64,000 nt of DNA, taken from the IMG/VR virus record IMGVR_UViG_3300032893_000001, positions 24,183-88,182 of that record; one strand, written 5' to 3'. This stretch comes from a virus. The position numbers were made by a program, and so were the translations under genes. How positions within the stretch are numbered: the first letter of the stretch is position 1; each line of letters begins with the position of its first letter. Positions 1-64,000 of the stretch are shown here, one piece after another. The notes beneath the pieces were generated by a model. That model made no database searches. It had not been told where the DNA came from and saw nothing but the letters and a program-made list of their open reading frames with translations.

Positions 1-973
1 CTGAGGGATGGATGGCTGCCGCCAGCTTCTCCCCACGCGCCTTCAGATCTTGCGGCACGTACCCGGCGAGAACGGAGATCGCGGCTTGCGTTGCAGTCTT
101 GTTCAGCGCGAACGCAGCTTTGGTACGCGGCTCGGTGACCTCCGAGAGGAACCGGTTGAAATCCTGCTCGTTGATGGTGGGCAGGATGGTCGCAAGAATC
201 GAAGCCGCTTTCGGCATCACCGACGTCGCGCGCTGGGCAGCGATGTTGGCTCCCGTCAGGTACTTCTGTCCCTTCGCAGCCGCGGCTCCGCCTTCCTGAA
301 CGAGCTGAGCGCCGCGCCCCATCATCGACTTCGAGGCACGAGCGAGCGCCTGCGGGGCTTTCTGCTGCTTCAGGTACGAACCGATGGTACTCGGGTTGAG
401 CGCCGTCTTCTCCGCCGCGGTCTTCATGCCGCCGCACTTCTCCTTGGCAGCTCCCTCTTTGCCCATGCCGGCGGTCATCACCGCGCCGCCGCCACCGAAG
501 CCGTAGTTCTGACGGTACGGCGGGTAGAGCTGGGAGATCATCGACTGGTCGCCCGGCGTGCGGCTCGTCACGTCGAAGAGCTGCGGGCGGAAGAGCGACT
601 GGCGAAGACGACGCTCGGTGAGCGGCAGCATCTTCGACTGCTCGGTGATGAGAACGTCGAAGGGCTGGAGCTTGCCCTCCTTGATGATGATCGGAATGCG
701 AACGTTGCGAACGCCCGCCGCCTGCATCATCGGAGATCCCTGCTCGCCTTGGATCTCGGTCTTGTTGCTCACTTCGATGTGACCGAAGCCGAAGCGCTGC
801 TCTGCGTCGACGCGGTCCATGACGACGTCCGGCATGAAATCCGCGACGTACGGTACCTGCTTGTAGAGCTCCTGAAGAATCTCCGTCGGCCACTCCGCGG
901 GGTCTTCGGGAAGCATTACCTCCGCGGTGGCGGTCTTCTGGAAATCGATTCGAGAGTCGAGAAACAGCTCCAT
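1..973 (-). CDS. Hypothetical virion/head-associated protein, 3' end runs off the window (not in ORF track)
   Basis: Manual translation from ATG at 973: MELFLDSRIDFQKTATAEVMLPEDPAEWPTEILQELYKQVPY..., open to position 2; GGAG SD upstream; several K-x-A motifs (QKTA, MKTAAEKTA, NKTA, EKLA). Confidence 0.8.
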   Translation of the reverse strand, partial: MELFLDSRIDFQKTATAEVMLPEDPAEWPTEILQELYKQVPYVADFMPDVVMDRVDAEQRFGFGHIEVSNKTEIQGEQGSPMMQAAGVRNVRIPIIIKEGKLQPFDVLITEQSKMLPLTERRLRQSLFRPQLFDVTSRTPGDQSMISQLYPPYRQNYGFGGGGAVMTAGMGKEGAAKEKCGGMKTAAEKTALNPSTIGSYLKQQKAPQALARASKSMMGRGAQLVQEGGAAAAKGQKYLTGANIAAQRATSVMPKAASILATILPTINEQDFNRFLSEVTEPRTKAAFALNKTATQAAISVLAGYVPQDLKARGEKLAAAIHPS

Positions 974-984
974 GAGGCTCTCCG

Positions 985-1599
985 TCAAACGGTGACGAAC
1001 AGAAACTGCATGCCCGTGAAGGCGCCAGGGTCCTTGGTCAAAAGCATAACACCCGAGACCGTATCGAAGGGAAGGAAGCCGTCGGCGCCGAAGTTGTAAC
1101 TCGCGAGCTCGCCCTGCAACGTAGCCAACGAGATGCCGCTCCAGCCGTACCCGACGACAGGCCCCGCTCCAATAGCAGCGTTGAGCTGCGCGAGGAAGTT
1201 CACTCCCGCCAAACGAACGCCAAGCGTCAAGTCGATGAGTGCATTGATGCCACCGATCTTCACGGACAGCGCAGCAGCGAGTCCGAGAGACGCAGAGATC
1301 TGAATGCTCAGCGGAGGAAGTCCAAGAGCAAGAGACGCGGACAGGCTTGCCACGATCGAAAGAGCGCTGGAGATCGTTGCTTTGAGCAACGCGATTGGGT
1401 CAGCGAACTGAACGGAGAAGTTCACCTGCGCCTTGAACTGTCCGACGAAGTCTGCCTTGAGCGCACCGATACCGAACGGGTCGGTGAGCATCAAGTTGAG
1501 CTGCGCGAGTAGTGGCGCGAGGGCTGTCGCTGACGCAGCGGCTCCAACGTTGATGGAGCCTAGGGGGACTGGCCCGACGGTCTTTTGGAAAGCCGACAT
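985..1599 (-). CDS. Hypothetical hydrophobic Ala/Leu-rich virion protein
   Basis: 204-aa ORF collinear with the structural block; candidate promoter 11 nt upstream. Confidence 0.65.
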   Translation of the reverse strand: MSAFQKTVGPVPLGSINVGAAASATALAPLLAQLNLMLTDPFGIGALKADFVGQFKAQVNFSVQFADPIALLKATISSALSIVASLSASLALGLPPLSIQISASLGLAAALSVKIGGINALIDLTLGVRLAGVNFLAQLNAAIGAGPVVGYGWSGISLATLQGELASYNFGADGFLPFDTVSGVMLLTKDPGAFTGMQFLFVTV

Positions 1600-1610
1600 T
1601 TAGTTTTGCC

Positions 1611-1621
1611 AGATTACCACA
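1611..1621 (-). promoter_or_regulatory. Candidate structural-strand promoter TGTGG-TAATCT (extended -10-like)
   Basis: Intergenic, 11 nt upstream of ATG 1599; matches TGNGGTAWYYT found before three other minus-strand units. Confidence 0.55.
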
Positions 1622-1695
1622 GGAGAACGCATCAAGACCTGGACGGCAGCCTGAAGTAGCCGAGGATTGTGCCGAAGGCTCCACCCTGAAAAAAA

Positions 1696-3021
1696 TCAGC
1701 CTAGCAAATTCGGGTTCCCACTGATGATGCTGCCTTGTACTCCCGTCGGGATCGTGATGAAGCCCGCGAGAGGAACACCAGGCTGAATCGGACCGGCCGT
1801 GATTTGAAGGATACAAGGGGCGCCCAGCGGCGGCATGCCAAGTCCGACGCCTCCTTGAATCGCGTCGCCTTGTCGTGCGACAGGCGTCGTGCCCTGTTGC
1901 AGACGAACGATGTCCCCCTTGATCTCCGTCGAGGGGCCGCCGTTGATCGTTGCGCCATCCGTCGCGGTCATGGAGATCGTCTTCGCGCTGAAGTCGAACG
2001 AGTCTCCGATGCTGACCTTCACCTTCTTTCCGAACTCGAAGTACGCGCTGCCCTTCGATCGGAGGAAGACGTTGCCAGCCTTGTCGAAGTAGAAGCGCAG
2101 AGAGACCTGCTTGACGACGCCGCCGTTGACGACGTCTCCGCTCACGGTCTTGAAGCCCTGCTGCGCGAGCGTGACTTCGTAGACGATGATCGGATCGAAC
2201 CCAAGGTTGCTCTGCGCATCCGCTCCGCTCGAGCCTGCATCTTCGCCCACCGGATTGAAGATCTTGCCCTTCGCGATTCGAAGATCGGCGTACTTGTCGT
2301 TGGCGTAGAGACGGTACGTCTGCATCTCCTGTGCGGGCGGATTCTGCACTGAAGGACCTTCTTGAATCCCCCACGAGACAGAACCGCCGACGTTCTGGTG
2401 TTCGTAGGCACCAGAGAGATCGAGAATCTTGTTGCCGATCGGAATGTAGATGCGCTTCGCAATTTCCGTCGCGCCGATCTCGATCACGCCGCCTCGATGC
2501 AACGTGATGAAGTTGCCATCGCGCGTTCGCAGAAAGATGTCGCCGGGCTTCGCAGGCGGTCGACCTGCGTCGAAGCGTGCGTCGACGTTCGGATAGGGAA
2601 CCGTCCCACCGCGCGACCGCGTACCCGCAGGAGCGTCTTGATCGTCGACGTTGTCTGGGTTCGCCGTTTGGCTTCCCTGCTGCGTCGTCACGATGGACTG
2701 ATTCGGGTCGTTCATCTTCGCGGTCGCGTTGGCCGTCTCCATCGGCGCGACGAACGACTGAACGTAGGGGGGAGAGCTGTCACTCGGCAGGCAAAGCATG
2801 ACCACGGCACCGACTTCAGGCATGACGTAGATGCCCTCGCCGTTGTTGTAATGGAGGTACGCCGCCGCAACCTGCACGTCCAAGTAGTACTTGCGGTCGA
2901 ACTGCGTGATGACGTCGACCGTCCAGTTCACCATGTTCACGTTCAGAACACGACCATGCACGATCTCCGCGGGGTCGTTCCCCGCGCGGTGGTGCAGCGT
3001 AGTTCGAAACCGTTTCGCCAT
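1696..3021 (-). CDS. Baseplate central spike / puncturing protein (gp5/gpV/VgrG-like) with PAAR-like tip
   Basis: N-terminal OB-fold-like segment (GRVLNVN..WTVDV..MPEVGAVV), beta-rich repeats, C-terminal PVARQGD...GSIISG. Confidence 0.65.
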   Translation of the reverse strand: MAKRFRTTLHHRAGNDPAEIVHGRVLNVNMVNWTVDVITQFDRKYYLDVQVAAAYLHYNNGEGIYVMPEVGAVVMLCLPSDSSPPYVQSFVAPMETANATAKMNDPNQSIVTTQQGSQTANPDNVDDQDAPAGTRSRGGTVPYPNVDARFDAGRPPAKPGDIFLRTRDGNFITLHRGGVIEIGATEIAKRIYIPIGNKILDLSGAYEHQNVGGSVSWGIQEGPSVQNPPAQEMQTYRLYANDKYADLRIAKGKIFNPVGEDAGSSGADAQSNLGFDPIIVYEVTLAQQGFKTVSGDVVNGGVVKQVSLRFYFDKAGNVFLRSKGSAYFEFGKKVKVSIGDSFDFSAKTISMTATDGATINGGPSTEIKGDIVRLQQGTTPVARQGDAIQGGVGLGMPPLGAPCILQITAGPIQPGVPLAGFITIPTGVQGSIISGNPNLLG

Positions 3022-3024
3022 GAG

Positions 3025-6000
3025 CTAGTAATGGTGCGGCGCGACCGCAGGCGTCTTTCCATGCGCCTTGGTGGAAGTAGCCAAGCCGAACTCGGCGCCG
3101 TACGCAACACCTGGAATCGGGTGAGCTCCGTGGATGTGCGAAGCCAGCCCCATCGAGGCCGCTTCCATCAACGTGTTGCGCAACCGCTGGTGCTGAAGCT
3201 TGGCCATCCAGTCTTCTTGCAGCGACAGCGGGAGCATGTCTACTCCCTGAAGAACCGGTTCGTGCAAGATCGGCTGCTTGCCTTTGAGCTCCGTGTCGTT
3301 GATCTTGCGGATCATCGACGTCGGGTAGAACTCGCCGCGGAGAACGTGCGGGTGGTCACCAGGGTCCTGGACCTTGGTGAGGTTGCTCATCGACTTGACC
3401 AGCGTCTCCACCGCGCGACGACGAAGCCCCTCGTCCTTGTACAAGTCGTAGATGCTGGCGGCGAGATGGTTCTGCACCTTCTCGATCGACTTCGTCGCCC
3501 GGTACAAGTCGTGCGGGTTGACGTACGTACGATTCGGATCGGAGAGCACTTGCCCTGCGTCGACGTGCAGACCAACCTCCGGCGGCTGCCATCCGACGTA
3601 GCTCTTGGCCGTACGGTCCGCATGCGGCAAGTCTTCGTGGAGCGGCATGCCGCCAGCGTCGCGACCGACGTGGTGCGGCTGCCCGTTCACCCAGATTTTC
3701 ACGCCGGTCGGGTCTTTCTCGATGCGCTCGATCTTTCCACTCGTCATCGCCACCGTCGCGGCGTTGGGAATCTTCCTCGGCAGCTTGGTGAGCTGTTCGA
3801 AGCGAGCGAACTGGTTCAAGATCTTCGAGCCGCCACCAGCCTCCTGCACGCCGCCGGTGTGGAAGCTCTTGAGCGTGAGCTGCACCGCGCGCTCTCCAAC
3901 TGCCTGCGCGGCCATGACGCCGACGTTCGTACCTAGAGGATGCAGAGCGCCGTTGACCGAGGGGCCGACGTCCATCTGGCAGAGGCCCTTCGGCATCTCG
4001 CACTTGAGCGGGCTACGAACAACGACACGCGCGTTCTTGTCCGCCGCTCGAATCTGAGCGACGAGGTCCGGCGTGAGCAGCGTATTGCGGGGAATGTGCA
4101 GGTTGCCTGCCTTGAAGTCCTGCGCGAGGTAGCGATCGTGCACGTCCTTCTCGCCGATGGACAACGATACACCGTTGTGGGTACCGCAGTCGTGCCCCTC
4201 GACCATCATGTTCATCGAGGTATTCATCAGGAGCTTCGAGATGGCGCCCGGCTCTTGAACCTCTTGCACCTTCATGACGGCGCCTCGACGCGCGCCATGG
4301 AGCTGCGTCCAGTAGCCTGCGAGATCGAGTCCTTCGGCGTAGCTCTTGGTCACGGGCGTCGGAATGAAGCGGTCCGCCGAGTCCTTGAGAATCATCGGCG
4401 CCAAGACCATCTGCTTGTACTGGTCCCAGCTCGGCTTCACGCCGGCGGCCTGCATCAGGAACAAATTCGACGGGTGCGCCGACATCGTGTCCGTGTGCGC
4501 CTTCTTCATATCGTCGGACGCCTTGATCCAGGCATCGACAGAGCGACGCTCCTTCTCTGCCTCGGAGATGTTCATCGCGTGGATCGCATCAACCTTCTTC
4601 TGCGCTTCGCCCAAGACCCGACCGCGCGCTGCCTTGTCCGGCGTCACGTCATCGAGGGACAACGAATGCGTGCCGATCGGCAACCACTTGTCCTTCACCA
4701 GGTCCGTCTTGATGAGGCCGAAGGACGCTCCGTTGCCGATATCCTTGATGTCGTTGACGATGCGACCGAACTCGTGTCGATGGTTGTTGCCCACGTCCGT
4801 GAGCAAAGAATCGAGCCCTTTCTTGTCGATCTTGAAGGAGAAGTCGGTGAGCATCTTCTGCTGCATCGCCTCCGGCAGCGCCGACGCAAGAAGAACTCGA
4901 CCAGGCGTCGTCTTCTTTCCCTTCATCGTCACCACGTCGGTGTAGCTCACAACGCCACGACGAAGAGCGTCTGCGACCTCCGCAGGGCTAGAAAAGAGAT
5001 GCTTCGTCTCGTTCCCGACGAGGGACAGCTTGTACAGCCCGAGCGCGCTCTCTAGCGTCGGTTGGTACATGACCTTGCCGGACGCCTCGTTGAAGATGTT
5101 GTTCGACGGGAACATCTTCTCTGCTTCTCGAACAGCTTCGCTGCTGATGGGAACGAACATCGCCATCGTGTCGCCGTCGAAGTCCGCGTTGTACCCACCC
5201 GTAACGAGCGGGTGGATCTGAATCGCACTTCCGTGAACGAGGCGGGGCTTGAACGCCTGGACGGAGTACTTGTGCAGCGCGGGGTCGCGCTTCAGCAGGA
5301 CGGGGCGCTCGCTCATGACGTGCTCGAGCGCGTGCCACACCGTGGGATCGTCCTTGCCCTTGTGTACGTCGGACAAGAGCTTCTGCGCTTCGAGCGGATT
5401 CTTCGCGAGGCCCTGAAGCACAAGCTGACGAACGACGAACGGTCGAAAGAGCGTGAGAGCGGCGTCCTTCGGAACGCCGACCTCGTCGAGGCCGAGAGCC
5501 GGCTCTGGAACGATCGTCGAGCGCATGGTCAGATCTTGTCGACGGGTGATCAGCGTCTTCTGGAAGAACCCTTCCTTCGGCTGCGACCCCTTGATCTGCT
5601 CGAGCAGCCCGCGCTCCTTGCGCTCACGGTTGAGTGAGCCGACGCCGACCAGCGCCTTGATGCCATCGTAGTAGTCGTCACGGAGCTTCTGCTTGCGCTT
5701 GTCCGTGAGGTTGGCCTGAAGAACCGGGTCCTTCAGCTTGTCGTTGACCTGTGCGAACTGAGCGTAGAGCCCGTTCACGTCCTCGTACTTCACGTTGCCA
5801 TCCTGCATCACCGTCAATGGGCGAATGACCGGAGGCAAGATCGGAAGGTTGTGCAAGATGTACGCTTCCGACGGCTTCAGATCGAGCTGATGAAGCGCCT
5901 CGAGGTACTTCACGCGCTTGAGCGAAGAGTCGAGCTTCGACGCAGATGCTGTGCGCAGCTCTCGACGAGCTCGTTGAAGTTCACCGGGAACCTCGATGCG

Positions 6001-9000
6001 ATCGAGTAGCATCTTGATGCCCGCGCCGCCGGCGACTCCATCCTTCGCAGAGACGATCTTGAACGTCGTCGGATGAACGCCGAGCTCACCGGAGACGACT
6101 CCATCGAAGTTCTTCTGGGTCAGCCCCGTCAAGCTCTTGATCGCGTTCTCGAACACCGGGTTCGGAACAGGCTCCGCAAGCTTGATGTGCGACCACTTCG
6201 TGCCGCCGTGCCCTCCCGTGACCTTCTCATCGAAGAGCCCGCCCGGCATCGGCTTGAGCTCTCCCGTCTTGTCCGCCTTCGCGCGAACGAGCTTGCCAGC
6301 GTCCTTCAGCTCACCGCCCGACATCGACAGAATGTGCTTGTCCGTCAACGGGGACAGCACGAGGTTGCTGCCATGCTTCTCGATGTTGATGCCCGCGCCC
6401 TTGAGCATCTCGGTGAACTTGTGGAAGGCGAACGTCGGCTTCGGAGGAGGAAGCGCAGTCCCTTCTTGAATCGCCTTCCACACGTCGATGTGCTGTGAAG
6501 GCCAACGCTTGGCCTCGTTCGATTGGGGATCGGTGCCTTCGCTCTTCCACGTCTGCATCTCGCGGATGTTCGCTCGAGCTCCGTGCGCCAGCATCGCGTA
6601 CAAGCCGAGTGCACCAAGACTCTGCCCACCTGCGTGACCGCCACTCGAGGGCTGAAGATTCATGTCGTAGCCCTCGGAGCCAGGCATGCCCGGCAAGTTC
6701 ATGCCGGAGCGGACCGAGAGCTTCTTCTCGACTTGATGCACGAGCTTCAGCATGTACTGCGGACCGGTGAGGGCCTTGCCGAGAGACTTCTTCGTGATCG
6801 GGTCGAAGAGCTCCTCGGTATCACTGATGCCATGCTGCTTCAGATCGCTTTTCACCTTCTCGAGGTAGTCGGGCGTCTTCGCATCGAAGTTCTTGACCAC
6901 GTAGGGCTTGCCGGTCTTTTCGGCGATCTTCGCCGCAGCAGTCTCGAGCATCTGCCCGATGTTCATACGACCGGGAACGCCCGACGGGTTCAGCAGCACG
7001 TCGACGGGCTTGCCGCTCTTGTCGTGCGGCATCTCGTGGTTCGGCAAGATCATCGTGACGATGCCCTTGTTGCCGTATCGCCCCGCCAACTTGTCGCCGA
7101 CCTGCATCGGCTCCGTGGTTCGCACGTGGACCGTGATCTTGTCCGGGCCGCGGTGAACACCGACGACCTCGCCTTCGAACTCGGAATCCCAACGAACGGA
7201 GCTGTCCGTGTGGTGTCCTAGTACGTGCTTGCGCATGGCAGCGAGTCCGGTTCGATCTTTCACCTCGAAGGGGCGCATCGCCACAATCAGTGGATCGCCA
7301 GGATGAACCTTCTGTCCGACGCGAACGACGCCCTTGTCGTCGAGCTTGTCGAACTGCTTCGAGTTGAAGACGCCAGGGTGCTGCTGGTTGAACTGCTTGG
7401 GATCGAAGACGACGTTGTCGATCTTGTCGAGACTGTGCTTGTGCAGGTGCAAGCTGGACAACTTGTCCGCCGCGGCCTGGCTGATGACCACGCCGTCCTC
7501 GAAGTTGTACCCCTTGAATGGCACGTACGAGACGCGCAGGTTCGTACCGAGCGCAAGCGCTCCGCCCTTGGAGAAGTTGGTGTCCGCGAGAACTTGCCCT
7601 GTCTTCACGTGCTGACCGACGCTGACTGTCGGCGTCGAGTGAAGGACGCTCTTCGCGTCGTTGAGCGGGTAGTAGTGGTACGTCTGCACCTCGTGATCCA
7701 CACCGTTCTTGTCCGTGACGATCACGCCATCCTTGAGCAGCTTCTTGACCGTCCCATCGACAGGAGAACGTTGCGACGTCTGATGCCCAAGAACGCGCTC
7801 GAAGGTGTCGATGCCTTCTGCTGCGACACCCGACGATACCTGCACCAACGGAGCCTCGCGGTTGACGAGGGAGATCGCTTGCTCCATGTGGCGGCTCGCC
7901 ATTCCCGCGCGGCCGCCCGAGTTGTTCCCCAAGAAGGGAATGAGGTTCGACGTCAGGTTGAAGAGCTGGCTCGAGTGCCGCAGAACGTAGTCCGCTTCTT
8001 GAAGCTTGCCTTCCTCGATCTTGTTGCCCTTGCCCACCATCTTTACGCGGCCGGAGGTGGCGTGGGGCTTTCCATCTTTCCACTCGACCTGGTCCGGCAG
8101 CGCGACACGACTCACAGCAAAAGTGTCTGGGCCGATGTCCTCGATACGCCCAGTCTTCATGTTGTAGAGCGGGATTCTCGCTTCGTTGCCGATCTTCTTC
8201 ACGCCAAGAGGCAGGCGCAGCGTTACCCCTGTCTTCTCTCCTTCCGGAGTGTTGATGGGATCGAGGAACCCGATGTGCGAAGGATTGATCATCTTCGCTT
8301 CGTTGTTGACACTGCGCTCCGTTTTGATGCCGCCAGGACCCATGATCGTGGTCTGCATCGCTGAAGACGCCATCTCGAGAGGGTTGATCTGACTGGCTGC
8401 TCGAGAGACTGCGGCTCCCGTAAAGAACTGTCGAATGGGCTCGTTGAAGACGTCGAATTTGACGACGTCGCGAATGCCGCTGACGCGTTGGCTGTTGAGC
8501 TGCCGCTGCACCTTCTGAGTAATCGGGCGCGCGACGCGACGAAGAGCGTCCTGCGCATAGTCGCCAACCGTCCTCAAATTCTTGAAGGTCAAAGAGTCGC
8601 GATCATCCTCTGGAGCGCCCGCCTGCACCTTGAGGAGCTTCTTAGTTGCAAGATGAAGAGCGTCCCCCGTCACGTGGTCGAATCGCTGACCGAGTGTGCG
8701 TTCCGTGACCTCGGGTAGAAGCCTGGACTCCTGCATCGTGTGGAACAGTAACTCCTCGACTTCCTTCCGAGACGTCGCCGGTTTGCCCGTAGTCGTCTTG
8801 TAGAACTGCTCGAGTGTTCCTGCCGTACGCTTAGCGTTCTTATTCGCGCTGAAGATCTCCTTACCCCACGACTTCTCGAGGTCGTCGTCACTCACCCCCA
8901 TCGTCTTGAGGAGCGGGTAGATTGGAAGCTTGGCCTTCTTGTACTTGACGGTGAACTGCTTCGAAGCGGGATCGAAGATGATGTCAAAGCTGCTTCGACT

Positions 9001-9411
9001 AACGACGTTGAACTTCGCGTTCAGTTCCCCGTTGTCTTGCCGACGAACGTAGACACCCGGCTTGAGCTGCCACTGGTTGTCGACCTGGTACTCCTGCCCA
9101 TCGACGATGTAGCTGTAGCGCTCGGTCGGCCGAGGGAGCTCCATCAGACGAACGCGTTTCTGGTCGATGACCTTGTTCGTGTCGTTGTCGCGCAGCGACA
9201 TCGTGGCGTAGACCGGCACCGCCCACGTCTTGCCGTCGATCTTCGCTTGGTGCTGCGAGCGAATGTCATTCGAGCGAAGGTTGTCTTCCACGTCGATGTT
9301 GTCGAGGTGAAGCGACAGCGTGCGCCCTCGGATCGGGAAGTGCGTCTTCACGGTGTCGACGACGTGGGAGCGCAGGTCTTCGAATGCTTCGTCGGGGTTC
9401 AGGTAGGCCAT
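3025..9411 (-). CDS. rpoBC: DNA-directed RNA polymerase, fused beta-beta' single polypeptide (2128 aa)
   Basis: beta motifs TPEGEKTG, GYNFEDG, GDKLAGRYGNKG, NPSGVPGRMNIGQ; beta' motifs LPILPPVIRP, RDPALH, catalytic NADFDGD (5170-5190), bridge helix HGARRG, trigger loop AQAVGERAVQLTLKSFHTGG. Confidence 0.97.
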   Translation of the reverse strand: MAYLNPDEAFEDLRSHVVDTVKTHFPIRGRTLSLHLDNIDVEDNLRSNDIRSQHQAKIDGKTWAVPVYATMSLRDNDTNKVIDQKRVRLMELPRPTERYSYIVDGQEYQVDNQWQLKPGVYVRRQDNGELNAKFNVVSRSSFDIIFDPASKQFTVKYKKAKLPIYPLLKTMGVSDDDLEKSWGKEIFSANKNAKRTAGTLEQFYKTTTGKPATSRKEVEELLFHTMQESRLLPEVTERTLGQRFDHVTGDALHLATKKLLKVQAGAPEDDRDSLTFKNLRTVGDYAQDALRRVARPITQKVQRQLNSQRVSGIRDVVKFDVFNEPIRQFFTGAAVSRAASQINPLEMASSAMQTTIMGPGGIKTERSVNNEAKMINPSHIGFLDPINTPEGEKTGVTLRLPLGVKKIGNEARIPLYNMKTGRIEDIGPDTFAVSRVALPDQVEWKDGKPHATSGRVKMVGKGNKIEEGKLQEADYVLRHSSQLFNLTSNLIPFLGNNSGGRAGMASRHMEQAISLVNREAPLVQVSSGVAAEGIDTFERVLGHQTSQRSPVDGTVKKLLKDGVIVTDKNGVDHEVQTYHYYPLNDAKSVLHSTPTVSVGQHVKTGQVLADTNFSKGGALALGTNLRVSYVPFKGYNFEDGVVISQAAADKLSSLHLHKHSLDKIDNVVFDPKQFNQQHPGVFNSKQFDKLDDKGVVRVGQKVHPGDPLIVAMRPFEVKDRTGLAAMRKHVLGHHTDSSVRWDSEFEGEVVGVHRGPDKITVHVRTTEPMQVGDKLAGRYGNKGIVTMILPNHEMPHDKSGKPVDVLLNPSGVPGRMNIGQMLETAAAKIAEKTGKPYVVKNFDAKTPDYLEKVKSDLKQHGISDTEELFDPITKKSLGKALTGPQYMLKLVHQVEKKLSVRSGMNLPGMPGSEGYDMNLQPSSGGHAGGQSLGALGLYAMLAHGARANIREMQTWKSEGTDPQSNEAKRWPSQHIDVWKAIQEGTALPPPKPTFAFHKFTEMLKGAGINIEKHGSNLVLSPLTDKHILSMSGGELKDAGKLVRAKADKTGELKPMPGGLFDEKVTGGHGGTKWSHIKLAEPVPNPVFENAIKSLTGLTQKNFDGVVSGELGVHPTTFKIVSAKDGVAGGAGIKMLLDRIEVPGELQRARRELRTASASKLDSSLKRVKYLEALHQLDLKPSEAYILHNLPILPPVIRPLTVMQDGNVKYEDVNGLYAQFAQVNDKLKDPVLQANLTDKRKQKLRDDYYDGIKALVGVGSLNRERKERGLLEQIKGSQPKEGFFQKTLITRRQDLTMRSTIVPEPALGLDEVGVPKDAALTLFRPFVVRQLVLQGLAKNPLEAQKLLSDVHKGKDDPTVWHALEHVMSERPVLLKRDPALHKYSVQAFKPRLVHGSAIQIHPLVTGGYNADFDGDTMAMFVPISSEAVREAEKMFPSNNIFNEASGKVMYQPTLESALGLYKLSLVGNETKHLFSSPAEVADALRRGVVSYTDVVTMKGKKTTPGRVLLASALPEAMQQKMLTDFSFKIDKKGLDSLLTDVGNNHRHEFGRIVNDIKDIGNGASFGLIKTDLVKDKWLPIGTHSLSLDDVTPDKAARGRVLGEAQKKVDAIHAMNISEAEKERRSVDAWIKASDDMKKAHTDTMSAHPSNLFLMQAAGVKPSWDQYKQMVLAPMILKDSADRFIPTPVTKSYAEGLDLAGYWTQLHGARRGAVMKVQEVQEPGAISKLLMNTSMNMMVEGHDCGTHNGVSLSIGEKDVHDRYLAQDFKAGNLHIPRNTLLTPDLVAQIRAADKNARVVVRSPLKCEMPKGLCQMDVGPSVNGALHPLGTNVGVMAAQAVGERAVQLTLKSFHTGGVQEAGGGSKILNQFARFEQLTKLPRKIPNAATVAMTSGKIERIEKDPTGVKIWVNGQPHHVGRDAGGMPLHEDLPHADRTAKSYVGWQPPEVGLHVDAGQVLSDPNRTYVNPHDLYRATKSIEKVQNHLAASIYDLYKDEGLRRRAVETLVKSMSNLTKVQDPGDHPHVLRGEFYPTSMIRKINDTELKGKQPILHEPVLQGVDMLPLSLQEDWMAKLQHQRLRNTLMEAASMGLASHIHGAHPIPGVAYGAEFGLATSTKAHGKTPAVAPHHY

Positions 9412-9428
9412 TGCGGGTGCTCTTGAGC

Positions 9429-9439
9429 AAGTTACCCCA
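9429..9439 (-). promoter_or_regulatory. Candidate promoter of the RNAP gene, TGGGG-TAACTT
   Basis: 17 nt upstream of RNAP ATG in a divergent intergenic region; fits TGNGGTAWYYT. Confidence 0.55.
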
Positions 9440-9473
9440 CGCGCAGAACGTCGAGCAAGACGAGTGCAGACGC

Positions 9474-9483
9474 AGGAACAAGA
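9474..9483 (+). promoter_or_regulatory. Candidate plus-strand promoter motif AGGAACAAGA
   Basis: Identical 10-mer is intergenic upstream of recA (30831); related to CGGWATAAGGG at 19818 and 24774. Confidence 0.4.
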
Positions 9484-9536
9484 ACTATGGCGAAAAACAT
9501 CGCGTTCGCCGCAAAAACGCAGCGTTGGAGAATTTG

Positions 9537-9665
9537 ATGACGAACTGCCCGATCGAGCCCGGCGACAACGCCGGCAAGAGGTTCGAAGAGATCATCGACC
9601 GGCTGTTTTGGAACGATGAAGACGTGGACGACGAGTGCGACGAGGAAGACCAAGAGGAGGACTGA
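9537..9665 (+). CDS. Small highly acidic protein (42 aa)
   Basis: GGAG SD then ATG 9537; MTNCPIEPGDNAGKRFEEIIDRLFWNDEDVDDECDEEDQEED; first gene of the plus-strand island. Confidence 0.6.
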   Translation: MTNCPIEPGDNAGKRFEEIIDRLFWNDEDVDDECDEEDQEED

Positions 9666-9760
9666 TGCTGCATCTTTTTGGCTGGGCGCTCTTGTTCGGA
9701 TTCCTTCACGGCCTGCGGGCCTGGATGCTGGAGAGGCTGCGCCATGATCGTACACCCTGA
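9665..9760 (+). CDS. Small hydrophobic (possible membrane) peptide, 31 aa
   Basis: TGATG coupling to the previous stop and GGAGG SD upstream; MLHLFGWALLFGFLHGLRAWMLERLRHDRTP. Confidence 0.5.
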   Translation: MLHLFGWALLFGFLHGLRAWMLERLRHDRTP

Positions 9761-10343
9761 ACAGGAAAGAAGCCGCTTCACTACGTGCGGCGGGCGGATG
9801 CTGGAGGAAACCTTCGGCCTTGTCGGCGTCAAGGTGACAGACCCGCTACGGGCCGACCGGCAGTGGACGCTGGACGGCGTCTACCTGCCGGTGCGCGGAA
9901 GGCTCGTCGGTGGCATCCGCGCGCACGCCACCGATCAGAAGGGCTTCGCGTCGTTCATCAACCAGCGTGACCTCGAGGTCCTCCTTGGAGTCGGTCAACC
10001 GGGGACGTACTGCCGATGGCTCGGGCAGGACTACGTCGACCCGCTCGACAAGGAACGTTGGTTCGGATTCGTGATGGATGACGATGACCTGACCGACGAC
10101 CTGTACGCGCGTGAGCAAGAAATGCGGCTTGTGCAGGAAGAAGTAACGGGAGCGGTGCTCTTGCCTGAAGGAGTCGAGCTCACGAGGCGAATCCACCTCA
10201 GCCCCGGAGTCGATTGCGAAGAGCTCCTGTTGTTCGCAGGAGAGCAGTGGTTCGAGAACGGCGTTCCAGACTTCCGCGTCGAGACCGCGGAGTTGCGCTG
10301 GCGACGCGTAGAAAGGATTGCAGTCGAATGGCGGAGAATCTAA
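9744..10343 (+). CDS. Hypothetical protein
   Basis: ATG 9744 with GGAGAGG SD; fills the operon. Confidence 0.7.
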   Translation: MIVHPEQERSRFTTCGGRMLEETFGLVGVKVTDPLRADRQWTLDGVYLPVRGRLVGGIRAHATDQKGFASFINQRDLEVLLGVGQPGTYCRWLGQDYVDPLDKERWFGFVMDDDDLTDDLYAREQEMRLVQEEVTGAVLLPEGVELTRRIHLSPGVDCEELLLFAGEQWFENGVPDFRVETAELRWRRVERIAVEWRRI

Positions 10344-10960
10344 CGCACGGACCTTTTGAAGAAGAAGACGAAGAGGAGGAAGAAGAAGGGCACCCAACCG
10401 AGCTCGTCTGCCTTCACTGCATGGAGCGCATCGTCACCGGGGAGGACGTCGCGCTGTTCCAACTCGTCGAGCCTTGGCTGTCGAAAGAGGACGGCGAGGT
10501 GAAGTACTTGATCCTCCGAGACGACAACGACGAACCTCTCGTCGAACCGGTCTTCTTCGACTTCAGTTGCTACGAAGAACTGGAAGAAACGATTCGAGAG
10601 CAACTCGAAGACGAGCCGCCGAACGTCGAGACGCACAGCGTTCTCGAGTGCGACTACTGCGGAGACAGCATTCGAATGGGCGAACGGTGCATCGCCGTCG
10701 ACATCGGAGAAGTCGCCTTCTCTCCGAGAACGCCGACGCTGAAAGGCGTCTGCTCCCCCACCACGACGTTTCTCGCCGCAGAAGGGGACCTATGGGTTGC
10801 CTGCCTGACGTGCGCTCGGCGTTTCCTTTCAGCAGCAGGAATCGAAGACTCCGATCTCGAGAACACCCTTGCGCAGGGAAGGGAATGCAAGGAATGCACG
10901 GCAACGAAGTGCTGGCGACACGGCCGCTGCATGTGCCGCTGCCATTGGAGGCCCACGTGA
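10328..10960 (+). CDS. Acidic multi-zinc-finger protein
   Basis: Poly-Glu N-terminus; CLHC, CDYC, CLTC, CKEC and CMCRCH motifs. Confidence 0.7.
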   Translation: MAENLTHGPFEEEDEEEEEEGHPTELVCLHCMERIVTGEDVALFQLVEPWLSKEDGEVKYLILRDDNDEPLVEPVFFDFSCYEELEETIREQLEDEPPNVETHSVLECDYCGDSIRMGERCIAVDIGEVAFSPRTPTLKGVCSPTTTFLAAEGDLWVACLTCARRFLSAAGIEDSDLENTLAQGRECKECTATKCWRHGRCMCRCHWRPT

Positions 10961-11253
10961 GTGGGCAGGGCAAGTTCCTCGCCACTCGGATGGCGCGGAA
11001 CCCGTACGGGGTGACGGACCATGTCGTCGAGCGCTTCATGGAGCGCTGGCTCGACAGCCGTCACCTCTACAAGCAAGAGGTGCGCAACCACATCAACCAG
11101 CAGATTGCAGCGGCGTTCAAAGACGGAACGGTGCTCGTCAACTACGACGGCAAGAACAAGGTTCCGATCTCCTTCATGGGCGTTGACGGGTGGGCCATCG
11201 TGGACTCCGCCGGCAACGTCGTCACCGTCTACACGAAGAACGAGGACAAGTAA
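10957..11253 (+). CDS. RelE/BECR-fold (DUF4258-like) small protein, possible RNase
   Basis: GTGA overlap, GGAGG SD; TDHVVERFMER near the N-terminus and terminal VVTVY strand. Confidence 0.5.
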   Translation: MSGQGKFLATRMARNPYGVTDHVVERFMERWLDSRHLYKQEVRNHINQQIAAAFKDGTVLVNYDGKNKVPISFMGVDGWAIVDSAGNVVTVYTKNEDK

Positions 11254-12467
11254 TGCACACCGTCGAAGATGTGATCCGAGTTGCCATCTCCGTTCCCCTC
11301 GGAGACCCGAACGATCCGAACTGCATGTGGGGGTTGCCGTTGCTCATCTGGGGGAATCCGGGCATCGGCAAGTCCTCCCGCATCAAGAAGCTTGCGGCGC
11401 TTCTGCAAACGTACGCGGGCGTCGTCCTGCCGGCAGGACGTCTTCCCGAGGACTTCGCGGGACTCGCAGTGCAGGATGGCAAAGGGGGCGTCAACCTCGT
11501 CAGCATCCTGATGGCGGTGCGTGAGCTCGTGGAGATCGGCGAGGGCATCTTGTTCCTCGACGAGATCAACACCGCCCGCAGCGCCGTTCAGTCCACACTT
11601 CTTGGCGTCGTACTGGACCGACGGTCTGGCGACGTCGAGATTCCTGGCAAGGTTCGTATCATCGCAGCCGCCAACCCTGTCGAGACCAGCGCCGGCGGCC
11701 ACCCGCTCGAAGCTCCTCTCGCCAATCGGTTCATCCATTACGAGATGGACAAGCCGACGGCTCGCGAATGGGGAAACTACGTGCTCGGCGTCAAGAACGA
11801 GGAGGAAGACGTCACGCCTCTCTACGACATCGAGACGAAGATCAAAGAGAACTGGGCGAGGGCGTGGCTCGAGGTTGCACCTGTCTTCGTGGGCTACGCA
11901 GAAAGGTTCCCGAAGGCCCTCGAGGACATTCCCGATGCGGGCTCTACAGAGCGAAGCAAAGCGTTCCCGACCGCGCGCACGATGGAATGGGCCGTCCGCG
12001 CAGCAACGACGTGCCGCATCCTGAACATCGGCGGGCAGCTCGAGTCCGTCATGCTCAAAGCGTGCATCGGCGCTGGTGCACGTGACGAGTTCCTCGCCTA
12101 CCGCCGCGACTTGAAGCTGCCTTCTCCGAAGCAGGTCTTGAGCGAAGGCTTCGAGCCGGACAAACGCCTCGATCGCAACTACGTCGTGTACATCTCTCTC
12201 GCTGCGTACATCACTGGACTTCCGCACAAGCAGGCGCAGGTCGACGCGGTGCTGAAAGCATGGCCGATTCTCCAACGTGGCTGCGAGGCTGGCTTCGCCG
12301 ATCTCGTCTACCCCGCGGCGGTCGAGCTCGTGAACAAGAACCTGAGCTCTCTCGGTGGAGAGAAACTGGCGAAAGCATCCGAGCCGGTGATCGGACGATT
12401 CGGAGATCGTCTGATGAAGAACGCGAAGAAGATCTACGACTACAACAAGAACAAGGAGGCCGTATGA
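11253..12467 (+). CDS. MoxR-like AAA+ ATPase
   Basis: Walker A GNPGIGKS, Walker B LFLDEIN, sensor AAANP, arginine finger LANRF. Confidence 0.9.
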   Translation: MHTVEDVIRVAISVPLGDPNDPNCMWGLPLLIWGNPGIGKSSRIKKLAALLQTYAGVVLPAGRLPEDFAGLAVQDGKGGVNLVSILMAVRELVEIGEGILFLDEINTARSAVQSTLLGVVLDRRSGDVEIPGKVRIIAAANPVETSAGGHPLEAPLANRFIHYEMDKPTAREWGNYVLGVKNEEEDVTPLYDIETKIKENWARAWLEVAPVFVGYAERFPKALEDIPDAGSTERSKAFPTARTMEWAVRAATTCRILNIGGQLESVMLKACIGAGARDEFLAYRRDLKLPSPKQVLSEGFEPDKRLDRNYVVYISLAAYITGLPHKQAQVDAVLKAWPILQRGCEAGFADLVYPAAVELVNKNLSSLGGEKLAKASEPVIGRFGDRLMKNAKKIYDYNKNKEAV

Positions 12468-13660
12468 GCGTAGAAGACGAGCTGCTCATGCTCGGTCGAG
12501 TGTACGTGCAGGCGCACGCGCCCTACTTCGGTAGGGCCGTGCTCAGCCTGATTCCACACGCCGAGCGTCGCGTTCCCACGCTCGGCGTCACGCCAGGCAT
12601 GATCCTCTACTACAACCCCGACTACCTGCGGAAGCTGGAGTCGGAGAAGAGAATCGGTACGCGTCTCTGGCATGAAGTACAGCACGTGTTGCGGCACTCC
12701 TTCACACGATTGATCGGGGTCAACCAGCGCATCGCGAACATCTGCGAGGACCTCGCCATCAACACGACAGGAAGGCACGACCCCGCGTGGGACTTCTCTC
12801 CTGACGGATTGCTCCCCGAGAAGTACGGCCTTCCCGTGGACCTGACTGCCGAGGAGTACTACGCACTGGTGCCGCCGAGTGCGGCGAACGAGGAAGTGAG
12901 CGCATGCGCAGGGCAATGCGGCGGCGTTGCCGGTAACGCGAGCAACGACGAGCTCGAGAAGGAACTCGACGAGCTGTACGGACGAGAGGAATCCGAAGTC
13001 GAGCAGATCAAACAGCAGGTTGCCGACGACATCATCCGTCACGAGAAGACGCATGGAACGATTCGCGGTGGCTGGTCTCAGTGGGCAAAAGCGATTCTCG
13101 CGCCGTCCACGATCCGGTGGCAGACCTTCTTCCAGAACACCATCCGCGCATGCGTCAGCAAGTTGTCGTACGGCGACAGCGACTACTCGATGGCGCGCCC
13201 TTCTCGTCGCTCGTATGGAATGCCTCCCGGACCCTTCCGTCCTGGTCTGGTTGGGGAGGAGATCGAGTTCGCGATCGTGCTCGACACGAGCGGTTCGATG
13301 GATATCGACCGACACATCAAGCCGTGCCTCCGAGAAGCGCGCGGCATCATCATGCAGTCAGGCGCAGAGGACGCCTGGTTCATTCAAGCCGACGCGATGT
13401 ACGACGAACGCATCCGTCGCGTACGCGCCTCAGAGCTCGTCGAAGTGGAGATCGTTGGGCGTGGTGGAACGGACTTTCGTCCCGCCATCGAACGAGCTCA
13501 ACGCCTTCATCCAAAGCCTTCCATTCTCATCTACCTGACCGACGGGTACGGTCCCGCACCCGATCGAGCACCGGCCGGGATGGAAGTCATCTGGTGCTTG
13601 GTCGGAGAACAAGTAAAGGAGCCAGCGACATGGGGTCACGTCGTTCGCGTTCCGAAGTGA
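12464..13660 (+). CDS. Metallopeptidase-vWA protein (DUF2201-like), partner of the AAA+ ATPase
   Basis: HEVQH (HExxH), MIDAS DTSGSM, GRGGTDF, YLTDG; ATGA coupling to the ATPase. Confidence 0.88.
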   Translation: MSVEDELLMLGRVYVQAHAPYFGRAVLSLIPHAERRVPTLGVTPGMILYYNPDYLRKLESEKRIGTRLWHEVQHVLRHSFTRLIGVNQRIANICEDLAINTTGRHDPAWDFSPDGLLPEKYGLPVDLTAEEYYALVPPSAANEEVSACAGQCGGVAGNASNDELEKELDELYGREESEVEQIKQQVADDIIRHEKTHGTIRGGWSQWAKAILAPSTIRWQTFFQNTIRACVSKLSYGDSDYSMARPSRRSYGMPPGPFRPGLVGEEIEFAIVLDTSGSMDIDRHIKPCLREARGIIMQSGAEDAWFIQADAMYDERIRRVRASELVEVEIVGRGGTDFRPAIERAQRLHPKPSILIYLTDGYGPAPDRAPAGMEVIWCLVGEQVKEPATWGHVVRVPK

Positions 13661-14424
13661 AAAACAACGAGGTGCTCTTCAAAGTGCGCTGCAACGGAGA
13701 AGAGCACACCGTTCGTTTTCGAGGGCATCGCGTCACGCTTCTCGATCATCCAGGCGTTCGACTGAAGACACTGGCGGCCGAAGTCGACATGATGGAACAG
13801 TCGAAGATAGAACAGTCATCTTGCTTGGAGATCGTAGGCGCTCTTCTCTGCGGTGGTAGCTACTTCGCCGCGTTGAAGGACCGCATCGACATTCCGCACC
13901 TTCTTGAAGGAAACGAACCTCGAGAGGTTAGGAATACGAGGTACGTACGAAGAACGACAGTGTTCGACCCACTCGAGGGTCGACGCTTCCTACGCCCTTC
14001 GCCGTTCGTACTTGCAAAGGCACGGGAGGTACTCGAACGCTGGCAGCTTCGTTCGACGCCAAACGTCGGGCACGACGTCAAGATCTACTCAGTTCCCTTC
14101 CTCACAAGAGGAGAGATCGTTGTAACCTGCACGAAAAGAGGAGCCTATCCAAACGAGGTCAAGATCGCTGCCAAGCTCGATGCGCGACGAGCGAAGTGGA
14201 GGCAGGTCGTCGCTGTCAGCCTCGACGAAGCATCCTGGGCTCGAATCTACCTGCGGTGCGGAGGGCTCATCGAAGGAAAGTACTTCGTGACGCAGCTCGT
14301 GAAAGAACGATCGCCGTTCGATCTTCGCGTGCGGTACGCGTACCAATCCAGGGGGTACAAGATCGCAACCGGAGAAGGAAACATCCGTCTCGGCAGCGAC
14401 GGAGTGTGGCGACTCGTTGGTTGA
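13657..14424 (+). CDS. Hypothetical basic protein
   Basis: GTGA overlap; last gene of the island, directly followed by a terminator. Confidence 0.6.
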   Translation: MKNNEVLFKVRCNGEEHTVRFRGHRVTLLDHPGVRLKTLAAEVDMMEQSKIEQSSCLEIVGALLCGGSYFAALKDRIDIPHLLEGNEPREVRNTRYVRRTTVFDPLEGRRFLRPSPFVLAKAREVLERWQLRSTPNVGHDVKIYSVPFLTRGEIVVTCTKRGAYPNEVKIAAKLDARRAKWRQVVAVSLDEASWARIYLRCGGLIEGKYFVTQLVKERSPFDLRVRYAYQSRGYKIATGEGNIRLGSDGVWRLVG

Positions 14425-14457
14425 AAGCAGGGCCTTCTGGCCCTGCTTTTTTAGCCC
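14424..14457 (+). terminator. Intrinsic (probably bidirectional) terminator at a convergent junction
   Basis: AAAGCAGGGCC-TTCT-GGCCCTGCTTT hairpin followed by TTTAGCCC. Confidence 0.85.
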
Positions 14458-16509
14458 TCAGACGAGCGTCGTCATTCTACGCGGCGATCGCTGCTCAGGA
14501 AGCGGTCGCATGTCGACGCCCCCCTGCGAGCCGGCCATGATCTGCTCCTTGTCCTTCTGGAGCTGCTTCAGATACTGCCCCGTGAGCGCGGCGAGATCGG
14601 GGCTCGTGGTCTGGAGATTCTGAAGGGCCATCTGCTGCATCGCAGGGTCGAGGTGCGAGATCTGCTGGGCGTACGACATCGCCATGCTAGGCAAGTCGAC
14701 GTTCTGCTGCCCGCTCTGTTGCATGTTCTGCTGGCGTCCGAGACGGCTAGAGATCGCGCTGTGGAACTCTTGATCCGGCGTCGGTGCTTCCAAGAGTGCG
14801 CTTCCGGGCGGCAGCGGAGAGGCTTGGGGATCGGTGAGGTCTGCCGGCGCGCCCGCCGCGGCGGCCTGCTGACCACCAGGCGTTCCTGCCCCCAACTGGT
14901 CCTGAGCTCCGGGCTCTCCTGGCGCGGGTCCCTGCTGCATCGCCTGCTGCTGCACCTGCTGCGCCTTGGCTTGGTACTTGGCCATGACGAGAGACGACTC
15001 GCCCTGGATCTCAGCCATCGCGAGCTGCTGCGTCTTGGTTGCTTCGAGACGCGTCTTCGTCTCCTTCAGCATCAGCTTGTTCTCCTCCTCTTGCGAGAGG
15101 TCGGAGTCCGCGAGCAGCGTCGAGTCGCTGATCTTGTTGAGCTGGTTGAACTGGAGCATCAGCGACTTGCGCTGGATGTCGTCGGCCATCTTGAAGGGCT
15201 TGAAGCGCCCCTTCGCCATCGGCCAATCGAGGAAGTTGGAAACCTCCTGCATGACGAATCGGAACAGATGCTTGTGGCGCAACACGTAGCCGATGAAGGC
15301 ATTTTCGAGCATGCGCATCGACACGTTCGTCCCCGCGTAGGACAAGCCACCGAACACGAACTCGCGGGGCACTCCCATGCCAACGACGATCTGCTCGCTC
15401 CACTGCTGGATCTCGGGCGTCAGCATGAGCGCCTTGCCGTCACCACCGATGGTCTGGTTGCCCACCGGCAAAGGCAGGATGGGGATGTAGTTGTTGTCGT
15501 ATCGCCAACGACCGATCTCGGTCGCGACATGATCGCGCCAGTCGACAAGGTTGATGCTCGTGAAGGGATCGGCGGTACCGGCGGCAGGCTGCGGAAAGAG
15601 GATGCGCAGCGGCACGATGTGCTCGAGCAGGATTGCCTCCTGCGCCTTCTTCATGAGCTGAAGGTAGTACGTGTCCTTCAGGACAGGCAGAAGAAGAGGG
15701 ATGCCCCATCCTCGATCCTGCGTAGCGAGCGACGGACGACGAAGATGGAAGACCTTGTCCTTCGCGAGGACGAGTCCCTTCTGCTCCTTCAGCGCCTGGA
15801 TGAAGATCTGCGGGATGGTCTCGACCACTTCCTTGCGACCGATGATGATGTCGTTCCGGATGACCGCGGGGATCGTGTAGAAGTACGTGTAGTCGCCGGT
15901 GAGGTCGTTGTAGAGGATCTCCATGTCCTCCGGGTTCCAGCGAATGAGCTTCACGCCGCTCGGGTTCTTCAAGTACAAGTCCGTGACGATCGCATCACCC
16001 GTCGTGTGGCAACCAGGGCACGCGAGCCGGAACGAGTAGTTCGTGAAGACCCAGTGGTTGCGGCAACGGTTCGCAACCTCGCGCCAACCGCACGTCGCGC
16101 AGCGCAGGTACTTGTGGAAGTTGTAGCCGATGCTGATGAACGCGTTGCCGTAGGCGAAGTAGTCGAGTCCGACCTCCACCTGAAAGGCGCGGTACTGAAG
16201 ATGGTCTTGGAAGAAGTCCATCCAGCGATCTTTGGTGCGCGCGTCGTCGTGATCGATGATGAGGTCTGTGACGGGGTACTCACTCATCTTGAAGACGACC
16301 GCGTTGATCAACGGGTTCGTCAAGAAGTAGTACCGGCACCAACGGAACATCTGCTTGACCGTGACGGGCAAGTAGGTGTGCGCGACGTCGAAGAACGGCG
16401 AGGGGTAGTTGACTCCCTGGACAGGGCTGCCCTGAATGCGGCCGCGCGTCTGCGAGAAGCGGAAGGCGTTCGCCGGACCGCCGACACCCATGCCGCCTGC
16501 CATCGTCAT
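14458..16509 (-). CDS. Portal protein (probable), with Zn-ribbon insertion and Q/P/G-rich tail
   Basis: 683 aa; portal-like pattern (RWCRYYFLTNPLINAVV, DYFAYGNAF, VFHLRR..GWGIPLL, IVVGMGVPREF); CATC...CPGC insertion. Confidence 0.7.
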   Translation of the reverse strand: MTMAGGMGVGGPANAFRFSQTRGRIQGSPVQGVNYPSPFFDVAHTYLPVTVKQMFRWCRYYFLTNPLINAVVFKMSEYPVTDLIIDHDDARTKDRWMDFFQDHLQYRAFQVEVGLDYFAYGNAFISIGYNFHKYLRCATCGWREVANRCRNHWVFTNYSFRLACPGCHTTGDAIVTDLYLKNPSGVKLIRWNPEDMEILYNDLTGDYTYFYTIPAVIRNDIIIGRKEVVETIPQIFIQALKEQKGLVLAKDKVFHLRRPSLATQDRGWGIPLLLPVLKDTYYLQLMKKAQEAILLEHIVPLRILFPQPAAGTADPFTSINLVDWRDHVATEIGRWRYDNNYIPILPLPVGNQTIGGDGKALMLTPEIQQWSEQIVVGMGVPREFVFGGLSYAGTNVSMRMLENAFIGYVLRHKHLFRFVMQEVSNFLDWPMAKGRFKPFKMADDIQRKSLMLQFNQLNKISDSTLLADSDLSQEEENKLMLKETKTRLEATKTQQLAMAEIQGESSLVMAKYQAKAQQVQQQAMQQGPAPGEPGAQDQLGAGTPGGQQAAAAGAPADLTDPQASPLPPGSALLEAPTPDQEFHSAISSRLGRQQNMQQSGQQNVDLPSMAMSYAQQISHLDPAMQQMALQNLQTTSPDLAALTGQYLKQLQKDKEQIMAGSQGGVDMRPLPEQRSPRRMTTLV

Positions 16510-17483
16510 ACTTGCGTCTCCGGCGGATAGCCCGAAGCACGGGCCGTCATGATCGTTTCACTGGGGGTCGACTGACCGGGTCCCTTGGTGAGGTCGCTAG
16601 CCTCCACGGGGTGCGGTCCGTACGAGCGGAAGTTCGGTGGTGCGTTCTTGTGAAAGAGCTTGCCCGCGGCGATATCGACGCCCTTGCCCGCCGCGCGGCC
16701 AAGATGACCCGTCGCTTCTTGGAGAACCTGCCCTGCACCAAAGGGCATCAAGCCACTCGCGAGACCTCCAACGAGGGTGCCCGTGGTGTACCCGAGCTGC
16801 TCTCCCTTGCCTCCGTCAGGAGCCGGTGAGAGTGCTGCCTGCGCGACGCCAAGGGCGGGGAGACCAAGCATCAGCGCCTTGCTCGCGGGACTTGCTCCTG
16901 CGATCTGCGCGTGCGCTCCACGATAGACGGTCGGCAGGATACCGTGCGCCTTCATCGACTTCACGACGCCTGGCAGATTCGTAAGCCCCCACTCTTCGGC
17001 GCTTCGTGTCGCCTTGAGCGCATCCTGCGCGCGCCCCCACTCTTTGGACGCTTGCTCGACCGCTTCGGGAGCACCACTTCGCTGCGCTTTGAGAACGGCC
17101 CGGCGTGCCTTGACCGCTGCCACCTCGGATGGGTACGCGCCCGCGTGCATGGTTCGCAGCGTCTCCCCCTCGGGCATGTGCCCCGTCAATCCGTGCAGCT
17201 CGCGAAGACCAAAGCGGGACACCGCCTGGCGCGCGCGCAACGGAAGAGCGGCACCGATTCCCAAGCCGCCGAGACCACCTGCGAGAGCGCCCCGTGCCGC
17301 CGCACCGGTACCAGACTCTTCTGGATTTCCGCCCGTCAGGTGCCGCAGGTAGTTGACACCACCGCCCGTGAGCGCCCCCAGAACACCGAGCGTCGCGGCC
17401 GAACCAACACGCGGGTTCACCCTCGCGAGCTTCTTCAGCTCGTCGGCGAACGACTGCATCATCGATTCGTTCATGCGCGTCAT
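16506..17483 (-). CDS. Gly/Ala-rich virion (internal/ejected) protein candidate
   Basis: Glycine-zipper-like segments; N-terminal SFADELKKLA motif. Confidence 0.6.
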   Translation of the reverse strand: MTRMNESMMQSFADELKKLARVNPRVGSAATLGVLGALTGGGVNYLRHLTGGNPEESGTGAAARGALAGGLGGLGIGAALPLRARQAVSRFGLRELHGLTGHMPEGETLRTMHAGAYPSEVAAVKARRAVLKAQRSGAPEAVEQASKEWGRAQDALKATRSAEEWGLTNLPGVVKSMKAHGILPTVYRGAHAQIAGASPASKALMLGLPALGVAQAALSPAPDGGKGEQLGYTTGTLVGGLASGLMPFGAGQVLQEATGHLGRAAGKGVDIAAGKLFHKNAPPNFRSYGPHPVEASDLTKGPGQSTPSETIMTARASGYPPETQV

Positions 17484-18286
17484 GCGGTCTGCACCAGGCA
17501 GAGCTGGGCCTTCAGCCTGTTCCTACTTTCGGTCAAGAAGTCATGCGCAGTCAACATCCTCCGAAGCTGCTCCGCCTCTGAAGTCTGCGCACTGGGGGCT
17601 TTACCGCTGACACGAACACTCGGCCACGCCTTCTTCACTGCATCGAGGTCGATGTCGACGTTGGTCGTATCGATGATCGCAAGCCTGTCGACGGGAGGCT
17701 GCGGAACGAACATGCCCTCGTGGCGATGCACAACGCCGAGGAACAACCGCACCTCTTCTGACCAAGAGACGTCTTCACGGACACGGTTGGCGACGTCGAC
17801 CGCGGCCATCGCTTGAGCAACCGTCGGCGCCTGCATGACCTCGAAGTCCGGGAAGAGAGAGTTGAACGGGTGCACGCACCAGTTGAAGACTTCCCACTGC
17901 TCCCAGAAAGAGTCGACGAGATGAAGCGTCTTCATCGCCATCGCCTTCGAGAAGTTCAGGTCGCTGATCGTCCCGAAGTCCTGTCCCGCACGAAGCTGCA
18001 CCGTTTCCGGTTCCCACTCGAGCCACTCCGGACCGTACTTCTGAAGCAGCGCCAGATCCACGATCACCGGATGCGTCTCGGGGTGCGCCAGCAGCGTACG
18101 CGCAGTCACGCGCGTAACCACTGCTGAAACCGGGGGAGACGAAGTAGCTTCGGGCGCACCCGTCGTTTCGAGCTCGGGAGTCGACTCGTCGAAAGACGCA
18201 GCAGGCCCGCGCTCCACGTCAGCCCGGCTGACGGACTGGAGTACCTTCAGAAGCTCCGCATCGTAGCTGGGGAGCGACGGCATCAA
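17480..18286 (-). CDS. Hypothetical protein in the head block
   Basis: 268-aa ORF with ATGA overlaps on both sides. Confidence 0.7.
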   Translation of the reverse strand: MMPSLPSYDAELLKVLQSVSRADVERGPAASFDESTPELETTGAPEATSSPPVSAVVTRVTARTLLAHPETHPVIVDLALLQKYGPEWLEWEPETVQLRAGQDFGTISDLNFSKAMAMKTLHLVDSFWEQWEVFNWCVHPFNSLFPDFEVMQAPTVAQAMAAVDVANRVREDVSWSEEVRLFLGVVHRHEGMFVPQPPVDRLAIIDTTNVDIDLDAVKKAWPSVRVSGKAPSAQTSEAEQLRRMLTAHDFLTESRNRLKAQLCLVQTA

Positions 18287-19215
18287 CCACTTCCAGGCGC
18301 ACCCGAGTGCTGTTCGCGCGCCATGTTCGCCAGAATACGGCGCTGCGCGAGCGGCAGAGACTTGAAGATGCCGACGGGGTCCTTGCGGAACTCTTCGGCC
18401 ATGTCGTCGCTGAAGGTCCCCTTGACCAAGGGCAACCGCTTCATCGCGAGGTACTCGAGGTCGGCCTCGGTGACGTGGATGTTGCCGATGACCTCACTGA
18501 AGGTCGCGGTCTTCTCGAAGCCGTAGGTCGAGTAGTACGGATCGGGCACATCGCGGTCGTAGCAGAACTCGAGGCCCGCCGTCTTGTCGAACTCGCTGAG
18601 CGTGAGGCAGAACATCTCCGGCTCGAGCTGCTCACGAACGGCCGCCAGCTTGTCGAGAGCCGCCGTGAACTTGCCCGGTTCGAGAAGAGAACGACGCGCG
18701 TCGAGGGCGACCTTGATCTCCTCGACGGGAGCGTACTTCTCCGAACCGTACTTGCGGACCTCGTCGGACACCGGGATGCCGAGCTCCGACGCGCGCTTGA
18801 CGAGGTTGCAGCAGTACTCGTGTCGATCGGGAGGCGCCATGCGCTTGCCGAACTCGTCGAAGTACGCCGCGGCGGCTTTGACCTGCGCGTAGCTGTCCAA
18901 GGGGTAGCGCGCACCCAGCGCGTACGTGCTGGCCTTCTTCTCCTGCACCTTCTTCGGGGGCTCGAAACCAGCAACGTCGACGTGCGGCTGAAGAAGGCGC
19001 ATCTGCGGCAGCTTGCCTGGATGCTTCCCCTTGATCTCCGTGTTCGTCTCCGGCAGGATGCCTTCCTCTCCGCGGTGACCGTTCTTGCCCTTGACCAGGT
19101 GTCCGATCGCCGCTGTCTTCTTCGCAACGACCGCCTTGGTCGTCGTCGAGGTGTCCGTACTCTCCGCCGGCATCGTATGCGTGTTCGCGAGCTCTGCTTG
19201 TTTCATGGTGCTCAT
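18283..19215 (-). CDS. Head-associated hypothetical protein
   Basis: ATG 19215 overlaps the upstream stop; module YALGARYPLDSYAQVKAAAAYF; many K-x-A motifs. Confidence 0.7.
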   Translation of the reverse strand: MSTMKQAELANTHTMPAESTDTSTTTKAVVAKKTAAIGHLVKGKNGHRGEEGILPETNTEIKGKHPGKLPQMRLLQPHVDVAGFEPPKKVQEKKASTYALGARYPLDSYAQVKAAAAYFDEFGKRMAPPDRHEYCCNLVKRASELGIPVSDEVRKYGSEKYAPVEEIKVALDARRSLLEPGKFTAALDKLAAVREQLEPEMFCLTLSEFDKTAGLEFCYDRDVPDPYYSTYGFEKTATFSEVIGNIHVTEADLEYLAMKRLPLVKGTFSDDMAEEFRKDPVGIFKSLPLAQRRILANMAREQHSGAPGSG

Positions 19216-19745
19216 CCTTGAATCGTGGGCGCCATCTGGCCGCTGATGTTGCGAAGTTTGCCGCCGATCTCCTTCGCGGTCTGACCGACGCCGTACGCCG
19301 TCATCGCGCCACTCAGCGCGCTCATCGGATTCTTGGCAGCCCACCCCAGCCCCTTTCCCAAAAGACCACCGACTCCTTTGCCGGCGGCTCCAAGCAAGGA
19401 ACCTCCGATGCCTGCTGCCTTGTACCAGCTTTCGGCGGTGAGCAGGTTGCGCGCAGCAGCTTTCTGCGCTTCCTTCGGCAGCTTGGCGGCGGTCTTGGAA
19501 AAGTAGAGCATTGAGAGCGCGACGTTGCCTGGATCGACGCACGCGAACTTGCGAAGCGTCACGTCACCATCGCGGAGAACGAGCGCGAAGACATCGTCCG
19601 GGAGCGAGCGACGCTCTTCCTCGCTGAGCAAGTGCGCGCTCTTGACGAGCTCCGGCACCTCGAGTCGGCTCGGGAAGATCTCTCGAAAGAGATGCCCGGT
19701 GGGGTCGTCGTACACGTCGAGCAGAAGTCCGCTGAGCTTTTCCAT
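19212..19745 (-). CDS. Head-associated hypothetical protein
   Basis: GGGAG SD then ATG 19745 (MEKLSGLLLDVYDD); module LPDDVFALV..RKFACVD..YF; Gly-rich C-terminus. Confidence 0.7.
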   Translation of the reverse strand: MEKLSGLLLDVYDDPTGHLFREIFPSRLEVPELVKSAHLLSEEERRSLPDDVFALVLRDGDVTLRKFACVDPGNVALSMLYFSKTAAKLPKEAQKAAARNLLTAESWYKAAGIGGSLLGAAGKGVGGLLGKGLGWAAKNPMSALSGAMTAYGVGQTAKEIGGKLRNISGQMAPTIQG

Positions 19746-19789
19746 GGCGCTCCCTGTCTGAGCGTAATCGGCCAACGGCCGGTACCGCA

Positions 19790-19800
19790 AGAATACCGCA
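19790..19800 (-). promoter_or_regulatory. Candidate structural-strand promoter TGCGG-TATTCT
   Basis: Divergent intergenic region heading the portal block; 10/11 identical to the element at 48713. Confidence 0.6.
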
Positions 19801-19817
19801 AAGGTTAGCCGCCGCAG

Positions 19818-19828
19818 CGGAATAAGGG
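19818..19828 (+). promoter_or_regulatory. Candidate plus-strand promoter CGGAATAAGGG
   Basis: 36 nt before the first ATG of the replication block; 10/11 identical to 24774-24784. Confidence 0.6.
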
Positions 19829-19864
19829 AAACGAACAACCGGGCATAGACCCAGGAGGACAAGA

Positions 19865-20407
19865 ATGAACCAAACGACGGTGCAGACCACTCAGCAGCCC
19901 GAGTGCTACGGCAAGATCTGGGACCAAAGCGCGGTCGAGTGCGCCGGCGGCTACGACGCGACCTTCGTGGCACCCAACGGCGCCAAAGTTCGCCCGCGCT
20001 GCGATTACTTCGACTCCTGCAAGATCCGAACAGCTCTGGCGAAAACCGAGGCGCAACAGCGCGCGCTGGTGGCCCCCTCGAGCCTGATCCGTCCGCAGCA
20101 GCCGGCGGCGCCGTATGCTCCACGATTCCAGCAGCCGCCTCCGATGCAGATGACTCCCCAAGCAGCGCCTCCGCCGGCGTACCCGAACCCGCACTATCCG
20201 TACCCAATCGTGGTCAGCCAGCCGGTGCAGATGATGCCGACCAACTACGGAATCCCTGCGTACCTGACCGTTCCGGAAGAGAGGCGGTCTGGTGAGCACT
20301 TCCTCGCTCCACTTGGACGCGAGATGCTTCGTGCAGGCGGCAAGGCTCTCGGGCATGCGTTCGCAGCCTGGCTCGATCACAACGCGTTCAGCAAGAAGGA
20401 AGAATGA
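19865..20407 (+). CDS. Hypothetical protein with N-terminal Cys4 Zn site and Pro/Gln-rich linker
   Basis: AGGAGG SD; CYG...EC...C..FDSC. Confidence 0.75.
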   Translation: MNQTTVQTTQQPECYGKIWDQSAVECAGGYDATFVAPNGAKVRPRCDYFDSCKIRTALAKTEAQQRALVAPSSLIRPQQPAAPYAPRFQQPPPMQMTPQAAPPPAYPNPHYPYPIVVSQPVQMMPTNYGIPAYLTVPEERRSGEHFLAPLGREMLRAGGKALGHAFAAWLDHNAFSKKEE

Positions 20408-22110
20408 ACAAGCTCTCCGATCGAGGGTACCTGGATACGAATCTCTGGGTACCCAAAGTCCACTTCAACGTTGAGGGCGTGAAGCGCGCCCTCACGTTCT
20501 CGTACTTGGAGGGGAAGGACCGTATCCCCACGGATCTCCCCCTCTACCGAGAGACGGCAGATCATCTGGTCGTGCCGCGTGAGTTCTGGCCGCGCGACCA
20601 ACTTCCGTTCGAGATCGTCGATTGCCGACCGCAGCGCTACTCGCGCTCTCCTGTTCGGAGTCGCATCACGCTGGACCACAAAAGGCAGAACGACGGCTCC
20701 CTCATTCCCACTGGCAGCGACGTTCAACGCAAGTCGGTCGATGCGTTGATGAGCGCGCGCGGTGGCATTCTCCAACTTGCCTGCGGTAAGGGCAAGACAG
20801 TCGTCTTCCTGGAGGTCATTGCTCGTTCGGGCATGCCAGGACTGATCGTGGTCGATAACACGCAGCTTCTCGAGCAGTGGTCGGAGGCGATCTCCACCTT
20901 CTTGGATGTTCCTGGCGGCGTCGGCCTCATTCAAGAGCAGACGTTCGACTGGAAGAAGTGGGTCGTGCTCTCGACATACCAAACCCTCGCAAGACGCGCA
21001 GCCGACATGCCAGAAGAAGTTCGTCGGTGGTTCGGCATCATCGGCTGGGACGAGGCGCATCACGTCAACGCACCGACGTTCTCTCGAAGCGCAGACTTGT
21101 TCTACGGGCGCCGGTACGGTCTCACCGCGACACCCGAACGAGAAGATGGCCTGCACGTCATCCACGAGTTCCACTTCGGCAAGGTTCTCTACCGAGACCT
21201 CGTTCAGGAGATGCGTCCACGCATCTACTTCACGTACACAGGACTCGAGTTGAACATGCAAGACCCTGCGGTGGTCGACGCGACTTGCACGGACAACGGT
21301 GAGCTGCACCTGTCCAAGCTCGCCGTCTACTTCGGACAGTGGCGCCCGCGCCTCGACTTCATCCAGAACGAGATCCGCAACGCCCTCGCGCAAGACCGAA
21401 AGATCCTCGTGCTCTCGAACTCCATCGACGAGCTCGTGAATCTACTCGCGCTCTGGAATGGCAACACGGAGCTCTACACCGACATCAGTGTCGATCCGAG
21501 CGAGGTCGGAGAGACCGTGCAACCGCAACGCCTCGACGATGTCGCTCTTGCGAAGATGCTGACGGCCATCAGCAATCTCGAGACGGCGTTGCAAGACGCG
21601 TCACTCGACAAGGACGTCTTCGAAGGGCTCGAGAAGGAGATCGCGATCTACAAGAGCACCATCAAAGCGCATGAGGTGTTCGAGAAAGTCGAAGCCCTTC
21701 GACGGAAAAAGCAACGTGAGTACATCGCTCGAACCCTGCGTAAGGACAGTGACGCAGGACTGATGATTCACCGTGTCGATCCGAAGCATCGGATGAAGAT
21801 GCTCAAGGAGAAGAGGGTCACCTTCGCCATCATGAAGTACGGCAAGGAGGGCCTCGACAACCCCGCGCTCGACACCGTGATCATTCTCGAGCCGATGAGC
21901 TCGAAGAACATGCTTCAGCAGGTGATGGGCCGAGTTCTCCGTCACAAGGAAGGAAAGAAAGCACCGGTCGTCGTGGTGCTAGAAGACAACATCGGGCCGA
22001 TGATCGGCATGTGCCAGAAGATGCGGAAGCACCTTCGACAGTGGCCTATCGACGACGGCGGTCCGTACGAGTACGAGCTACTGAACTACCCCAAAGGAAG
22101 AAAACGATGA
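20404..22110 (+). CDS. Superfamily 2 DNA helicase (UvsW/XPB-like)
   Basis: Motif I CGKGKT, motif II DEAH, motif III TAT, motif V EGLD, motif VI QVMGRVLR. Confidence 0.92.
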   Translation: MNKLSDRGYLDTNLWVPKVHFNVEGVKRALTFSYLEGKDRIPTDLPLYRETADHLVVPREFWPRDQLPFEIVDCRPQRYSRSPVRSRITLDHKRQNDGSLIPTGSDVQRKSVDALMSARGGILQLACGKGKTVVFLEVIARSGMPGLIVVDNTQLLEQWSEAISTFLDVPGGVGLIQEQTFDWKKWVVLSTYQTLARRAADMPEEVRRWFGIIGWDEAHHVNAPTFSRSADLFYGRRYGLTATPEREDGLHVIHEFHFGKVLYRDLVQEMRPRIYFTYTGLELNMQDPAVVDATCTDNGELHLSKLAVYFGQWRPRLDFIQNEIRNALAQDRKILVLSNSIDELVNLLALWNGNTELYTDISVDPSEVGETVQPQRLDDVALAKMLTAISNLETALQDASLDKDVFEGLEKEIAIYKSTIKAHEVFEKVEALRRKKQREYIARTLRKDSDAGLMIHRVDPKHRMKMLKEKRVTFAIMKYGKEGLDNPALDTVIILEPMSSKNMLQQVMGRVLRHKEGKKAPVVVVLEDNIGPMIGMCQKMRKHLRQWPIDDGGPYEYELLNYPKGRKR

Positions 22111-22613
22111 ACGAAGACAACGCACTCTGGGCAGTCGTACGCGCCGCTAGCGGCGATCTCTACCTGATGAACATCATCTCCGTGTTCGACGAGGAAGGGC
22201 AGCCGATCGTGAGCACGTCTCTGAAAGAGACGGTGATGAAGCAGTTCATGAAAGGCCGGCTCGTCCTGAAGGCGCTGCCCGCTCACGAGTACGCCGTGTC
22301 CCTCGGGCCGTCGCCCGAAGGCGGCATCGTGAAGAGGAGCTTCGTGACGCCGCTCGGAACGACGCTCGGCAGCCCACCGCTCTACCTGAAAGATGTCGCC
22401 TCGATCTACTTCGTCGAGGACATGGACGAATCCGACAAGAAGGTCCACCAAAGCTACATCGAAGAAGCGGCACGGACCATCGAGCACGCACGGCAAGCAG
22501 GAGGTCCTTCGAAAGAAACGGCAGGGTCGCCTCTGATGATGCCGCAGATGCCGCCGGGCATGTCGATGGCGCAGCTCGCGCAGATGATGCGAGGGCAGGG
22601 TCCGAAACCGTGA
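22107..22613 (+). CDS. Hypothetical protein
   Basis: ATGA coupling; fills the operon. Confidence 0.7.
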   Translation: MNEDNALWAVVRAASGDLYLMNIISVFDEEGQPIVSTSLKETVMKQFMKGRLVLKALPAHEYAVSLGPSPEGGIVKRSFVTPLGTTLGSPPLYLKDVASIYFVEDMDESDKKVHQSYIEEAARTIEHARQAGGPSKETAGSPLMMPQMPPGMSMAQLAQMMRGQGPKP

Positions 22614-23491
22614 TGGACGCCCGCAAGTCGCTGCACGTGCTGAACCAGGAGTGGTCGAACTGCACGCGCTGTGAACTTGGCACGCACCGGATGGCGGTGA
22701 ACGGCGAGATGGTCTTCGGAGAGGGTGAGCCTCGTGCCATCCTCTTCGTTGGCGAAGGCCCTGGAAAGAACGAAGAACGCCAGGGCCGGCCGTTCGTTGG
22801 AGAGTCGGGAGGAATCTTCCGCACTGTCCTCAGCCAATTCCGGTTCGACAAGTTCTACGTGACCAACGTCGTAGCGTGCCGTTCTTGCACGCCGATGACG
22901 ACGGCAGACGGCTCTCCGATGTTCGGCAAGTCGTTCGGCAAACGCCCCCCGATGCCGCTATACCGAGACGAGCCGCCGTCTGCCGTAGCCGTGTCTGCTT
23001 GCTTGCCGCGGCTGCTCGAAGAGATCTATCTCGTCGACCCCGTGCTGATCGTCAGTCTTGGAGCAAAAGCCGCTGAAGCACTGACCGGCAAGGCAGTCGC
23101 GATCACCCAGGAGAGGGGCAAGGAGCGACACATCACCATTCCAGGAGCGTCGCATCGTGCGTCGCTCACAGAGAAGAAGGGTGCCTGGATTCGAAAGATC
23201 GGGGGCAAGACTGTTGCCCCGACGGAACCGAACGAGGTCCGCTACCTTCTTCTTCCAACGCTGCACCCTGCGTACGTCCTACGATCGCTGTCGGACAAGC
23301 GCAACAACAGCGCGCTACGCCAGTTCGCTTCCGACATCCGAAAAGCGGTGCGCATCTACGAGCAGTACATGGTCGAGGTGTTCGGTGTCACCGTAACGAC
23401 GAACAGCAACGCAACGGACGAGCAGATCGAGGAAACGATCGACAACCTGCGCGAGCGGGAGGAGGACGAGGATCAATATGGCCAAGGGTAA
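22610..23491 (+). CDS. udg: Uracil-DNA glycosylase, family 4 (Fe-S type)
   Basis: CTRC, VGEGPG, GRPFVGESG, TNVVACR and LHPAY motifs. Confidence 0.92.
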   Translation: MMDARKSLHVLNQEWSNCTRCELGTHRMAVNGEMVFGEGEPRAILFVGEGPGKNEERQGRPFVGESGGIFRTVLSQFRFDKFYVTNVVACRSCTPMTTADGSPMFGKSFGKRPPMPLYRDEPPSAVAVSACLPRLLEEIYLVDPVLIVSLGAKAAEALTGKAVAITQERGKERHITIPGASHRASLTEKKGAWIRKIGGKTVAPTEPNEVRYLLLPTLHPAYVLRSLSDKRNNSALRQFASDIRKAVRIYEQYMVEVFGVTVTTNSNATDEQIEETIDNLREREEDEDQYGQG

Positions 23492-23927
23492 CGCGCGAAC
23501 TCCGAAGACCGTCGTCGACATCAAAGAGATCCCGGAGGTCGAGCAGCTCCTCGAAACCGAGAAGAAAATTCAGGAGCTCATCGACAGCAACCCGGACTTC
23601 TACAAGAAGCTCGCGGAGCTGGTCGAAGAGCGCAACACGTACTTGCAAGCCGCCGAGAAAGTCGTTCGTGCCAGCGGCGTCTCCTGCGGACCGTTCAACA
23701 AGCTCTCGGAGACTGTCGACATCGACGTCGAGAAACTCTTCGACGAGCTCGGACCGGACGGCTTCGCAGAAGTCGGTGGCTACACCGAGAAGGTGACCAC
23801 GTACAAGCTCGATCGCACGCGGTTCATCTCCCACCTCGAGGCAGGGCACGTTCCGCAGGAAGTCAAAGAGACCTGCGTCGGCGTGAAGCGTAGCTACAAG
23901 AAGCCGGAGACGTACAAGCTGCCATGA
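23478..23927 (+). CDS. Hypothetical protein
   Basis: 149-aa ORF with SD; operon-coupled. Confidence 0.75.
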   Translation: MAKGNARTPKTVVDIKEIPEVEQLLETEKKIQELIDSNPDFYKKLAELVEERNTYLQAAEKVVRASGVSCGPFNKLSETVDIDVEKLFDELGPDGFAEVGGYTEKVTTYKLDRTRFISHLEAGHVPQEVKETCVGVKRSYKKPETYKLP

Positions 23928-24253
23928 TGAACTACAGCAAATCGATCACCGACCTCGACGGCAACGAGATCAAACGAGAAGGAGGAGCCATCAAGAACGA
24001 CCGCGTACGTGACCTCCTCGGCGACGAGAAGGCGCAGGTCGAAGTTCTCGTTGGCACGACACTGGGCTTCGGTGAAGCGAAGGTACACGTCGCAGTCCGC
24101 CTGACGTGCAACCAGGACGAGGCCACCGTCTTCGAAGCGGGAGAGATTGCCTACCGCACGGCGAAAGAGATCGCTCGAAGCAGCCTCGACGATCTCGCGC
24201 CGCCTCTTCCGAACATCGCTGCATCACCTCCGCCGGCAGGCACCCCCCGATGA
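23924..24253 (+). CDS. Hypothetical protein
   Basis: ATGA coupling on both sides. Confidence 0.7.
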   Translation: MMNYSKSITDLDGNEIKREGGAIKNDRVRDLLGDEKAQVEVLVGTTLGFGEAKVHVAVRLTCNQDEATVFEAGEIAYRTAKEIARSSLDDLAPPLPNIAASPPPAGTPR

Positions 24254-24600
24254 GAAAAGGCACGCTCAAGCCAAACGCGCTCGCGATCGCAAGCCTCGAA
24301 GCCGACTTCATCAACCCGCCAACGGGGAAGATGACGGCGAAGGCCGCCTTCGTGAATCTGGAAACGGGCGCAACGCACGGATGGACGACGCACCAGACCT
24401 GGTCCCCGTCGACCATTCAAAAACTTCGCGAGTTGAAGGACGCGATGGAGGCAGACATGGCCGCCGCCCACTTCCTCGAGGCGGGCATCGAAGAACCCGG
24501 CGGAATCACGATGCCTGCCACCTCTTCGCGCGTCGTTTCGCCTGGCGGACTCGGGGAACACCTGGATAGTCAAGGAGAAGACGCCGAATCGATTGCATGA
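24250..24600 (+). CDS. Hypothetical protein
   Basis: ATGA coupling (MRKGTLKPNALAIAS...). Confidence 0.7.
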   Translation: MRKGTLKPNALAIASLEADFINPPTGKMTAKAAFVNLETGATHGWTTHQTWSPSTIQKLRELKDAMEADMAAAHFLEAGIEEPGGITMPATSSRVVSPGGLGEHLDSQGEDAESIA

Positions 24601-24699
24601 GGCGCGCGTCGGTTGACTTCTTCGATGCCCTCGAGCATCGTGAGCAGTCCACGGAGCGCGCGTCATGATCTACCCCCAGACGCACTGACGACGGAAAAA

Positions 24700-24735
24700 G
24701 AAGGGCGGCCGCAAGGTACGCCCTTCTCCTTTTTT
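24700..24735 (+). terminator. Intrinsic terminator
   Basis: GAAGGGCG..CC-GCAA-GG..CGCCCTTC stem-loop followed by a T-tract. Confidence 0.7.
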
Positions 24736-24773
24736 CTACCCCCGAGACGACCGACGCAACTCTGCGCGCCACC

Positions 24774-24784
24774 CGGTATAAGGG
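24774..24784 (+). promoter_or_regulatory. Candidate plus-strand promoter CGGTATAAGGG
   Basis: Lies between a terminator and the dnaB ATG (33 nt upstream); matches 19818-19828. Confidence 0.6.
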
Positions 24785-24817
24785 CTGCGCGCAGGACAAC
24801 TATTGCAAGGAGGCACC

Positions 24818-26230
24818 ATGGCTCACATCGAGATGCAGCTACTCAGCCGCATCGTACGAACAGGCGCCCTCGCCGCTGCCCTCGACTGGGGTATCGTCCC
24901 GAACGACTTCCGTACCACGGAAGGCCGCGGGCTGTTCGTCAACATCCTTGGCTACTGGCGTGCGAACGACACGCAGGGTGCCATCCCCGGCCCCTTTCTC
25001 ATCAAGGAGGCGTACCCGACCTTCGAATTTTGTGATGACCCGTCGATGACGACGGAGGCGCTTTGTACCGAAGTTCGAAAGAACCGTCTCGCACTCGAAA
25101 TGAAGGAGTACATCGGCAACCGTCTGGAGGACATCGACGTCGACCCGATGGGGGCACTCAACAGCCTCGTCAGCGAGTTGCAACGACTACAGAACGTCGG
25201 GTTGAAGAACTACGACTCCCACTTCGATGACGCGATGGAGGAGCTCCTTCTTCGCTACAAGAACGCCAAGGACGGCGTAGGCAACTCCTCGCTGCTCTGG
25301 CCATGGGAACCGTTCAACGAGCAGACACTCGGCATCCAAGAGGACGACTACATCGTTCTGTACGGTCGACCGAAGAGCATGAAGTCCTTCGTGTTGTCCG
25401 CGATGGCTGCGAGCGCATACGACCAGGGAAAGAAGGTGCTCGTCTACACGAAGGAGATGCCCGCTTGGCAGCTCTTCCGCCGAGTCGGAGCCTTCATCGC
25501 TCGCCTGCCATACAGCGAGCTTCGTCTTGGCCGCTTGAGCCCAGAAGACGAGCAGAAGCTCAACGATCTCTACATGATGGTCAGAGAGCAATCGAAGGCC
25601 ACGCAGGGTAGCCACAACATCATCTGCATCTCGGGACGTGACGCTCCTGCGGGTCAGGACAGCATGTCGTGGGTCCGCAGCAAGGTCGACAAGTACCAAC
25701 CAGACATCGTCTTCATCGATGGCCTGTACCTGATGAGCGCCGATGGCAAACCCGGTAAAGACCACGAGCGTGTCGCCTCGATCTCTCGAGCAGCACGCGA
25801 CATGGTCCTCGGAACGCGCATCCCGCTCGTCGCTACGATGCAAGCCAACCGCAACGCGGCGAAGCACAACAACGCGGAGCTCGACGAGATCGCGTACTCC
25901 GACGCCATCGGACAAGACGCAACGGTGGCTATTCGTTGCATCAACGATCGATCGGATGAGCATCCGACCGTGTCACTGGTCATCGGTGGCTCCCGCGAGT
26001 TCAAGCTCCACGGAGTCAAGATCAACGCGCGCCCCTGCGTCGACTTTTCATTCAACCGCGAGATGACGGAGAAGGAAATCTCCAAGGCCGCTGAGAAAGA
26101 CGCTGAGGGTGGCGAAGACGAAAAGAAGAAGAAAGCGATCACGCGGCAGCCCGTGACGAAGATGAACAAGGACAACGTTCCGACCTCCACCATCTCCGAG
26201 GTCAAGGAAAACATCAAAGACATCGTATGA
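24818..26230 (+). CDS. dnaB: Replicative DnaB-like (SF4) helicase
   Basis: AAGGAGG SD; Walker A GRPKSMKS, TKEM, DIVFIDGLY, MQANR, SDAIGQDA; adjacent to primase. Confidence 0.88.
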   Translation: MAHIEMQLLSRIVRTGALAAALDWGIVPNDFRTTEGRGLFVNILGYWRANDTQGAIPGPFLIKEAYPTFEFCDDPSMTTEALCTEVRKNRLALEMKEYIGNRLEDIDVDPMGALNSLVSELQRLQNVGLKNYDSHFDDAMEELLLRYKNAKDGVGNSSLLWPWEPFNEQTLGIQEDDYIVLYGRPKSMKSFVLSAMAASAYDQGKKVLVYTKEMPAWQLFRRVGAFIARLPYSELRLGRLSPEDEQKLNDLYMMVREQSKATQGSHNIICISGRDAPAGQDSMSWVRSKVDKYQPDIVFIDGLYLMSADGKPGKDHERVASISRAARDMVLGTRIPLVATMQANRNAAKHNNAELDEIAYSDAIGQDATVAIRCINDRSDEHPTVSLVIGGSREFKLHGVKINARPCVDFSFNREMTEKEISKAAEKDAEGGEDEKKKKAITRQPVTKMNKDNVPTSTISEVKENIKDIV

Positions 26231-27207
26231 CCATCAACACCGAAGTCCTCGACGTCGTCTCGAAGTTCCTGGACGGCGCACGACGAAGCGGCCCTGACAA
26301 CGTCATGGCCATCTGCCCCTTCCACGTGAAGGCGGAAACAGGACTTCCGGAGAAGACGCCGTCGTTCGCAATCTCGCTCACGACAGGCTTGTGGATGTGC
26401 CACGCCTGCCACGAGAAGGGGAACCTTCGAACGTTCCTGCGGGACATCGGCGTTCCCGGCAAGACGATCGACACGTTCTACAAGCCGTTGCTCGAGCAGA
26501 TCGAGGAGCGTGCAGCGCGGCAGACTCGCAAGGCTCAGCGCATCTTCAGCGGCCTGACCAGCGGTGTTCTCGAGGAGAGCAGTCTCGGTCTCTTCGAGCA
26601 TTGCCCGCTGTCCCTCCTCGAGGAGGGCTTCTCCGAAGACACGCTGAAGCACTTCGACGTCGGCTACGACACGAAGAACAACCGTATCACGTTTCCTATC
26701 CGGGACATCCTCGGGCGACTTGTCGGCATCAGTGGCAGAGCGACGATGGACGATCACCCGCGGTACAAAGTGTACTCGGAGAAGGAATACAAGGCTTGGG
26801 GACTGACGCCCATCTCCACGGACAAGAGTCACATTCTCTGGAACGCGGAGCGCGTCTACCCCGAGTCCTGGTTCGACAAGTCACCTGCCATTCTCGTGTG
26901 CGAAGGATTCAAGGCGTGCATGTGGTCATGGCAGGCCGGCTTCAAGAACACCGTAGCGCTGATGGGGTCCTTCCTTTCCCCGTACCAGCGCGCGGTACTT
27001 GAGCGCATGGGTGGTGCGGTCTACTTGTTTCTCGACAACGACGAGGCTGGACAGAAAGGAGTCATGCAGATCAGCCGACGGCTCGCCCGGACCCTGCGGG
27101 TGCGCGTCGTGCAGTACGAAGAACGTCAACCAACCGACCTGAGCCCACAACAAGTCCAAGAGGCCGTCTCGAAGGCGGTGGACTACATCGGGCCGATAGA
27201 GAGGTAA
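26227..27207 (+). CDS. dnaG: DnaG-like DNA primase
   Basis: Zn finger CPFH...CHAC, RITFPIRD..GISGR, TOPRIM CEG and LDND. Confidence 0.92.
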   Translation: MTINTEVLDVVSKFLDGARRSGPDNVMAICPFHVKAETGLPEKTPSFAISLTTGLWMCHACHEKGNLRTFLRDIGVPGKTIDTFYKPLLEQIEERAARQTRKAQRIFSGLTSGVLEESSLGLFEHCPLSLLEEGFSEDTLKHFDVGYDTKNNRITFPIRDILGRLVGISGRATMDDHPRYKVYSEKEYKAWGLTPISTDKSHILWNAERVYPESWFDKSPAILVCEGFKACMWSWQAGFKNTVALMGSFLSPYQRAVLERMGGAVYLFLDNDEAGQKGVMQISRRLARTLRVRVVQYEERQPTDLSPQQVQEAVSKAVDYIGPIER

Positions 27208-27209
27208 CA

Positions 27210-28388
27210 ATGTTCGGAAAAGATCCCACCAGGCTGGGCCGTGTGCCCGCTTTCGGTGGCTCGCTCAACCAGCGCGCTACCGCTTTCAAGGACCATTCGC
27301 GTGGACCGCGCACGACCCGTGGCCGTCGCTTCAGCGACGAGTACAAGCCGCCCATGGGTCCTCACGCACTCGACGTCGGCCGCCTGCTTCCCGGCAACTA
27401 CACCGTGCAGATCGCCGGTGACGAGAAGGGCGAAAGCCTCGCAGAGGTGCAACTCGAGTTCTTCCCGTTCGTCGAGCACTTCGACGGACGCACGAACAAG
27501 TCCAGCGTCTGCTCGGGTGGTCCGCTGCACAACTTCAAGGGCAAGCGGGACGACTGCCGCGGATGCGACATGTTCTACGAGGGCCTCGGAGCACCGAAGG
27601 GGACGACGAAGCGCATGTCGAAGCGCGACATGTTCGTCTTCAACTTCTTGCACATGGCTCCGTACCACAAGGTGGAGTCGCTCGATCAGAACACGGGGCA
27701 GATCCGCGTGAACGAGCGTGGCGAGCCCTACTACGACTGGCATCCGTGCGAAGGTCGAACCTGCACGGCGTGCAAGGCCGGCAAGGAGACGAAGCACGGG
27801 CGTGTGCGCCCCTGGCCGATGGGGTACTCGCACTTCAACACGCTGATCGAGGCGTACAACCCGCTCGTGGGCAACTCGTGCGCAAGCTGCGGCACCAAGA
27901 ACAGCATCCGGTCCATCGCCTGGGTGTGCCCCGTCGAAGGCTGCGGCGAGGCGATCATCGACCTCTCGACCACCACCATGACCGACGCGGACATCGCGAA
28001 GATCGTGATGCGAGAAATCGAGTGCCCGGCCTGCAAGAACCGAGTGATGGCGCAGGAGATGTACGAGTGCACCGCATGCGGCAATGCGCGCCGTGCCTCG
28101 ATCTTCGACGTCAACATCCACGTTCAGCGCATCAACAACTCGAAGGAGGGGGGCAACCAGACGACGCTCATGGTGACGGACTGGTCACACCCCTGCCCGA
28201 TCGATCCATCGTTCACGGAGATCGCAAAGCCGCTGCCTCTCGACAAGATGTACGCTCCGACGCCCCTCGAGGTGCAGGATCGTCTCTTCGAGGCGCAGGG
28301 CGCAGGACCCGTCACGAACCAGGGGTACCGCCCGTACGGCGGCGGACAACCCGTCGGTGGACCGCAGGGACCCAACTACGGACACTGA
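27210..28388 (+). CDS. Cys-rich protein, candidate ssDNA-binding protein
   Basis: Sits between primase and PolA and has its own terminator; six Cys-pair motifs. Confidence 0.5.
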   Translation: MFGKDPTRLGRVPAFGGSLNQRATAFKDHSRGPRTTRGRRFSDEYKPPMGPHALDVGRLLPGNYTVQIAGDEKGESLAEVQLEFFPFVEHFDGRTNKSSVCSGGPLHNFKGKRDDCRGCDMFYEGLGAPKGTTKRMSKRDMFVFNFLHMAPYHKVESLDQNTGQIRVNERGEPYYDWHPCEGRTCTACKAGKETKHGRVRPWPMGYSHFNTLIEAYNPLVGNSCASCGTKNSIRSIAWVCPVEGCGEAIIDLSTTTMTDADIAKIVMREIECPACKNRVMAQEMYECTACGNARRASIFDVNIHVQRINNSKEGGNQTTLMVTDWSHPCPIDPSFTEIAKPLPLDKMYAPTPLEVQDRLFEAQGAGPVTNQGYRPYGGGQPVGGPQGPNYGH

Positions 28389-28396
28389 GCACAACG

Positions 28397-28433
28397 AGCC
28401 CGCGCTGAGGAATCGGCGCGGGCTTTTTTCTTT
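28397..28433 (+). terminator. Intrinsic terminator
   Basis: AGCCCGCGC-TGA-GGAA-TCG-GCGCGGGCT followed by TTTTTCTTT. Confidence 0.85.
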
Positions 28434-28444
28434 CTGGAGGATGA

Positions 28445-30394
28445 ATGGCCTGGAACATCTCGATGCCAGACGCCGAGTGGTACACCTCGGAGACCGATCG
28501 ACGAGCGCTGATGCAGATCGTGCAAGAGGTGAAAGAGAAGAGTGTCGTTGCGATCGACACCGAGACGACCGGCCGCAACTACATGCGGGACATCCCGTTG
28601 TACTGGTCGATCTCCTACGAGACGGACATGCCCGGCCGCTTCCGTCGCATTTGCATGCGCTCCGACACGATGCAGTTCTTCCGCGAGTCCTTCAAGGACG
28701 AGAAGAAGGAGTGGGTCTTCGCGAACGCGAAGTACGACATGCACATGTTGTACAACGTCGGCATCGAGTTGAAGGGCACGATCTGCGACACCCAGGTCAT
28801 GCACGCGCTGCTCTATGAAGAGGAAAGCCACTCGCTCGAGAACATGGCCCGCCAAGTCCTGGGGTGGACATGGAAGGACGACTTCAAGACTGGCTTCAAG
28901 AAGGAAGGCCCGAAGGCGTTCCTCACGCGTCTCGAACAAGAAGACGTAGGTCGTCTTGCCGAATACGCTTCGAACGACGCGTACGGCACCCTCTTCATCC
29001 GCAACAAGCTGAAGAAGGAGCTCGAGGAAGCTATCACCTGGAGCCTCTACCCCGAGTTGTACGACACGCTGCACGACGTCTTCTACAAGATCGAGTCGCC
29101 GTTCACGCGGGTGCTCTGGAAGTGCGAACGCAACGGATTCTTCATCGACGAGGAGTACCTGAAGGCTGCCGACGTTCCCGTGACCGCGGAGCTCCAAAGA
29201 ATCGAACGAGAGATCGTGAAGATGGTCGGGCGGCCCTTCAACACCAACAGCTCGATGCAGCTTCGCCAGTACTTCTTCGAGGAAAAGAAGTACCGTCCCC
29301 TGAAGCTCACCAAGGGGGGCAAGACAGGAAAGAAAGAGCCGTCGACGGACTTCGACACGCTCGAGTTTCTAGCGGGCGAGTACCGAGACCCGGTTGCGGA
29401 GCTGATGCTCAAACAGCGTGACCTCAGCAAGCTGAAGGGCACGTACATCGACGGCATCCGTGACCACCTCGACCAGTGGGGGCGCGTTCACTACAAGTTC
29501 AACCAAGACGTCGCGCGAACTGGTCGTCTTTCCTCTTCGGAGATCAACTGCCAGAACATCCCGCGCCCCGACACGGACAAGTACCGCATCCGCCGTGCGT
29601 TCATCTCAGAGCCGGGGAACAACCTGATCGTCGCCGACTACGAGCAGCTCGAGATGCGTCTGCTGGCTGCCGCGGCCCTCGAGAAGGACATGATCGACAT
29701 CTTCCTCAAGGGATGGGACATCCACATGGGCAACGCCTCGCTCGTGTTCAACATCCCGTACGAAGACCTGGAGAAGGCCAAGAAGGTCGACAAGAAGGTC
29801 AAAGCCGGCGAGCTGCCCGAGGCGGAGATGACGGACTACTACCGCAAGTGCCTGGAGGCGAGGCAGCACGTCAAGACCATCGGCTTCGGTCTCAACTACG
29901 GCATGAAGGAGAAGAAGCTCGCCAACGACCTGCGTATCACGAAGGAAGAGGCCATCAACCTGATCAACAGGTACATGGACCGCTACCCTGCGGTGAAGAA
30001 GTTCTACGCGGACAGCATCGGCGTTGTACGGCAAACGGGGTACGCGTACACGCTGTTGGGACGTCGTCGCTTCCTGCCCGAGATCAACTCCACGCAGAAC
30101 GACATCCGCTGGCGTGCAGAGCGGCAAGCATCCAACGTTCCGATCCAGGGCACTGCGGCTGACGTCGTGAAGATGGCCATGATTCTCTGCGATCAAGCCA
30201 ACCTCGTCGACGAGTACGGCTTCCACATGCTGCTTCAGGTTCACGACGAGCTCGCCTTCGAAGGTCCAGAGGAGACGACGGAGGAGTGCCTGAAGGTCAT
30301 CAAGGAGATCATGGAGGACTCGCTGCCGACCAAGCTCGCGGTTCCACTCGAGGTCTCCATCGGTAAGGGCAAAAGCTGGATGGATGCGAAGTGA
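28445..30394 (+). CDS. polA: Family A DNA polymerase with 3'-5' exonuclease
   Basis: ExoI DTETTG, ExoII NAKYD, TGRLSS, motif A ADYEQLEMR, motif B KTIGFGLNYG, motif C VHDE. Confidence 0.97.
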   Translation: MAWNISMPDAEWYTSETDRRALMQIVQEVKEKSVVAIDTETTGRNYMRDIPLYWSISYETDMPGRFRRICMRSDTMQFFRESFKDEKKEWVFANAKYDMHMLYNVGIELKGTICDTQVMHALLYEEESHSLENMARQVLGWTWKDDFKTGFKKEGPKAFLTRLEQEDVGRLAEYASNDAYGTLFIRNKLKKELEEAITWSLYPELYDTLHDVFYKIESPFTRVLWKCERNGFFIDEEYLKAADVPVTAELQRIEREIVKMVGRPFNTNSSMQLRQYFFEEKKYRPLKLTKGGKTGKKEPSTDFDTLEFLAGEYRDPVAELMLKQRDLSKLKGTYIDGIRDHLDQWGRVHYKFNQDVARTGRLSSSEINCQNIPRPDTDKYRIRRAFISEPGNNLIVADYEQLEMRLLAAAALEKDMIDIFLKGWDIHMGNASLVFNIPYEDLEKAKKVDKKVKAGELPEAEMTDYYRKCLEARQHVKTIGFGLNYGMKEKKLANDLRITKEEAINLINRYMDRYPAVKKFYADSIGVVRQTGYAYTLLGRRRFLPEINSTQNDIRWRAERQASNVPIQGTAADVVKMAMILCDQANLVDEYGFHMLLQVHDELAFEGPEETTEECLKVIKEIMEDSLPTKLAVPLEVSIGKGKSWMDAK

Positions 30395-30819
30395 ACAAGA
30401 AGCAACTCGACCAGCGCATCGCAGCCGTGACGAACTACTCCACGCAGGAAGTTGCGGCGATCACCTCGACGTTCTTGAGGCTGATCGTCCACGACCTCCT
30501 GCGTGGAGAACGCGTCTATCTGCCTACCCTCGGGAAGTTTCGAATGAAGGGCGAAGTCACCGCGTTGCGGGTATCCTTCTCTCGTTCGAAGAACTTCAAA
30601 AAGAACCTCCAGGAGCACCTGGGGCAACACGGAGCGAGACCCATGCAGAAGTACGGCGTAGACGAGACCACGGGGCAGGACCAAGAGAAGCTCGAGAAGC
30701 GAGCTGCCCAGGGTTGCCCGATGTGCGGCGGCAAGGTGGAGAGGCAGGGCAACCTGTTGATTTGCTCGAGCTGCGGCACCCAGCCCTTCGAGGGCATCCC
30801 CGGCACCGGTAGCAAGTAG
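30391..30819 (+). CDS. HU/IHF-like DNA-binding protein fused to a Zn ribbon
   Basis: MNKKQL...GERVYLPTLGKF...VSFSRSKNFK HU pattern; C-terminal CPMC...CSSC. Confidence 0.7.
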   Translation: MNKKQLDQRIAAVTNYSTQEVAAITSTFLRLIVHDLLRGERVYLPTLGKFRMKGEVTALRVSFSRSKNFKKNLQEHLGQHGARPMQKYGVDETTGQDQEKLEKRAAQGCPMCGGKVERQGNLLICSSCGTQPFEGIPGTGSK

Positions 30820-30830
30820 CTCGAGCGAGA

Positions 30831-30840
30831 AGGAACAAGA
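30831..30840 (+). promoter_or_regulatory. Candidate plus-strand promoter motif AGGAACAAGA
   Basis: Intergenic upstream of recA; identical to 9474-9483; followed by a GACACCCC/GGGGTGTC hairpin. Confidence 0.4.
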
Positions 30841-30902
30841 CTGCCGCAGACACCCCGCTACACCTGGGGGTGTCGAGCTGCGCTTTTGCCCAAAGGAAGA
30901 TC

Positions 30903-32108
30903 ATGAGCAAGAAAGACGACATCCTCGAGAAGAAGAAGCGCATCAACGCGCTCGTGAACAAGATCAACGCCAAGGCCAAGAACAAGGTCGTTTGCTTCGC
31001 CAGCGAAGTACCGAACCCCTACATCCTTCGCTACCCCACGGGGTGCATGCAGCTCGACATCGATCTTGGAGGCGGCTTCCCCGCCGGCGGCATGAGCGTC
31101 ATCTCCGGACCGGACGGCGCCGGCAAAACGATGCTGCTCTACCGCACGATGGCGATGCACCAACGCATCTTCGGGAACGCGTCGGCGATCGCTCTCGCTC
31201 CCATCGAGTTCCTCCCCGACTACTTCTTCATGCGCCACTGCGGCGTCGACATCGCCATTCCGGACGAGATGATCGACCAAGCGCAAGAGATCCGAGAAGG
31301 TCGAGGGCTTCCTCTCTACACGAAGGAGGAGATCAAGTCCTTCAAGTCGCAGACCGGCGAGTTCTTCATCATCCGCGGGGACACCGGCGAGAAGGTGCTG
31401 GACATCATCCTCGACTGCTTCGCATCCAAGGAGTTCGGCATCATCGGCATCGACTCCATCAACTCCTTCCAAAGCGGCGCAGAAGCCGGAACGGAGAGCC
31501 TCGAGGACAACGTGCAACAGGCTGCGAGCGCGAGCGTTCTCACGCGCTTCACCAAGCGGTACCACCCGTTGACGCTCGGAATCGAAGGCGTCAACCACAC
31601 CGCGATCTTGGCCACGGGACAAGTCCGCGCCAACCGTGACCGCGCCAACGCGCCGTCGGCGATGCAGAAGTACATCAAGCAGTACCAAGAGGTGATGCCC
31701 TGGGCGATTCGTCACGCTGCGCTGCTGCGTGTGCTCATCTGGCCGGGTGAGAAGCTCCGCCAGAAGAGCGGCGAGAACAAAGGCGAGCAGCTCGGACGCA
31801 CGCTTCAGTGGGACATCAGCAAGGGCAAGGCGGGCACGCACGACGGCATTCGTGGAGAAGCCGACTTCACCTACGAGCGTCTCTTGGATGACTACCACAC
31901 GATCGTCCAAGCCGGTGTCTCGCAAGGCGTCATCCGAGAAAAGGCGGGCATGCTGTCCGTCGTACGCAAGGAAGATGGAGCGATCCTGCGCGAGAAGATC
32001 CCCGGCGTCGATACCTTCGTCAAAGACTTGCAGTCGAACGTCGAGTTCGAACTCGCAGTTCGACAGGAGATCTTGGCGGCTGCGGGGCACCTGTGCACCT
32101 ACCGCTGA
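30903..32108 (+). CDS. recA: RecA/UvsX-like recombinase
   Basis: PTGCMQLDIDLGGGFPAG, Walker A GPDGAGKT, Walker B IIGIDSI, GQVR. Confidence 0.92.
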   Translation: MSKKDDILEKKKRINALVNKINAKAKNKVVCFASEVPNPYILRYPTGCMQLDIDLGGGFPAGGMSVISGPDGAGKTMLLYRTMAMHQRIFGNASAIALAPIEFLPDYFFMRHCGVDIAIPDEMIDQAQEIREGRGLPLYTKEEIKSFKSQTGEFFIIRGDTGEKVLDIILDCFASKEFGIIGIDSINSFQSGAEAGTESLEDNVQQAASASVLTRFTKRYHPLTLGIEGVNHTAILATGQVRANRDRANAPSAMQKYIKQYQEVMPWAIRHAALLRVLIWPGEKLRQKSGENKGEQLGRTLQWDISKGKAGTHDGIRGEADFTYERLLDDYHTIVQAGVSQGVIREKAGMLSVVRKEDGAILREKIPGVDTFVKDLQSNVEFELAVRQEILAAAGHLCTYR

Positions 32109-32587
32109 CCGTTCGGCTCGACAAGCAACCCGACGGCGTCTACGTGGACGTCGTCGGGGAGGGCGTCCAAGACCGCATCGGACCGTTCAACGTCAACGAC
32201 CCGAGCCAACTTCTTCAGGCAGTGCTCTCCCGACCAGAACAAGAGGGGCTTGGCACACCGTCACGACGCATGCTGAAACGCGCGCGCCGCACCGAGAAGG
32301 GGATCGCGGAGGACGTCGGGGGCAAGCAACAAAAGAACTCCGGCGCACTGCCCTGGGCCAAAGGAGACGTTCGAAAGAAGGGAGAGCTCAGGATCGAGTC
32401 CAAGACCACGCGATCGAAGCAGTACACCGTCACACGACGGGAGCTCGACAAGATTCGTGGCGAGTGTGGCCTTGGCGAGAAGCCAGCCTTCGTCATCACG
32501 TTCGTCAACAGAGGCACCCTTCGAGAAGAAGACAAGTGGGTGCTCATCCCCTACGAGGACTGGCGTGCAACTCACAAAAATCGCTGA
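32093..32587 (+). CDS. PD-(D/E)xK nuclease, Holliday-junction resolvase-like
   Basis: E..IA...NSGA...KGDV...IESKTT pattern. Confidence 0.7.
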   Translation: MHLPLTVRLDKQPDGVYVDVVGEGVQDRIGPFNVNDPSQLLQAVLSRPEQEGLGTPSRRMLKRARRTEKGIAEDVGGKQQKNSGALPWAKGDVRKKGELRIESKTTRSKQYTVTRRELDKIRGECGLGEKPAFVITFVNRGTLREEDKWVLIPYEDWRATHKNR

Positions 32588-33371
32588 TCTTCAGCAGCCT
32601 GGCGTCGCTCTGATGGAACAACAGGCGATGCAACTCGGACGGATCTTCGAGGACTTCCTCGAGAACTACCCGGACGACAGCCACACCCGAGCCGCAGGCA
32701 TCCATGCATCCGAGCTCTGCACGTGCAAACGGCAGGTGGTCTACTCGCTCTTCAACACAGAGAAGAAGGGAGCAGTTCCACTGCCCTTCCGCAAGCGGTT
32801 CAACGTAGGTCATGCAATCCACAGCATGCTCCAGAAGGACTTCGACCTGATGTCGAGGCACAGTCGAGGCAAGCTGCACTTCCAAGAAGAAGTGTCCGTC
32901 AACGACACTGAGATCGCCAAGCGGCTCTGCATCACGTCGAGCTGCGATGGCGTCTTCACCTTCTACGATGACACCGCATCCCCCATTCTTCGCGTCGGGC
33001 TCGAGATCAAGTCGGCTTCTCCCGACGACTTCGACAAGCTCAAGAAGCCGAAGGAGAAACATGTCGAGCAGGCGCACGTCTACATGGCGTGCCTCGACTT
33101 GCCGCTGATGTGGTTCTTGTACTGGAACAAGGGCAACCAGAACATGACGCCGTCGGTGACTCCGTTCCTCATTCGCTTCAACGAGAGGCTGTGGGGCAGT
33201 CTCGAGCAGCGCGCGAAAGAGTGCCTCGAGATGGCGGACAAGGAGGAGCTACCCGAAAGAGAGGAAGGGCAGCACTGCCGGTGGTGCAAGTACGCCTGGA
33301 CGTGCAACCCGACAACCGTGACACCGCAACGACAGAACAGGCGGCCGCAACCGATTCTCGGCCGCAGATAG
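32565..33371 (+). CDS. Cas4/RecB-like PD-(D/E)xK exonuclease with Fe-S cluster ligands
   Basis: HASELCTC, GHAIH, CDG, EIKS, QAHVYM, C-terminal CRWCKYAWTC; start uncertain (32565 GTG or 32613 ATG). Confidence 0.85.
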   Translation: MQLTKIADLQQPGVALMEQQAMQLGRIFEDFLENYPDDSHTRAAGIHASELCTCKRQVVYSLFNTEKKGAVPLPFRKRFNVGHAIHSMLQKDFDLMSRHSRGKLHFQEEVSVNDTEIAKRLCITSSCDGVFTFYDDTASPILRVGLEIKSASPDDFDKLKKPKEKHVEQAHVYMACLDLPLMWFLYWNKGNQNMTPSVTPFLIRFNERLWGSLEQRAKECLEMADKEELPEREEGQHCRWCKYAWTCNPTTVTPQRQNRRPQPILGRR

Positions 33372-33380
33372 AGAGGAGAG

Positions 33381-34508
33381 ATGCAACAGATGGCGATGTT
33401 CGAAGCAGACGCATCCGCGTTCACGCAGGGTCCGGTTCCTGCCATTCCGTCCAAGGGGCGCGCGCGCCTCGAGGAGATCATCACACGTGGGCGCAGCCGC
33501 GCCGCAAAGGTGATGGAGTACGTCGAAACTCTCCAGCCCGTCGACAAGCTGGTGAAGGTCAACAAGCTCGAGTTCGAGCTCGCGACCAAGAAGACCGGGG
33601 ACAGGCTGCAAATGCTCCTGCCGGACGACACGGCGGTCACGCTTCACCGCAATGCTCTCGGACAGGCCGCCGAGCGCGCCAAGATTCCGATGGTGTTCGT
33701 GAACCACCTGATGGAGAAGGGGAGCTGGGGGATCGAGCTCCTCGCATCAAACTTCAACGAGCTCCTCGGGCACGTCGACGAGAAGGCGCTCGTGCGAATC
33801 GTCAACGACGACGCACGGGGCTTCCTCTCGGATCGGTACCGCCGCCTCGACTCACGCCCGCTGGTCGACGCGTTCGCGCGCTCCTGCGCGAAGGTCGGCG
33901 CGTTGCCCTACGAGGGGTATGTCACCGACACGAAGGTCAGCATCCAGGCACTCATCCCGAAGGTCTACGAGCCGGTGGCCGGGGAGATCATGGCGTACGG
34001 CGCGACCTTCGAGAACAGCGACTTCGGCAACGGGGCGCTGAACGTCAGCTTCTTCCTGCTCCGCCTCGTTTGCCTCAACGGCATGATCGGCGAGACCAGC
34101 ATGCGTCAGGTCCATCTCGGCAAGCGCCTCACCGAGGACGTCGACTGGTCCGTGCGCACGCAGAAGCTCGACATGAAGACCGTTCTCTCCGGCGTCGAGG
34201 ACATGGTCATCGGACAGCTCGCCGAATCCCGCATCGAAGAGATGCAAGCGCACGTTCGCAAAGCGCACGAGAGGAAGCTCGACGACGCGAGTCGCAAGAG
34301 CGTCCTCGACATGCTCAAGCGCTTCATGAACAAGGGAGAGCTCGACAAAGCGATCTCCAAGTTCAACGAGCCGGACGTCGAGCTGCTGCCGCCGGGGAAC
34401 ACCATGTGGCGCATGTCGAACGCCATCTCATGGCTCGCGGGTGAGACGGAAGACGAAGAGCGCAAGCTCGAGCTCCAGCGGTTGGCAGGCAAAGTCCTAC
34501 CGTCGTGA
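33381..34508 (+). CDS. DUF932-like phage/plasmid protein
   Basis: LSDRYRRLD, NSDFG, RLVCLNGMI, terminal TMWRMSNAIS motifs. Confidence 0.7.
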   Translation: MQQMAMFEADASAFTQGPVPAIPSKGRARLEEIITRGRSRAAKVMEYVETLQPVDKLVKVNKLEFELATKKTGDRLQMLLPDDTAVTLHRNALGQAAERAKIPMVFVNHLMEKGSWGIELLASNFNELLGHVDEKALVRIVNDDARGFLSDRYRRLDSRPLVDAFARSCAKVGALPYEGYVTDTKVSIQALIPKVYEPVAGEIMAYGATFENSDFGNGALNVSFFLLRLVCLNGMIGETSMRQVHLGKRLTEDVDWSVRTQKLDMKTVLSGVEDMVIGQLAESRIEEMQAHVRKAHERKLDDASRKSVLDMLKRFMNKGELDKAISKFNEPDVELLPPGNTMWRMSNAISWLAGETEDEERKLELQRLAGKVLPS

Positions 34509-34591
34509 ACGTCCCAGCACTACACGAAGTACTTCACCGCCAGGCCCGCGCAGACGAACGGGCCTGGCGTCAAATCGAACGGAGAATGAAC

Positions 34592-34966
34592 ATGATGATG
34601 AGCAACGATGGAATGGCAGGAGTGACGGTCAAGAAGGACGAGCTCCTCACCGTGCTGAAGAAAAACCGCGACGAGCATCGCAACATCTTCCTCGACGCTC
34701 AGAAGGGCTACCGCGAAGACGCCATCAAGGAGCTCGATCGCATGCTCGCAGAAGCGCGGGATGGCAAAGCGATCCGTCGGCAGATCGTCCTCGTCGAACC
34801 GCAGGACCACACCAAGGACTACGATCGTGTGATCCGCATGCTGGAGATGTGCACCAAAGACGAGATCTTCATCTCCGAGAGCGAGTTCGCGCAGTACGTT
34901 CAAGACGACTGGGGCTGGAAGCAGCAGTTCACGGCGTCGACGTCTGGGTACACGGGCCGACGATGA
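34592..34966 (+). CDS. Hypothetical protein
   Basis: GGAG SD 7 nt before ATG 34592; coupled to the next gene. Confidence 0.7.
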   Translation: MMMSNDGMAGVTVKKDELLTVLKKNRDEHRNIFLDAQKGYREDAIKELDRMLAEARDGKAIRRQIVLVEPQDHTKDYDRVIRMLEMCTKDEIFISESEFAQYVQDDWGWKQQFTASTSGYTGRR

Positions 34967-36102
34967 TCATCGGACTCTGCGGCCAAGCGGGCAGCGGAAA
35001 GGACACGGTCGCGGACTTCTTGGTCCGCGACCATAGCTTCGTGAAGGTCGCGCTTGCGGACCCGCTCAAGCGGATCTGCAAGGACGTCTTCGCCTTCACC
35101 GACGAGCAGCTCTGGGGGCCGAGCGCGGAGAGGAACAAGCCGGACAAGAGGTATCCGCGCTCCGACCGCTTCACGTACCCTACGGCGCCTCCTCGTTCGA
35201 TCTGGTTGCCCATCGACGATGCGCACACTCTCATCGACGAGGATGACCTCGCCGTCGTGCTGGAGCACAAGTGGTGCATCAACCGCAAGGAACAAGGTAA
35301 GCGCACGGCGTACGTACGTCGAACCACCGACTCGCTAAAGCTCCATCAGTTGATCATGGGGGAGGCCCCAGAAGGCATGGTCATCGACCACGTCAACGGA
35401 GACGGGCTCGATAACCGACGCAAGAACCTGCGCTACTGCACGCACGCAGAGAACCATGCGAACGAGGAGAAACGACGAGGCGGGACGTCCGTCTTCAAGG
35501 GGGTCGGCCTCGACACCGATCGGAACAAGTGGAGCGCCAAGCTCACGGCCTTCGGTAAGACGAAGAACCTGGGGCGCTTCGATACCGAAGAGGAGGCTGC
35601 CGTGGCTTACGATACGGAAGCCAGAAAGGTCTTCGGGGACTTCGCCCGATTGAACAGCGAGATGTTCCTCACACCGAGGTACGCCTTGCAGCAACTTGGG
35701 ACGGAGTACGGACGGAACTGCTACCCGAACGTGTGGGTCGACTACGCCTTGCGCGTGGCGCGCATCCTCAAGGACGGGGGCTTCTACTACGACGCGAAGT
35801 CCGGCGTGCGCTTCCTGTCGCAGTTCGAGTCGCAATTGGACTGGGTGAAGCCGAAGACGGACGTCGTCATCTCCGACGTTCGCTTCCTCAACGAGATCGA
35901 CGCCATCCGTGCAGCAGGCGGCATCGTCTGGAAGATCAACCGCCCCGGTGCTGGTCTTCAGGGAGCGTCCGCTCAGCACGCCAGTGAGACTGAACAACTC
36001 CTGATTCCTCCGGAGAAGTTCTACTCCGTGATCGACAACAACGCGACGCTCGATGACCTGCGCAGCCTCGTCGGGCTCGTACTCGAAAGGAGCAGGAGAT
36101 GA
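34963..36102 (+). CDS. Deoxynucleoside monophosphate kinase with in-frame HNH-AP2 endonuclease insertion
   Basis: Kinase motifs GQAGSGKDT, ADPLK, TPRYALQQLGTE, ISDVRFLNE, HASE, IDNN; insert IDHVNGDGLDNRRKNLR (HNH) and LGRFDTEEEAAVAYD (AP2). Confidence 0.9.
   Translation: MIIGLCGQAGSGKDTVADFLVRDHSFVKVALADPLKRICKDVFAFTDEQLWGPSAERNKPDKRYPRSDRFTYPTAPPRSIWLPIDDAHTLIDEDDLAVVLEHKWCINRKEQGKRTAYVRRTTDSLKLHQLIMGEAPEGMVIDHVNGDGLDNRRKNLRYCTHAENHANEEKRRGGTSVFKGVGLDTDRNKWSAKLTAFGKTKNLGRFDTEEEAAVAYDTEARKVFGDFARLNSEMFLTPRYALQQLGTEYGRNCYPNVWVDYALRVARILKDGGFYYDAKSGVRFLSQFESQLDWVKPKTDVVISDVRFLNEIDAIRAAGGIVWKINRPGAGLQGASAQHASETEQLLIPPEKFYSVIDNNATLDDLRSLVGLVLERSRR
35161..35664 (+). mobile_element. HNH-AP2 homing-endonuclease domain inserted in frame in the dNMP kinase
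   Basis: About 168 aa between KRYPR and FLTPRYALQ; HNH plus AP2 motifs; boundaries approximate. Confidence 0.8.
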
Positions 36103-36728
36103 CGCAGGAGCGAACGCCGGTGAACAACGGGGGTGGTCTTCAGATCACCCTCGGCGTGGGCGCACCGCAGTCGAAGCTCGACAAGATCGCGGACACCTTC
36201 GCCACGCAGACCGCAATCGAAGAGGAGCTCGTCAAGATGGGAGTCACGGACCAGCCCAAACCCAACTTCGAGCTCCCCGTCATCACGCGGGAGAACCTGA
36301 CCACGACGAACAGCAAGGAGTACACGGACCTGTACGCCAAGCAGCTTGCGTGGTTCAACTACCTGACGCCCATCTTCGCAAGCGTCGAGGTAGCTCTCCT
36401 CGAGGCGAAGAACACGTTCGATCTCACCGAGGCCGCCATCAAGGACGGTCTCTACGAAGAGAACAAGCTCCTGTCGAAGGCCGAGAAGCTCACCAGCGAC
36501 GAGCTGAAGAACAAGGTTCTCGTTCATCCATCGTACCAAGAAGCACTTCTCCAGGTGCAGCGGATGACCCAATACAAGATGCGCTTGAAAGCGATGCTCG
36601 AGATCGCTGACAGGAACATGACAGTCATCTCACGACAAGTGGAGATCCGCCGGCAAGAGATCGAAGGAGGCGTGCACGAAAACAACATGCCCCGGCGCGG
36701 CCGACGGTTTCAGCCAATCACGAGGTAA
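36099..36728 (+). CDS. Coiled-coil protein, possibly UvsY-like recombination mediator
   Basis: Helical heptads, terminal ISRQVEIRRQE, located in the recombination block. Confidence 0.45.
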   Translation: MTQERTPVNNGGGLQITLGVGAPQSKLDKIADTFATQTAIEEELVKMGVTDQPKPNFELPVITRENLTTTNSKEYTDLYAKQLAWFNYLTPIFASVEVALLEAKNTFDLTEAAIKDGLYEENKLLSKAEKLTSDELKNKVLVHPSYQEALLQVQRMTQYKMRLKAMLEIADRNMTVISRQVEIRRQEIEGGVHENNMPRRGRRFQPITR

Positions 36729-36730
36729 GC

Positions 36731-37165
36731 ATGATCCACATGAGGATTCCGGGGCTGCCCCCATCTGCCAACCACGCGTACTTCAATCGAGCGGGCGGCG
36801 GGCGGTCCCTAACGAAGGAGGGACAGAAGTACAAGAACGAAACGGTCTCGTACATAGCACGCAGCTACCCGCTCATGATCGCCAAGGTCCGACAAAACGA
36901 ACCGTACGTGGTGTACTTCCGTCTGCACTTCGACCGTCTCGAAACGAAGGACTGGCCAAAGAAGACGAAAAACAGGTACAAGACTCTCGACGCCAGCAAC
37001 CGCATCAAGCTGCTGGAGGACTGCGTGAAGGATGCCTGTGGCATCGACGATTCGCAGCACATGATCGTCATCGTCGAGAAGCGACAGGGTCCGCCTTTGA
37101 CCGAGGTGTTCCTCTGGAACACGCAAGAGGAGGTACCACCGATTGGAGAACTACTCGCCCTCTAG
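36731..37165 (+). CDS. rusA: RusA-like Holliday junction resolvase
   Basis: PPSANH, LDASNRIKLLED, IDDSQ motifs. Confidence 0.8.
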   Translation: MIHMRIPGLPPSANHAYFNRAGGGRSLTKEGQKYKNETVSYIARSYPLMIAKVRQNEPYVVYFRLHFDRLETKDWPKKTKNRYKTLDASNRIKLLEDCVKDACGIDDSQHMIVIVEKRQGPPLTEVFLWNTQEEVPPIGELLAL

Positions 37166-37523
37166 CTGGGAGAAGTGCAACCACACCGAGCTGCTCCAGG
37201 TGTGCCAGCGAGCAGGTATTCCTGTCGTGCCGACGTACTCGAAGGAGCAGCTCATCGCTCTACTCGAAGGACTCGAGGAGCCCCAGCAAGACCAGTTCAA
37301 CGACTTCATCGTCAACATGTGGCGAGACGCCATCATGGCGTTCGTCATCGAGTACTGGGCAAGGCTTCGAAGTCAGCTCGTCTGCCCCGCAAAGACGGGT
37401 GACCCACGTGCCTGCTACGGGTGCGTGGACGCACAAGTCTATGCGTGTCTGGTCGAGAACGAGCAGATGCAACCATTCATCAAAAAGCAGTTGATCGAAC
37501 TCAAGAGGAAGAAAACGACATGA
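37143..37523 (+). CDS. Hypothetical protein with HeH-like N-terminus and Cys cluster
   Basis: NHTELLQVC...SKEQLIALL; CP...CYGC...C. Confidence 0.6.
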   Translation: MENYSPSSWEKCNHTELLQVCQRAGIPVVPTYSKEQLIALLEGLEEPQQDQFNDFIVNMWRDAIMAFVIEYWARLRSQLVCPAKTGDPRACYGCVDAQVYACLVENEQMQPFIKKQLIELKRKKTT

Positions 37524-38242
37524 CCAGCCCCATCGCTTCGCTGACCCCGCAGAACGCTCCCCGTGACGTCGTGCTTCTCACGCGCGCCGGCCGCTTCGCT
37601 CTGCGCAACCTCGCACGCGCCCTCGGCTTGACGAACAGCGACGACCAGAACGTCGCCTTCATGGGAATGCCGACGGAGAAGCAGGCCGAGGAGATTCTCA
37701 AGGCGCTCCAGAACTTCGACCGTGCCGGTGGCACTCCCGAGGCACCCGCGGCCGCGCCCCAGCCGACGTTCACGCCTCCGGCGCACGTCAACGGCGCCAC
37801 TGCCCCGATGATGCCGGCAGCAATGGTGCCCGCGGCAGCCGCTCCGGCCCCGACGGCAGCAGCTCCGTCCGAAGGCAAGCGCCAGCTTCGTCGCACGCCG
37901 CAGAACAACGGGGCACCCGCCGCGGCCGCTCCGGCCCCGGCTCCTCAACCCGCAGCCCCTGTCCCGACGGTTGCCGCGAGCGTCGACCTGACGCCCGTGC
38001 TGACGGCCATCGGCAACCTCGAGGCCAAGGTCGCCAAGTCCGCCAAGGACGACAAGCGGGAGATCTTGGACGAGCTCGAGTTCCTCCGCAACCAGGTCGC
38101 CGTCTGCATGGGGCTGGTCGTCGTCGGGCTCCAGCAGAACATCGAAGCGTCGACGCAGGACTTGCTCGCCGCTGCGCTCGAGGAGGCTCCTGGCATTCAG
38201 GACGCCCTGGTGGCCATGGGAAAAGCCAAGAAGAAGGGGTGA
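37520..38242 (+). CDS. Hypothetical protein with Pro/Ala-rich linker
   Basis: ATGA coupling; strongly biased codons; terminator downstream. Confidence 0.75.
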   Translation: MTSPIASLTPQNAPRDVVLLTRAGRFALRNLARALGLTNSDDQNVAFMGMPTEKQAEEILKALQNFDRAGGTPEAPAAAPQPTFTPPAHVNGATAPMMPAAMVPAAAAPAPTAAAPSEGKRQLRRTPQNNGAPAAAAPAPAPQPAAPVPTVAASVDLTPVLTAIGNLEAKVAKSAKDDKREILDELEFLRNQVAVCMGLVVVGLQQNIEASTQDLLAAALEEAPGIQDALVAMGKAKKKG

Positions 38243-38300
38243 GCGTTCCGCCGTGGCCTGGTGCCCGGTGGCCGCGCCCCGATGACTTCGGATGAAGGGT

Positions 38301-38335
38301 GGCCAGGTACCGCGAGGTACCTGGCCTTCTTCTTT
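38301..38335 (+). terminator. Intrinsic terminator
   Basis: GGCCAGGTACC-GCGA-GGTACCTGGCC followed by TTCTTCTTT. Confidence 0.75.
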
Positions 38336-38343
38336 GGAGGCGA

Positions 38344-38940
38344 ATGGACACACTCGAATGGTTCAAGAACCTGTGCCGCTACAACGACGGCACCAAAGCA
38401 CCTCGTGAGCCGCTCTCCGTTCTGATGAGTGACGGAGACGTCTACACCTTCGGCACGGACTTGTGCTCGATCGTGGTGGCTCATTCTCTTCCCGGAATCG
38501 AAAGCGCGCACACGTTCGAGACAGCGAGCACGACCGAGCCGTTTCAGAAGATTCTCGAGGTCGTACGTGCTGCCCAAGAGCAGAGCAAAGAAGTCGGAGT
38601 TCTCGACGCGCTGCTTTTGAAAGAGATCGTGGGGGAGCCTACGTGGACCAAGGAGGAGGTCGAGGCCATCTGGGAAAAGGAGCAACCGAACGTCTGCATC
38701 GGGGACAGCTACTACACGGTGCCCGTACTCGCGCGAACGTTGGCCGGATGGCAAGAACCCCTGGCGAAGGTCTACCAAGCGCCTGCGTTCTTCATGCGCG
38801 AAGGAGGACGAGACGACCTCCTCATGATTTGCGGCAGCAACTTGCTCGCGCTCTGCGCGCCGTACTGGAAGAGCGATGAGCAGACCAAGCTGCTTACGGT
38901 CGAGCTCCCCGAGGGCTGGTTCGTGCCGAAGAAGGGGTGA
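38344..38940 (+). CDS. Hypothetical protein
   Basis: GGAGG SD then ATG 38344. Confidence 0.7.
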   Translation: MDTLEWFKNLCRYNDGTKAPREPLSVLMSDGDVYTFGTDLCSIVVAHSLPGIESAHTFETASTTEPFQKILEVVRAAQEQSKEVGVLDALLLKEIVGEPTWTKEEVEAIWEKEQPNVCIGDSYYTVPVLARTLAGWQEPLAKVYQAPAFFMREGGRDDLLMICGSNLLALCAPYWKSDEQTKLLTVELPEGWFVPKKG

Positions 38941-38958
38941 CCCCCTTCTTTTTAGCCC
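38929..38958 (+). terminator. Intrinsic (probably bidirectional) terminator at a convergent junction
   Basis: AAGAAGGGG-TGAC-CCCCTTCTT followed by TTTAGCCC. Confidence 0.8.
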
Positions 38959-38965
38959 CCGGCGC

Positions 38966-41900
38966 CTACGTTCCTGATGGTTTCGTGGCTCTGACGCGAT
39001 TTTGCGGCTGCATCGCAGGCGGAAGAGCGCGATTTGCGCGAGGGTCCGCCAACTGCTCAGCCGACTCCACCCCAGATCGAATACCTCCTGCGAGGTAGGG
39101 GGCGCCCACGGTCGGTCCGGGCTTCCCCGTGGCGTGTGGAGGCACGAATCCCGGCAGCTCACCTACGAGGTCGTGGATGCCGAGAACGTCGCTCAGCGGG
39201 CGCTCGAAGAGGCCAGCGAGGGCAAGCGTATCGGCCACCGCCGCAGCATCCGAAGCCTTACGGAAGAGCTCTCGACCTGACGCGATCGCATCAGAAGCAG
39301 CCACGCTGTCGGAGAGGGAGACGAGAAGCAGCCGGTAGGCATCCGTCTTCGTAAAGTCGCTGACGGTTGCAGCTTCGACGGCTGCGCGCACGTACTCGAC
39401 CTTGCGCAGCAAGACGTCTGAGGTCGTGATGCTGTCCGATAGAGAGACGTCCTTCACCTCCGTCTCGGCCAACGAGTCCGTCACCGAGGCAGCGTCTGCG
39501 ATCGATACAGTGAAGAAACGGAAGGGCTGAACAACGAGCGTGTCACTCGTTGCAAGGGCATCTGACGTCGACCTCGACGTCTGCGTACTACGAAGGGCTG
39601 CATCCGTCGCCGAGACCGCGTCCGTCTTACTGCGGAGGTACTGCGCATCTTTCTTCAGCGAGTCCGTCGCCGAGACCGCGTCCGATCGACTGATGTTCTT
39701 GGAGCTCGAGCGACTCGTTACATCCGAGACAGCGATCGAGTCTGAAAGAGAGATGTCTTCGCTCTTGCTCGTTCCCGCTTGAATCGACTCGGTGATGCCG
39801 ACTGCATCAGTGAGCGGACGATAGAAGTCGACACGACGTGCAATCGTGTCGACCACCGCGACCGCATCGTGCGGGAATCGATCGACGATGACTCTCGCCT
39901 GGTCCGTGACAGACGCCGTGTCGCTTGCCGCGCGGTACGCCGTCTTCGATGTAGCCGTCGCGTCGGTGACACTAGAAGAATCGGAAGCGGCGCGTGCGTA
40001 CTGCGCATCGCGCTTTGAAGTGTCGGTGACCGTCGCAACGTCCGACAAGGAACGGAAGACCTGACGATCTCTCTTCACCGAGTCGGTGACTGCCGCAGTG
40101 TCGGTGACCGTTCGGAATGCCTGCTTGTCTCTCGCCGTCGAATCGGTGACCGCCGCAGTATCCGTCGACGAACGGCGGTACTGCACATCCTTGTTGAGCG
40201 TGTCCGAAACGGACGCCGTGTCCGAAACGACGATGTTGAAGAAGCCCGCGCTCTGCGCGCTAACTGCGTCCGTCGTGGACGCCGAATCGGAGACGATCTT
40301 GTTGACGACGCGCGCCGTCGTAAGCGCATCTGACGTCGAAGCAGCGTCGGTGACGGGCTTGTTGTACTCGACCGTCTTCGAGACACTGTCGAGAACCACG
40401 GCTGTATCGGAAGCGGTGCGAAGGTACGTCTTGGCAAGAAGTGCCGTTGCCGTATCCGACGCCGCAATCGAATCCGTCGACGTCTTGTTGTACGTCGCAC
40501 TGGTGGAGGCGGCGTCAGTAGAAGAAACCGAGTCCGTGCGCGGGCGGTAGTACTCGACTCCGCGAAGAACGGAGTCGGAAACAGACGCTGTATCGCTGAC
40601 AGTGCGATCGATCTGCCGCAGGACCGATGCCGAGACAGCGTCCGTGACGGAGGCGCTATCCGACGTTGCTCGGATGGACTGGGTGCTTCTTACGACGCCG
40701 TCACTCGTAGTGACCGTGTCGTTCGCGCTGATGAGGATGACGCCAGCCTTGCTAACGACGACTGCGTCTGCTGCGCTGGCTGTGTCGGTGATCGTACGGA
40801 TGTACTGGACGTTGCGAAGCAACGTATCCGTGAGCGCAGCGGTATCAGTGACCGCACGGAAGACTTGTCGATCTCGTGTGATCGAGTCAGTGACCGAGAG
40901 CGCATCCGAAGCAGCACGGAACGCTTGCTTGTCTCTCGCAACGGTGTCCGTCACCGTCGCGGTGTCACTCAAGGAGATGGAATAGAAGCCGTACTTCAGC
41001 CGAACGACGGAGTCTGAAACGCTCGCGGTGTCGGAGATCGTACGGAACTTCTGAGCGTCCCGTGCAACTGAGTCGGTTGTTGCGAGCGTGTCGGTGACGA
41101 CTCGGTTCGTCTGCGTGCTGCGAAGCAGCGTGTCGGTGACAGACGCGGTATCGCTCGCCGAGCGAAAGGCTTGCTTGTCACGCGCGACCGAGTCCGAAGT
41201 CGTCGGCGCATCCGACAAGAGGCGCAAGAACTGAGCGTCCTTCTTCGTCGTGTCAGAGACAGTCGCCGTGTCAGCCGCGGTGCGGAACGCTTGCTTATCT
41301 CGAGCAGCCGTGTCCGAGACGGTCGCGGTGTCCGTGATCGCTCGAAATGCCTGCTTGTCACGCGCGACCGAATCAGAAGACGCCGCAGTATCCGACGCCG
41401 TTCGAATGTACTGGACGTTCCGAACGAGAGAGTCGGTGACGCTCGCGGTGTCGCTGACCGTGACGGTGATCTGACGAATGAGCGCAACAGAAGCCGAGTC
41501 GGTGACGCCCGCAGTGTCATTACTTGATCGTGCGTACTGGACATCCCGCGCCAGCGTGTCTGTCGACGTCGCCGTGTCTGAAGGTACTCGGTTCCACTGC
41601 GCGTTCTTCGAGAGAGCATCCGTTACAGCAGCCGTATCCGTTACGGCTCGGAATGCCTGCTTGTCGCGCGCAGCCGCGTCGGTGATGGCTGCCGTGTCGG
41701 TGACCGCGCGGAACGCCTGCTTGTCCCTGGCGATCGTATCGGTGACCGATGCGGTGTCGGACACCGCGCGAAACGCCTGCTTGTCCCTCGCGACAGTGTC
41801 GGTGACCGACGCCGTGTCCGAAGGCACGCGATTCCACTGCGCGGTCTTCGCAAGTGTGTCCGCTACGGAGGCGGTGTCCGTGACCGCGCGGAACGCCTGC

Positions 41901-42787
41901 TTGTCGCGCGCGACGGAGTCGGTGACTGCCGCAGTGTCGCTGACTGTTCGAAACGCTTGCTTGTCGCGCGCAACCGTGTCGGTGACCGCCGCGGTATCGG
42001 AGATGGCGCGAAAGGCTTGCTTGTCTCGAGCAGCGGAGTCGGTGACCGCCGCCGTGTCCGAGACTGCACGAAACGCCTGCTTGTCCCGCGCCGCCGTGTC
42101 CGAAGATGAAACCGAATCCGAGACTGCGCGAAAGACTTGTCGATCTCGCGCTACCGAGTCCGTGACCGCCGCAGTGTCCGAGACAGTACGGAAGGCTTGC
42201 TTGTCGCGCGCTACCGAATCGGTGACGCTCGCAGTGTCCGTTGCCGCTCGATCGTAGGTGGTACCCGAGCTGATCTTCGTCGCAGTGACTGAGTCCGTGA
42301 CCGAAGCAGTGTCCGTGCTCGAGCGGAACTCTTGTCGATCGACAGCCACCGAGTCCGTGACCGACGCAGTGTCTGCCGTGACGAACCGATTGATCGGAAA
42401 CGAAACATCGAAGAGAGAAGCGCTGTTCCCGCTCGAGAAGGTGATCGTGAAGCGGATGTCTTCAACGACAAGAACGTCGACAACCGCAAGGGTGTCCTTG
42501 AACCCAAGCGGCACACTGCTGAGAACAAGCTTGTCCGTGATGGACAGCGTGGACAGGAGTCCAGCGTCGACACCTGTTGCTAGCGGACGATCGTAGAATG
42601 CACGCTTGAAAGGAAATGAGTCACGAATCGACGCCGAGTGCGTGTTCGGTTCGCGATACCAGTGACCTGTGTTCGTAGCGACAGTATCGGGCTGACTCGG
42701 AGAGAACTTCTTGAACGCGAGGTACCAGCCACCGTCCGTGCCGGTGAAGTTACCTCGAACGCCTCCGAAGAAGTTTTGACCAGCCAC
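38966..42787 (-). CDS. Large Ser/Thr/Asp/Ala-rich repeat protein (long fibre/whisker shaft candidate)
   Basis: 1273 aa built mostly of about 20-aa units DTAAVTDSVARDKQAFRAVT. Confidence 0.8.
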   Translation of the reverse strand: MAGQNFFGGVRGNFTGTDGGWYLAFKKFSPSQPDTVATNTGHWYREPNTHSASIRDSFPFKRAFYDRPLATGVDAGLLSTLSITDKLVLSSVPLGFKDTLAVVDVLVVEDIRFTITFSSGNSASLFDVSFPINRFVTADTASVTDSVAVDRQEFRSSTDTASVTDSVTATKISSGTTYDRAATDTASVTDSVARDKQAFRTVSDTAAVTDSVARDRQVFRAVSDSVSSSDTAARDKQAFRAVSDTAAVTDSAARDKQAFRAISDTAAVTDTVARDKQAFRTVSDTAAVTDSVARDKQAFRAVTDTASVADTLAKTAQWNRVPSDTASVTDTVARDKQAFRAVSDTASVTDTIARDKQAFRAVTDTAAITDAAARDKQAFRAVTDTAAVTDALSKNAQWNRVPSDTATSTDTLARDVQYARSSNDTAGVTDSASVALIRQITVTVSDTASVTDSLVRNVQYIRTASDTAASSDSVARDKQAFRAITDTATVSDTAARDKQAFRTAADTATVSDTTKKDAQFLRLLSDAPTTSDSVARDKQAFRSASDTASVTDTLLRSTQTNRVVTDTLATTDSVARDAQKFRTISDTASVSDSVVRLKYGFYSISLSDTATVTDTVARDKQAFRAASDALSVTDSITRDRQVFRAVTDTAALTDTLLRNVQYIRTITDTASAADAVVVSKAGVILISANDTVTTSDGVVRSTQSIRATSDSASVTDAVSASVLRQIDRTVSDTASVSDSVLRGVEYYRPRTDSVSSTDAASTSATYNKTSTDSIAASDTATALLAKTYLRTASDTAVVLDSVSKTVEYNKPVTDAASTSDALTTARVVNKIVSDSASTTDAVSAQSAGFFNIVVSDTASVSDTLNKDVQYRRSSTDTAAVTDSTARDKQAFRTVTDTAAVTDSVKRDRQVFRSLSDVATVTDTSKRDAQYARAASDSSSVTDATATSKTAYRAASDTASVTDQARVIVDRFPHDAVAVVDTIARRVDFYRPLTDAVGITESIQAGTSKSEDISLSDSIAVSDVTSRSSSKNISRSDAVSATDSLKKDAQYLRSKTDAVSATDAALRSTQTSRSTSDALATSDTLVVQPFRFFTVSIADAASVTDSLAETEVKDVSLSDSITTSDVLLRKVEYVRAAVEAATVSDFTKTDAYRLLLVSLSDSVAASDAIASGRELFRKASDAAAVADTLALAGLFERPLSDVLGIHDLVGELPGFVPPHATGKPGPTVGAPYLAGGIRSGVESAEQLADPRANRALPPAMQPQNRVRATKPSGT
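39200..42400 (-). repeat. Coding tandem repeat, 60-nt/20-aa period, best conserved about 41640-42250
   Basis: Units align vertically in the 60-nt lines; about 13 exact RDKQAFR copies with many synonymous differences. Confidence 0.9.
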
Positions 42788-42798
42788 GCTTCACCACG

Positions 42799-43614
42799 TC
42801 AGTTGTACGCAGTACGCAGGTTCATCCAGAAGTTCGTCGCGGTCGTCGCAGTAGCCAAAGCGTAAAACGAAAGAGACGCTCCATCGAAGATCTGCGGAAG
42901 CGCCGCGATCTGAAGAACAAGATCTCGCTCGTTCCACTGGTTGGCAATCAACGGCAAGTACGCCAACGGACGAATGAGCACCACGTTCACGACGCCCGCG
43001 GTGTTCGCGGTGCCGACGTTGAGCCCGACCTGCACGCTCTTGACGCCCTTGTCGCCGGCAGCGATCGGCAAGGGGCCAATGGCGCAGTCCTTCACCGTAG
43101 CAGCCGCGGGGAAGCTGATGTTGCCTCCCACTTGGCTCGCGCCGTTCACGTCACCCGTGTACGAGCTCAAGTTGACGGTCGCGATGGTGGTCGTAGAAGC
43201 GGTCGTGACCTCGAGCCAGCACTGCACGTTCGTGCCACTCGTGTACCGCGGCAGGGTGGTGCTGTTGACCGTCTTGTTTCCTGTCGAAGCTGTCGAGATA
43301 CCGCTGACGCCTACGAGGCGATCGTAGACCATCAGCATCGTGTTCTGCGTGGCGCACGCGCCGAAGGACAGAAGGTATCGCTGCTTCGTGCTGACGTTCG
43401 CAAAAGTGATCGCGGTGGTCGACCCCGAGTACGACGTACCGGGCGTTGTCGCCGGCTCCGCTCCAGCCGCAGGAAGACCAGCAGCGATCCACAGACGATG
43501 CCACGAGCCAGCTCCCTGCATCGCAGAGCCGACCTTGAAGCCTTGCCCATCGTCGTACTGACCGTTGGTCGTAATTTGGTTGATGAGATCGTCGTATCCG
43601 GTGAAGCCAGCCAT
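42799..43614 (-). CDS. Virion structural protein (fibre-associated, beta-rich)
   Basis: 271 aa, Thr/Gly/Ala-rich, in the fibre block. Confidence 0.6.
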   Translation of the reverse strand: MAGFTGYDDLINQITTNGQYDDGQGFKVGSAMQGAGSWHRLWIAAGLPAAGAEPATTPGTSYSGSTTAITFANVSTKQRYLLSFGACATQNTMLMVYDRLVGVSGISTASTGNKTVNSTTLPRYTSGTNVQCWLEVTTASTTTIATVNLSSYTGDVNGASQVGGNISFPAAATVKDCAIGPLPIAAGDKGVKSVQVGLNVGTANTAGVVNVVLIRPLAYLPLIANQWNERDLVLQIAALPQIFDGASLSFYALATATTATNFWMNLRTAYN

Positions 43615-43617
43615 GGG

Positions 43618-43998
43618 TCACTCCCTCGTGAGCTCTTCTTCGATCCACTTCGAGATCGTCTGCCAAATCTCGTTGGCCTCGCGAACGTTGAACTTGAACT
43701 GCTGCGGCATGAGTGCCACCGAGTGCCCCACCTTCAACGAGCCGACGGCCTCTCGAATGTGACGAACGGCAACCGAGGCACGCTCCACGTCGAGCATGAC
43801 GGAGTTCTGGTGCTGCCTCGTATCTTCTCGATCGCGCACCATCAACCAGAGTCTTCCCTTGCCCGTCTTCTCTCGGAAGATCGTCAACAGATGACGGCCG
43901 TCGACAGTCGACACCTCTTTCAAGATGTCGCCGCTTTGCAGCGTGTCGTGAAGAACGCTGTCAGGAATCTGAAGACCGGGAGAGATCGGAGAGAGCAT
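43618..43998 (-). CDS. Hypothetical protein
   Basis: TGATG coupling; fills the operon. Confidence 0.6.
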   Translation of the reverse strand: MLSPISPGLQIPDSVLHDTLQSGDILKEVSTVDGRHLLTIFREKTGKGRLWLMVRDREDTRQHQNSVMLDVERASVAVRHIREAVGSLKVGHSVALMPQQFKFNVREANEIWQTISKWIEEELTRE

Positions 43999-45962
43999 CA
44001 GACCGCCGTCGCGTTGGCAGATCTTCCGAGGTGCGTCGCGTCTTGATACGCCTCGGTGTAGACCGGGATGGTGTTGTCATACCACGACATCGAGAAGGAG
44101 CCGCCGCTCGCTGTCGTGGTCGTAGCGATCAGCTCTCCGGTGTCCGAGCGGTGGGCGTTCACAGTGATGCCAGACCCCGCTCCCGTGTACCCACGGACGA
44201 TGCCTTGAATCGTGTACACGATCGAGTGGTACGTCATGTAGAACATGAGCGCAGTCGAAGAACCTCCGGGCACTGAGCCTACTGTTCTCCATGTGCGCGT
44301 CACGAGGGGGTTTGCTCGCGTCGTATCCGGGTCGTTGTAGAAACGATCCCACTGCTTGCGATTCGCACCGTAGCCAGGGTCGTGGAACGTCGTGAAGTTC
44401 GGGTTCACCCACGCCGCTGCCGTTCCCCATCCGTTGCCAAGGAGTTCACCGCCTTGATACTGAAAGGTGAAGTTGAAGCCGTCGTGCTGCGTCGTCTTGT
44501 AGAGCGGCACGAACCCGTTGTTCCACCACGACGTCGACTCGCTCAGCGCGAACCCGGTCACCGACACGTCGTTCGTAGCTCCGACGTTGTACACGTCGTT
44601 GAAGCCAGCCCAGAACACTGTCTTGTTGTGAACACCGTCGCCGTTGGTGTGCTTGCCGCTCGTGTAGTTCAAGTAGAGCACGGCGTACGTGCAACTGATC
44701 ACGTTATACGTGCTGTTGAACGTGCCATTGGCATAGAGCTGGAAGTACGTCGAGTTCTTTCCTCGAGCGATCGTAAACGCTGCGCCACCAGTAGCACTGG
44801 GGTCACAGCGAAGCTGAAGTGTAACGTGCGTTCCGGCCGCCCACGTCTTCACGAATCCGGCGGTGTCTGGAGATGCGTACGCGGTGTACCCTGCCTGGGC
44901 ACCGGCCTTCAGCTCGAGAGCGTCTCCCGCGTTGCTTTCGATCTGGTACCCGCACCTAACTTGGATTGCCGACTGCACCATCGTGATGCTGCCGGGTTCT
45001 TCGATCCAGAACTCGCACGGGTACGCAATCAACTTTGTAACAGAAGTGATGTCTTGCTCCCCCCACGACAAGATGTCGAACGGGATCATCACCGAGTTCA
45101 AGATCGTCGTACTCGTAGAGTGCGTGTACGTATACGTCACGTGCAACACGACTGAGATGTCGTAGTTCGCGTTCGTCTGGTTGCACGACGCTTTGAACGC
45201 ATGCGTCGCGTTCGTCGTCATGTCCGTGCGCTTCCAAAGCCAGCGCTCGACTCCCTGATCGCTCGAACTGCTTCCACCGCTATGGACAATGTCGAGCGTG
45301 AAGGCCGATTCTGAGTCGAGCGCAAGCGACGTCGTACTGTTCGCGTTCGGATTGCGCAGCGCGATGTTCACCTCGAAGAAGATGTCCGTCACCGTGACGC
45401 TCGACTCCGGGAGGAACGTCGAAAGGTTCGGAATCTCGGCGCTGCCCCCGACCTGCGTGAGGCTTCCCGTGAGCGCGCCCGTTCCACCTTCGAGTGGAAT
45501 GCGCACCGTCTTGCATCGAGTGTCGTTTGTGTCGTCGCACTCGTAGGTGATGATCAGCTTCGCGCAGATGTTCCCCGTCGCCACCGGGCACTGGAACTTG
45601 AGGACCGCGGTCTGAGTCGTGCCGCCGCCGAAGTTCGTCGTGAAGTTCGTCGTGACGTCGATCCAGTGCTGCTCCGTCCCCATGTCGAGGTACGTGGCAC
45701 CGCCCGACGTGTCGATGCCAACGGTGTAGTTCGAAGCAGACGCGGCACCGAGCTGCAAACTTGCTGTCGGCGCAGTCGTGTTGCTCGTCAACGCCGTGAT
45801 CGAACCCTTGTACATGATCACGAGGATCACGCTCTTGAAGGTTCGACTCGAGGTCTCCGGGATGGTCACCGTGAGCGTCGAGAAGGTAAGCTGCGACCCA
45901 CCCGTTTGCGGACCGACCGAACCGGTGAACGCGTACTCGACTGTCTTGGTGTGAAGCGCCAC
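43998..45962 (-). CDS. Virion structural / receptor-binding protein candidate
   Basis: AGGAGAG SD; 654 aa Thr/Ser/Gly-rich beta protein with C-terminal carboxypeptidase-regulatory-like segment. Confidence 0.6.
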   Translation of the reverse strand: MALHTKTVEYAFTGSVGPQTGGSQLTFSTLTVTIPETSSRTFKSVILVIMYKGSITALTSNTTAPTASLQLGAASASNYTVGIDTSGGATYLDMGTEQHWIDVTTNFTTNFGGGTTQTAVLKFQCPVATGNICAKLIITYECDDTNDTRCKTVRIPLEGGTGALTGSLTQVGGSAEIPNLSTFLPESSVTVTDIFFEVNIALRNPNANSTTSLALDSESAFTLDIVHSGGSSSSDQGVERWLWKRTDMTTNATHAFKASCNQTNANYDISVVLHVTYTYTHSTSTTILNSVMIPFDILSWGEQDITSVTKLIAYPCEFWIEEPGSITMVQSAIQVRCGYQIESNAGDALELKAGAQAGYTAYASPDTAGFVKTWAAGTHVTLQLRCDPSATGGAAFTIARGKNSTYFQLYANGTFNSTYNVISCTYAVLYLNYTSGKHTNGDGVHNKTVFWAGFNDVYNVGATNDVSVTGFALSESTSWWNNGFVPLYKTTQHDGFNFTFQYQGGELLGNGWGTAAAWVNPNFTTFHDPGYGANRKQWDRFYNDPDTTRANPLVTRTWRTVGSVPGGSSTALMFYMTYHSIVYTIQGIVRGYTGAGSGITVNAHRSDTGELIATTTTASGGSFSMSWYDNTIPVYTEAYQDATHLGRSANATAV

Positions 45963-45972
45963 GACCGCTCTC

Positions 45973-46152
45973 CTATGCTAGCCGCACGTGCCGGCAAAGA
46001 GGCATCGCACAGATGCGACGCGGCCGTCCCTCCTCGTCCTTCGTGTGCTCTTTGGTCTCTCTGCCGCAACGTTCGCAGGGGTGGCGCGCGGGCACTGCCG
46101 GCGCCAACCCCACGACCGTTTGATCGGTGGCAGCGACGTTGTCGTCGGCCAT
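45973..46152 (-). CDS. Small Zn-finger protein (59 aa)
   Basis: TAATG coupling; CERC...CAMPLC. Confidence 0.55.
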   Translation of the reverse strand: MADDNVAATDQTVVGLAPAVPARHPCERCGRETKEHTKDEEGRPRRICAMPLCRHVRLA

Positions 46153-46643
46153 TACGAGATGCGAGCGCTGTAGGTGATGCGGAGCTTGTCGTGCGTCGTC
46201 TTGTTGACCGACGTGAACGTCGCGCGCATCAGCGCCGAGCCGCCCGGCGAGGTGTGCTGGTTGAACAGCGCCACTTCCTGGATGTTGGTCGCGCTCTTGG
46301 TACCGCCACCGCTCGGGTAGCTGATGACCCACTGCATGGTGCGCGTGCCGGAGAGCAACGTCTTCGAGTCGCATGTCTTGAGCGTTCCGGTCACCGGGCT
46401 CGTGACGTTCGTCTGACCCGAGTTCGCCGCCTGGCTCGAGGTGCCGATGCGGAGGAACTGGAACACCTTGGCGTTCAATCCCGTCGCCTGGCGCCAGAGC
46501 TGTCGCTTGCCGGTGTTGACGATGAGGTTGTGGGTGCGACGTCGATCGATGACCTCGGGGCCGTTGTGGCCGTCGCGGATCACTTCGATGTCGACGTACC
46601 CACCGAGAAGCTCGACGTTGTCGTTGATATCACTGCTGTCCAT
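46152..46643 (-). CDS. Tail-collar / fibre-anchoring protein
   Basis: GGAGGAG SD; HNLIVNTG, IGTS, EVALFN and VNKT..L.ITY pattern; paralogue of 51422-52081. Confidence 0.65.
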   Translation of the reverse strand: MDSSDINDNVELLGGYVDIEVIRDGHNGPEVIDRRRTHNLIVNTGKRQLWRQATGLNAKVFQFLRIGTSSQAANSGQTNVTSPVTGTLKTCDSKTLLSGTRTMQWVISYPSGGGTKSATNIQEVALFNQHTSPGGSALMRATFTSVNKTTHDKLRITYSARIS

Positions 46644-48438
46644 GACCTGACTCCTCCAGAAGGGTGATGTTTTGCTTGGCTTCATCGATCATCTCTTGAG
46701 GGATGTCCCCTTCTTCGAGGTAGATCTCCAAGACCTTGCGAGCCCAGAAGAGCGCCTCCTGGTCCATGTGGAGCGCTCCGTACGTCATCGCGAGACGAAT
46801 CGCCGGGATGTACGAGTAGTACGACAGGTCGATCCACCACATCGTGAAAGGCGGACGTCCGATTCCGAGGGACGCGTAGCGGTAGAACTGAAGGGCTTCT
46901 TCGAAGCGATCGAGCTCGAAGGCCAAGTCACCGAGCCAGACCCAATGATCGGTGCGCGTCCAGTCGTCCGACACGCACTCGAGAAGCGTCTGCCGTGCCT
47001 CGAGCATCAGCTCGAGGTACTTCGCCGGCTCGCTTTCCTTGAAGGTCTTGGCCTGCTGCGCGAGCATCTTCGCCAGAACGAGACGCGCGTTGTAGCGCAT
47101 CGGGCCGTTGTTGCGCTTGAGGGAGAGGAACTCCCGCAGGCGGTCCATCGCGCGCTCCGGGTGATGCTCGCGCCACTCGATGGCCAAGTAGTAGAGCGAC
47201 TGCTCGTTCTGGTTGTGAAGCCAGTCGTCCATGAGCGTGATGCGGTTCTGCGCGCGGCGCTGCACAGCACGGGACACCTCACGCTCGTGAACACGCTCGT
47301 GGAGTGTCTGCACGTTCGGAAGACCGACGTCGTCACGGTACCCCTCGGGGTACGACAGGATGTTGTGCGTCGAGCGCTTGTAGCGAATCTTCGGATCGTT
47401 GCGGCAAAGCCACGGGAAGCCCCATCGCTGACGATTGCCCGCCGGACCGCCCGTGCGCAGAACACTGACGACCTTCACTTCTTGCGGAAGACGATCGAGC
47501 GACAAGAGCTCGTTGACTCCGGACAGAAGGTACTCGTGCCCCTCCGTCATGAAGATCCAATCCCCGGTGCATCGGTCCATGCACTGGTTGCGGATGTTGC
47601 CGAAGTGAACGCCGTTGGTCGCCTTCACCTTCTCCTCCCCTTTGCCCTCCGGGCTCTCGAGGAAGAAGACGACGTCCGCGTACTTCTCGGCGATGTCCCA
47701 CGTCTTGTCGACCGTGCGCGGATCGACACCGACGACCATCTCGTCGGCCACGCCACGGAAAGACGCCAAGGTGAGCGCGAGGTCTGCCTCTTCGTCACGG
47801 ACGGGGAGCGTCACGCTCATCTTGAAGTTCTTCGGGAAGCCGCAGACACCGAGCAGGAAGGCGGGCGCCCGCGTGTCCGGTTGCACAGGCCCCATGCATT
47901 CGACGCGCACGAACTCGAAGTGCTTCTTCAAGTCTTCGAGGAAGCTCTTCGCGGTGTACTTGATCGTGTGCTGCTCTTCTTCGTCCGGACCGAGACGATC
48001 GTTCGGAACTGAGAAGAAGCAGTACTGGCTCTTGGCGGCGTGGCGAAAGAGTCGCTCTCGCGCTTGCTCGGAGAGATGCTCGATGACCTCCGTTGCGATG
48101 AAGACGGAGGTGATCGGCAGCAGAAGATCTTCGGATTCGAGATCGACGGGCCACGTCGGCAGTCCTGCCTCTCGCGCCTGCGCGAGCGCGGCCGCGCTGT
48201 GATCTGCAACGGACACCGCGCAGCCCTGCTCCTTCAACAGGCTGGCAAGGATGCCGACTCCGCCACCGACATCGAGCACGGACGACCCGGTTGGCGTGAG
48301 CTCCACGATACGGTTGTAGACGTCCGCCAACGCCTGACCGCGCCAGCTCGAGCGACCTTCCTCGCTCCAGAGCTGGTCCCACTTTGCACGGCTGTTCGCC
48401 TCTCGTGCGTTCGACTGTACGGAAAAAGCAGCGCTCAT
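46630..48438 (-). CDS. SAM-dependent methyltransferase - GT2-type glycosyltransferase - TPR fusion
   Basis: VLDVGGGVG and TEVIEHL (MTase); LPVRDEE...ADEMVVGVD..TVDKT...FGNIRN...GDWIF (GT-A); C-terminal TPR-like helices. Confidence 0.85.
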   Translation of the reverse strand: MSAAFSVQSNAREANSRAKWDQLWSEEGRSSWRGQALADVYNRIVELTPTGSSVLDVGGGVGILASLLKEQGCAVSVADHSAAALAQAREAGLPTWPVDLESEDLLLPITSVFIATEVIEHLSEQARERLFRHAAKSQYCFFSVPNDRLGPDEEEQHTIKYTAKSFLEDLKKHFEFVRVECMGPVQPDTRAPAFLLGVCGFPKNFKMSVTLPVRDEEADLALTLASFRGVADEMVVGVDPRTVDKTWDIAEKYADVVFFLESPEGKGEEKVKATNGVHFGNIRNQCMDRCTGDWIFMTEGHEYLLSGVNELLSLDRLPQEVKVVSVLRTGGPAGNRQRWGFPWLCRNDPKIRYKRSTHNILSYPEGYRDDVGLPNVQTLHERVHEREVSRAVQRRAQNRITLMDDWLHNQNEQSLYYLAIEWREHHPERAMDRLREFLSLKRNNGPMRYNARLVLAKMLAQQAKTFKESEPAKYLELMLEARQTLLECVSDDWTRTDHWVWLGDLAFELDRFEEALQFYRYASLGIGRPPFTMWWIDLSYYSYIPAIRLAMTYGALHMDQEALFWARKVLEIYLEEGDIPQEMIDEAKQNITLLEESGHGQQ

Positions 48439-48701
48439 CGGTCTCCCTTCGAGGCGACGATACGAGCAAGCTCCGACCCGAATCCTGTCGCCAACGCGGT
48501 AGCATACTTCGGCTGACCTAGAAGCGTCGACAAGAAGATGGCTGCCAAGGGGTGCTGCCGCGCCATGCCGGCCTGAGCACCGCGAACGGTGTAGGGGTTG
48601 CCGAGGATCGAGCGTCGAACGGGCAGCTCCGCGCGGCGCGCGTAGAGCTCCTCGCGTTCTTCAGGGGTCAACCCCGCCTCGTACGCACTCATCTGCGGCA
48701 T
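48435..48701 (-). CDS. Small hypothetical protein
   Basis: 88 aa; coupled to the GT gene; candidate promoter 11 nt upstream. Confidence 0.55.
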   Translation of the reverse strand: MPQMSAYEAGLTPEEREELYARRAELPVRRSILGNPYTVRGAQAGMARQHPLAAIFLSTLLGQPKYATALATGFGSELARIVASKGDR

Positions 48702-48703
48702 GG

Positions 48704-49447
48704 CTAGGCTGTAGGATACCGCAGAAATGTCGATATCCCCTCATCGCTGACCAAGTCGCACAAATCAGGGCTTTGCAGGATGGTCTCGAACCGCGCGGGC
48801 TGTCCATCGAGCAAAACGTCTCGAGCGATCAGCCGAACGCCGTGGCTGTAGTCGACGTAGGTGTCGGAATGGCTGACGGGATTCAGCGGCTGAATCGGGT
48901 GCCCGGTGAGCTCGTGCCACCCGTAAATGGCGACGTGCTTCGGATGCTGAACGAGCTGCGGAGTGAGGACGATGTCCTTCTTGTGCCCCGCAAGCATGCC
49001 CGCGCGCCCCGCGCGCTGCTGCTCGATGATGACGTTGTGCCGCTGAAAGGCGTCGGTGCTGACCATCTGCGTGGTGGGCGCCAGCGGACGCGGAGTGACC
49101 TGAATCTCGGCCAGCCTCCAGATTTGATCGACGACCCTGCGCGTGGGCAACGTCGCGTCGAAGCTGTCCGCGATGAGCTGGGCCGTTCGTGGCCACATCG
49201 GCATTCGGATGAAGTCGTCATCCGTTCCGATGCAGAAGTAGTCGGGCAGCACGTCGAGCACGACGCAGTGACTGCCCGAGGTCAAGCTCACCTGAAAGGG
49301 CATCCGCATGAAGCTCGGGACATTGCCAAGCGCGAGCTGCTGAAGAATCGCGTCTTCTCGCACCTGCCCCATGTTCTGGTAGATCGAGGCCACAAACTGC
49401 GACCCCGTCATCGATTGATCAACGCGATCGGGAATCGTGAAGCCCAT
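48704..49447 (-). CDS. Enzyme-like hypothetical protein (possible cell-wall hydrolase)
   Basis: Soluble 247 aa with motif-like GHKKD, AIYGWH, IQP and HSDTYVDYSHG; function not established. Confidence 0.5.
   Translation of the reverse strand: MGFTIPDRVDQSMTGSQFVASIYQNMGQVREDAILQQLALGNVPSFMRMPFQVSLTSGSHCVVLDVLPDYFCIGTDDDFIRMPMWPRTAQLIADSFDATLPTRRVVDQIWRLAEIQVTPRPLAPTTQMVSTDAFQRHNVIIEQQRAGRAGMLAGHKKDIVLTPQLVQHPKHVAIYGWHELTGHPIQPLNPVSHSDTYVDYSHGVRLIARDVLLDGQPARFETILQSPDLCDLVSDEGISTFLRYPTA
48713..48723 (-). promoter_or_regulatory. Candidate structural-strand promoter TGCGG-TATCCT
   Basis: 11 nt upstream of SD-less ATG 48701 (same spacing as at 1611); lies inside the 3' end of the upstream gene. 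Confidence 0.5.
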
Positions 49448-49456
49448 GGCCCCTCG

Positions 49457-51412
49457 CTAGATGATGACGCCCCACGAGCTCGAGTTGTTGCCGAGACGAC
49501 TGGACGCCCACGAAGTCTTGTCCGCGGGGTTCCAAACCATCAGGCCACCGCCACCCTCGCGCAAGTCGAGGATGACCGTGTTGGTCTCGACGTTCTGTCC
49601 GACCAAGTAGTAGTGCGTGTCGTCGCTCGTCACGATGACGCGGTGGTCGTTCGAAAGGAAGACGCGGCAGCCGGGAAGCGCCGCGATCGACGTGAGGTAC
49701 CCCGTGATCGTCGGAGTCGTCACGAGATTCGACCAAGACACGCCGCCGTCGGTCGATCGCAAGATCATCGAGACCTGCGCCATCGTGTCGTAGACGAGGA
49801 CGTACCAGTACCCAGTCGAGCGATCGTACGTCGGGTGCGCGACGTGCGAGGTAGCTCCCGACATCGCGACGTCGAGGTTGACTTGGACGTTCGTCCAACC
49901 CACGCCGCCGTTGGTCGAGTACATGATGTTGATCTTCGCCGTCGGCGCCGCGGTGTCATCGAGGAAGGCTGCGATGACGCGTCCGGGAATCGCTTTCATC
50001 TGCGGAGTGGCCGCCGTTCCCGTGTACCCGCTCCACGCTGCGGGCACTGCGCGCGCCGTCCACGTCACGCTGTCCGGAGAGGTGTCGACGTAGATGCCGG
50101 AGGCGCCCGAGCGGTACGCTGCGATGAACAACGCCGCGGTGTTCTCCCACGCGAGTCGTCCATCCGACACGCTGTGACTGACGGCGTTCACGTGTGAAGC
50201 GAACGTGTACGTGTGGTACGCCGAACGCGCTCCGGAGTAGACCGTACGAGTGCCGCTGCAAAGGATGGAGAGAACGTTGCCCGTCGTCTGTGCAGACACG
50301 TCGATCAAGGGCAGCGAAGCACCGAGAAGACCGACGAGGCTGATCCACGACTTGCCGAAGTCGGGGGACGTCACGAGGTAGTCGTTGCCGCCGTCACCGA
50401 CTGCGAACCACTGCTGGTCCACCGCGTAGAAGTACCCACGCTTGATGTTCAACGCGGCCGTGCTGACCGCCGAACCGAAGTTCAGCGGCGGGAGCTCCAT
50501 CTGCGCAAGGTTCATGTCGTAGACGGTGTTGTTCCACGACGAGAGCGGCCACGAGGCTCCATTGCCGTGCAGCGACACGAGGAGCGTCTCGATCGTACTG
50601 ACGGCTTGATCCAGCGTGTAGATGGTGTTGTCCCACGGAGCGTTCCACGCCTCGGCGTTGCCGTGGAGAGCCGCGAGCTGAGACTTGATCGTGGTGATGT
50701 CCGCTGCGTTTGCGATCACGCCTTGGTTGAGGCCGTAGATCGTGTTGTCCCACGCCGCATTCCACGCCTCTCCGTTTCCATGGAGCTGACGGAAGAGCTC
50801 TTCGACCTGGGCATCGACAGCGACGGCGCCACGAACGCGCATGTTCATGAAGGCGTCTGCTGGAAGCGTCGCGAGGTTCGCGCGCTGCCCGTAGTAGATG
50901 CGGTATGTCTGACCCGTCGGGATCGAGACGTTGAACGTCACGGTGAGGTTGCCGACGGAGAAGCCCGCGCCGAGCGCATCGGGTCCGATCGAGGACACCA
51001 CGATCTTGGTGCCAGAGACATCGATGTCGTCGTCGTTCGCATCAGTGACGTGGAAGAGGTCGAGCAGAGTGTCTCCGATACCGCCAACGAAGATGCCGGG
51101 ACCGGTGATCGTGACACTCGCAACGGGAGAGCCTGGAGTGACATCCGCTGTCCGCGTCAACGACGCGATGTCTCGATGCATCAAGTCGTCGAGGTGGTCG
51201 GTGTTCTGCGCGAGCGCGCTGTTCGGACGATTGATGTCGGCGCTCGTCGCGTCTTCACCGAAGGCGACGAAGTACGTACCGGCGTTGGGACCACCGACTT
51301 TCGCACCATCGGCCGCCGCAGGCGTTCCGGAGATCGCGTTGTTGATGTAGTCGTACCCACCAGGAAGGCCGCCGTAGTACGTGGGGACGGTGAGGCGATG
51401 GAAGGTCGTCAT
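49457..51412 (-). CDS. Tail fibre/spike with coiled-coil repeats and C-terminal Asp-box beta-propeller
   Basis: Three LHGN..W...W.NT.Y repeats; Asp-boxes SPDFGKSW, STNGGVGW, STDGGVSW. Confidence 0.7.
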   Translation of the reverse strand: MTTFHRLTVPTYYGGLPGGYDYINNAISGTPAAADGAKVGGPNAGTYFVAFGEDATSADINRPNSALAQNTDHLDDLMHRDIASLTRTADVTPGSPVASVTITGPGIFVGGIGDTLLDLFHVTDANDDDIDVSGTKIVVSSIGPDALGAGFSVGNLTVTFNVSIPTGQTYRIYYGQRANLATLPADAFMNMRVRGAVAVDAQVEELFRQLHGNGEAWNAAWDNTIYGLNQGVIANAADITTIKSQLAALHGNAEAWNAPWDNTIYTLDQAVSTIETLLVSLHGNGASWPLSSWNNTVYDMNLAQMELPPLNFGSAVSTAALNIKRGYFYAVDQQWFAVGDGGNDYLVTSPDFGKSWISLVGLLGASLPLIDVSAQTTGNVLSILCSGTRTVYSGARSAYHTYTFASHVNAVSHSVSDGRLAWENTAALFIAAYRSGASGIYVDTSPDSVTWTARAVPAAWSGYTGTAATPQMKAIPGRVIAAFLDDTAAPTAKINIMYSTNGGVGWTNVQVNLDVAMSGATSHVAHPTYDRSTGYWYVLVYDTMAQVSMILRSTDGGVSWSNLVTTPTITGYLTSIAALPGCRVFLSNDHRVIVTSDDTHYYLVGQNVETNTVILDLREGGGGLMVWNPADKTSWASSRLGNNSSSWGVII

Positions 51413-51421
51413 GCCGCGCTC

Positions 51422-52081
51422 CTAGAACCGGATCGTCCACAGAACCTCGAGGGCGAATGCGCTCGTCTTCGAGATCGTGTCGAAGGTGTCGTATGCGATG
51501 AACGTGTTGTTGTAGACGTTGATGTAGTTCGGATTGGTCGAGTGCAGGAACAGACCGATCTCCGAGAGAGGCACGGAGAGAAACGGCCCGTAGCTGATCT
51601 CCGACTCCGAAACAATGCGCTGAAAGGTGACCGACGTCGCCGTGTTGTGCACCGCCGGCGCAGCAACCTGCCCGAGCCACACGTCGCCTGCGTCGTACGG
51701 CGGAAGCGCCGGAGAGCCAGGAATCGGGCTCGAGAAGCGCACTGGGCGCTCGAGCTGCACGACCGTCGCGTCCGTGTCCGTCTGCGTGTTCGTACCGGGG
51801 TAGTAGTTCGAGTACGGCGGATTGTTCGCGATCGTGAGCTGAAGCTGTCGCGTGCCGCCGATGCCGAACCCGAGGTAGCGAACACGACGATCTTCCTGCG
51901 CGACGACCGGCGAAACGACGCCAGATGCAGGGAGCGACTGGTACGCGATGAGCTGCGGAAGATAGCCACGACCGAGGTTGACCCAGATGTTGTGGCCCTT
52001 GTGCCGGCGAACGATCTTCCCGCGCTCTCGCACGGTGATGTGCAGGTTGGACTTCGCCTCGATGATTTCGGAAAGCCGCAT
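51422..52081 (-). CDS. Tail-collar / baseplate fibre-anchoring protein
   Basis: HNIWVNLG, GFGIGG, SEIGLF, ISKTSAF..W.IRF; paralogue of 46152-46643. Confidence 0.65.
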   Translation of the reverse strand: MRLSEIIEAKSNLHITVRERGKIVRRHKGHNIWVNLGRGYLPQLIAYQSLPASGVVSPVVAQEDRRVRYLGFGIGGTRQLQLTIANNPPYSNYYPGTNTQTDTDATVVQLERPVRFSSPIPGSPALPPYDAGDVWLGQVAAPAVHNTATSVTFQRIVSESEISYGPFLSVPLSEIGLFLHSTNPNYINVYNNTFIAYDTFDTISKTSAFALEVLWTIRF

Positions 52082-52082
52082 G

Positions 52083-52583
52083 TCAGCCTCGCGCCTCTTG
52101 AATCTTACCGAACTCGTCGAGGAACCCCAACCATGTCGCAGAGGAGATCTTCACGAGCTTCTTGCCCGACGAAAGAAGCTGCTTCAGCCGCTCCATCGGC
52201 ACCGACTTCACCGGCCCCAAGAACTTCGGACTGTCGTAGTGCGCCAGGTACGACTTGATGGCGTGCTCCCGGTTCTTGAACCCGAGCATCACCTTGTCCT
52301 CGTCGTACCCCTTGCCCGAAGGCTTGTGCTGGTGCACGACGTGCGCTTCTGTCGCGTCCTTGTGCGGCCCGAGGAAGACATCGACGCCTTCTCCGTCAGC
52401 GCCCTTCGACCCCTTCACGTAGCCGTACGGGTTCTTCATGACCGTACGCCATTCTTTCCCCGTGGTCTTGTCGACCCCGCTACGGACAGACCCCTTACGA
52501 TTCTCGATAGCGATCGGAAGTCCCTGAAAGGTCGTGTGACCTTGCAGCTTGAACTCCTTCTTCGGGGCTTCTTGTTCGCTCAT
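52083..52583 (-). CDS. Inorganic pyrophosphatase-like domain protein (polyvalent-protein type)
   Basis: IENRKGSVRSG, YGYVKGSKGADGEGVDVFLGP, YDEDKVMLGF. Confidence 0.8.
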   Translation of the reverse strand: MSEQEAPKKEFKLQGHTTFQGLPIAIENRKGSVRSGVDKTTGKEWRTVMKNPYGYVKGSKGADGEGVDVFLGPHKDATEAHVVHQHKPSGKGYDEDKVMLGFKNREHAIKSYLAHYDSPKFLGPVKSVPMERLKQLLSSGKKLVKISSATWLGFLDEFGKIQEARG

Positions 52584-55500
52584 AGGGACTTGTGCGTGTA
52601 GTAGTTGCCCGCCGGCAGGATGGTGTCGACCTGAAACACGGTACCGTGGCAGAGGGCCACGACCAGATCGTGCAAGTAAGGACGGCGATTTCCACCGCCG
52701 TCCGGAACGAGGGACGCCGTGATGACGTCGCCGGCGATCACCGTAATCGCAGGAATCACCGTCGGCAAGAAGGTCGCCCAGGGTAGCACTCCGCCAGGCG
52801 CCGCGAGCGTAAAAGCCACGTCGATGACCTGCACGGCATTCTTGAAGATGCGCAGGCGGAATGCGTCACTCGTCGCTCCGGGATCGCCGTTGTAGATGAG
52901 CACGAGAACGTTGTAGGTCGCTCCCGCGCCCATCGTCACCGGGTCCTCGAGCGCGAGTCCTGCCGATGGAACGGAAGTGACGTGCTTGCGACCGAACGTG
53001 ATTCCCTTGTCGTCGATGGCAGGGATGTCGAAACGGAAGACGCTGTCGACGGTGGGCGTGCCGCCTCCCCACGTCTCTGTTGCGATGCCGACCATCTGCT
53101 GGTCTGCCGTCATCGGTCGATCAAAACCGAACGACGTCGCCGCGTCGGGTGTCGGGCTCGTCGGCAGCGTGTTTCCCTGCATGCTCGCCGTGTCGGTGTC
53201 GTACGCGTTCTGGTACGCACCCGTGGCGTTGCCGGTCAGCATGTTGATCGGACCGCCAGGCGCCGCGAGCACGCCAGGAGAAGGATCGGGAACATCGAAC
53301 GCGGTCACCGTGCCAGGCACGGAGAACATCGCACCGTCTTGAAGATCGAGAATGCCCTGCTGCTCGTAGAGATCTGTCGTCGTGACTTCCGCGTCTGCGA
53401 CTCGAGCTTCGACGATGAACGTCGGGAAGGTGTACGTGGGCTTGACGCGCTTGATGAAGTTCTGCACGAACATCAACGAGGGCAGCGTGAACGCAGCGCT
53501 GTCGACTCGAACGATGAAACGGAAGAACTTCTCGATTTCGTAGAACGTGCCCTGGTTCATCCACCCCTGGAACCAGTTCGGCTGCTTGACGTAGTCGATG
53601 ACATCGGCGCCCTTCACAAGAGGCGCGAAGGGCTGAACGGTGTCACCGACGGCGTACGCCACACCGGTCGACGGGTTGGTCTCGAGCGCGAGAACCGCCG
53701 GGTAGTGATAGGAGCGTACGAGGTTGGGCGGGTCGGTGTCCTGCACCAAGATGCGCCCCTGCGTCGGAGAGAAGTCCGTACGGATCTCGGTGATCGTACC
53801 GGCCACTTCTGCGAACGGCAGCCCCAGAAGAATCTGGGTACCTGCCCGCAGGTTGAACATCGTCGGTCCGTTGAGGAACGCGTACCAGATTCCGCGGACG
53901 GCGGAGAGGTAGTCGATGCTCGTCGGAAGCTGCGCGAGGTCATCCAGCGTGAACTCGACGGGGATGCCGAAGTTCGCTTCGATCGTCGGACGGTTGTCGA
54001 GGTAGTTGTACTCTCCCCACAACCGAGGCACGGGGATGATCGGGTTCGAAGTCACCCAGATCGTCGGATCGAACCGAATGCAGTTGCTGCCGCGGAAGGA
54101 CTCCAAGAAGAAGTCCAAGTTGCGACGTAGGACTTCGTTCTCGTTCGGCGTGTTGATGACGCGCTGAAGAGTCGGGATGTCGGTGATGACAGGCTCGATG
54201 GGCATGTACGTACGTCGGTACGCACCCCAGAACATGACGGCGAAGCGCAGCGGAGCAGCGAGGAAGTCACCGATCGGCGTAGGATCGAACATCACCGTGT
54301 TCGTCGCGCTGCTGATGGCGGCGATGACGGTGGATTGGTAGAAGTCGATCTGCCCAGTGGCCTCGTCGACAACCTCGATTGCGGCCACGTCTCCGGTGGT
54401 CACCAGACCGTTCCAGAAGTCGAGCTGCGTAGAGGTTGCGATCGCGGGGATGTACCACGTCGTCGAGGCCGTCAGCGGCAGTGCGTCTTTGAGAGACACG
54501 CGCTGAAAGCGCAGCGTGTCCGACGGGCTGTCGATGACGCTGTTGATGCGGACGGCGAGATTGTAGTTGCCACCGGGATCGGTGATCTGAACGACCAGCA
54601 CGTCATTCTCGCGCACGTCGATGCCGAGAAGCGAGATGTCGAGCTTGTACGTGTTCGGGTTGGTGAGGATGCCCGAGACGCCCTGGAGCGCCTGATTCTG
54701 CGCTCCCACCGTGTAGAGCGACGTGGTGCTCGTGTTCGCAACTGAGAATCCGAAGGGCGCGTAGATACGAACGAGCGAGTGCGTTCCATCCACAGGAACG
54801 ACGGTCACAACGAATCGGGTGTCCAACGCGCTAAGCGCGGCCTGAAGCTGCGTTGCGATCGTCGACGGAGTGAGCGGGTTGATCCCGCTGAAGGTCACGG
54901 AAACGGGCGCGTTGGCGAACGGGACCGTGATGTCGAGGCGCTGCCCGCTGTAGGAGCCGCCCGCGTTGAGGATCGAGATCGAGTCGATGCCGCGGAAGAT
55001 GACGCGCATCGCAGTGATCTCCGGGTACGGCTCTCGAAGAACGAGATCGTAGTGGAGCCACCGACGGATGAAGGTGCGCTGAATGTCTCGAAGGCTCTTC
55101 GAGTACTCGGACTGCCAGAGCGTGTAGAGCTCCGTCGCAGCGATCTGCGCAAGGGCTCCCCAGACGACTTCGATGCGCTCACGGTCCTCGACCAGATCCC
55201 AGAAGTCGGACAGGTAGTTCCAGACGAAGCGCAGGTCGGGAATCACGCCTCGAGGAAGAAACGACTGCACGACGTTGACGACCACGCTCTCTGTCGTCGA
55301 GTAGAGACTGCCGTTGTAGACGGTGAGGTCGAACTTGTAGAAGCCAGGAATGTCCGGATAGAACGTCGGCTTGACAGTCGTCGCTCCTGAGAGCCCAGAC
55401 TGCTTGACGATCTTGAAGTTCTCCGGTGGCAGGCTGTCCGGAAGCAGGTAGTCGGTGATCTGAACGTAGTGCCCGTTGACGTCGGTTCCAGTCGCGACGA

Positions 55501-56521
55501 TTTCGTAGACGTTGCCAGCGACAACAAGAACGTCACCGACAGACACGGGGATTGCGTTGGGCGGTCCGAACGCCGTCGAGTAGAAGACGTTCGTGAAGCC
55601 CGTCGGAATGATCAACGGGATCGTGTGCCCGTCGGACCCCGTGAAGTCGAACATGCTTCCAAGCGGCGCGTCGATCAGACGCCACTTGTAGGTGAGCGAG
55701 GCTCCTTGAGGGTCGAAGCTGGCCGACCCGTCGAGTCGAATGATCTCGCACGTGACCACCGCCTGATCTGCGCCGGGGTCCGCAACGGGCGGAACTGTCG
55801 GTACGAGCGTCTGGCTCGAGAGGCAGATCGTATCGAGGTACATCTGCGAAGGCTGAAGAGCGTCGCCCTTCACCTTGACGTACGTGCCCGTCGTCGTGTC
55901 CTGCGGGCAGCTCGAGTACGGAATGACCGGCAGGATGTAGCGGAGCTCCTCAGACTTGCCCGAGAGCAGGTCGACGAGCTTCGTGATGTAGATGAAGACG
56001 GCGTTGGTCGAGCCGCTGACCGCGATGCGAACGACCCAGTAGTCGCCCTCGGATACGAAGTCCTGACTGCCTGGAAGAACCTGGAAGGCGGACGTGCTCG
56101 TTCCCGCGTAGGCGATACCTGCCTGCGAGAAGAAAAGACCCGCTGCGGGGCCTGCGGTGTCCACGACGCCCACGAAGACATGGTGGTTGGGAACATCGGA
56201 GAAGTTCTGAGGCAGCTCCGTGCCCGCGTACGTGAACTCGAGCGTGAAGGAGCCATCGACGTTCTTGTCGATGTACAGAACTGCTTCACTGCCGTCGTTC
56301 GAGGTGACGATCAGATCGGATGACCCGCCGTCGATTGCAAAGTCACCACCTGGAGAAGACGACACCTCGAGGTACGTCTGGATGACCGACATCTGCCCGC
56401 CGGGGCCAACGCAATAGATGTCGAAGGGCGGCGCGTTCGGAATCGGACCGCCGGGGACAACGGGCGGAATGCCTCCCCACGGAAAGCCCGCCCACGGTCC
56501 TGTGCCCCAGCCCGGATTCAT
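52580..56521 (-). CDS. Large baseplate wedge-like protein with PKD/Ig-like domain
   Basis: 1313 aa; PVADPGADQ..LDGSASFDPQG..YKW (PKD-like); YLSAVRGIW..GPT..NL..G..ILLGLP and IKRVKPTYT wedge-like motifs. Confidence 0.65.
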   Translation of the reverse strand: MNPGWGTGPWAGFPWGGIPPVVPGGPIPNAPPFDIYCVGPGGQMSVIQTYLEVSSSPGGDFAIDGGSSDLIVTSNDGSEAVLYIDKNVDGSFTLEFTYAGTELPQNFSDVPNHHVFVGVVDTAGPAAGLFFSQAGIAYAGTSTSAFQVLPGSQDFVSEGDYWVVRIAVSGSTNAVFIYITKLVDLLSGKSEELRYILPVIPYSSCPQDTTTGTYVKVKGDALQPSQMYLDTICLSSQTLVPTVPPVADPGADQAVVTCEIIRLDGSASFDPQGASLTYKWRLIDAPLGSMFDFTGSDGHTIPLIIPTGFTNVFYSTAFGPPNAIPVSVGDVLVVAGNVYEIVATGTDVNGHYVQITDYLLPDSLPPENFKIVKQSGLSGATTVKPTFYPDIPGFYKFDLTVYNGSLYSTTESVVVNVVQSFLPRGVIPDLRFVWNYLSDFWDLVEDRERIEVVWGALAQIAATELYTLWQSEYSKSLRDIQRTFIRRWLHYDLVLREPYPEITAMRVIFRGIDSISILNAGGSYSGQRLDITVPFANAPVSVTFSGINPLTPSTIATQLQAALSALDTRFVVTVVPVDGTHSLVRIYAPFGFSVANTSTTSLYTVGAQNQALQGVSGILTNPNTYKLDISLLGIDVRENDVLVVQITDPGGNYNLAVRINSVIDSPSDTLRFQRVSLKDALPLTASTTWYIPAIATSTQLDFWNGLVTTGDVAAIEVVDEATGQIDFYQSTVIAAISSATNTVMFDPTPIGDFLAAPLRFAVMFWGAYRRTYMPIEPVITDIPTLQRVINTPNENEVLRRNLDFFLESFRGSNCIRFDPTIWVTSNPIIPVPRLWGEYNYLDNRPTIEANFGIPVEFTLDDLAQLPTSIDYLSAVRGIWYAFLNGPTMFNLRAGTQILLGLPFAEVAGTITEIRTDFSPTQGRILVQDTDPPNLVRSYHYPAVLALETNPSTGVAYAVGDTVQPFAPLVKGADVIDYVKQPNWFQGWMNQGTFYEIEKFFRFIVRVDSAAFTLPSLMFVQNFIKRVKPTYTFPTFIVEARVADAEVTTTDLYEQQGILDLQDGAMFSVPGTVTAFDVPDPSPGVLAAPGGPINMLTGNATGAYQNAYDTDTASMQGNTLPTSPTPDAATSFGFDRPMTADQQMVGIATETWGGGTPTVDSVFRFDIPAIDDKGITFGRKHVTSVPSAGLALEDPVTMGAGATYNVLVLIYNGDPGATSDAFRLRIFKNAVQVIDVAFTLAAPGGVLPWATFLPTVIPAITVIAGDVITASLVPDGGGNRRPYLHDLVVALCHGTVFQVDTILPAGNYYTHKSL

Positions 56522-56530
56522 CCTTTTCTC

Positions 56531-57124
56531 CTACTGCGTCCAGAAGCCTTCGACGGTCGGTGCCAGCAACGGGTTGCCGTCGGGCGACGCCGGTGCGTTC
56601 GCCAACGATAGTTGATTCGAGACCCAACGAACAGCGGTACCTGTCACGCTGTCTCGCGCGAGCAGCTTGTAGTACGTCGTCAACGGCGTGTTGAAGATCG
56701 TCGGCACGAGCATGCCAAAGCCCATGTACATCTCGACGGTGCTTGCGCCTAGATACGCACCATGCGCCGCACTGCCGACGCCGCCGATGCTGTTGAGCGC
56801 CGTGACGTACCTCTCCTTCTGTCGTCCAGGAGCTGAAGAACGATCCGCCGTCAGTGGGACGTTCAAAGAAGACTGCACCTGAGATCGACTTCGCGCACTC
56901 GTCGTTTCGTTCGGATAGTTGCCGATGAACGTGATGCCCACTTGAGACGTTCCTCGGTAGTTCGAGGAGCCATAGTCGTGCCCACTCGGTGGGCCAAAGT
57001 CTCGCGGCGTGAGGTAAGACTCACCCGACGACGTCTTCGGAAAAACCGTCGAGCCCTGGCCGATCGGCGTGTTGTTGTCGCTCTGGTAGCTGCGGCGCTG
57101 CGATGCGCCCTGATCGGTGGGCAC
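56531..57124 (-). CDS. Hypothetical virion protein
   Basis: GAGG SD then GTG 57124; collinear with the block. Confidence 0.6.
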   Translation of the reverse strand: MPTDQGASQRRSYQSDNNTPIGQGSTVFPKTSSGESYLTPRDFGPPSGHDYGSSNYRGTSQVGITFIGNYPNETTSARSRSQVQSSLNVPLTADRSSAPGRQKERYVTALNSIGGVGSAAHGAYLGASTVEMYMGFGMLVPTIFNTPLTTYYKLLARDSVTGTAVRWVSNQLSLANAPASPDGNPLLAPTVEGFWTQ

Positions 57125-57132
57125 GGGTCACC

Positions 57133-58866
57133 TCACTGGTTGAGCGGCATCGTCGTACCGTCCGCAGGTCCCACCACGATGGCTGGTCCTCCGTTCGGCG
57201 CCGATTGGCTCGAGAGCTGAATCCAACGACGCCCATCGTACGTGTCGCAGCCGTTGCCTCCTTGAACAGCGAACCACCAACGCAGCGTGCCCTTCCGCAA
57301 CTTGATGGCAGGGTTGCTTCCGTTGAAGCACACGATCCACATCGGCTCTCGAACGGCCACACTCGAGAAGGAGCACGCGACCTTGTCCGGAGTGCCTGAC
57401 GCCTGAAGAAGAATCCCCGTCGTGAAGGATGTCGGCGAGTAGCTCAACATCAACGCGTTGAACTCCGAGAACGCTTCGTTCGTTCCCCACCCGCGGCGGC
57501 GCCATCCCAAGAAAGAGCTGCCGGCATTGTACCAAACGTGGTTGCCTGCGGAGATGCCGAACCCATCCGCAGCAGTAGAAGTGCCTCCACCGCCTGTACG
57601 AGAACGAGAGTACGCCGACCCCACAGGAACGGCCCAAACATACGGATCGACGTCGCCGTCCTCCTGGTCATCGACACGCAGAAATCCGCAGCCAACGAAT
57701 TGAACGGCGCCCGCAGAAGGGATGCCCGCAACCCACGTCATCGAACCGTCGCCCGACGAGTTGGTGTCTTCGATCGCGTTGGCCACGAGCACGTGACCGA
57801 GCCCGAGGTTGACGCTGTTCGTGTTGTTCAACCAGTCGTTGGTGCCAGTTCCAACCGCACCCGTTCCACCTGTTCCGATGCCAGCGACAAGTGTACCGGT
57901 CGTCGGGAAGCCGTTGGTTGTCGGGTTGCCACCGCTAGCACCACCAGGGCACACGGTGGCCGTGCACGTGCCCAGGCTGGCCATCGTGGAGAAACGCCCG
58001 TTCGTCGCGTTGGTCGTTCCTTCACCGACGCTGTCGATGCACTGATAGTAGATGTGCCCCGCCGTCGTACTGCTTCTCCAGAATACGACCTCGCGCACGT
58101 ATTCGACGATGGTGCTGACGGGGGAGATCGACGCGCCGGAGACCGCGCCGGTAATCGCCGCAGAGTTGCTCCATCCGCGAACACCGCCGCTCGTACCGCT
58201 CAAGCGCGGTGCGATGACAAGGAAACCGCCGTTGATGGTGTCCGTCAAAACGCCGACGATCTCTCCCGTGGCCCCTGAGCTCGCCTGAGTGACGTTCTCG
58301 CCTTTGATGAAGGTGCCAGTCGGAACCGTTGTACCGATCGGCACCTTCAGCGTCGAAGGACCTTGAAGAACGAGCCACGCGCCGGCTCCAAGAGCAGGGT
58401 ACGCGTCGTTCAGCGCGCTGACTTCCGTCCATGTCGCGCCACCTGGAGTTGTCTCCGCCACAGCGCTCGGGTTCTCGATATTCACCGAGGTCGCGCTGAT
58501 GTAGTTCGTGATGAGGAACGTTCCGTTGTTCGCGCTGTTCGTCGCACCGGTGATCGTCAGAAAGTTGCCCACCGAGTTCGCGGTGAAGCTGGCTCCGGAC
58601 ATTCCCGAAACGGTCGCGCGCCCGCCGTACGCGGAGGTGGAAGGAGAGGAGATCGACATCGCTGCCGATCCCGTCTGCGAGCCGACCTGGACACCGCCTC
58701 CCCACTTGTCCGCCGCAGGACTTCCCGTGGCCTCCTTGTTCGTTCCGTCGGAGCTCGCCTTGTAACGCCAGCCCGCACGCTTCATCGCGCGCGTCATCTT
58801 CCAGACGAGCGAGAACTTATCGTTCGAGGCTGCGAGTGCGTAGTTTTCGACTTGTACGTTCGGCAC
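57133..58866 (-). CDS. Fibre/adhesin-like virion protein, paralogue type A (copy 1)
   Basis: WKMTRAMKRAGWRYKAS start, LTITGATNSANNGTF module, EDGDVDPY, GWRRRG, RKGTLRWW. Confidence 0.75.
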   Translation of the reverse strand: MPNVQVENYALAASNDKFSLVWKMTRAMKRAGWRYKASSDGTNKEATGSPAADKWGGGVQVGSQTGSAAMSISSPSTSAYGGRATVSGMSGASFTANSVGNFLTITGATNSANNGTFLITNYISATSVNIENPSAVAETTPGGATWTEVSALNDAYPALGAGAWLVLQGPSTLKVPIGTTVPTGTFIKGENVTQASSGATGEIVGVLTDTINGGFLVIAPRLSGTSGGVRGWSNSAAITGAVSGASISPVSTIVEYVREVVFWRSSTTAGHIYYQCIDSVGEGTTNATNGRFSTMASLGTCTATVCPGGASGGNPTTNGFPTTGTLVAGIGTGGTGAVGTGTNDWLNNTNSVNLGLGHVLVANAIEDTNSSGDGSMTWVAGIPSAGAVQFVGCGFLRVDDQEDGDVDPYVWAVPVGSAYSRSRTGGGGTSTAADGFGISAGNHVWYNAGSSFLGWRRRGWGTNEAFSEFNALMLSYSPTSFTTGILLQASGTPDKVACSFSSVAVREPMWIVCFNGSNPAIKLRKGTLRWWFAVQGGNGCDTYDGRRWIQLSSQSAPNGGPAIVVGPADGTTMPLNQ

Positions 58867-58875
58867 GGCGCTACC

Positions 58876-60825
58876 TCACGCGTTCGCAGGAGTGGTCTGC
58901 CCGTCCCACGGCCCGCAGATCAGGGGGTTCAACAACCCCGTTCCAAGTTGTACCCACTGCCCAGAAGCGTACGTCATATTCGAGACGCCGCCCTCCGTGA
59001 AGAAGACCCAACGCGCCGTCCCCTTTCGCATTCGCTGCGTCGGGTTGACGGAGACGTACCAGACGGGCTCTTTGATCATGAGCTCCTGCGTGGCGTGCTG
59101 AACACGACCAATCCCGTACGTGGCCGTAGTGTTCACGCCGAAGAGGCATGCGCCGGAGAACTCCTGGAAGGCGTCTCCTGTCGGGAAGCCACGACGACGC
59201 CACCCGCGAAAGTGCGACAGCAAGGTCGCCGGAACGTGCGAAGTAGTACCCGCACCGAAGAAGTCCTGCGTCGGACTCGCTGAGGTGTTGACGAGTCGAT
59301 TCATCCCGTACGAAGCGGTGTCGTACGACGAATAGATGTAGGGATCGACGTCTCCCTCTTCGCTATCGTCGCAACGCATGAAGTACATGCCTGCGTACGA
59401 GTAGCTGGCGTTCGCTGGCGTTCCGTGTGCCCAGATCCACGAGCCGTCAGCCTCGTTGCTCGCGTCCTCGAGGCAGTTCGCGCAGAGGAGCTGAACCTGT
59501 CCCGTCGGAGAGGTGCACTGTCCCCAAGCGACAGAGCCGGTGCTCGCCGCGGCGGAGTTGCCTGTGCCGATGACCGTGAAGGAACCCGGCGTCGGGAACG
59601 ACGTTCCGCTTCCAGGAGCGAGCACGTTCGTGATCGGAGCCGTAGCTGCGATCGTCGAGAATCGGTACGCAGACTCGCCGCTCTGATCCACGACCTGCGC
59701 GAAGATGTGTCCGTTCGCCTGCGTGTTCTTCCAGAAGACAATCTCTCGAACGTACTCGACGGGTGTGATGTTCGCCGTCGTGATGGTCGCTCCGGAGATC
59801 GCACCGGTCAGGGTGTCCGTTCCTCCCGTGGTCCACCCACGTGCGCCGCCTCCGGTGCCGTTGACGTACGGCTGAATGACGACGAACCCGAGCCCCGTGA
59901 CAGTGTCCGTGCAAACGCCCAAGAGTCGCCCCGTGGCGCCGCTGTTCGTTTGCGTGACCTTCTCACCGCGAACGAAGATGCCCGTCGGCACGTTGGTGCC
60001 GATCGGAATCTTCATGGTGCTCGGCCCTTGAAGAACGAGCCACGCACCCGTGCCTGTGCCGCCTTGAAGACTCGCAGGGTACGCCTGCGCAAGAGGGCTG
60101 GATTCGACCCAGATGATCGAACCGTTGTTGCCGTCTGTCACGGCACTGGGATTGTCGATCTCCACCTGCGTGGTCGAGAGCACGCGTGTGATGCGGAACG
60201 TTCCGTTGTTCGCGCTGTTAGCTGCCCCGATGATCGTAAGATGATCTCCCGCACTTCCGCGGTTGAGCGGAGACGTCGTAGGAGCAACCATTCCAGTCAG
60301 CCCCGAGACGATCGCTCTTCCAGGATACGCACCGCTCGTTCCTGCGGTAGCGACCGAGGCGGCCGCGCCTCCCTGAACTTCCTTCCACGTGGCAGTGCCC
60401 GGTGTGGTTTCGGAGACCGCGCCGGGATTGAAGATCGAGACGGTGGTGCCCGCCTGCGCCGTGATGCGGAAGATACCGTTGTTCGCTGAGTTGACGGCTC
60501 CGGTGATCACCAAGAAGCGACCTACCGAGTTGGCCGTGAACCCACTGACGCCCGTCACAACGGAGACACCCGCAGAAGGAGCTCCGATGACGGGCGCCGT
60601 TCCTGCCTGAGCACCGACCTGCGCGTAGTTCACGCCGCCACCGACAGCCCACTTGTCGTTGGCAGGGTTGCTCGAGGTGTCCTTGGTCGACGATGTGCCG
60701 GTTGCATCGGCGCTTGCCTTGTAGCGCCAGCCAGCCGCGAGCATCGCTCGCGTGAGCTTCCAGATTCCTTGGAAGACCTCGGTCGTGCTGTTCGGTAGGT
60801 AGTTCGCAACGACTACGTGGGACAT
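58876..60825 (-). CDS. Fibre/adhesin-like virion protein, paralogue type B (copy 1)
   Basis: Start re-set to ATG 60825 (MSHVVVANY); same family motifs; two ITGA.NSANNG modules; ends GPWDGQTTPANA. Confidence 0.75.
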   Translation of the reverse strand: MSHVVVANYLPNSTTEVFQGIWKLTRAMLAAGWRYKASADATGTSSTKDTSSNPANDKWAVGGGVNYAQVGAQAGTAPVIGAPSAGVSVVTGVSGFTANSVGRFLVITGAVNSANNGIFRITAQAGTTVSIFNPGAVSETTPGTATWKEVQGGAAASVATAGTSGAYPGRAIVSGLTGMVAPTTSPLNRGSAGDHLTIIGAANSANNGTFRITRVLSTTQVEIDNPSAVTDGNNGSIIWVESSPLAQAYPASLQGGTGTGAWLVLQGPSTMKIPIGTNVPTGIFVRGEKVTQTNSGATGRLLGVCTDTVTGLGFVVIQPYVNGTGGGARGWTTGGTDTLTGAISGATITTANITPVEYVREIVFWKNTQANGHIFAQVVDQSGESAYRFSTIAATAPITNVLAPGSGTSFPTPGSFTVIGTGNSAAASTGSVAWGQCTSPTGQVQLLCANCLEDASNEADGSWIWAHGTPANASYSYAGMYFMRCDDSEEGDVDPYIYSSYDTASYGMNRLVNTSASPTQDFFGAGTTSHVPATLLSHFRGWRRRGFPTGDAFQEFSGACLFGVNTTATYGIGRVQHATQELMIKEPVWYVSVNPTQRMRKGTARWVFFTEGGVSNMTYASGQWVQLGTGLLNPLICGPWDGQTTPANA

Positions 60826-60832
60826 GACGCAC

Positions 60833-62782
60833 CTATTGGTTGGCGATGATCGTCGAACCGTCGCCAGGACCAACGACGATCGCTGGAGAAGTAGAGGATA
60901 GCTGAAGCCACTGACGCCCGTCGTACGCGTCCGTCGTGGCGTTGCCTTGAACGCAGGCCCACCAACGCGTCGTTCCCTTCCGATGCTTCGTCGTCGGCCC
61001 GACCGCGGTCTGTATCGCTAGCAGCGAGAGCGGTTCTCGAACTGTGACCGTCGCTGCATTACACGCGACGCGGTCTGGGCTCGCGGGTGTTGTAGCAAGG
61101 GCCGTGGCGCTGTCCTTGAATCCAAGAAGGCTGGCTTGGTACTCCTGAAAAGACTCAGCCCACCCACCGCCTGCGCCATACGCAGCAAGACCGCGCCGCC
61201 GCCACCCCATGAAACCAGAAGAAGATGCCCACGCGGTGAACGTCATCGGATCGCTGCTTGTACCACTAACGTTACCCGTCCCCGTGCCCGTGCGGTTCCG
61301 GTTGTAGGTACCGGTCAAGTAGTTCGTGAACGCGCCGACGTACGGGTCGACATCCCCATCTTCTTGATCGTCGACACGCAAGAACCCCATCGCCTTGAAC
61401 GTTCCCAGCGTAACAAGACCGCCCGTCGTCATTGTGCCCGCGCCACCAGAGCACCCAGTGAACTGCGTACCGCCGCTGACGCCGCTGTACGTGACTGCCT
61501 GCGGACCACTGCTCGTCGTGACGAGGATGACTCCCGAAGTAGGAAAAGATCCGGTAGCGACAACGTTGATGGTTGCCTGCGGAAGAGAGAGGCCGTTCGA
61601 ACCCACCGCGATCGTCGTACTGACCGACTGAAGACCGATGGCCAGCGTGAAGCTGCCATCGGCAGAGACGTTGGTGTCCTCGATGCAGTTGGCGCACAAG
61701 ATCTGCGCCTTGCCCGTTCCTACGCCGACGGAGTTGCTGCACCAGTCGATTGCTCCAGTCGACGCCGTTCCTGCGCCCGCTTGTCCGATGAAGACCAAGC
61801 TGCCGACGGTGGGGAATCCATTGCTGGTTGGGTTGTTGCCCGCGATCGATCCAGGGCAGTGCGAGTAGTCTGCGCCTCCGATGACTGTCGCCGCCATTGT
61901 GGAGAAGCGTCCAGTCGTCGATGTCGTCGACGCTTCACCAACGCTGTCGATGCACTGGTAATAGATGTGACCGGAAGAGACGCTGTTGTACCAGAAGACC
62001 AATTCGCGAACGTACTCGATGATGGTCCCTGTCGGAGTAGCAGTGGCACCCGACACGGCTCCGGTGATCACCGTCGAGTTGTTCCATCCGCGCACTCCGG
62101 CGCTCACGCCGCTGACGCGTGGTGCAATGACCAAGAAACCGCCATTGATGCTGTCGATGTAGACACCGATCACTTCACCAGCGGCACCGGAGGTTGCCTG
62201 CGTGACGTTCTCACCGCGGATGAAAGGAGCCGACGCCACCGTGCCGATGGGAACGCGCAAAGTGCTCGGCCCCTGCGCTACCCACCACGCGCCCGAGGCA
62301 AGTCCCGCCGGAGGGTACGTATCGGACATCGCGCTGACTTCTTTGAACGTCGCCGTGCCCGGTGTGGTCTCGGAAACCGCGTTCGGGTTCTCGATGACGA
62401 CGGAGGTAGCCGAGACGTACTTCGTGATCAGAAACGTGCCGTTGTTACCACCATTGGTCGCGCCGGTGATGGTGAGAAAGTGACCGACGGAGCTCGTCGC
62501 AAAAGAACCGCCGGTCATACCGGAAACGGTCGCGCGGCCACCGTAGGAGGTGCTCGTGGGCGCGGAGATCGTGAAGGCGACAGTGGTCGGACCTTGAACG
62601 GTACCTCCCGCTCCCCAGACGTCCGCTGCGGGATTGCCCGTAGAGTCTTTCGCGTTCGAGCCGTTCGAGCTCGCCTTGTAACGCCAGCCCGCAGTCTTCA
62701 TCGCGCGCGTGAGCTTCCACACCGCGGAGAACTCATCTCCCGAGGCAGCCAGCGCGAAGTTTTCTACGATGGTGTTCGACAC
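60833..62782 (-). CDS. Fibre/adhesin-like virion protein, paralogue type A (copy 2)
   Basis: Start re-set to GTG 62782 with GAGG SD; clear similarity to 57133-58866 plus a roughly 70-aa insertion. Confidence 0.75.
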   Translation of the reverse strand: MSNTIVENFALAASGDEFSAVWKLTRAMKTAGWRYKASSNGSNAKDSTGNPAADVWGAGGTVQGPTTVAFTISAPTSTSYGGRATVSGMTGGSFATSSVGHFLTITGATNGGNNGTFLITKYVSATSVVIENPNAVSETTPGTATFKEVSAMSDTYPPAGLASGAWWVAQGPSTLRVPIGTVASAPFIRGENVTQATSGAAGEVIGVYIDSINGGFLVIAPRVSGVSAGVRGWNNSTVITGAVSGATATPTGTIIEYVRELVFWYNSVSSGHIYYQCIDSVGEASTTSTTGRFSTMAATVIGGADYSHCPGSIAGNNPTSNGFPTVGSLVFIGQAGAGTASTGAIDWCSNSVGVGTGKAQILCANCIEDTNVSADGSFTLAIGLQSVSTTIAVGSNGLSLPQATINVVATGSFPTSGVILVTTSSGPQAVTYSGVSGGTQFTGCSGGAGTMTTGGLVTLGTFKAMGFLRVDDQEDGDVDPYVGAFTNYLTGTYNRNRTGTGTGNVSGTSSDPMTFTAWASSSGFMGWRRRGLAAYGAGGGWAESFQEYQASLLGFKDSATALATTPASPDRVACNAATVTVREPLSLLAIQTAVGPTTKHRKGTTRWWACVQGNATTDAYDGRQWLQLSSTSPAIVVGPGDGSTIIANQ

Positions 62783-62789
62783 GTCCGCC

Positions 62790-64000
62790 TCACGCGTTGC
62801 TAGGAATGCTTGCTCCGTCCCATGGCCCGCACACAAGAGGACCAGAAGACGCAGCTTCTGAGAGCTGGACCCAGGTTCCTCCCAAGTACGTGTTGTTCGA
62901 GACGCCACCCTCAGTCATCCAGATCCACCGCAAGTACCCTTTGCGCATTCGCGCCGCGGACTGCGTAGAGACCACCCAGAGGGCGTCTTTGACTAGGTAC
63001 TCTTGAAGTGCAGACTGAACGCGGCCGATGTTCGCTTGATCGACGGACGACAACAACCCCGTCGTCAACGTCATCCCATGAAACTGCTGCCACGCGTCGC
63101 CGGAGGAGAACCCTCGACGGCGCCATCCGGCGTACACGGTTGCGCTCGACGTAGAAGTCGCTAGGAAGTTCGTTCCAATGAAGAAATCCTGAAGCAGCGT
63201 AGGAGCTGCTGAAGGCCCCAATCTGTTGCCACCGTATGCACTGCCAGTGAAGTTCTGGCAGGTGATGTACGGATCGATATCTCCATCTTCGCTCCCGTCC
63301 AACCGCATATAGAACATGCCTGCGTACATCCACGAAGCGCCGATGCCTCCAGTGTTCGAAGGCGAACCAAGCGCTGCGATCCACGAGCCGTCCGCGTCGT
63401 TGTTCGAATCCTCCATGCAGTTCGCGCAGAGAAGCTGCCCGTTGCCTGCCTGAACGAGCAAGTTGCCCAGGTGGTACCAACGAGCCGGACCAGTTCCGAC
63501 TCCCGCGGTGTTGCCCGTTCCCAACATGACCCAAGAACCCGGCGTAGGAAACGTAGCGACGCTGCCCGGAGCGAGAACGTTGGTGACGCCTGCGTTGCCT
63601 GCGACGGAAGAAAAGCGAGACGTAGCTTCGCCGCTTTGGTCGACGCACTGAACGTAGAGGTGCCCGTCGTTCTGCGAGTTCTTCCAGATGACGATCTCGC
63701 GGACGTACTCGACAGGAGCTCCCGTCGAGCTGGTGATCGTAGCTCCAGAGACAGCTCCCGTGATCGTGTCTGTGCTTCCTGATGTCCAGCCGCGCGGCCC
63801 GCTTCCTCCACCATTCAAGCGGGGCATGATCACCAAGAAGCCAGTACCGCCACCAGTGTCAGTCATCACGCCGATGATCGTGCCCGTCGCACCACTGGTG
63901 GACTGCGTGACTTTCTCGCCACGAAGAAAGGCCCCCGTCGGCACGTTCGTGCTGATGGGGATCTTCATCGTGGAAGCCCCCTGAAGAACAATCCACGCGC
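62790..64000 (-). CDS. Fibre/adhesin-like virion protein, paralogue type B (copy 2), 5' end outside the window
   Basis: Frame open to the window edge (AWIVLQGASTMKIPI...); clear similarity to 58876-60825; ends GPWDGASIPSNA. Confidence 0.75.
   Translation of the reverse strand, partial: AWIVLQGASTMKIPISTNVPTGAFLRGEKVTQSTSGATGTIIGVMTDTGGGTGFLVIMPRLNGGGSGPRGWTSGSTDTITGAVSGATITSSTGAPVEYVREIVIWKNSQNDGHLYVQCVDQSGEATSRFSSVAGNAGVTNVLAPGSVATFPTPGSWVMLGTGNTAGVGTGPARWYHLGNLLVQAGNGQLLCANCMEDSNNDADGSWIAALGSPSNTGGIGASWMYAGMFYMRLDGSEDGDIDPYITCQNFTGSAYGGNRLGPSAAPTLLQDFFIGTNFLATSTSSATVYAGWRRRGFSSGDAWQQFHGMTLTTGLLSSVDQANIGRVQSALQEYLVKDALWVVSTQSAARMRKGYLRWIWMTEGGVSNNTYLGGTWVQLSEAASSGPLVCGPWDGASIPSNA

Follow-up and report, generated by a model that had tools for sequence, protein, structure and literature searches.

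A single-chain bacterial-type RNA polymerase, a sigma-70-family gene and two promoter-like motif classes in an Arash-like phage genome

The mReC lineage comprises uncultured, RNA polymerase (RNAP)-encoding Caudovirales, some larger than 200 kb, which carry T4-type capsid and terminase genes and deeply branching β and β′ homologs that were found with cellular RNAP profiles (Weinheimer and Aylward 2020; PMC7481178). That study is a phylogeny, in which the words sigma, virion and promoter each have 0 occurrences (PMC7481178). Phages phiKZ and AR9 encode two sets of split polymerase subunits and no sigma factor (PMC7824862). In Salmonella phage Arash, virion mass spectrometry detected the RNAP gp206 most often (3,516 spectra), together with gp216 and the sigma factor gp10, in a proteome of 116 proteins that includes ribonucleotide reductase and ligases (PMC10585845), so that carry-over of abundant non-virion proteins is possible. 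The word promoter has 0 occurrences in that paper, which contains no promoter analysis (PMC10585845). The Arash-like group and the Arash virion proteomics are thus already published, and we found no description of the promoters of this group in the literature. To our knowledge, the known phage multisubunit polymerases (phiKZ, AR9 and crAss types) operate without sigma factors. Phages that encode a sigma factor normally borrow the host core, and the virion enzyme of coliphage N4 is a T7-like single-subunit polymerase that uses hairpin promoters, with a second phage polymerase for the middle genes.

Here we analysed a 64,000-nucleotide stretch (hereafter the window) of the virus record IMGVR_UViG_3300032893_000001, together with the whole 184,953-bp genome and its relatives. 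Judged by sequence comparison (blastp and tblastn E-values of 0 to 1e-24), the genome is a member of the Arash-like (probably mReC) group, with which it shares the RNAP, portal, capsid, terminase and virion sigma. Its RNAP is 31% identical over 94% of its length to those of Arash (OQ632216) and Vibrio phages D69, D148 and D181, and besides the shared proteins named above (gp10 being the virion sigma), several structural proteins are common to both. Furthermore, 69 IMG/VR loci related to the present RNAP match the description of the mReC lineage.

The polymerase and its sigma factor

The polymerase is encoded by one 2,128-residue open reading frame (ORF) on the minus strand (positions 3025–9411 of the window), as a single β–β′ chain containing the Pfam domains Rpb2_6, Rpb2_3, Rpb1_1, Rpb1_2 and Rpb1_5 (E = 1e-60 for Rpb2_6 of β and 6e-30 for Rpb1_2 of β′). 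The protein is a two-barrel, multisubunit-type RNAP: it has the β barrel and the NADFDGD metal site of β′, and residues A1409–D1414 (1409–1414) of this site are invariant in an alignment of 27 RNAP sequences from relatives. A single β match and a single β′ match in the whole genome indicate one RNAP copy. The next ORF on the minus strand (1696–3021) encodes a 441-residue protein, and its ATG at 3021 lies 3 nt past the RNAP stop codon, in agreement with the first-pass annotation, which had placed the RNAP gene on the structural strand with a 3-nt gap to a spike gene; translation might instead begin at an in-frame GTG at 2961, which has a GGAG. A protein atlas feature and fold look-alikes make this protein a candidate gp5/gpV-type central spike, for which the atlas score of 0.94–0.95 against gp5/gpV central-spike clusters serves as a lead only, and it has zero Pfam or PHROG matches. 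PHROGs and Pfam were likewise uninformative for most large minus-strand proteins.

A sigma-70-family gene lies outside the window on the minus strand (G000:C1:146911-147657). Its product matches the Pfam profiles of region 3 (Sigma70_r3, 35.5 bits) and region 4 (26.8 bits), both past the cut-offs, and residues 32–187 align to residues 269–424 of HrdB (HrdB/SigA) at E = 1e-5, a stretch that corresponds to region 2, so that regions 2, 3 and 4 of the family are all present; the PF04542 and PF08281 profiles gave no sigma matches. It shares 31% identity with Arash gp10 (E = 3e-26), and no other sigma-family product was detected in the genome. A weak region 4 match at genome positions 18814–18888 was rejected as a MerR/excisionase-type helix-turn-helix protein. 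A related-locus search with the sigma protein returned no relatives, which were found when the relatives' own records were searched. The search for the α and ω subunits covered the profiles PF01000 and PF01192, which had no match at E ≤ 1 across the whole genome, whereas the controls matched in 14 of 14 genomes. The earlier statement that no sigma, alpha or omega gene is visible in the window thus holds, but for sigma it does not extend to the genome, which encodes the ortholog of the Arash sigma gp10 outside the window. On this sequence evidence, the phage encodes its own bacterial-type initiation system, consisting of a β–β′ chain and a sigma-70-family factor, with α and ω not found in the genome search.

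A structural model of the sigma–core complex scored 0.80, a mark that 58 of 80 solved complexes and 2 of 110 mismatched pairs also attained, as compared with 0.45 for the best control. The model runs share at least 59% of their contacts, the partner pLDDT is at least 74, and the modelled interface joins RNAP residues 1199–1246 to sigma residues 35–78. Sigma is accordingly modelled, and in the model only, as binding the clamp helices of the core; RNAP and sigma are a textbook pair, so this pass may reflect likeness to solved holoenzymes, and the model is blind to the difference between a phage and a host core.

Two classes of promoter-like sites

Our own expectation-maximization (EM) motif runs on all upstream regions were dominated by the Shine–Dalgarno sequence and ATG, followed by low-information CTTCTT/AAGAA motifs, and word enrichment proved more useful. 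Its top word in upstream regions belongs to a bipartite motif, GCAA-N15–18-GGnA(T/C)AAG(AA) (class A), in which a gap of about 17 nt separates GCAA from the core GGnATAAGAA, and a strong Shine–Dalgarno sequence and ATG follow, the former at constant spacing. The full pattern matches the genome 18 times, against 0.3 expected from Markov controls, bearing out the genome-wide enrichment proposed as a check in the first-pass annotation. All 18 sites point in the direction of the next gene, with 8 on the plus and 10 on the minus strand; the latter precede small minus-strand genes, the sigma-70-family gene among them. Class A sites are found ahead of small early-type genes, of the replication modules and of the sigma gene, always on the strand of the gene concerned. 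The first-pass annotation had assigned a shorter core, GGWAYAAG, to the plus-strand units. This core occurs 14 times in the window (3.0 expected), and only 4 of the 14 matches, at 9475, 19819, 24775 and 30832, fall between genes and ahead of a plus-strand gene; these four sites stand, but the supposed strand specificity does not, and the full motif adds the GCAA box 15–18 nt upstream.

The first of the four sites, identified by pattern scan (GCAA-N16-GGAACAAG; 9455–9482, plus strand), faces an accessory unit (9537–14424, plus strand) that, by gene call and Pfam, consists of small ORFs, a MoxR AAA ATPase and a DUF2201/VWA protein, the MoxR–VWA pair of the plus-strand units. This unit ends at a terminator-like hairpin followed by a T-run and TTAGCCC (14420–14457, plus strand; genome position 38633). 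The second site (GCAA-N17-GGAATAAG; 19798–19826, plus strand) heads the replication module (19865–38940, plus strand), in which Pfam identifies an SNF2/ResIII helicase, a DnaB-like helicase, a DnaG primase, a family A DNA polymerase, a RecA-like protein and a dNMP kinase, and which ends at a terminator-like hairpin followed by TTAGCCC (38925–38958, plus strand; genome position 63134). Within the module, a third site (GCAA-N15-GGTATAAG; 24756–24782, plus strand) lies 35 nt ahead of the DnaB-like helicase gene, whose ortholog in the relative G003 likewise has GGGATAAG upstream, and a fourth (GCAA-N16-GGAACAAG; 30812–30839, plus strand) lies 63 nt ahead of the RecA-like gene. In four other genomes, the class A core occurs near gene starts 12–28 times per genome, nearly always co-oriented. 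Around 52 related RNAP loci, 105 sites run opposite to the RNAP gene versus 19 on the same strand, and among intergenic sites the counts are 40 opposite and 0 along. The core stands immediately before the sigma gene in this genome as well as in the relatives G001 and G003, and ahead of gp9–gp10 in Arash. The presence of a sigma gene, which itself has a class A site, makes it probable that the enzyme depends on sigma and does not act as a single chain on its own.

Several features distinguish class A from host promoters. All 16 intergenic sites here, and all 12 in the relative G004, have a G at −7, where a T, the hallmark of primary-sigma promoters, is almost never seen. The core is kept across phages of 53% to 64% GC, and Vibrio phage D69 (44% GC) has class A just as the variant GTTATAAG, at two sites, a range that implies very different hosts. 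From these sequence features, class A is phage-specific and not host-like. They also weigh against a reversed order of events, in which the host holoenzyme would read class A early, the phage sigma made from it would, with the host or phage core, turn on the late genes through class B, and the RNAP in Arash virions would be carry-over. That order would suit the two-box, 17-nt layout, which is typical of sigma-70-family promoters, the form TGGTATAAG of about half of the Arash sites, which is near an extended −10, the presence of a class A site ahead of the sigma gene, an arrangement known from classic phage sigma cascades, and the 116-protein Arash virion list, which suggests contamination. However, it fits poorly with the G at −7, with a GCAA box unlike TTGACA and with a core kept over such a range of GC contents. 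Moreover, the Arash RNAP and sigma gp10 genes lie in virion operons and the RNAP has the top spectral count, and a late-specific sigma would be senseless if sigma and RNAP are truly co-packed. We regard the reversed order as improbable.

The second class (class B) is a −10-like GGTAnnnT, which lies 6–44 nt, often 6–17 nt, from the start codon, with most such starts lacking a Shine–Dalgarno sequence, and which is found ahead of the RNAP gene, of the portal block and of further virion operons. As the first-pass annotation had recorded, four minus-strand units each follow a TGNGGTAWYYT sequence: the pattern has 4 matches in the window, all on the minus strand, versus 0.19 expected from shuffles, a flattering figure given that the pattern was written after the sites were seen, and the whole genome holds no others. 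These sites lie 11–44 nt upstream of the starts at 1599, 9411, 19745 and 48701. The site of the RNAP gene (9429–9458, minus strand) consists of TTGCTC (9453–9458), an 18-nt spacer and TAACTT (9429–9434), 17 nt from the ATG and without a Shine–Dalgarno sequence. TGCGGTATTCT (19790–19800, minus strand) lies 44 nt ahead of the first gene of the portal block (14458–19745, minus strand), which comprises five genes and was recognized by the similarity of its last gene, the portal (14458–16509), to Arash gp204 (30% identity, E = 5e-87; the PHROG portal match is weak). TGCGGTATCCT (48713–48723, minus strand) lies within the tail operon, 11 nt ahead of an 88-residue ORF that precedes a methyltransferase–GT2–TPR protein gene (46630–48438), previously labelled the GT unit, and TGTGGTAATCT (1611–1621, minus strand) lies 11 nt ahead of the ATG of a 204-residue gene (985–1599) that has no Shine–Dalgarno sequence.

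When EM was run on the regions upstream of the RNAP genes, class B and the reverse complement of class A came out as one motif, and we therefore used explicit patterns with random-window controls for the comparison with relatives. Of 51 relatives, 22 have GGTANNNT at most 50 nt from the start of the RNAP gene, versus 1.3 at random, and the RNAP-promoter layout with 16- and 18-nt spacings is seen in 12 of 52 sequences (the window and 11 of 51 relatives), versus 0.04 in random windows. Across four genomes, GGTANNNT lies 0–19 nt ahead of starts in 32 sense and 8 antisense cases. Class B is also kept before the orthologs of two further genes, and precedes TerL in the relatives G004 and G005. The conserved positions are T−12, A−11 and T−7, and in the Salmonella and Vibrio phages the class takes the form GCTAAAAT(A), near TATAAT. 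By a loose definition, the present genome has about 9–13 class B sites, with a −35-like TTGC at the RNAP promoter only. The proposal that class B is an extended −10 had to be abandoned as regards the canonical form (TGnTATAAT): its TG lies three bases before the TA, two too far upstream, and the TGN is not conserved, as the bases ahead of GGTA differ among relatives (GCGC, CCCG, ACGA and others). A scan of positions 1–20000 for the sigma-70 consensus (TTGACA-17-TATAAT) found 1 site versus 2.6 expected, and none at the motifs.

The two classes stand back to back in both divergent regions (9429–9482 and 19790–19826), confirming the arrangement reported earlier. At the portal–replication boundary, the GCAA box of class A shares bases with the class B site at the latter's upstream end. 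At the RNAP boundary, the GCAA box is the complement of the TTGC box of the RNAP promoter, and because the divergent promoters share this one GCAA/TTGC box, occupancy of one would probably exclude the other. Both classes carry GG ahead of the −10-like element, a trait of group 3 sigma promoters, and both recur among 52 related contigs, with variants in Arash and D69. Strict patterns leave 60 of the 87 upstream regions unassigned to either class, and a search of these 60 for a third class yielded T-runs only. The distinction drawn in the first-pass annotation between one promoter-like class on replication and early genes and another, conserved like the first in relatives, on the RNAP and virion genes is thus retained, with the RNAP gene in the same class as the structural operons.

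It is very improbable that one or both motifs arise from composition, ribosome-binding regions, terminator tails or after-the-fact choice of patterns, even though TGNGGTAWYYT was fitted to four sites, 10 of the 14 GGWAYAAG matches lie within coding sequence, and the closeness of class B sites to start codons allows for a role in translation. The class A enrichment is unbiased, its orientation is uniform, its Shine–Dalgarno spacing is fixed and it is kept in five genomes and 52 loci, and class B precedes RNAP orthologs at fixed spacings far above the random counts given above.

A possible two-stage transcription programme

The two promoter-like classes are consistent with, and do not prove, a staged programme begun by an injected polymerase. 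The explanation that we favour, with slightly less than even confidence, is that an injected polymerase–sigma holoenzyme reads class A, and that class B later drives the polymerase and virion genes, probably through the main sigma factor of the host. Synthesized late, RNAP and sigma would be packaged in the virion; once injected, the holoenzyme would read the class A sites, that of the sigma gene included, which would create positive feedback. Class B would be turned on later to yield the RNAP and the virion proteins, in part from mRNAs with little or no leader. In the least certain step, class B would be read with the host primary sigma on either the host or the phage core. If the unaided host holoenzyme read class B, the virion genes would be expected to be on from the start, and thus an extra activator or switch must be assumed.

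A further explanation, which we consider possible though rather unlikely, is that the phage polymerase reads both classes and dispenses with the host polymerase, using the packaged sigma at class A and either another, unrecognisable phage factor or no sigma at class B. Such a system would resemble the non-virion polymerases of phiKZ and AR9, or T4 gp55/gp33 at TATAAATA. The form GCTAAAAT(A) of class B in Arash and D69 is as like the T4 late box as a host −10, and a −10-only promoter near the start codon is a typical phage late promoter. Conservation of class B across the clade, the second annotated sigma genes of Arash (gp196) and D69 (VPHD69_0246), and the many proteins of this genome without an assigned function also speak for it. 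By contrast, this genome has one detectable sigma-family gene, no homolog of gp196 and one RNAP copy, and with the RNAP gene itself behind class B, new core would have to come solely from the injected enzyme.

A wider reading, which takes in the whole group, is more doubtful than the favoured one. In this possible though rather unlikely form, the widespread group would carry a full bacterial-style initiation system of two proteins, a β–β′ chain without α or ω and a sigma factor, both in the virion, that reads group-specific two-box promoters with a G where primary sigmas of cells need a T; the polymerase and virion genes would follow later from −10-only promoters as leaderless mRNAs, and the −35 box shared at the polymerase gene would act as an either/or switch.

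Comparison with known systems

If the proposal is true, a phage group that has both a bacterial-type core and a sigma of its own, and whose genes bear two conserved promoter classes, would represent a minimal natural sigma-dependent system; it could reveal how a core functions without α, how a −10 ending in G is read by a sigma and how promoter classes are switched with one polymerase. The cultured members Arash and D69 each hold their own form of both motifs, which makes the programme testable at the bench, and in hundreds of uncultured genomes the motifs offer a practical aid for telling early from late genes during annotation.

The likeness to coliphage N4 lies in the proposed logic, an injected polymerase for the first genes and the host sigma-70 polymerase for the late genes. 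The N4-like staged logic put forward in the first-pass annotation survives as a proposal, but the resemblance does not extend to the enzyme type or to hairpin promoters: the present enzyme is a two-barrel bacterial-type core with β/β′ domains and a sigma factor, it is the sole phage polymerase, and the 18 class A segments lack a hairpin tendency (mean DNA folding energy −4.12, versus −4.05 for shuffles). Like phiKZ and AR9, the phage has a multisubunit-type polymerase among its virion genes, which probably serves early transcription after injection (PMC7598289, PMC7824862), but here it is one fused chain with a sigma-70-family factor and two-box promoters, and no polymerase pair was found.

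Arash and D69 are among the closest known systems, with some differences. Their RNAP is split into two genes with others between, whereas here it is one chain; Arash sorts its genes almost completely by strand, whereas here most early genes lie on the virion-gene strand; Arash class A is without the GCAA box, unlike here; and both phages have a further annotated sigma gene that the present genome lacks. As in the present genome, the RNAP gene of Arash and D69 lies among virion genes (in their case in the portal operon), the early and replication genes have a (G)GTATAAG-type site, and the late genes have a TAnnnT-type site.

Genome layout and the single-chain RNA polymerase

The window corresponds to bases 24183–88182 of one virus contig of 184,953 bp (61% GC; 100% complete according to CheckV). 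Apart from one mismatch, about 160 bp are repeated at the two contig ends (genome 1–160 and 184794–184953), which is what circular assembly or terminal redundancy of the genome would produce; the IMG/VR record is labelled linear. Gene calling on the whole contig gave about 246 genes, almost all on the minus strand, and the window holds two of the few plus-strand islands (9537–14424 and 19865–38940). The plus-strand genes serve replication and accessory functions, encoding an SNF2/ResIII helicase, a DnaB-like helicase, a DnaG primase, a family A DNA polymerase, a RecA-like protein, a dNMP kinase and a MoxR–VWA pair. In the dNMP kinase gene (34963–36102, plus strand), two kinase stretches flank HNH_3 and AP2 domains, an arrangement that resembles the insertion or fusion of a homing endonuclease. 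The minus-strand portal gene (14458–16509) matches gp204 of the cultured Salmonella phage Arash (OQ632216), and the portal block opens with a gene (19212–19745) whose Gp49/DUF891 (HigB-like) match is weak and falls short of the Pfam cut-off. A 602-residue methyltransferase–GT2–TPR fusion (46630–48438, minus strand) lies in the tail operon behind its own −10-like (class B) site and an 88-residue ORF, and is possibly an added cargo unit.

The RNA polymerase (RNAP) is encoded by a single ORF of 2,128 residues (3025–9411, minus strand), in which β domains (Rpb2_6, E = 1e-60; Rpb2_3) are followed by β′ domains (Rpb1_1; Rpb1_2, E = 6e-30; Rpb1_5). Its NADFDGD motif (residues 1409–1414) is invariant among 27 aligned metagenomic relatives, in all of which the enzyme is one chain. 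It is the only β or β′ match in the whole genome, where no profile match to an α or ω subunit was found. The fused gene occurs in 69 IMG/VR loci (40–66% identity; contigs of at most 195 kb, 44–64% GC). In Arash (locus L076, 130093–141261) and the cultured Vibrio phage D69 (locus L112, 19968–27019), the RNAP is split into a 1,525-residue piece (β and N-terminal β′) and a C-terminal piece of about 606 residues, with other genes between them, which in Arash lie on both strands. As first annotated, the next ORF begins 3 nt past the RNAP stop codon; it has an alternative GTG start 60 nt further in, and its resemblance to gp5/gpV spike proteins, judged from protein-atlas features, is a lead only. 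A metagenomic study by Weinheimer and Aylward that described Caudovirales encoding an RNAP (mReC) did not treat sigma factors, virions or promoters (PMC7481178), and our literature search found no paper on the promoters of the Arash-like group.

Class A sites and gene direction

Unbiased word counts upstream of genes genome-wide returned ATAAGA, GGATAAGA and GGAATAAG as top words, alongside Shine–Dalgarno sequences and T-runs. The aligned class A sites consist of (TA)GCAA, about 17 nt and GG(G/A/C/T)ATAAGAA(C), followed a few bases on by AAGGAGG and ATG, and the genes behind them have strong AAGGAGG sites. The refined pattern GCAA-N15-18-GGNA[TC]AAG has 18 sites in the genome versus 0.3 in Markov controls. 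The first-pass annotation had placed GGWAYAAG before plus-strand units, and four such sites are present (9475, 19819, 24775 and 30832), although as weaker variants (GGAACAAG, GGAATAAGG and GGTATAAGG); this core has 14 matches in the window versus 3.0 expected, 10 of them within genes. It is not, however, a plus-strand motif: 10 of the 18 refined sites lie on the minus strand and 8 on the plus strand, and all 18 are co-directed with the next gene. Class A is therefore a promoter-like cassette that tracks gene direction, and no mark of the plus strand. Beyond the window, it stands ahead of many small genes at 107–148 kb and 160–164 kb.

The core at 9475 ends 5 nt ahead of the ATG of a 16-codon ORF (9488–9538, plus strand), and the likely first gene behind it starts at 9537 and encodes an acidic protein of 42 residues. 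No hairpin tendency was found in class A segments. Conserved terminator-like modules, in which a GC-rich hairpin with a 3′ arm ending in CCTTCTT or a T-run is immediately followed by TTAGCCC(C), close both plus-strand units of the window (14420–14457 and 38925–38958), and TTAGC[CT]C occurs at 17 sites genome-wide (13 intergenic). Elsewhere, such a module often runs straight into the GCAA box of a following class A site, the two forming a terminator–promoter cassette.

Both site classes recur in relatives. Three complete relatives and Arash have 12–28 class A cores near starts, almost all co-oriented, and more than 97% of orthologs keep their orientation relative to the RNAP gene. Arash (53% GC) separates its early and metabolic genes by strand from its virion, RNAP and sigma factor gp10 genes; upstream of the early-strand genes, no word is more enriched than (T)GGTATAAG(T/A)A, which has 30 of 31 copies on that strand. 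The final base of the core is G in 16/16 intergenic sites here, in 12/12 in the related genome G004 and in most sites of other genomes, T being rare. Primary sigma factors require T at this (−7) position. The G, together with the persistence of the core across hosts, argues for recognition of class A by a phage factor.

Class B sites and the shared −35 region

The pattern TGNGGTAWYYT, reported ahead of minus-strand units, was recovered at all four sites, each on the minus strand and 11–44 nt before a start. The window thus has 4 matches versus 0.19 expected, and the same four are all those in the genome; the pattern was fitted to these very sites, so that independent evidence was needed. A relaxed class B pattern adds TGGGGTAGACT at genome 95834, ahead of the long structural operon that begins past the window end and continues into it, as well as further sites at genome 99.3, 146.3, 150.9 and 160.1 kb. 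What is conserved is GGTAnnnT, often GGTAnnCT, in which G stands before a −10-like TAnnnT. The proposed extended −10 element was not borne out, since the TG lies three bases ahead of TA instead of one and is variable in relatives. No third motif was found, and 60 of 87 upstream regions fall outside both strict patterns.

Of 51 non-redundant relatives, 22 have GGTANNNT no more than 50 nt from the RNAP start (1.3 in random windows) and 44 have TANNNT at such a distance (11 in random windows); across four genomes, GGTANNNT occurs 0–19 nt before starts 32 times in sense versus 8 in antisense. Many class B sites lie 6–17 nt from an ATG without a Shine–Dalgarno sequence. At genome 160123, 146289, 142004 and about 99340, the gene starts exactly 6–7 nt past TAnnnT, again without a Shine–Dalgarno sequence; the distance is 11 nt at window 1611 and 48713. 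A spacing of 6–7 nt would put the transcript start on the start codon, the geometry of a leaderless mRNA.

The back-to-back pairs of both motifs are both present. Of 52 sequences (the window and the 51 relatives), 45 have a reverse-complement class A core no more than 130 nt from the RNAP start, and around the RNAP gene 105 cores point away versus 19 along it (40 versus 0 for intergenic cores). In 12 of the 52, the window included, the RNAP strand reads reverse-complement class A core, 16 nt, TTGCnn, 18 nt and TAnnnT, an exact layout found 0.04 times in random windows. In this layout, the divergent class A promoter and the RNAP promoter use opposite strands of the same box, read as GCAA in the former and as TTGC in the latter, and the two thus have one −35 region in common.

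Class B keeps T−12, A−11 and T−7, and is AT-richer in phages of AT-richer hosts. TAAAAT is enriched in late-strand upstream regions of Arash, where it takes the form GCTAAAAT ahead of virion genes, the portal among them. D69 (44% GC), which has its own forms of both classes, shows GTTATAAG and GCTAAAATA in its portal divergent region. The class B base pattern fits host-type recognition, and we rank first the reading of class B with the host primary sigma, as the first-pass annotation proposed; it would also fit a T4-late-like phage factor, and an unrecognized phage factor ranks second.

Sigma factor and proposed transcription programme

No sigma gene lies in the window, as first noted, but the genome encodes one outside it (G000:C1:146911–147657, minus strand). 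The 248-residue product has Sigma70_r3 and r4 above Pfam cut-offs and a region 2 that aligns to HrdB/SigA; its Arash ortholog is gp10 (31% identity, E = 3e-26). Another 248-residue product (genome 18769–19515, plus strand; about 4.7 kb ahead of the window), from the sole plus-strand gene in the head module, was rejected as a sigma factor: it has only a weak region 4 match and is a MerR/excisionase-type HTH protein.

A class A site lies immediately upstream of the sigma gene here and in two related genomes (G001 and G003), and the site before Arash gp9–gp10 is the only plus-strand GGTATAAG of 31; the exact core is absent upstream of the sigma gene in G004 and G005. Here the gene also comes last in an operon of large genes whose leading gene starts 6 nt past a class B site. 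A reversed cascade ranks third among the readings, behind those with class B read through the host sigma or another phage factor.

A model of sigma with RNAP residues 1020–1480 scored 0.80 versus 0.45 for its best control, a mark attained by 2 of 110 mismatched pairs versus 58 of 80 solved complexes. Between runs, at least 59% of contacts agree, with a partner pLDDT of at least 74, and sigma residues 35–78 are seated on a helical hairpin (RNAP 1199–1246). This is the textbook holoenzyme contact between sigma region 2 and the clamp helix, so that resemblance to solved holoenzymes may account for the pass; the model is blind to a preference of sigma for phage or host core.

In Arash virions, RNAP gp206 was the most-detected protein (3,516 spectra), and β′ gp216 (1,210) and sigma gp10 were also found, in a list of 116 proteins that includes ribonucleotide reductase and ligases, for which the authors note that carry-over of abundant non-structural proteins may occur; the paper is silent on promoters (PMC10585845). 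These data from one relative, with gene position, suggest that RNAP and sigma are packaged in the virion. A sigma packaged alongside RNAP must act at the first genes, and would therefore read class A, a reading also consistent with the two boxes and with the G at −7.

Iyer et al. described phiKZ-type phages with their own polymerase and without sigma, and sigma-encoding jumbo phages without polymerase (PMC7824862). The parallel to N4 first proposed extends to its logic alone: N4 has another type of enzyme, another type of promoter and a different number of polymerases.

Follow-up and report, generated by a model that had tools for sequence, protein, structure and literature searches.

The RNA polymerase gene described here raises the question of whether a phage can encode a bacterial-type core enzyme in one polypeptide, and whether such a chain could work without the alpha dimer, which is thought to be required as the platform for bacterial polymerase assembly. 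The multisubunit polymerases known from phages are, to our knowledge, either broken up into several polypeptides (phiKZ, AR9) or diverged beyond recognition (crAss, YonO). The window, a stretch of 64,000 nucleotides, belongs to a 184,953-bp IMG/VR virus record rated 100% complete, which also carries phage helicase, primase, PolA and UvsX-like genes. It contains one long open reading frame with two modules:

3025..9411, minus strand: fused beta-beta' RNA polymerase gene (P0001), a single ORF of 2128 aa with an ATG start
6379..9411, minus strand: beta module, aa 1-1011, from alignment to bacterial beta
3028..6363, minus strand: beta' module, aa 1017-2128, from alignment to bacterial beta'

Residues 1-1011 aligned with positions 32-1059 of a cyanobacterial beta (1104 aa), and residues 1017-2128 with positions 171-1132 of the C. 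difficile beta' (1161 aa; E 1e-96). An HMM search detected the Pfam Rpb2 and Rpb1 domains in the expected order: RNA_pol_Rpb2_3 (aa 339-400) and Rpb2_6 (aa 585-902, E 1e-60) in the beta part, followed by Rpb1_2 (aa 1290-1433, E 6e-30) and Rpb1_5 (aa 1694-2020) in the beta' part, with a match to Rpb1_1 at aa 1151-1229 below the cut-off. This order agrees with a preliminary description of the locus, made from the DNA letters, as one 2128-aa ORF encoding a bacterial-like beta and then beta'. Its further claim, that the protein is far more recognisably bacterial-like than the split phiKZ or crAss enzymes, is in line with the matches to the Pfam beta and beta' models. The N-terminus, MAxLDP, is kept among relatives, indicating that the ATG start is correct.

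The chain (237 kDa) is several hundred residues shorter than its cellular counterparts, as had been proposed: 2128 aa, compared with 2749 aa for beta plus beta' of Salmonella and 2390 aa for those of S. aureus. In a residue-level alignment with Salmonella (E. coli numbering) and S. aureus, the beta module lacked E. coli beta residues 1-26, SI1 (229-345), SI2 (938-1049) and 1125-1178. The compact size is attributable to the missing lineage-specific insertions and the missing beta' zinc-binding domain; most of it reflects the former, as in Firmicutes, and the loss of the zinc-binding domain is the phage-specific part. The alignment located the following functional elements:

7063..7098, minus strand: beta active-site motif GDKLAGRYGNKG, aa 772-783, with K774 and K782 invariant in 64 relatives
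5170..5190, minus strand: catalytic NADFDGD, aa 1408-1414, with D1410, D1412 and D1414 invariant in 64 relatives
4213..4326, minus strand: bridge helix, aa 1696-1733
3769..3909, minus strand: trigger loop, aa 1835-1881, without the SI3 insertion
3970..4188, minus strand: second zinc site, C1742/C1804/C1811 (E. coli C814, C888, C895)
6199..6204, minus strand: point between aa 1070 and 1071 where the beta' zinc-binding domain is missing
8320..8427, minus strand: equivalent of rifampicin-pocket cluster I, aa 329-364

The motif GDKLAGRYGNKG matches the beta double-psi barrel motif with its two catalytic lysines (GDKxxGRHGNKG), and the trigger loop retains the His equivalent of E. coli H936. As judged from the alignment, both modules are complete and carry every catalytic element, namely the beta lysines, NADFDGD, the bridge helix and the trigger loop. 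The whole chain has three cysteines, all of them in the second zinc site, where Asp1814 is the fourth ligand. The absent four-Cys zinc-binding domain corresponds to E. coli beta' 68-99 and is retained by S. aureus; its loss is common to all fused relatives and to the cultured phages Arash and D69, and would uncouple the enzyme from host factors that use this domain. Cluster I differs from that of E. coli in Q513 (to R), D516 (to S), H526 (to S) and S531 (to T). A pocket remodelled in this way suggests that the enzyme should be rifampicin-insensitive.

The two modules meet at a short linker, located by the alignment, the 64 relatives and a structure model:

6364..6378, minus strand: linker KHGSN, aa 1012-1016

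The preliminary description had the beta motif running into the beta' motif through about five residues near 6340-6420, and KHGSN indeed separates the beta C-terminal motif FHKFTEMLKGAGINIE (aa 996-1011; window 6379-6426) from the beta' N-terminal motif LVLSPLTDKHILSMSGGEL (aa 1017-1035; window 6307-6363). The linker is 5 aa long in 64/64 relatives, with the pattern [KRQ]-x-G and an invariant Gly1014, and the only residues missing at the junction relative to Salmonella are beta 1339-1342 and beta' 1-14 (E. coli numbering). An AlphaFold2 model of aa 940-1330 (mean pLDDT 85.5), whose best PDB matches were bacterial beta' chains, placed a two-residue turn between strands 1008-1013 and 1016-1021 (pLDDT 89-96). 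A fixed five-residue turn with an invariant Gly links the C-terminal strand of beta to the N-terminal strand of beta'. Because both strands probably lie in the clamp domain, the fusion would make a hairpin out of what is otherwise an inter-subunit contact; such a hairpin would tether the two halves, and may thereby cover at least part of the assembly role of the alpha dimer in bacteria.

One uninterrupted frame of at least 1990 aa was present in 61 of the 71 independent loci of relatives, the frame being cut off by contig ends or short matches in the remaining 10. The best 120 database relatives were all fused, and with clustering at 50% identity at least 150 clusters spanned the junction (all of the best 150). 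Hundreds of related phages share the fused layout, and the arrangement is ancestral to a large clade of phages of roughly 180-200 kb. We found no description in the literature of this layout for the phage family, and the single-chain form is absent from the published census of phages with RNAP genes, where only two-gene forms are listed.

Cultured relatives, namely Salmonella phage Arash (gp206 + gp216, sigma gp10; OQ632216; PMC10585845) and the Vibrio phages D69/D148/D181, share this junction. Arash and D69 share with the present phage the 5-aa linker with its Gly, a homologous sigma factor, a homologous portal gene upstream on the same strand and a genome of ~180-187 kb. They differ in sequence (31% identity), in having no spike-like gene after the polymerase genes, and in that their beta' is split at E. 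coli beta' 551-555, giving proteins of 1525 + 606 aa, whereas here the frame is continuous at the corresponding site:

4915..4923, minus strand: counterpart of the beta' split point of Arash and D69, at aa 1497-1499 (E. coli beta' 551-555)

The Arash paper annotated the genes as beta and beta' and did not mention the fusion (PMC10585845). A further comparison is offered by the mReC group (Weinheimer & Aylward 2020, PMC7481178), which likewise comprises uncultured tailed phages of large size; cellular profiles recognise their beta and beta', which fall outside the cellular clades. Supplementary Data 2 of that study contains only separate proteins (beta 900-1520 aa, beta' 890-1390 aa; PMC7481178), and the mReC capsids are of the Gp23 type (PF07068), which had no match at E<=1 in the whole genome studied here. 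Because of these two differences, a link of the fused family to mReC is not shown. The earlier reference to RNAP-encoding phages known from metagenomes thus needs correcting on two points: the gene is not a singleton but belongs to a very large family with cultured relatives, and the published mReC have separate genes.

The fused polymerase is 27% identical to bacterial beta plus beta', compared with 57% between two bacterial phyla. The beta' of Pendulispora (Myxococcota, a likely host lineage) is 61% identical to Salmonella beta', compared with 30-34% for the Pendulispora prophage copy. A small beta' tree, containing three bacteria including this likely host lineage and built without an archaeal or eukaryotic outgroup, parted the fused proteins together with Arash and D69 from the bacteria by a branch with SH-aLRT 100. 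The branch of Carin-5, which may be a two-gene relative, was too long to be placed. The polymerase thus does not nest among the bacterial enzymes sampled (three beta'), and placement inside an ordinary bacterial rpoBC clade, which the preliminary description had considered, was not what we found. It shares with bacterial RpoB/RpoC the domain order, catalytic motifs, bridge helix, trigger loop, second zinc site, clamp helices, flap and a sigma70-family factor, and differs in its single chain, low identity, three cysteines and remodelled rifampicin pocket, as well as in lacking the beta' zinc-binding domain, the lineage-specific insertions and an accompanying alpha or omega gene. In the natural beta-beta' fusions of Helicobacter and Wolbachia and in an engineered E. 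coli rpoB-rpoC fusion, the beta C-terminus is likewise joined to the beta' N-terminus. These enzymes belong to ordinary bacterial clades and function together with alpha2 and omega; the Helicobacter and E. coli fusions reportedly still use alpha. Such cellular fusions show that tethering is compatible with activity; the phage fusion arose independently of them, its lineage being distant from the bacteria that were sampled.

Could the fusion stem from faulty assembly or a frameshift error, or from bacterial rpoBC sequence contaminating a viral bin? Such an artefact, which would leave the fusion absent from relatives, is effectively refuted, because 61 independent assemblies carry the same fusion in an unbroken frame; the junction also occurs in the finished Arash and D69 genomes and in the prophage copy of a closed Pendulispora chromosome, the identity to bacterial enzymes is only 27%, and the gene is flanked by phage genes. 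A real frame might still encode a polyprotein from which the head protease, for instance, would release separate beta and beta' by cleavage at the K-x-G linker. The short, conserved [KRQ]-x-G linker would suit such a site, but the high-confidence model shows it as a tight turn of two residues within a sheet, which would make a poor protease substrate, its invariant Gly suits a turn, and Arash gp206 was reported as one protein with 100% coverage; we regard cleavage as very improbable. On the whole, the observations are best explained if the ORF product is, as seems probable, a single-chain catalytic core belonging to a two-barrel RNA polymerase that is bacterial in type and specific to phages.

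The surroundings of the gene bear on when the enzyme acts:

14458..16509, minus strand: portal protein gene, upstream of the polymerase gene on the same strand, product 30% identical to Arash gp204 (E 3e-77)
1696..3021, minus strand: candidate gp5/gpV-like baseplate spike gene (441 aa; a lead only), 3 nt downstream of the polymerase gene
9412..9540, no strand assigned: divergent intergenic region upstream of the polymerase gene

The polymerase gene lies between the upstream portal gene and the downstream spike-like gene in 61/61 loci. Direct reading of the intergenic region revealed no clear Shine-Dalgarno sequence upstream of the polymerase ATG; the sequence TGGGGTAACTT ends 17 nt upstream of it. 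The 185-kb genome contained no second polymerase and, at E<=1, no match to the alpha or omega families PF01000, PF01193 and PF01192.

A sigma70-family factor of 248 aa is encoded away from the polymerase gene, at G000:C1:146923-147597; it is a homolog of Arash gp10 (E 1.8e-24) with Pfam Sigma70_r3 and r4, and 80 sigma homologs were found, several of them on contigs whose lengths exactly equal those of contigs with the polymerase gene. This factor would recognise promoters, docking on two parts of the polymerase:

5632..5793, minus strand: beta' clamp helices, aa 1207-1260 (alignment), diverged from bacteria, the modelled docking site of the phage sigma
7189..7284, minus strand: beta flap-tip region, aa 710-741 (alignment), shortened, the putative site for sigma region 4

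A complex model of the phage sigma with the beta' clamp helices scored 0.81, against 0.01 for the best control; 58/80 solved complexes reached that mark, as did 2/110 mismatched pairs. The runs agreed to at least 49%, the partner had a pLDDT of at least 75, and the modelled interface joined beta' 1199-1246 with sigma 35-78. The structure prediction thus placed the phage sigma on the beta' clamp helices, although for so textbook a pair the model may have reproduced solved holoenzymes instead of predicting the contact.

Phage two-barrel polymerases without alpha exist, and some are packaged in the virion for early transcription (PMC7598289, PMC7824862, PMC13282480). The phiKZ and AR9 enzymes consist of four or five polypeptides, with beta and beta' each divided into at least two, and use no sigma70-family factor, in contrast to the one chain and the sigma with r3 and r4 found here. 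The crAss-like gp66, YonO and the TMP-fused P23-45 polymerase are also single-chain two-barrel enzymes without alpha, but crAss and YonO have diverged too far to be matched by the Pfam beta/beta' models, whereas the present chain is a near-complete bacterial-type core. In Arash virion preparations, gp206 (beta plus the N-terminal part of beta') was the most-detected protein, with 3516 spectra, 128 peptides and 100% coverage, and gp216 and sigma gp10 were likewise detected (PMC10585845). The conserved portal/spike placement in 61 loci and this dominance in virion proteomics make us lean towards delivery with the virion: the polymerase would be produced with the virion proteins, packed in the capsid together with sigma and injected, so that phage transcription would begin without host polymerase. 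As the sole polymerase in the genome, it would also transcribe later genes.

Alternatively, the enzyme may be made after infection for middle and late genes, like the non-virion polymerase of phiKZ, with host polymerase reading the early genes. The Arash signal would then be carry-over of an abundant cytoplasmic protein, which is plausible because the 116 'virion' proteins include ribonucleotide reductases and a nucleotide kinase (PMC10585845); likewise, no capsid-targeting N-terminal extension is visible on the polymerase. This reading nevertheless seems doubtful, given that the Arash polymerase yields the most spectra, more than the major capsid protein, that the portal-polymerase-spike order is conserved and that the genome has a single polymerase. 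As to assembly, the active enzyme could comprise host alpha2, perhaps omega, the phage beta-beta' chain and the phage sigma, as the retained conserved C-terminal regions of beta and beta' and the persistence of alpha in the Helicobacter and engineered E. coli fusions would allow. We consider this dependence less likely than not: the identity to any bacterial enzyme is low, other phage multisubunit polymerases function without alpha (review PMC13282480), and the hosts apparently span Myxococcota (by association only), Salmonella and Vibrio, which makes one conserved alpha interface less likely. Alpha independence of the phage enzyme is itself something we infer solely from the absence of a phage alpha gene. 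Only tentatively, then, do we propose that chain and phage sigma form a self-sufficient machine, needing no alpha or omega, capsid-carried, injected and rifampicin-insensitive.

If this proposal is true, the enzyme would be the simplest sigma-dependent polymerase of the cellular type known, with the cultured phages Arash (Salmonella) and D69 (Vibrio) as ready systems for testing these points. If the chain is active alone, it would offer a two-protein model of sigma-dependent initiation, a direct test of the need for alpha, omega and the zinc domain, and an orthogonal polymerase that is likely rifampicin-insensitive. Hundreds of phage lineages carry such a near-complete bacterial-type core as a single 237-kDa chain, together with a canonical-type sigma of their own and with neither an alpha or omega gene nor the beta' zinc domain.

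The RNA polymerase gene of the window occupies positions 3025–9411 on the minus strand and encodes a 2128-aa protein (P0001). Pfam returned Rpb2 domains 3 and 6 followed by Rpb1 domains 1, 2, and 5, the match to Rpb1 domain 1 lying below the Pfam cut-off. This RNA_pol_Rpb1/Rpb2 profile search had been proposed in the preliminary description, and the ORF length and domain order confirm its claim of one reading frame carrying β and then β′. The junction of two motifs through about five residues that it described was found at window 6307–6426. The landmarks of P0001 are as follows:

aa 996–1011, minus strand: β C-terminal motif (window 6379–6426)
aa 1012–1016, minus strand: linker KHGSN (five residues), joining β to β′ (window 6364–6378)
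aa 1017–1035, minus strand: β′ N-terminal motif (window 6307–6363)
aa 1408–1414, minus strand: NADFDGD

Across the whole genome, Rpb2_6 and Rpb1_2 were each matched once, within the polymerase ORF. The 184,953-bp source record, of which the window spans bases 24183–88182, has an IMG/VR completeness rating of 100%, and the window encodes a DnaB-like helicase, a primase, PolA, a UvsX-like recombinase, a second helicase, and a portal protein.

Relatives at 40–66% identity were identified in 69 IMG/VR loci and two loci in bacterial assemblies. An uninterrupted frame of 1990 aa or more was present in 61 of these 71 loci; in the other 10 the frame was shorter, either truncated at a contig end or represented by no more than a short match close to one. 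The best 120 database relatives were all fused (2119–2171 aa without inteins, longer with them), and the junction was spanned by all of the best 150 matches when residues 760–1460 were queried against 1.8 billion cluster representatives. In the alignment, the linker had five residues, [K/R/Q]-x-G-x-x, with an invariant Gly, in all 64 relatives. The preliminary description had raised the alternative of an assembly artefact absent from relatives; judged from the 61 loci with one long frame, such an artefact can be excluded as the source of the fusion.

P0001 itself has no intein. Longer polymerase frames of 2217–3008 aa were observed in 13 of the 61 full-length relatives (among them L043–L045, L047, L055, L056, L058–L060, L064, and L073), and among database relatives, which bear PF14528 homing-endonuclease domains, lengths go up to 4739 aa. 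The extra length looks like inteins. NADFDGD was not found intact in some long-frame relatives, where the intein may be inserted at this motif.

We aligned P0001 with β and β′ of Salmonella (E. coli numbering) and S. aureus. SI1 (β 229–345), SI2 (β 938–1049), β 1125–1178, and the trigger-loop insertion SI3 (β′ 949–1133) were absent from both P0001 and S. aureus; by this alignment, these segments are the lineage-specific insertions. The losses specific to the phage are β 1–26, β′ 150–170, β′ 554–570, the C-terminal tail, and the β′ zinc-binding domain (β′ 68–99, four Cys), and only β 1339–1342 and β′ 1–14 are missing at the junction. The β lysine motif, NADFDGD, the bridge helix, and the trigger loop, including its His, are retained. 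The second zinc site (window 3970–4188, minus strand) keeps three of its four ligands, the fourth being Asp1814, a substitution shared with 2 of the 64 relatives. The only three cysteines in the 2128-aa chain are all ligands of this site. One relative, P0231, contains zero cysteines. Substitutions at four E. coli positions (Q513→R, D516→S, H526→S, S531→T) remodel the rifampicin pocket, and P0001 is predicted to be rifampicin-resistant.

An AlphaFold2 model of residues 940–1330 (mean pLDDT 85.5, pTM 0.80) had bacterial β′ chains as its best PDB matches. In the model, strands 1008–1013 and 1016–1021 flank a two-residue turn, G1014–S1015 (pLDDT 89–96); the fusion thus resembles a hairpin built from two neighbouring strands, which we take to be part of the clamp.

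P0001 shared 27% identity with Salmonella or S. aureus, compared with 57% between those two bacteria. Its PDB matches were far stronger to bacterial than to archaeal or eukaryotic chains (β E-values of 5e-81 versus 2.5e-29 or weaker). The closest cultured phages, at 31% identity, were Vibrio phages D69, D148, and D181 and Salmonella phage Arash. Unlike P0001, these encode β plus N-terminal β′ in a gene of 1525–1527 aa and the remainder in a second gene of 606–609 aa; the Arash/D69 split falls at E. coli β′ 551–555, corresponding to aa 1497–1499 of P0001. Arash and D69 resemble P0001 in the 5-aa junction and the loss of the zinc domain.

A β′ tree of 19 rows (IQ-TREE quick search, LG+C20+F+G4) separated 13 fully fused proteins, Arash, and D69 from three bacteria and Rhizobium phage TM30 by one branch with an SH-aLRT of 100. 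Within it, P0001 clustered with the relatives P0003 and P0030 and a copy integrated in Pendulispora rubella (SH-aLRT 96–100). The phylogeny suggested in the preliminary description thus places P0001 outside the three bacteria sampled, in agreement with the 27% identity. A first tree had included Cobetia phage Carin-5, which was omitted from the second owing to its branch length of 8.15 and the distorted root; the Carin-5 gene taken as β′ may be mis-assigned. The cultured 207-kb phage RHph_TM30 (locus L085, 5995–9378) encodes a separate 1127-aa β′, which retains the zinc-domain cysteines and groups with bacterial β′. Its polymerase represents a different, more bacterial-like lineage of phage polymerases.

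Profile searches of the genome detected neither α (PF01000, PF01193) nor ω (PF01192). A 248-aa homolog of the Arash sigma factor gp10, with Pfam Sigma70_r3 and r4, lies outside the window at G000:C1:146923-147597 in whole-genome coordinates; its gene occupies L006:1489-2235 on the minus strand. We found 80 sigma homologs, several on contigs equal in length to polymerase-bearing contigs. A complex model of β′ (aa 1017–1500) with the phage sigma scored 0.81, versus 0.01 for the best control, a mark that most solved complexes (58 of 80) but few mismatched pairs (2 of 110) attained. Contact agreement between runs was at least 49%, and the partner pLDDT was at least 75. The modelled interface sets β′ 1199–1246 (clamp helices) against sigma 35–78, which in the prediction corresponds to the contact made canonically by sigma region 2. 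Because β′–sigma is a textbook pair, possibly reproduced from solved holoenzymes, the model attests to likeness, not to binding. A small conserved gene just upstream, present in Arash (gp205) and D69 (0260) and considered as a candidate extra subunit, is absent; the upstream sequence in the window is a divergent intergenic region.

No Shine–Dalgarno-like sequence was found before the polymerase ATG (window 9412–9470). TGGGGTAACTT ends 17 nt upstream of this ATG, and the mRNA leader may therefore be very short. A small divergent ORF (9384–9665, plus strand) with an extremely acidic C-terminus (DEDVDDECDEEDQEED) had no homolog among the relatives' loci.

All 61 loci, Arash and D69 included, have a portal gene upstream of the polymerase gene and in the same orientation. 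Between the two, on the opposite strand (window 11190–13660, plus), are genes for a MoxR-like AAA_5 ATPase (11190–12467) and a DUF2201/VWA-like protein (12260–13660), a pair that recurs in 35–36 relatives' loci and in Pendulispora. The gene directly after the polymerase gene in 61 loci, at a median of 51 nt, is homologous to the window's 441-aa gene at 1696–3021; this is not so in Arash or D69, and tblastn found no match to the 441-aa protein in cultured phages. Language-model features liken this protein to gp5/gpV baseplate spikes, which we regard as a lead only. In Arash virion preparations, gp206 ranked first among the detected proteins, with 3516 spectra and 128 peptides, and gp216 and the sigma gp10 were also present (PMC10585845). 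The 116 listed proteins include metabolic enzymes (PMC10585845), so carry-over is possible; on balance, we slightly favour delivery of the polymerase with the virion. A parallel with a virion helicase, Arash gp217, was discarded, as the window helicase (20404–22110) has no match in the Arash genome.

The Pendulispora rubella copy (CP089983.1, 9,190,428–9,216,565) is a 2045-aa relative inside a closed 13.6-Mb myxobacterial chromosome. Its neighbours are those of the window, namely AAA_5, DUF2201, and a spike-like gene, and a bacterial sigma-54 activator gene lies ~9 kb downstream. The bacterium's own β′ is 61% identical to that of Salmonella, and the integrated copy 30–34%. This locus is an integrated phage or a remnant of one. 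Together with two matches to relatives in Myxococcota assemblies, it points to myxobacteria as hosts, as a lead.

The multisubunit-RNAP-encoding Caudovirales (mReC) of Weinheimer and Aylward comprise 97 contigs, with capsids matching PF07068 (PMC7481178); a profile search of our phage's whole genome found no PF07068 match. The phage entries examined in its Supplementary Data 2 all have separate β and β′ proteins, none near 2100 aa (PMC7481178). No relative's contig is in the mReC contig list, while some metagenomes are common to both. The fused clade therefore appears to lie outside the published set. Several mReC contigs in Supplementary Data 2 carry two β/β′ sets (~1362+1009 aa and ~1019+899 aa; PMC7481178), suggesting that these phages may each have two polymerases.

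The Arash paper annotated gp206 simply as subunit β (PMC10585845). No description of a fused phage β–β′ was found in the literature, in a search that left most subscription journals outside and is hence not proof of absence. The core of the preliminary description, a single-polypeptide, bacterial-type β–β′ polymerase in a phage, is borne out by the domain order, the uninterrupted loci, and the distance from bacteria. P0001 is a typical representative of a large and apparently undescribed family: bacterial-type phage polymerases made as one chain, lacking the zinc domain and accompanied by their own sigma.

Follow-up and report, generated by a model that had tools for sequence, protein, structure and literature searches.

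An HNH_3-AP2 endonuclease embedded in frame in a phage dNMP kinase is probably a splicing-free homing element

In a virus-derived stretch of 64,000 nucleotides (the window), we found a gene for a dNMP kinase whose coding sequence contains, without any break of the reading frame, a complete HNH-AP2 endonuclease module. The insertion itself, first noticed in a sequence-only reading of the window, is confirmed. We consider it probable that the module is a splicing-free, in-frame HNH_3-AP2 homing endonuclease residing in a loop of the kinase and spreading among the kinase alleles of related phages. The features of the gene are collected in Table 1.

Table 1. Features of the chimeric kinase gene (positions in the window, residues of the encoded protein)
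Feature	Positions	Strand	Remarks
Chimeric dNMP kinase with embedded HNH-AP2 endonuclease	34963..36102	+	379 codons plus stop
Kinase N-terminal part, residues 1-66	34963..35160	+	P-loop GQAGSGKDT, ADPLKR, end motif PDKRYPR
In-frame insert, residues 67-234	35161..35664	+	entire HNH_3-AP2 homing-endonuclease module; no start or stop codon of its own
N-terminal linker of the insert, residues 67-80 (SDRFTYPTAPPRSI)	35161..35202	+	conserved among embedded copies
HNH_3 catalytic core, residues 132-165	35356..35457	+	Pfam HNH_3
AP2 DNA-binding domain, residues 176-231	35488..35655	+	three strands and a helix, end FGDFARLN
Kinase C-terminal part, residues 235-379	35665..36099	+	LTPRYALQQLGTEYGR, DVRFLNE, RPG...QHASE
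LGTEYGR, residues 245-251	35695..35715	+	candidate nuclease target/immunity site or dimer-interface adaptation; LGTEWGR in insert-free alleles

The frame is free of stop codons throughout the gene and translates into one protein of 379 aa. It is open already from 34441; the ATG at 34963, which overlaps the stop codon of the upstream ORF (ATGA), yields the N-terminus MIIG..G.AGSGKDT, a consensus common to 119 homologues. Residues 1-66 and 235-379 jointly form a complete T4 Dnk-like dNMP kinase, which stops at ...KRYPR (residue 66) and restarts at (M)FLTPRYALQQLGTE (residue 235), leaving an insert of 168 aa (504 nt). The HNH and AP2 domains both lie within residues 67-234, in agreement with the initial description of two kinase halves split by about 168 aa of HNH plus AP2. 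Megablast of the 12 kb surrounding the chimeric gene against the GenBank phage records gave zero matches; among named phages whose kinase lacks the insert, Virus Rctr197k and Myxococcus phage Mx1 were nearest.

The kinase assignment was consistent across methods. The Pfam family DNMK (PF21448) matched with 52.2 bits (cut-off 27.1) in two stretches, one of them at residues 2-44, and phrog_139 (dNMP kinase) matched both halves with an E-value of 1.9e-42; for the C-terminal part, phrog_139 covered residues 232-379 of the query (P0001) at E 1.7e-24. Residues 3-39 of T4 Dnk (PDB 1DEK) aligned to the N-terminal part and residues 171-232 to the C-terminal part. When the whole kinase fold was compared with 1DEK_A, 182 residues within model residues 1-377 were aligned with Z 17.4, an rmsd of 2.7 Å, and 28% identity, and Foldseek matched the kinase fold at E 4.5e-7. 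The T4 gene 1 kinase resembles the query in its fold, P-loop, and C-terminal motifs but, unlike the query, has no endonuclease insert. The query keeps G12, K13, D33, K36, R57, D61, and R63 in the first half, and R239, Q243, G246, R251, W258, D305, R307, E311, R327, H339, S341, and E342 in the second. In the insert-bearing alleles, the conserved catalytic and substrate-binding residues are retained at 93-100%, and the N-terminal motifs are conserved in both the insert-bearing and the insert-free sets. The fusion protein thus presumably retains kinase activity.

The insert corresponds to a complete endonuclease module. HNH_3 was recognized with 42.5 bits against a Pfam cut-off of 24.8, phrog_99 (HNH endonuclease) matched residues 130-234, and phrog_4578 also matched the insert. 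Residues D142, H143, N155, and N164 of HNH_3, as well as N167 located two residues beyond the Pfam match, are invariant in all 41 embedded copies. The AP2 domain scored 22.7 bits in Pfam (residues 176-218, E 1.2e-4), under the cut-off of 33.3; many of the homologues exceed this cut-off, the plant AP2 structure 7wq5 was matched by phmmer (E 3e-7), and Foldseek superposed the model on 1gcc (rmsd 1.4 over 56 columns) and 7wq5 (rmsd 1.2 over 61 columns). The AP2 core residues G180, W190, A192, G204, A212, and Y216 are invariant among the embedded copies. Free-standing HNH-AP2 relatives of 155-170 aa align with the insert end to end, covering 85-98% of it at 40-50% identity. The linker follows the pattern (Y/F)-x-(Y/F)-P-x-x-P-x-G-x-x-W in the embedded copies, and this pattern is missing from the starts of most free-standing relatives. 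No in-frame ATG was found near the start of the module, and the TTG at L82 has no obvious Shine-Dalgarno sequence when inspected by eye. The fusion protein itself is the likely active nuclease. Judged by the conserved motifs of both parts, the protein is putatively bifunctional.

The sequence-only reading had excluded an intein and an intron and had proposed searches for both, which were run. No Hint or intein family matched the chimeric protein in Pfam at E<=1, and PF14890 was absent across the whole genome. The endonuclease homology leaves only 14 residues of the insert, the linker, uncovered, so the claim that there is no room for a HINT domain stands. Similarly, no Rfam intron family was detected at E<=10 on either strand of the region 34400-36600 in a search that reaches described families, which, together with the open frame, bears out the statement that the gene has neither a stop codon nor an obvious group I intron core. 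Removal of the segment by an unrecognized intein-like chemistry or by an unknown type of intron with an in-frame ORF is very unlikely in our judgment. The query does look superficially intein-like, since both junctions have a Ser and the insert ends in an Asn (S67, N231-S232), and introns whose ORFs are fused in frame to the upstream exon exist (PMC7902536). However, the residues at the junctions vary among the 41 copies (S/N/T/D/P/G before the insert, S/A/T/R/Q/K/E/G/D after it), and no conserved Cys, Ser, or Thr was found at the positions of the first intein residue and the +1 extein residue. Free-standing HNH-AP2 proteins terminate in ...FGEFARLN(F); the RLN|S junction is therefore the normal end of an AP2 domain, as initially proposed, and not an intein motif. 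The codon-level purifying selection in the kinase frame over the whole segment (see below) also speaks against splicing.

About 45 metagenomic phage kinases, drawn from the JGI, ENA, NCBI, and Logan assemblies, carry the same HNH-AP2 module in the same loop. The source of the window is a metagenome-derived virus contig, which might raise the suspicion of a chimeric assembly or of a recent disabling insertion in a kinase pseudogene. Since the same architecture at the same site recurs in about 45 independent proteins of 37-66% identity, a chance event or an assembly artefact is effectively refuted, and the conserved kinase motifs and the dN/dS far under 1 in all three parts of the gene make any such explanation negligible. 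Hundreds of kinase relatives are insert-free, with a hypervariable loop of about 10-70 aa at the site, which upholds the notion of an insertion into a variable loop. The sequence-only reading would have been refuted had all relatives carried the insert; the insert is confined to a small minority of the kinase clusters, of which roughly 900 are close. Four long kinase relatives (P0269, P0339, P0357, and P0390), inspected for other inserts in the loop, have N-terminal extensions instead.

Phylogenetic analyses gave opposite pictures for the two partners. The 41 inserts formed one clade against the nearest 70 free-standing HNH-AP2 proteins (SH-aLRT 99), whereas the insert-bearing kinases were scattered over the kinase tree, requiring 24 parsimony changes, at least 7 of them forced by branches with SH-aLRT >=95. 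The AU test rejected a single clade of insert-bearing kinases (dlnL 297.5, p 2.5e-5). The closest kinase to the query is the insert-free P0037 (80% identity), and the nearest relatives of the insert-bearing alleles are often empty. When longer proteins were searched for the endonuclease clade of the insert, essentially only dNMP kinases were retrieved; other long proteins with a related endonuclease were long or tandem HNH-AP2 proteins with no further Pfam domain. No near-identical inserts were seen in distant kinases, the highest insert-to-insert identity being 86%, and hence no very recent homing event was caught.

These distributions have to be weighed against a domesticated bifunctional enzyme, i.e., an HNH-AP2 module captured once and kept for the use of the phage, its patchiness arising from recombination and losses, not from homing. 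Such a module might nick or degrade the DNA of the host or of a competitor, couple DNA breakdown to dNMP salvage, or act as a DNA-binding regulator. The confinement of the element clade to kinases fits this alternative, as does the fact that the HNH_3 of the chimeric gene is the sole HNH_3 match in the 185-kb genome. Its invariant catalytic and DNA-binding residues (41/41) and the lack of any decayed endonuclease among the 41 inserts argue in the same direction; in a classical homing cycle, some degenerate endonucleases are expected. The small minority of kinase clusters with an insert and the empty nearest relatives argue against it.

The histories of the insert and of the kinase are decoupled. 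In the P0019/P0021 pair, the flanks are 89% identical and the inserts only 60%, and dS is 0.41 and 0.45 in the flanks versus 1.64 in the insert (approximately 4-fold). Between the L003 and L005 loci, the 5' part of the gene is 96-100% identical and the part after the swapped region 85-100%, whereas identity falls to 45-73% over the insert and some 60-70 nt on each side of it. In the gene-level alignment of L006 (with insert) and L007 (empty), identity runs for 110 nt at the 5' side and about 184 nt at the 3' side, with the center swapped. Near-identical phages thus differ by a swapped central cassette composed of the insert and its flanking tracts. Cassette borders inside the kinase gene, directly beside the insert, and the elevated dS of the insert in otherwise close genomes argue against domestication. 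The dN/dS was 0.050 in the insert and 0.067 and 0.112 in the flanks; by this measure, strong purifying selection acts on the insert in the kinase frame, equal to or exceeding that on the kinase, which fits the homing reading and a domesticated domain alike.

A further association was noticed in the kinase sequence 12-14 codons downstream of the insert. The EW of the LGTEWGR motif is present in 71 of 79 insert-free alleles and in only 6 of 41 insert-bearing ones (Fisher p 1.6e-16), with about 6.8 of 7 independent pairs changing in the same direction. P0051, P0074, P0082, P0083, P0104, P0106, and P0107 are empty alleles without EW. The loss of EW in the insert-bearing alleles may mark a target-immunity site or an adaptation of the dimer interface. 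Its resemblance to a target-immunity change counts against domestication and hints indirectly at cleavage of the empty allele by the embedded nuclease.

The favored explanation, a splicing-free homing endonuclease, would work as follows. A complete HNH_3-AP2 ORF without its own start and stop sits in a hypervariable surface loop of the T4-Dnk-like kinase and would be transcribed and translated with it, never being removed. As the loop tolerates inserts, we propose that the two halves of the kinase can still assemble into a functional enzyme, to which the nuclease is attached as a side domain. The cassette would represent a single endonuclease lineage specialized for the kinase loop site and moving horizontally between the kinase alleles of related large phages (about 100-220 kb). 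Homing is the most likely mechanism: at co-infection, the embedded nuclease would cut insert-free alleles in the conserved kinase DNA adjoining the loop, and recombinational repair would then copy the insert together with flanking co-conversion tracts. Ordinary phage recombination and precise losses could account for part of the scattered distribution. Altogether, the monophyly of the insert, the polyphyly of its hosts, the cassette swaps, and the discordant synonymous divergence support the selfish, splicing-free insertion put forward in the sequence-only reading. This explanation predicts an unspliced 43-kDa product and cleavage of LGTEWGR-type empty alleles, with EF, NW, and EY variants being immune.

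Structure prediction gave results compatible with more than one interpretation. The AF2 model of the chimera reached a pLDDT of 95.8 and a pTM of 0.89. The predicted homodimer had an ipSAE of 0.74 versus 0.00 for the best control, and the same mark was attained by 20 of 30 proteins whose solved structure is a homomeric pair but by 1 of 23 whose structure is a single chain; contact agreement between the runs was at least 100% and the pLDDT of the partner at least 82. T4 Dnk is a solved homodimer (1DEK, with two chains), so the homodimer result may reflect likeness to 1DEK. The predicted interface takes in the insertion point (residues 64-67 and 236), residues 72-83 of the linker region, and residues 248-250. 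The confident inter-domain geometry and the position of the linker in the predicted interface suggest that the insert is structurally integrated, as would also be expected of a domesticated domain. Taking both sides together, we regard domestication as unlikely and less favored than the selfish insertion; the two readings are not mutually exclusive.

A more specific idea, which we consider rather doubtful, is that the endonuclease is an obligate passenger domain needing its host kinase, with the dimer pairing two HNH modules. Since the predicted two-fold dimer spans the insertion point and the linker, two HNH modules with a single active site each would be held side by side. If this were true, the kinase dimer would turn a nicking HNH enzyme into a double-strand cutter. 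The element would then borrow from its host the promoter, the ribosome-binding site, protection from frameshift decay, and the quaternary structure, and would add to introns and inteins a third means by which a homing endonuclease can reside in an essential gene.

In our literature search, no dNMP kinase was found to have been described with an HNH-AP2 module inside it. Two precedents come closest, the ShiLan element and the rps3-LAGLIDADG fusions of mitochondria. The first of these, the ShiLan domain, was described together with the Pacc40 gp60 insertion in DNA methylases of actinobacteriophages (Arsenault, Gosselin and Gogarten 2025, PMC11855218). Like the query, they are insertions in a phage enzyme gene that leave the host frame open. 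In both cases, neither an intein nor an intron is detectable, an HNH endonuclease is encoded (accompanied by AP2 in Pacc40), the disjunct distribution points to homing, and looping out of the host protein is predicted. In contrast, their nuclease uses a frame other than that of the host gene and starts at its own GTG, and what is translated in the host frame is a hairpin without features or a disordered loop. The query nuclease lies in the kinase frame, lacks start and stop codons of its own, and is folded as a domain within the host protein; the two cases also differ in the host gene, here a dNMP kinase, and in the phage group. In the Ophiostomatales, the mitochondrial rps3 has LAGLIDADG homing-endonuclease ORFs joined to it in frame (Gibb and Hausner 2005, as cited in PMC7902536). 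These share with the query the in-frame fusion to a host coding sequence with no dedicated splicing element. They involve another nuclease family and a eukaryotic organelle, their host gene itself lies within a group I intron, and, as far as that citing account goes, they are fusions, not domain insertions in an enzyme loop.

Free-standing HNH_3-AP2 homing endonucleases occur in phages, cyanobacteria, and protists (Magnani et al. 2004, as cited in PMC10448857), the IPA-HNH genes of ICP1 being further examples. They share with the insert the domain order, size, D-H...N...N motif, and AP2 core. Each of them is, however, a gene in its own right, with a start and a stop codon, located between host genes or next to them, whereas the query lineage is embedded in a coding sequence and forms its own clade. 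Inteins with in-frame HNH endonuclease domains (10.1101/2025.01.02.630785) likewise lie in frame in phage genes of nucleotide or DNA metabolism and are translated with the host protein; they differ in having Hint blocks, conserved nucleophiles at the junctions, and the property of being removed from the mature protein, none of which applies to the query.

The existence of about 45 diverse and strongly selected examples suggests a splicing-free route in which a permissive loop is occupied and the nuclease stays in the mature enzyme. For homing endonucleases within genes, an intron or intein is usually thought necessary to spare the host protein. With its many natural members, the kinase-insert family is a suitable case for testing the recent ShiLan observations. 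The chimera is also a natural example of a small kinase that tolerates the insertion of a large domain, and as such is of interest for protein engineering. Finally, the kinase inserts provide a way to study how selfish nuclease domains turn into permanent domains of cellular proteins, a route proposed for the plant AP2 factors.

The HNH-AP2 module, reported by the sequence-only reading to lie in frame inside a dNMP kinase, proved to be real, since matches to DNMK (the phage deoxynucleotide monophosphate kinase family), HNH_3 and AP2 were found in one ORF free of internal stop codons. DNMK scored above the Pfam cut-off in two separate stretches, HNH_3 (residues 132-165) also above it and AP2 (residues 176-218) below it. 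In PHROGs, phrog_139 (dNMP kinase) covered residues 1-66 and 232-379 as separate matches and HNH endonuclease families matched residues 124-234; in the search of solved structures, the N- and C-terminal parts found phage T4 dNMP kinase (T4 Dnk, 1DEK) and the middle found plant AP2 domains. The frame is open also 5' of the ATG at 34963. This ATG overlaps the stop codon of the preceding ORF (ATGA) and gives the N-terminus MIIG..G.AGSGKDT, common to 119 homologues. The source virus record in IMG/VR is 184,953 bp long and rated complete, and the kinase insert is the single occurrence of HNH_3 in this 185-kb genome. The DUF932-like protein and the RusA resolvase as neighbours place the kinase gene in a DNA-metabolism region. 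Directly 3' of the kinase in L003 and L005, contigs of two related phages, lies a DUF932 gene.

Coordinates of the kinase ORF, its neighbours and genes near the kinase in related phage contigs
Feature	Location	Strand	Remarks
Chimeric kinase ORF	window 34963-36102	+	379 codons, uninterrupted
DUF932-like protein	window 33381-34508	+	E 1e-3; two genes upstream of kinase
RusA Holliday-junction resolvase	window 36731-37165	+	E 8.7e-8; two genes downstream of kinase
AAA-ATPase gene (400 aa) and 83-aa ORF	L005:4554-6004		directly upstream of kinase; absent in L003:5580-6000
dCMP deaminase genes	L007:2424-3719; L006:2976-4325		431-449 aa; upstream of kinase
140-aa ORF	L003:12043-12465; L005:12077-12499		between ThyX (Thy1) and dCMP deaminase genes; weak LAGLIDADG_1 match

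The AlphaFold2 model of the protein, built from a 90-row alignment, had a mean pLDDT of 95.8 and pTM of 0.89. Taken together, both kinase parts have the fold of T4 Dnk: across model residues 1-377, 182 residues aligned with 1DEK_A at an rmsd of 2.7 A and Z 17.4 (Foldseek E 4.5e-7). In the insert, the model shows an HNH unit of the beta-beta-alpha type and an AP2 unit of three strands plus a helix, the latter with an rmsd of 1.4 to 1gcc over 56 columns. Since the modelled kinase fold is whole and the insert folds as HNH and AP2 units, the gene has a domain insertion and is not broken.

Free-standing HNH-AP2 proteins of 155-170 aa are 40-50% identical to the 168-aa insert and cover 85-98% of its length. 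When aligned, they begin at the W81-L-P-I position and finish 0-8 residues past ...ARLN, which bears out the earlier view of RLN as the normal AP2 end. The only extra part of the insert is a 14-residue N-terminal linker (residues 67-80), conserved among the embedded copies, so that a Hint domain has no room, as had been claimed. No intein family was matched in the protein or anywhere in its genome, and an Rfam scan (E-value threshold) of window 34400-36600 revealed no intron family. Across 41 copies, the residues on either side of the insert vary freely.

A search of 5.8 billion proteins for relatives of the query gave 40 further kinase-HNH-AP2-kinase proteins (37-66% identity), and a second search added four more. 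The module always sits between the PD.RYPR and (F/Y)LTPR.ALQ.LGT..GR kinase motifs. In insert-free relatives, whose kinase parts are up to 80% identical with those of the query, this site is a loop of about 10-70 residues without conserved sequence; comparison with them places the insertion in the variable loop between PD.RYPR and LTPR. Among 887 clusters (50% identity) scoring E<1e-30, insert states were counted in the best 150, of which 13 were full-length insert-bearing, three were insert-bearing fragments and more than 120 were insert-free. The insert is thus a minority state, and the possibility that all relatives carry it did not hold.

Loops of 30-70 residues with CxxC...CxxC, resembling small zinc ribbons, were seen in many insert-free kinases (P0037, P0042, P0044, P0047, P0053, P0057, P0058, P0063, P0066, P0070, P0073 and P0118), so the loop seems to be a hot spot for the insertion of small domains in general and not for the endonuclease alone. 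The divergent insert-bearing kinases P0060 and P0090 form long branches in the kinase tree; their inserts in the loop measure 220 and 204 aa and have 40-50 extra residues after RY.., ahead of the HNH module. Four other insert-bearing proteins, P0011 (545 aa), P0015 (492 aa), P0016 (496 aa) and P0023 (500 aa), exceed the query in length by 110-170 residues. The start of P0011 lies about 78 residues further upstream, whereas P0015, P0016 and P0023 are apparently extended at the C-terminus; miscalled starts or further fusions may account for the added length.

A tree of 41 inserts and their 70 nearest free-standing relatives placed all inserts in one clade (SH-aLRT 99). In a tree built from kinase columns only, the insert-bearing proteins were scattered, requiring 24 parsimony changes, at least seven of them forced by strongly supported branches (SH-aLRT >=95), and the closest neighbour of the query was the insert-free P0037. 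The AU test, run without the six longest rows, rejected a tree uniting the insert-bearing kinases (dlnL 297.5, p 2.5e-5). Identities of inserts and flanks correlated weakly (Pearson r 0.44) and disagreed in both directions: 89% in flanks and 60% in inserts for P0019/P0021, 52% and 74% for P0005/P0014, and 91% in the N-flank and 43% in the insert for P0001 (the query)/P0017. Faster protein evolution of the insert was ruled out as the cause because the discord extends to synonymous sites, with dS of 1.64 in the insert of P0019/P0021 versus 0.41 and 0.45 in its flanks. At the DNA level, the syntenic L003 and L005 are 96-100% identical in the first 126 nt of the kinase gene, 45-73% over the insert and ~60-70 nt either side, and 85-100% further out. 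Between the contigs L006 (insert) and L007 (empty), an identical run of 110 nt is shared in the 5' part and one of ~184 nt at the 3' end; the swapped centre between these runs is made up of the insert or loop with ~40 nt before it and ~280 nt after it. These patterns are those expected from nuclease-initiated gene conversion with co-conversion tracts, and such comparisons provide good evidence for horizontal spread of the insert.

The AAA-ATPase indel between the otherwise near-identical L005 and L003 genomes adjoins the endonuclease-bearing gene. The dCMP deaminases of L007 and L006 are about twice the usual size and that of L007 weakly matches Intein_splicing, so a neighbouring nucleotide-metabolism gene is probably an intein host. 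In two related phages, the nucleotide-metabolism cluster includes a further putative homing endonuclease, the 140-aa ORF.

In P0011/P0016, the closest pair for which there was DNA, the insert had a dN/dS of 0.050 and the kinase flanks had 0.067 and 0.112. Although the 41 copies have a mean pairwise identity of ~52%, the AP2 core and the HNH residues D142, H143, N155, N164 and N167 are invariant in every one of them, and the conserved kinase residues are kept at 93-100% in insert-bearing alleles. This constitutes good comparative evidence for retained function of both parts, and kinase and nuclease activities are probably both maintained.

The EW of the LGTEWGR motif, 12-14 codons past the insert, is present in 71/79 insert-free alleles versus 6/41 insert-bearing ones (Fisher p 1.6e-16), and the difference had the same direction in ~6.8 of seven phylogenetically independent pairs (median sign-test p 0.016). 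Insert-bearing alleles show EF, NW, EY (as in the query), QW or EW-A. One explanation is that EW loss represents immunising changes in a candidate recognition or cleavage site of the nuclease, spread by co-conversion. The other is structural adaptation in a predicted homodimer, in which residues 248-250 would lie on the two-fold axis, beside the insertion point and the insert's linker. The homodimer scored 0.74 (best control 0.00), a value reached by 20/30 proteins solved as homomeric pairs and 1/23 solved as single chains, with contact agreement between runs of at least 100% and partner pLDDT of at least 82. T4 Dnk itself is a homodimer with a solved structure, so this pass may stem from likeness to it. 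A real dimer of this kind would have its two HNH modules emerging side by side. Eight empty alleles (P0051, P0074, P0082, P0083, P0104, P0106, P0107 and P0114) have EF, NW, QW, EY or EG, non-EW variants typical of insert-bearing alleles; several adjoin insert-bearing kinases in the tree, and such alleles may mark the loss of an insert or be resistant.

A full-text literature search gave no report of an HNH-AP2 module within a dNMP kinase. Most similar among the published cases are the ShiLan domain and the Pacc40 gp60 insertion of mycobacteriophage methylases; these inserts do not splice and leave the host frame open, and their HNH is read in a frame other than the host's (PMC11855218). Unlike there, the nuclease of the kinase insert is in the host's own frame, as a folded domain of the enzyme. 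A eukaryotic precedent, LAGLIDADG endonuclease ORFs fused in frame to mitochondrial rps3, appears in a passage of PMC7902536 citing Gibb and Hausner 2005, and HNH-AP2 genes are called an established homing-endonuclease family where PMC10448857 cites Magnani et al. 2004. Altogether, the sequence-only interpretation was largely right, and the comparisons argue that the insert is an in-frame homing endonuclease that does without splicing and has specialised on the variable loop of phage dNMP kinase.
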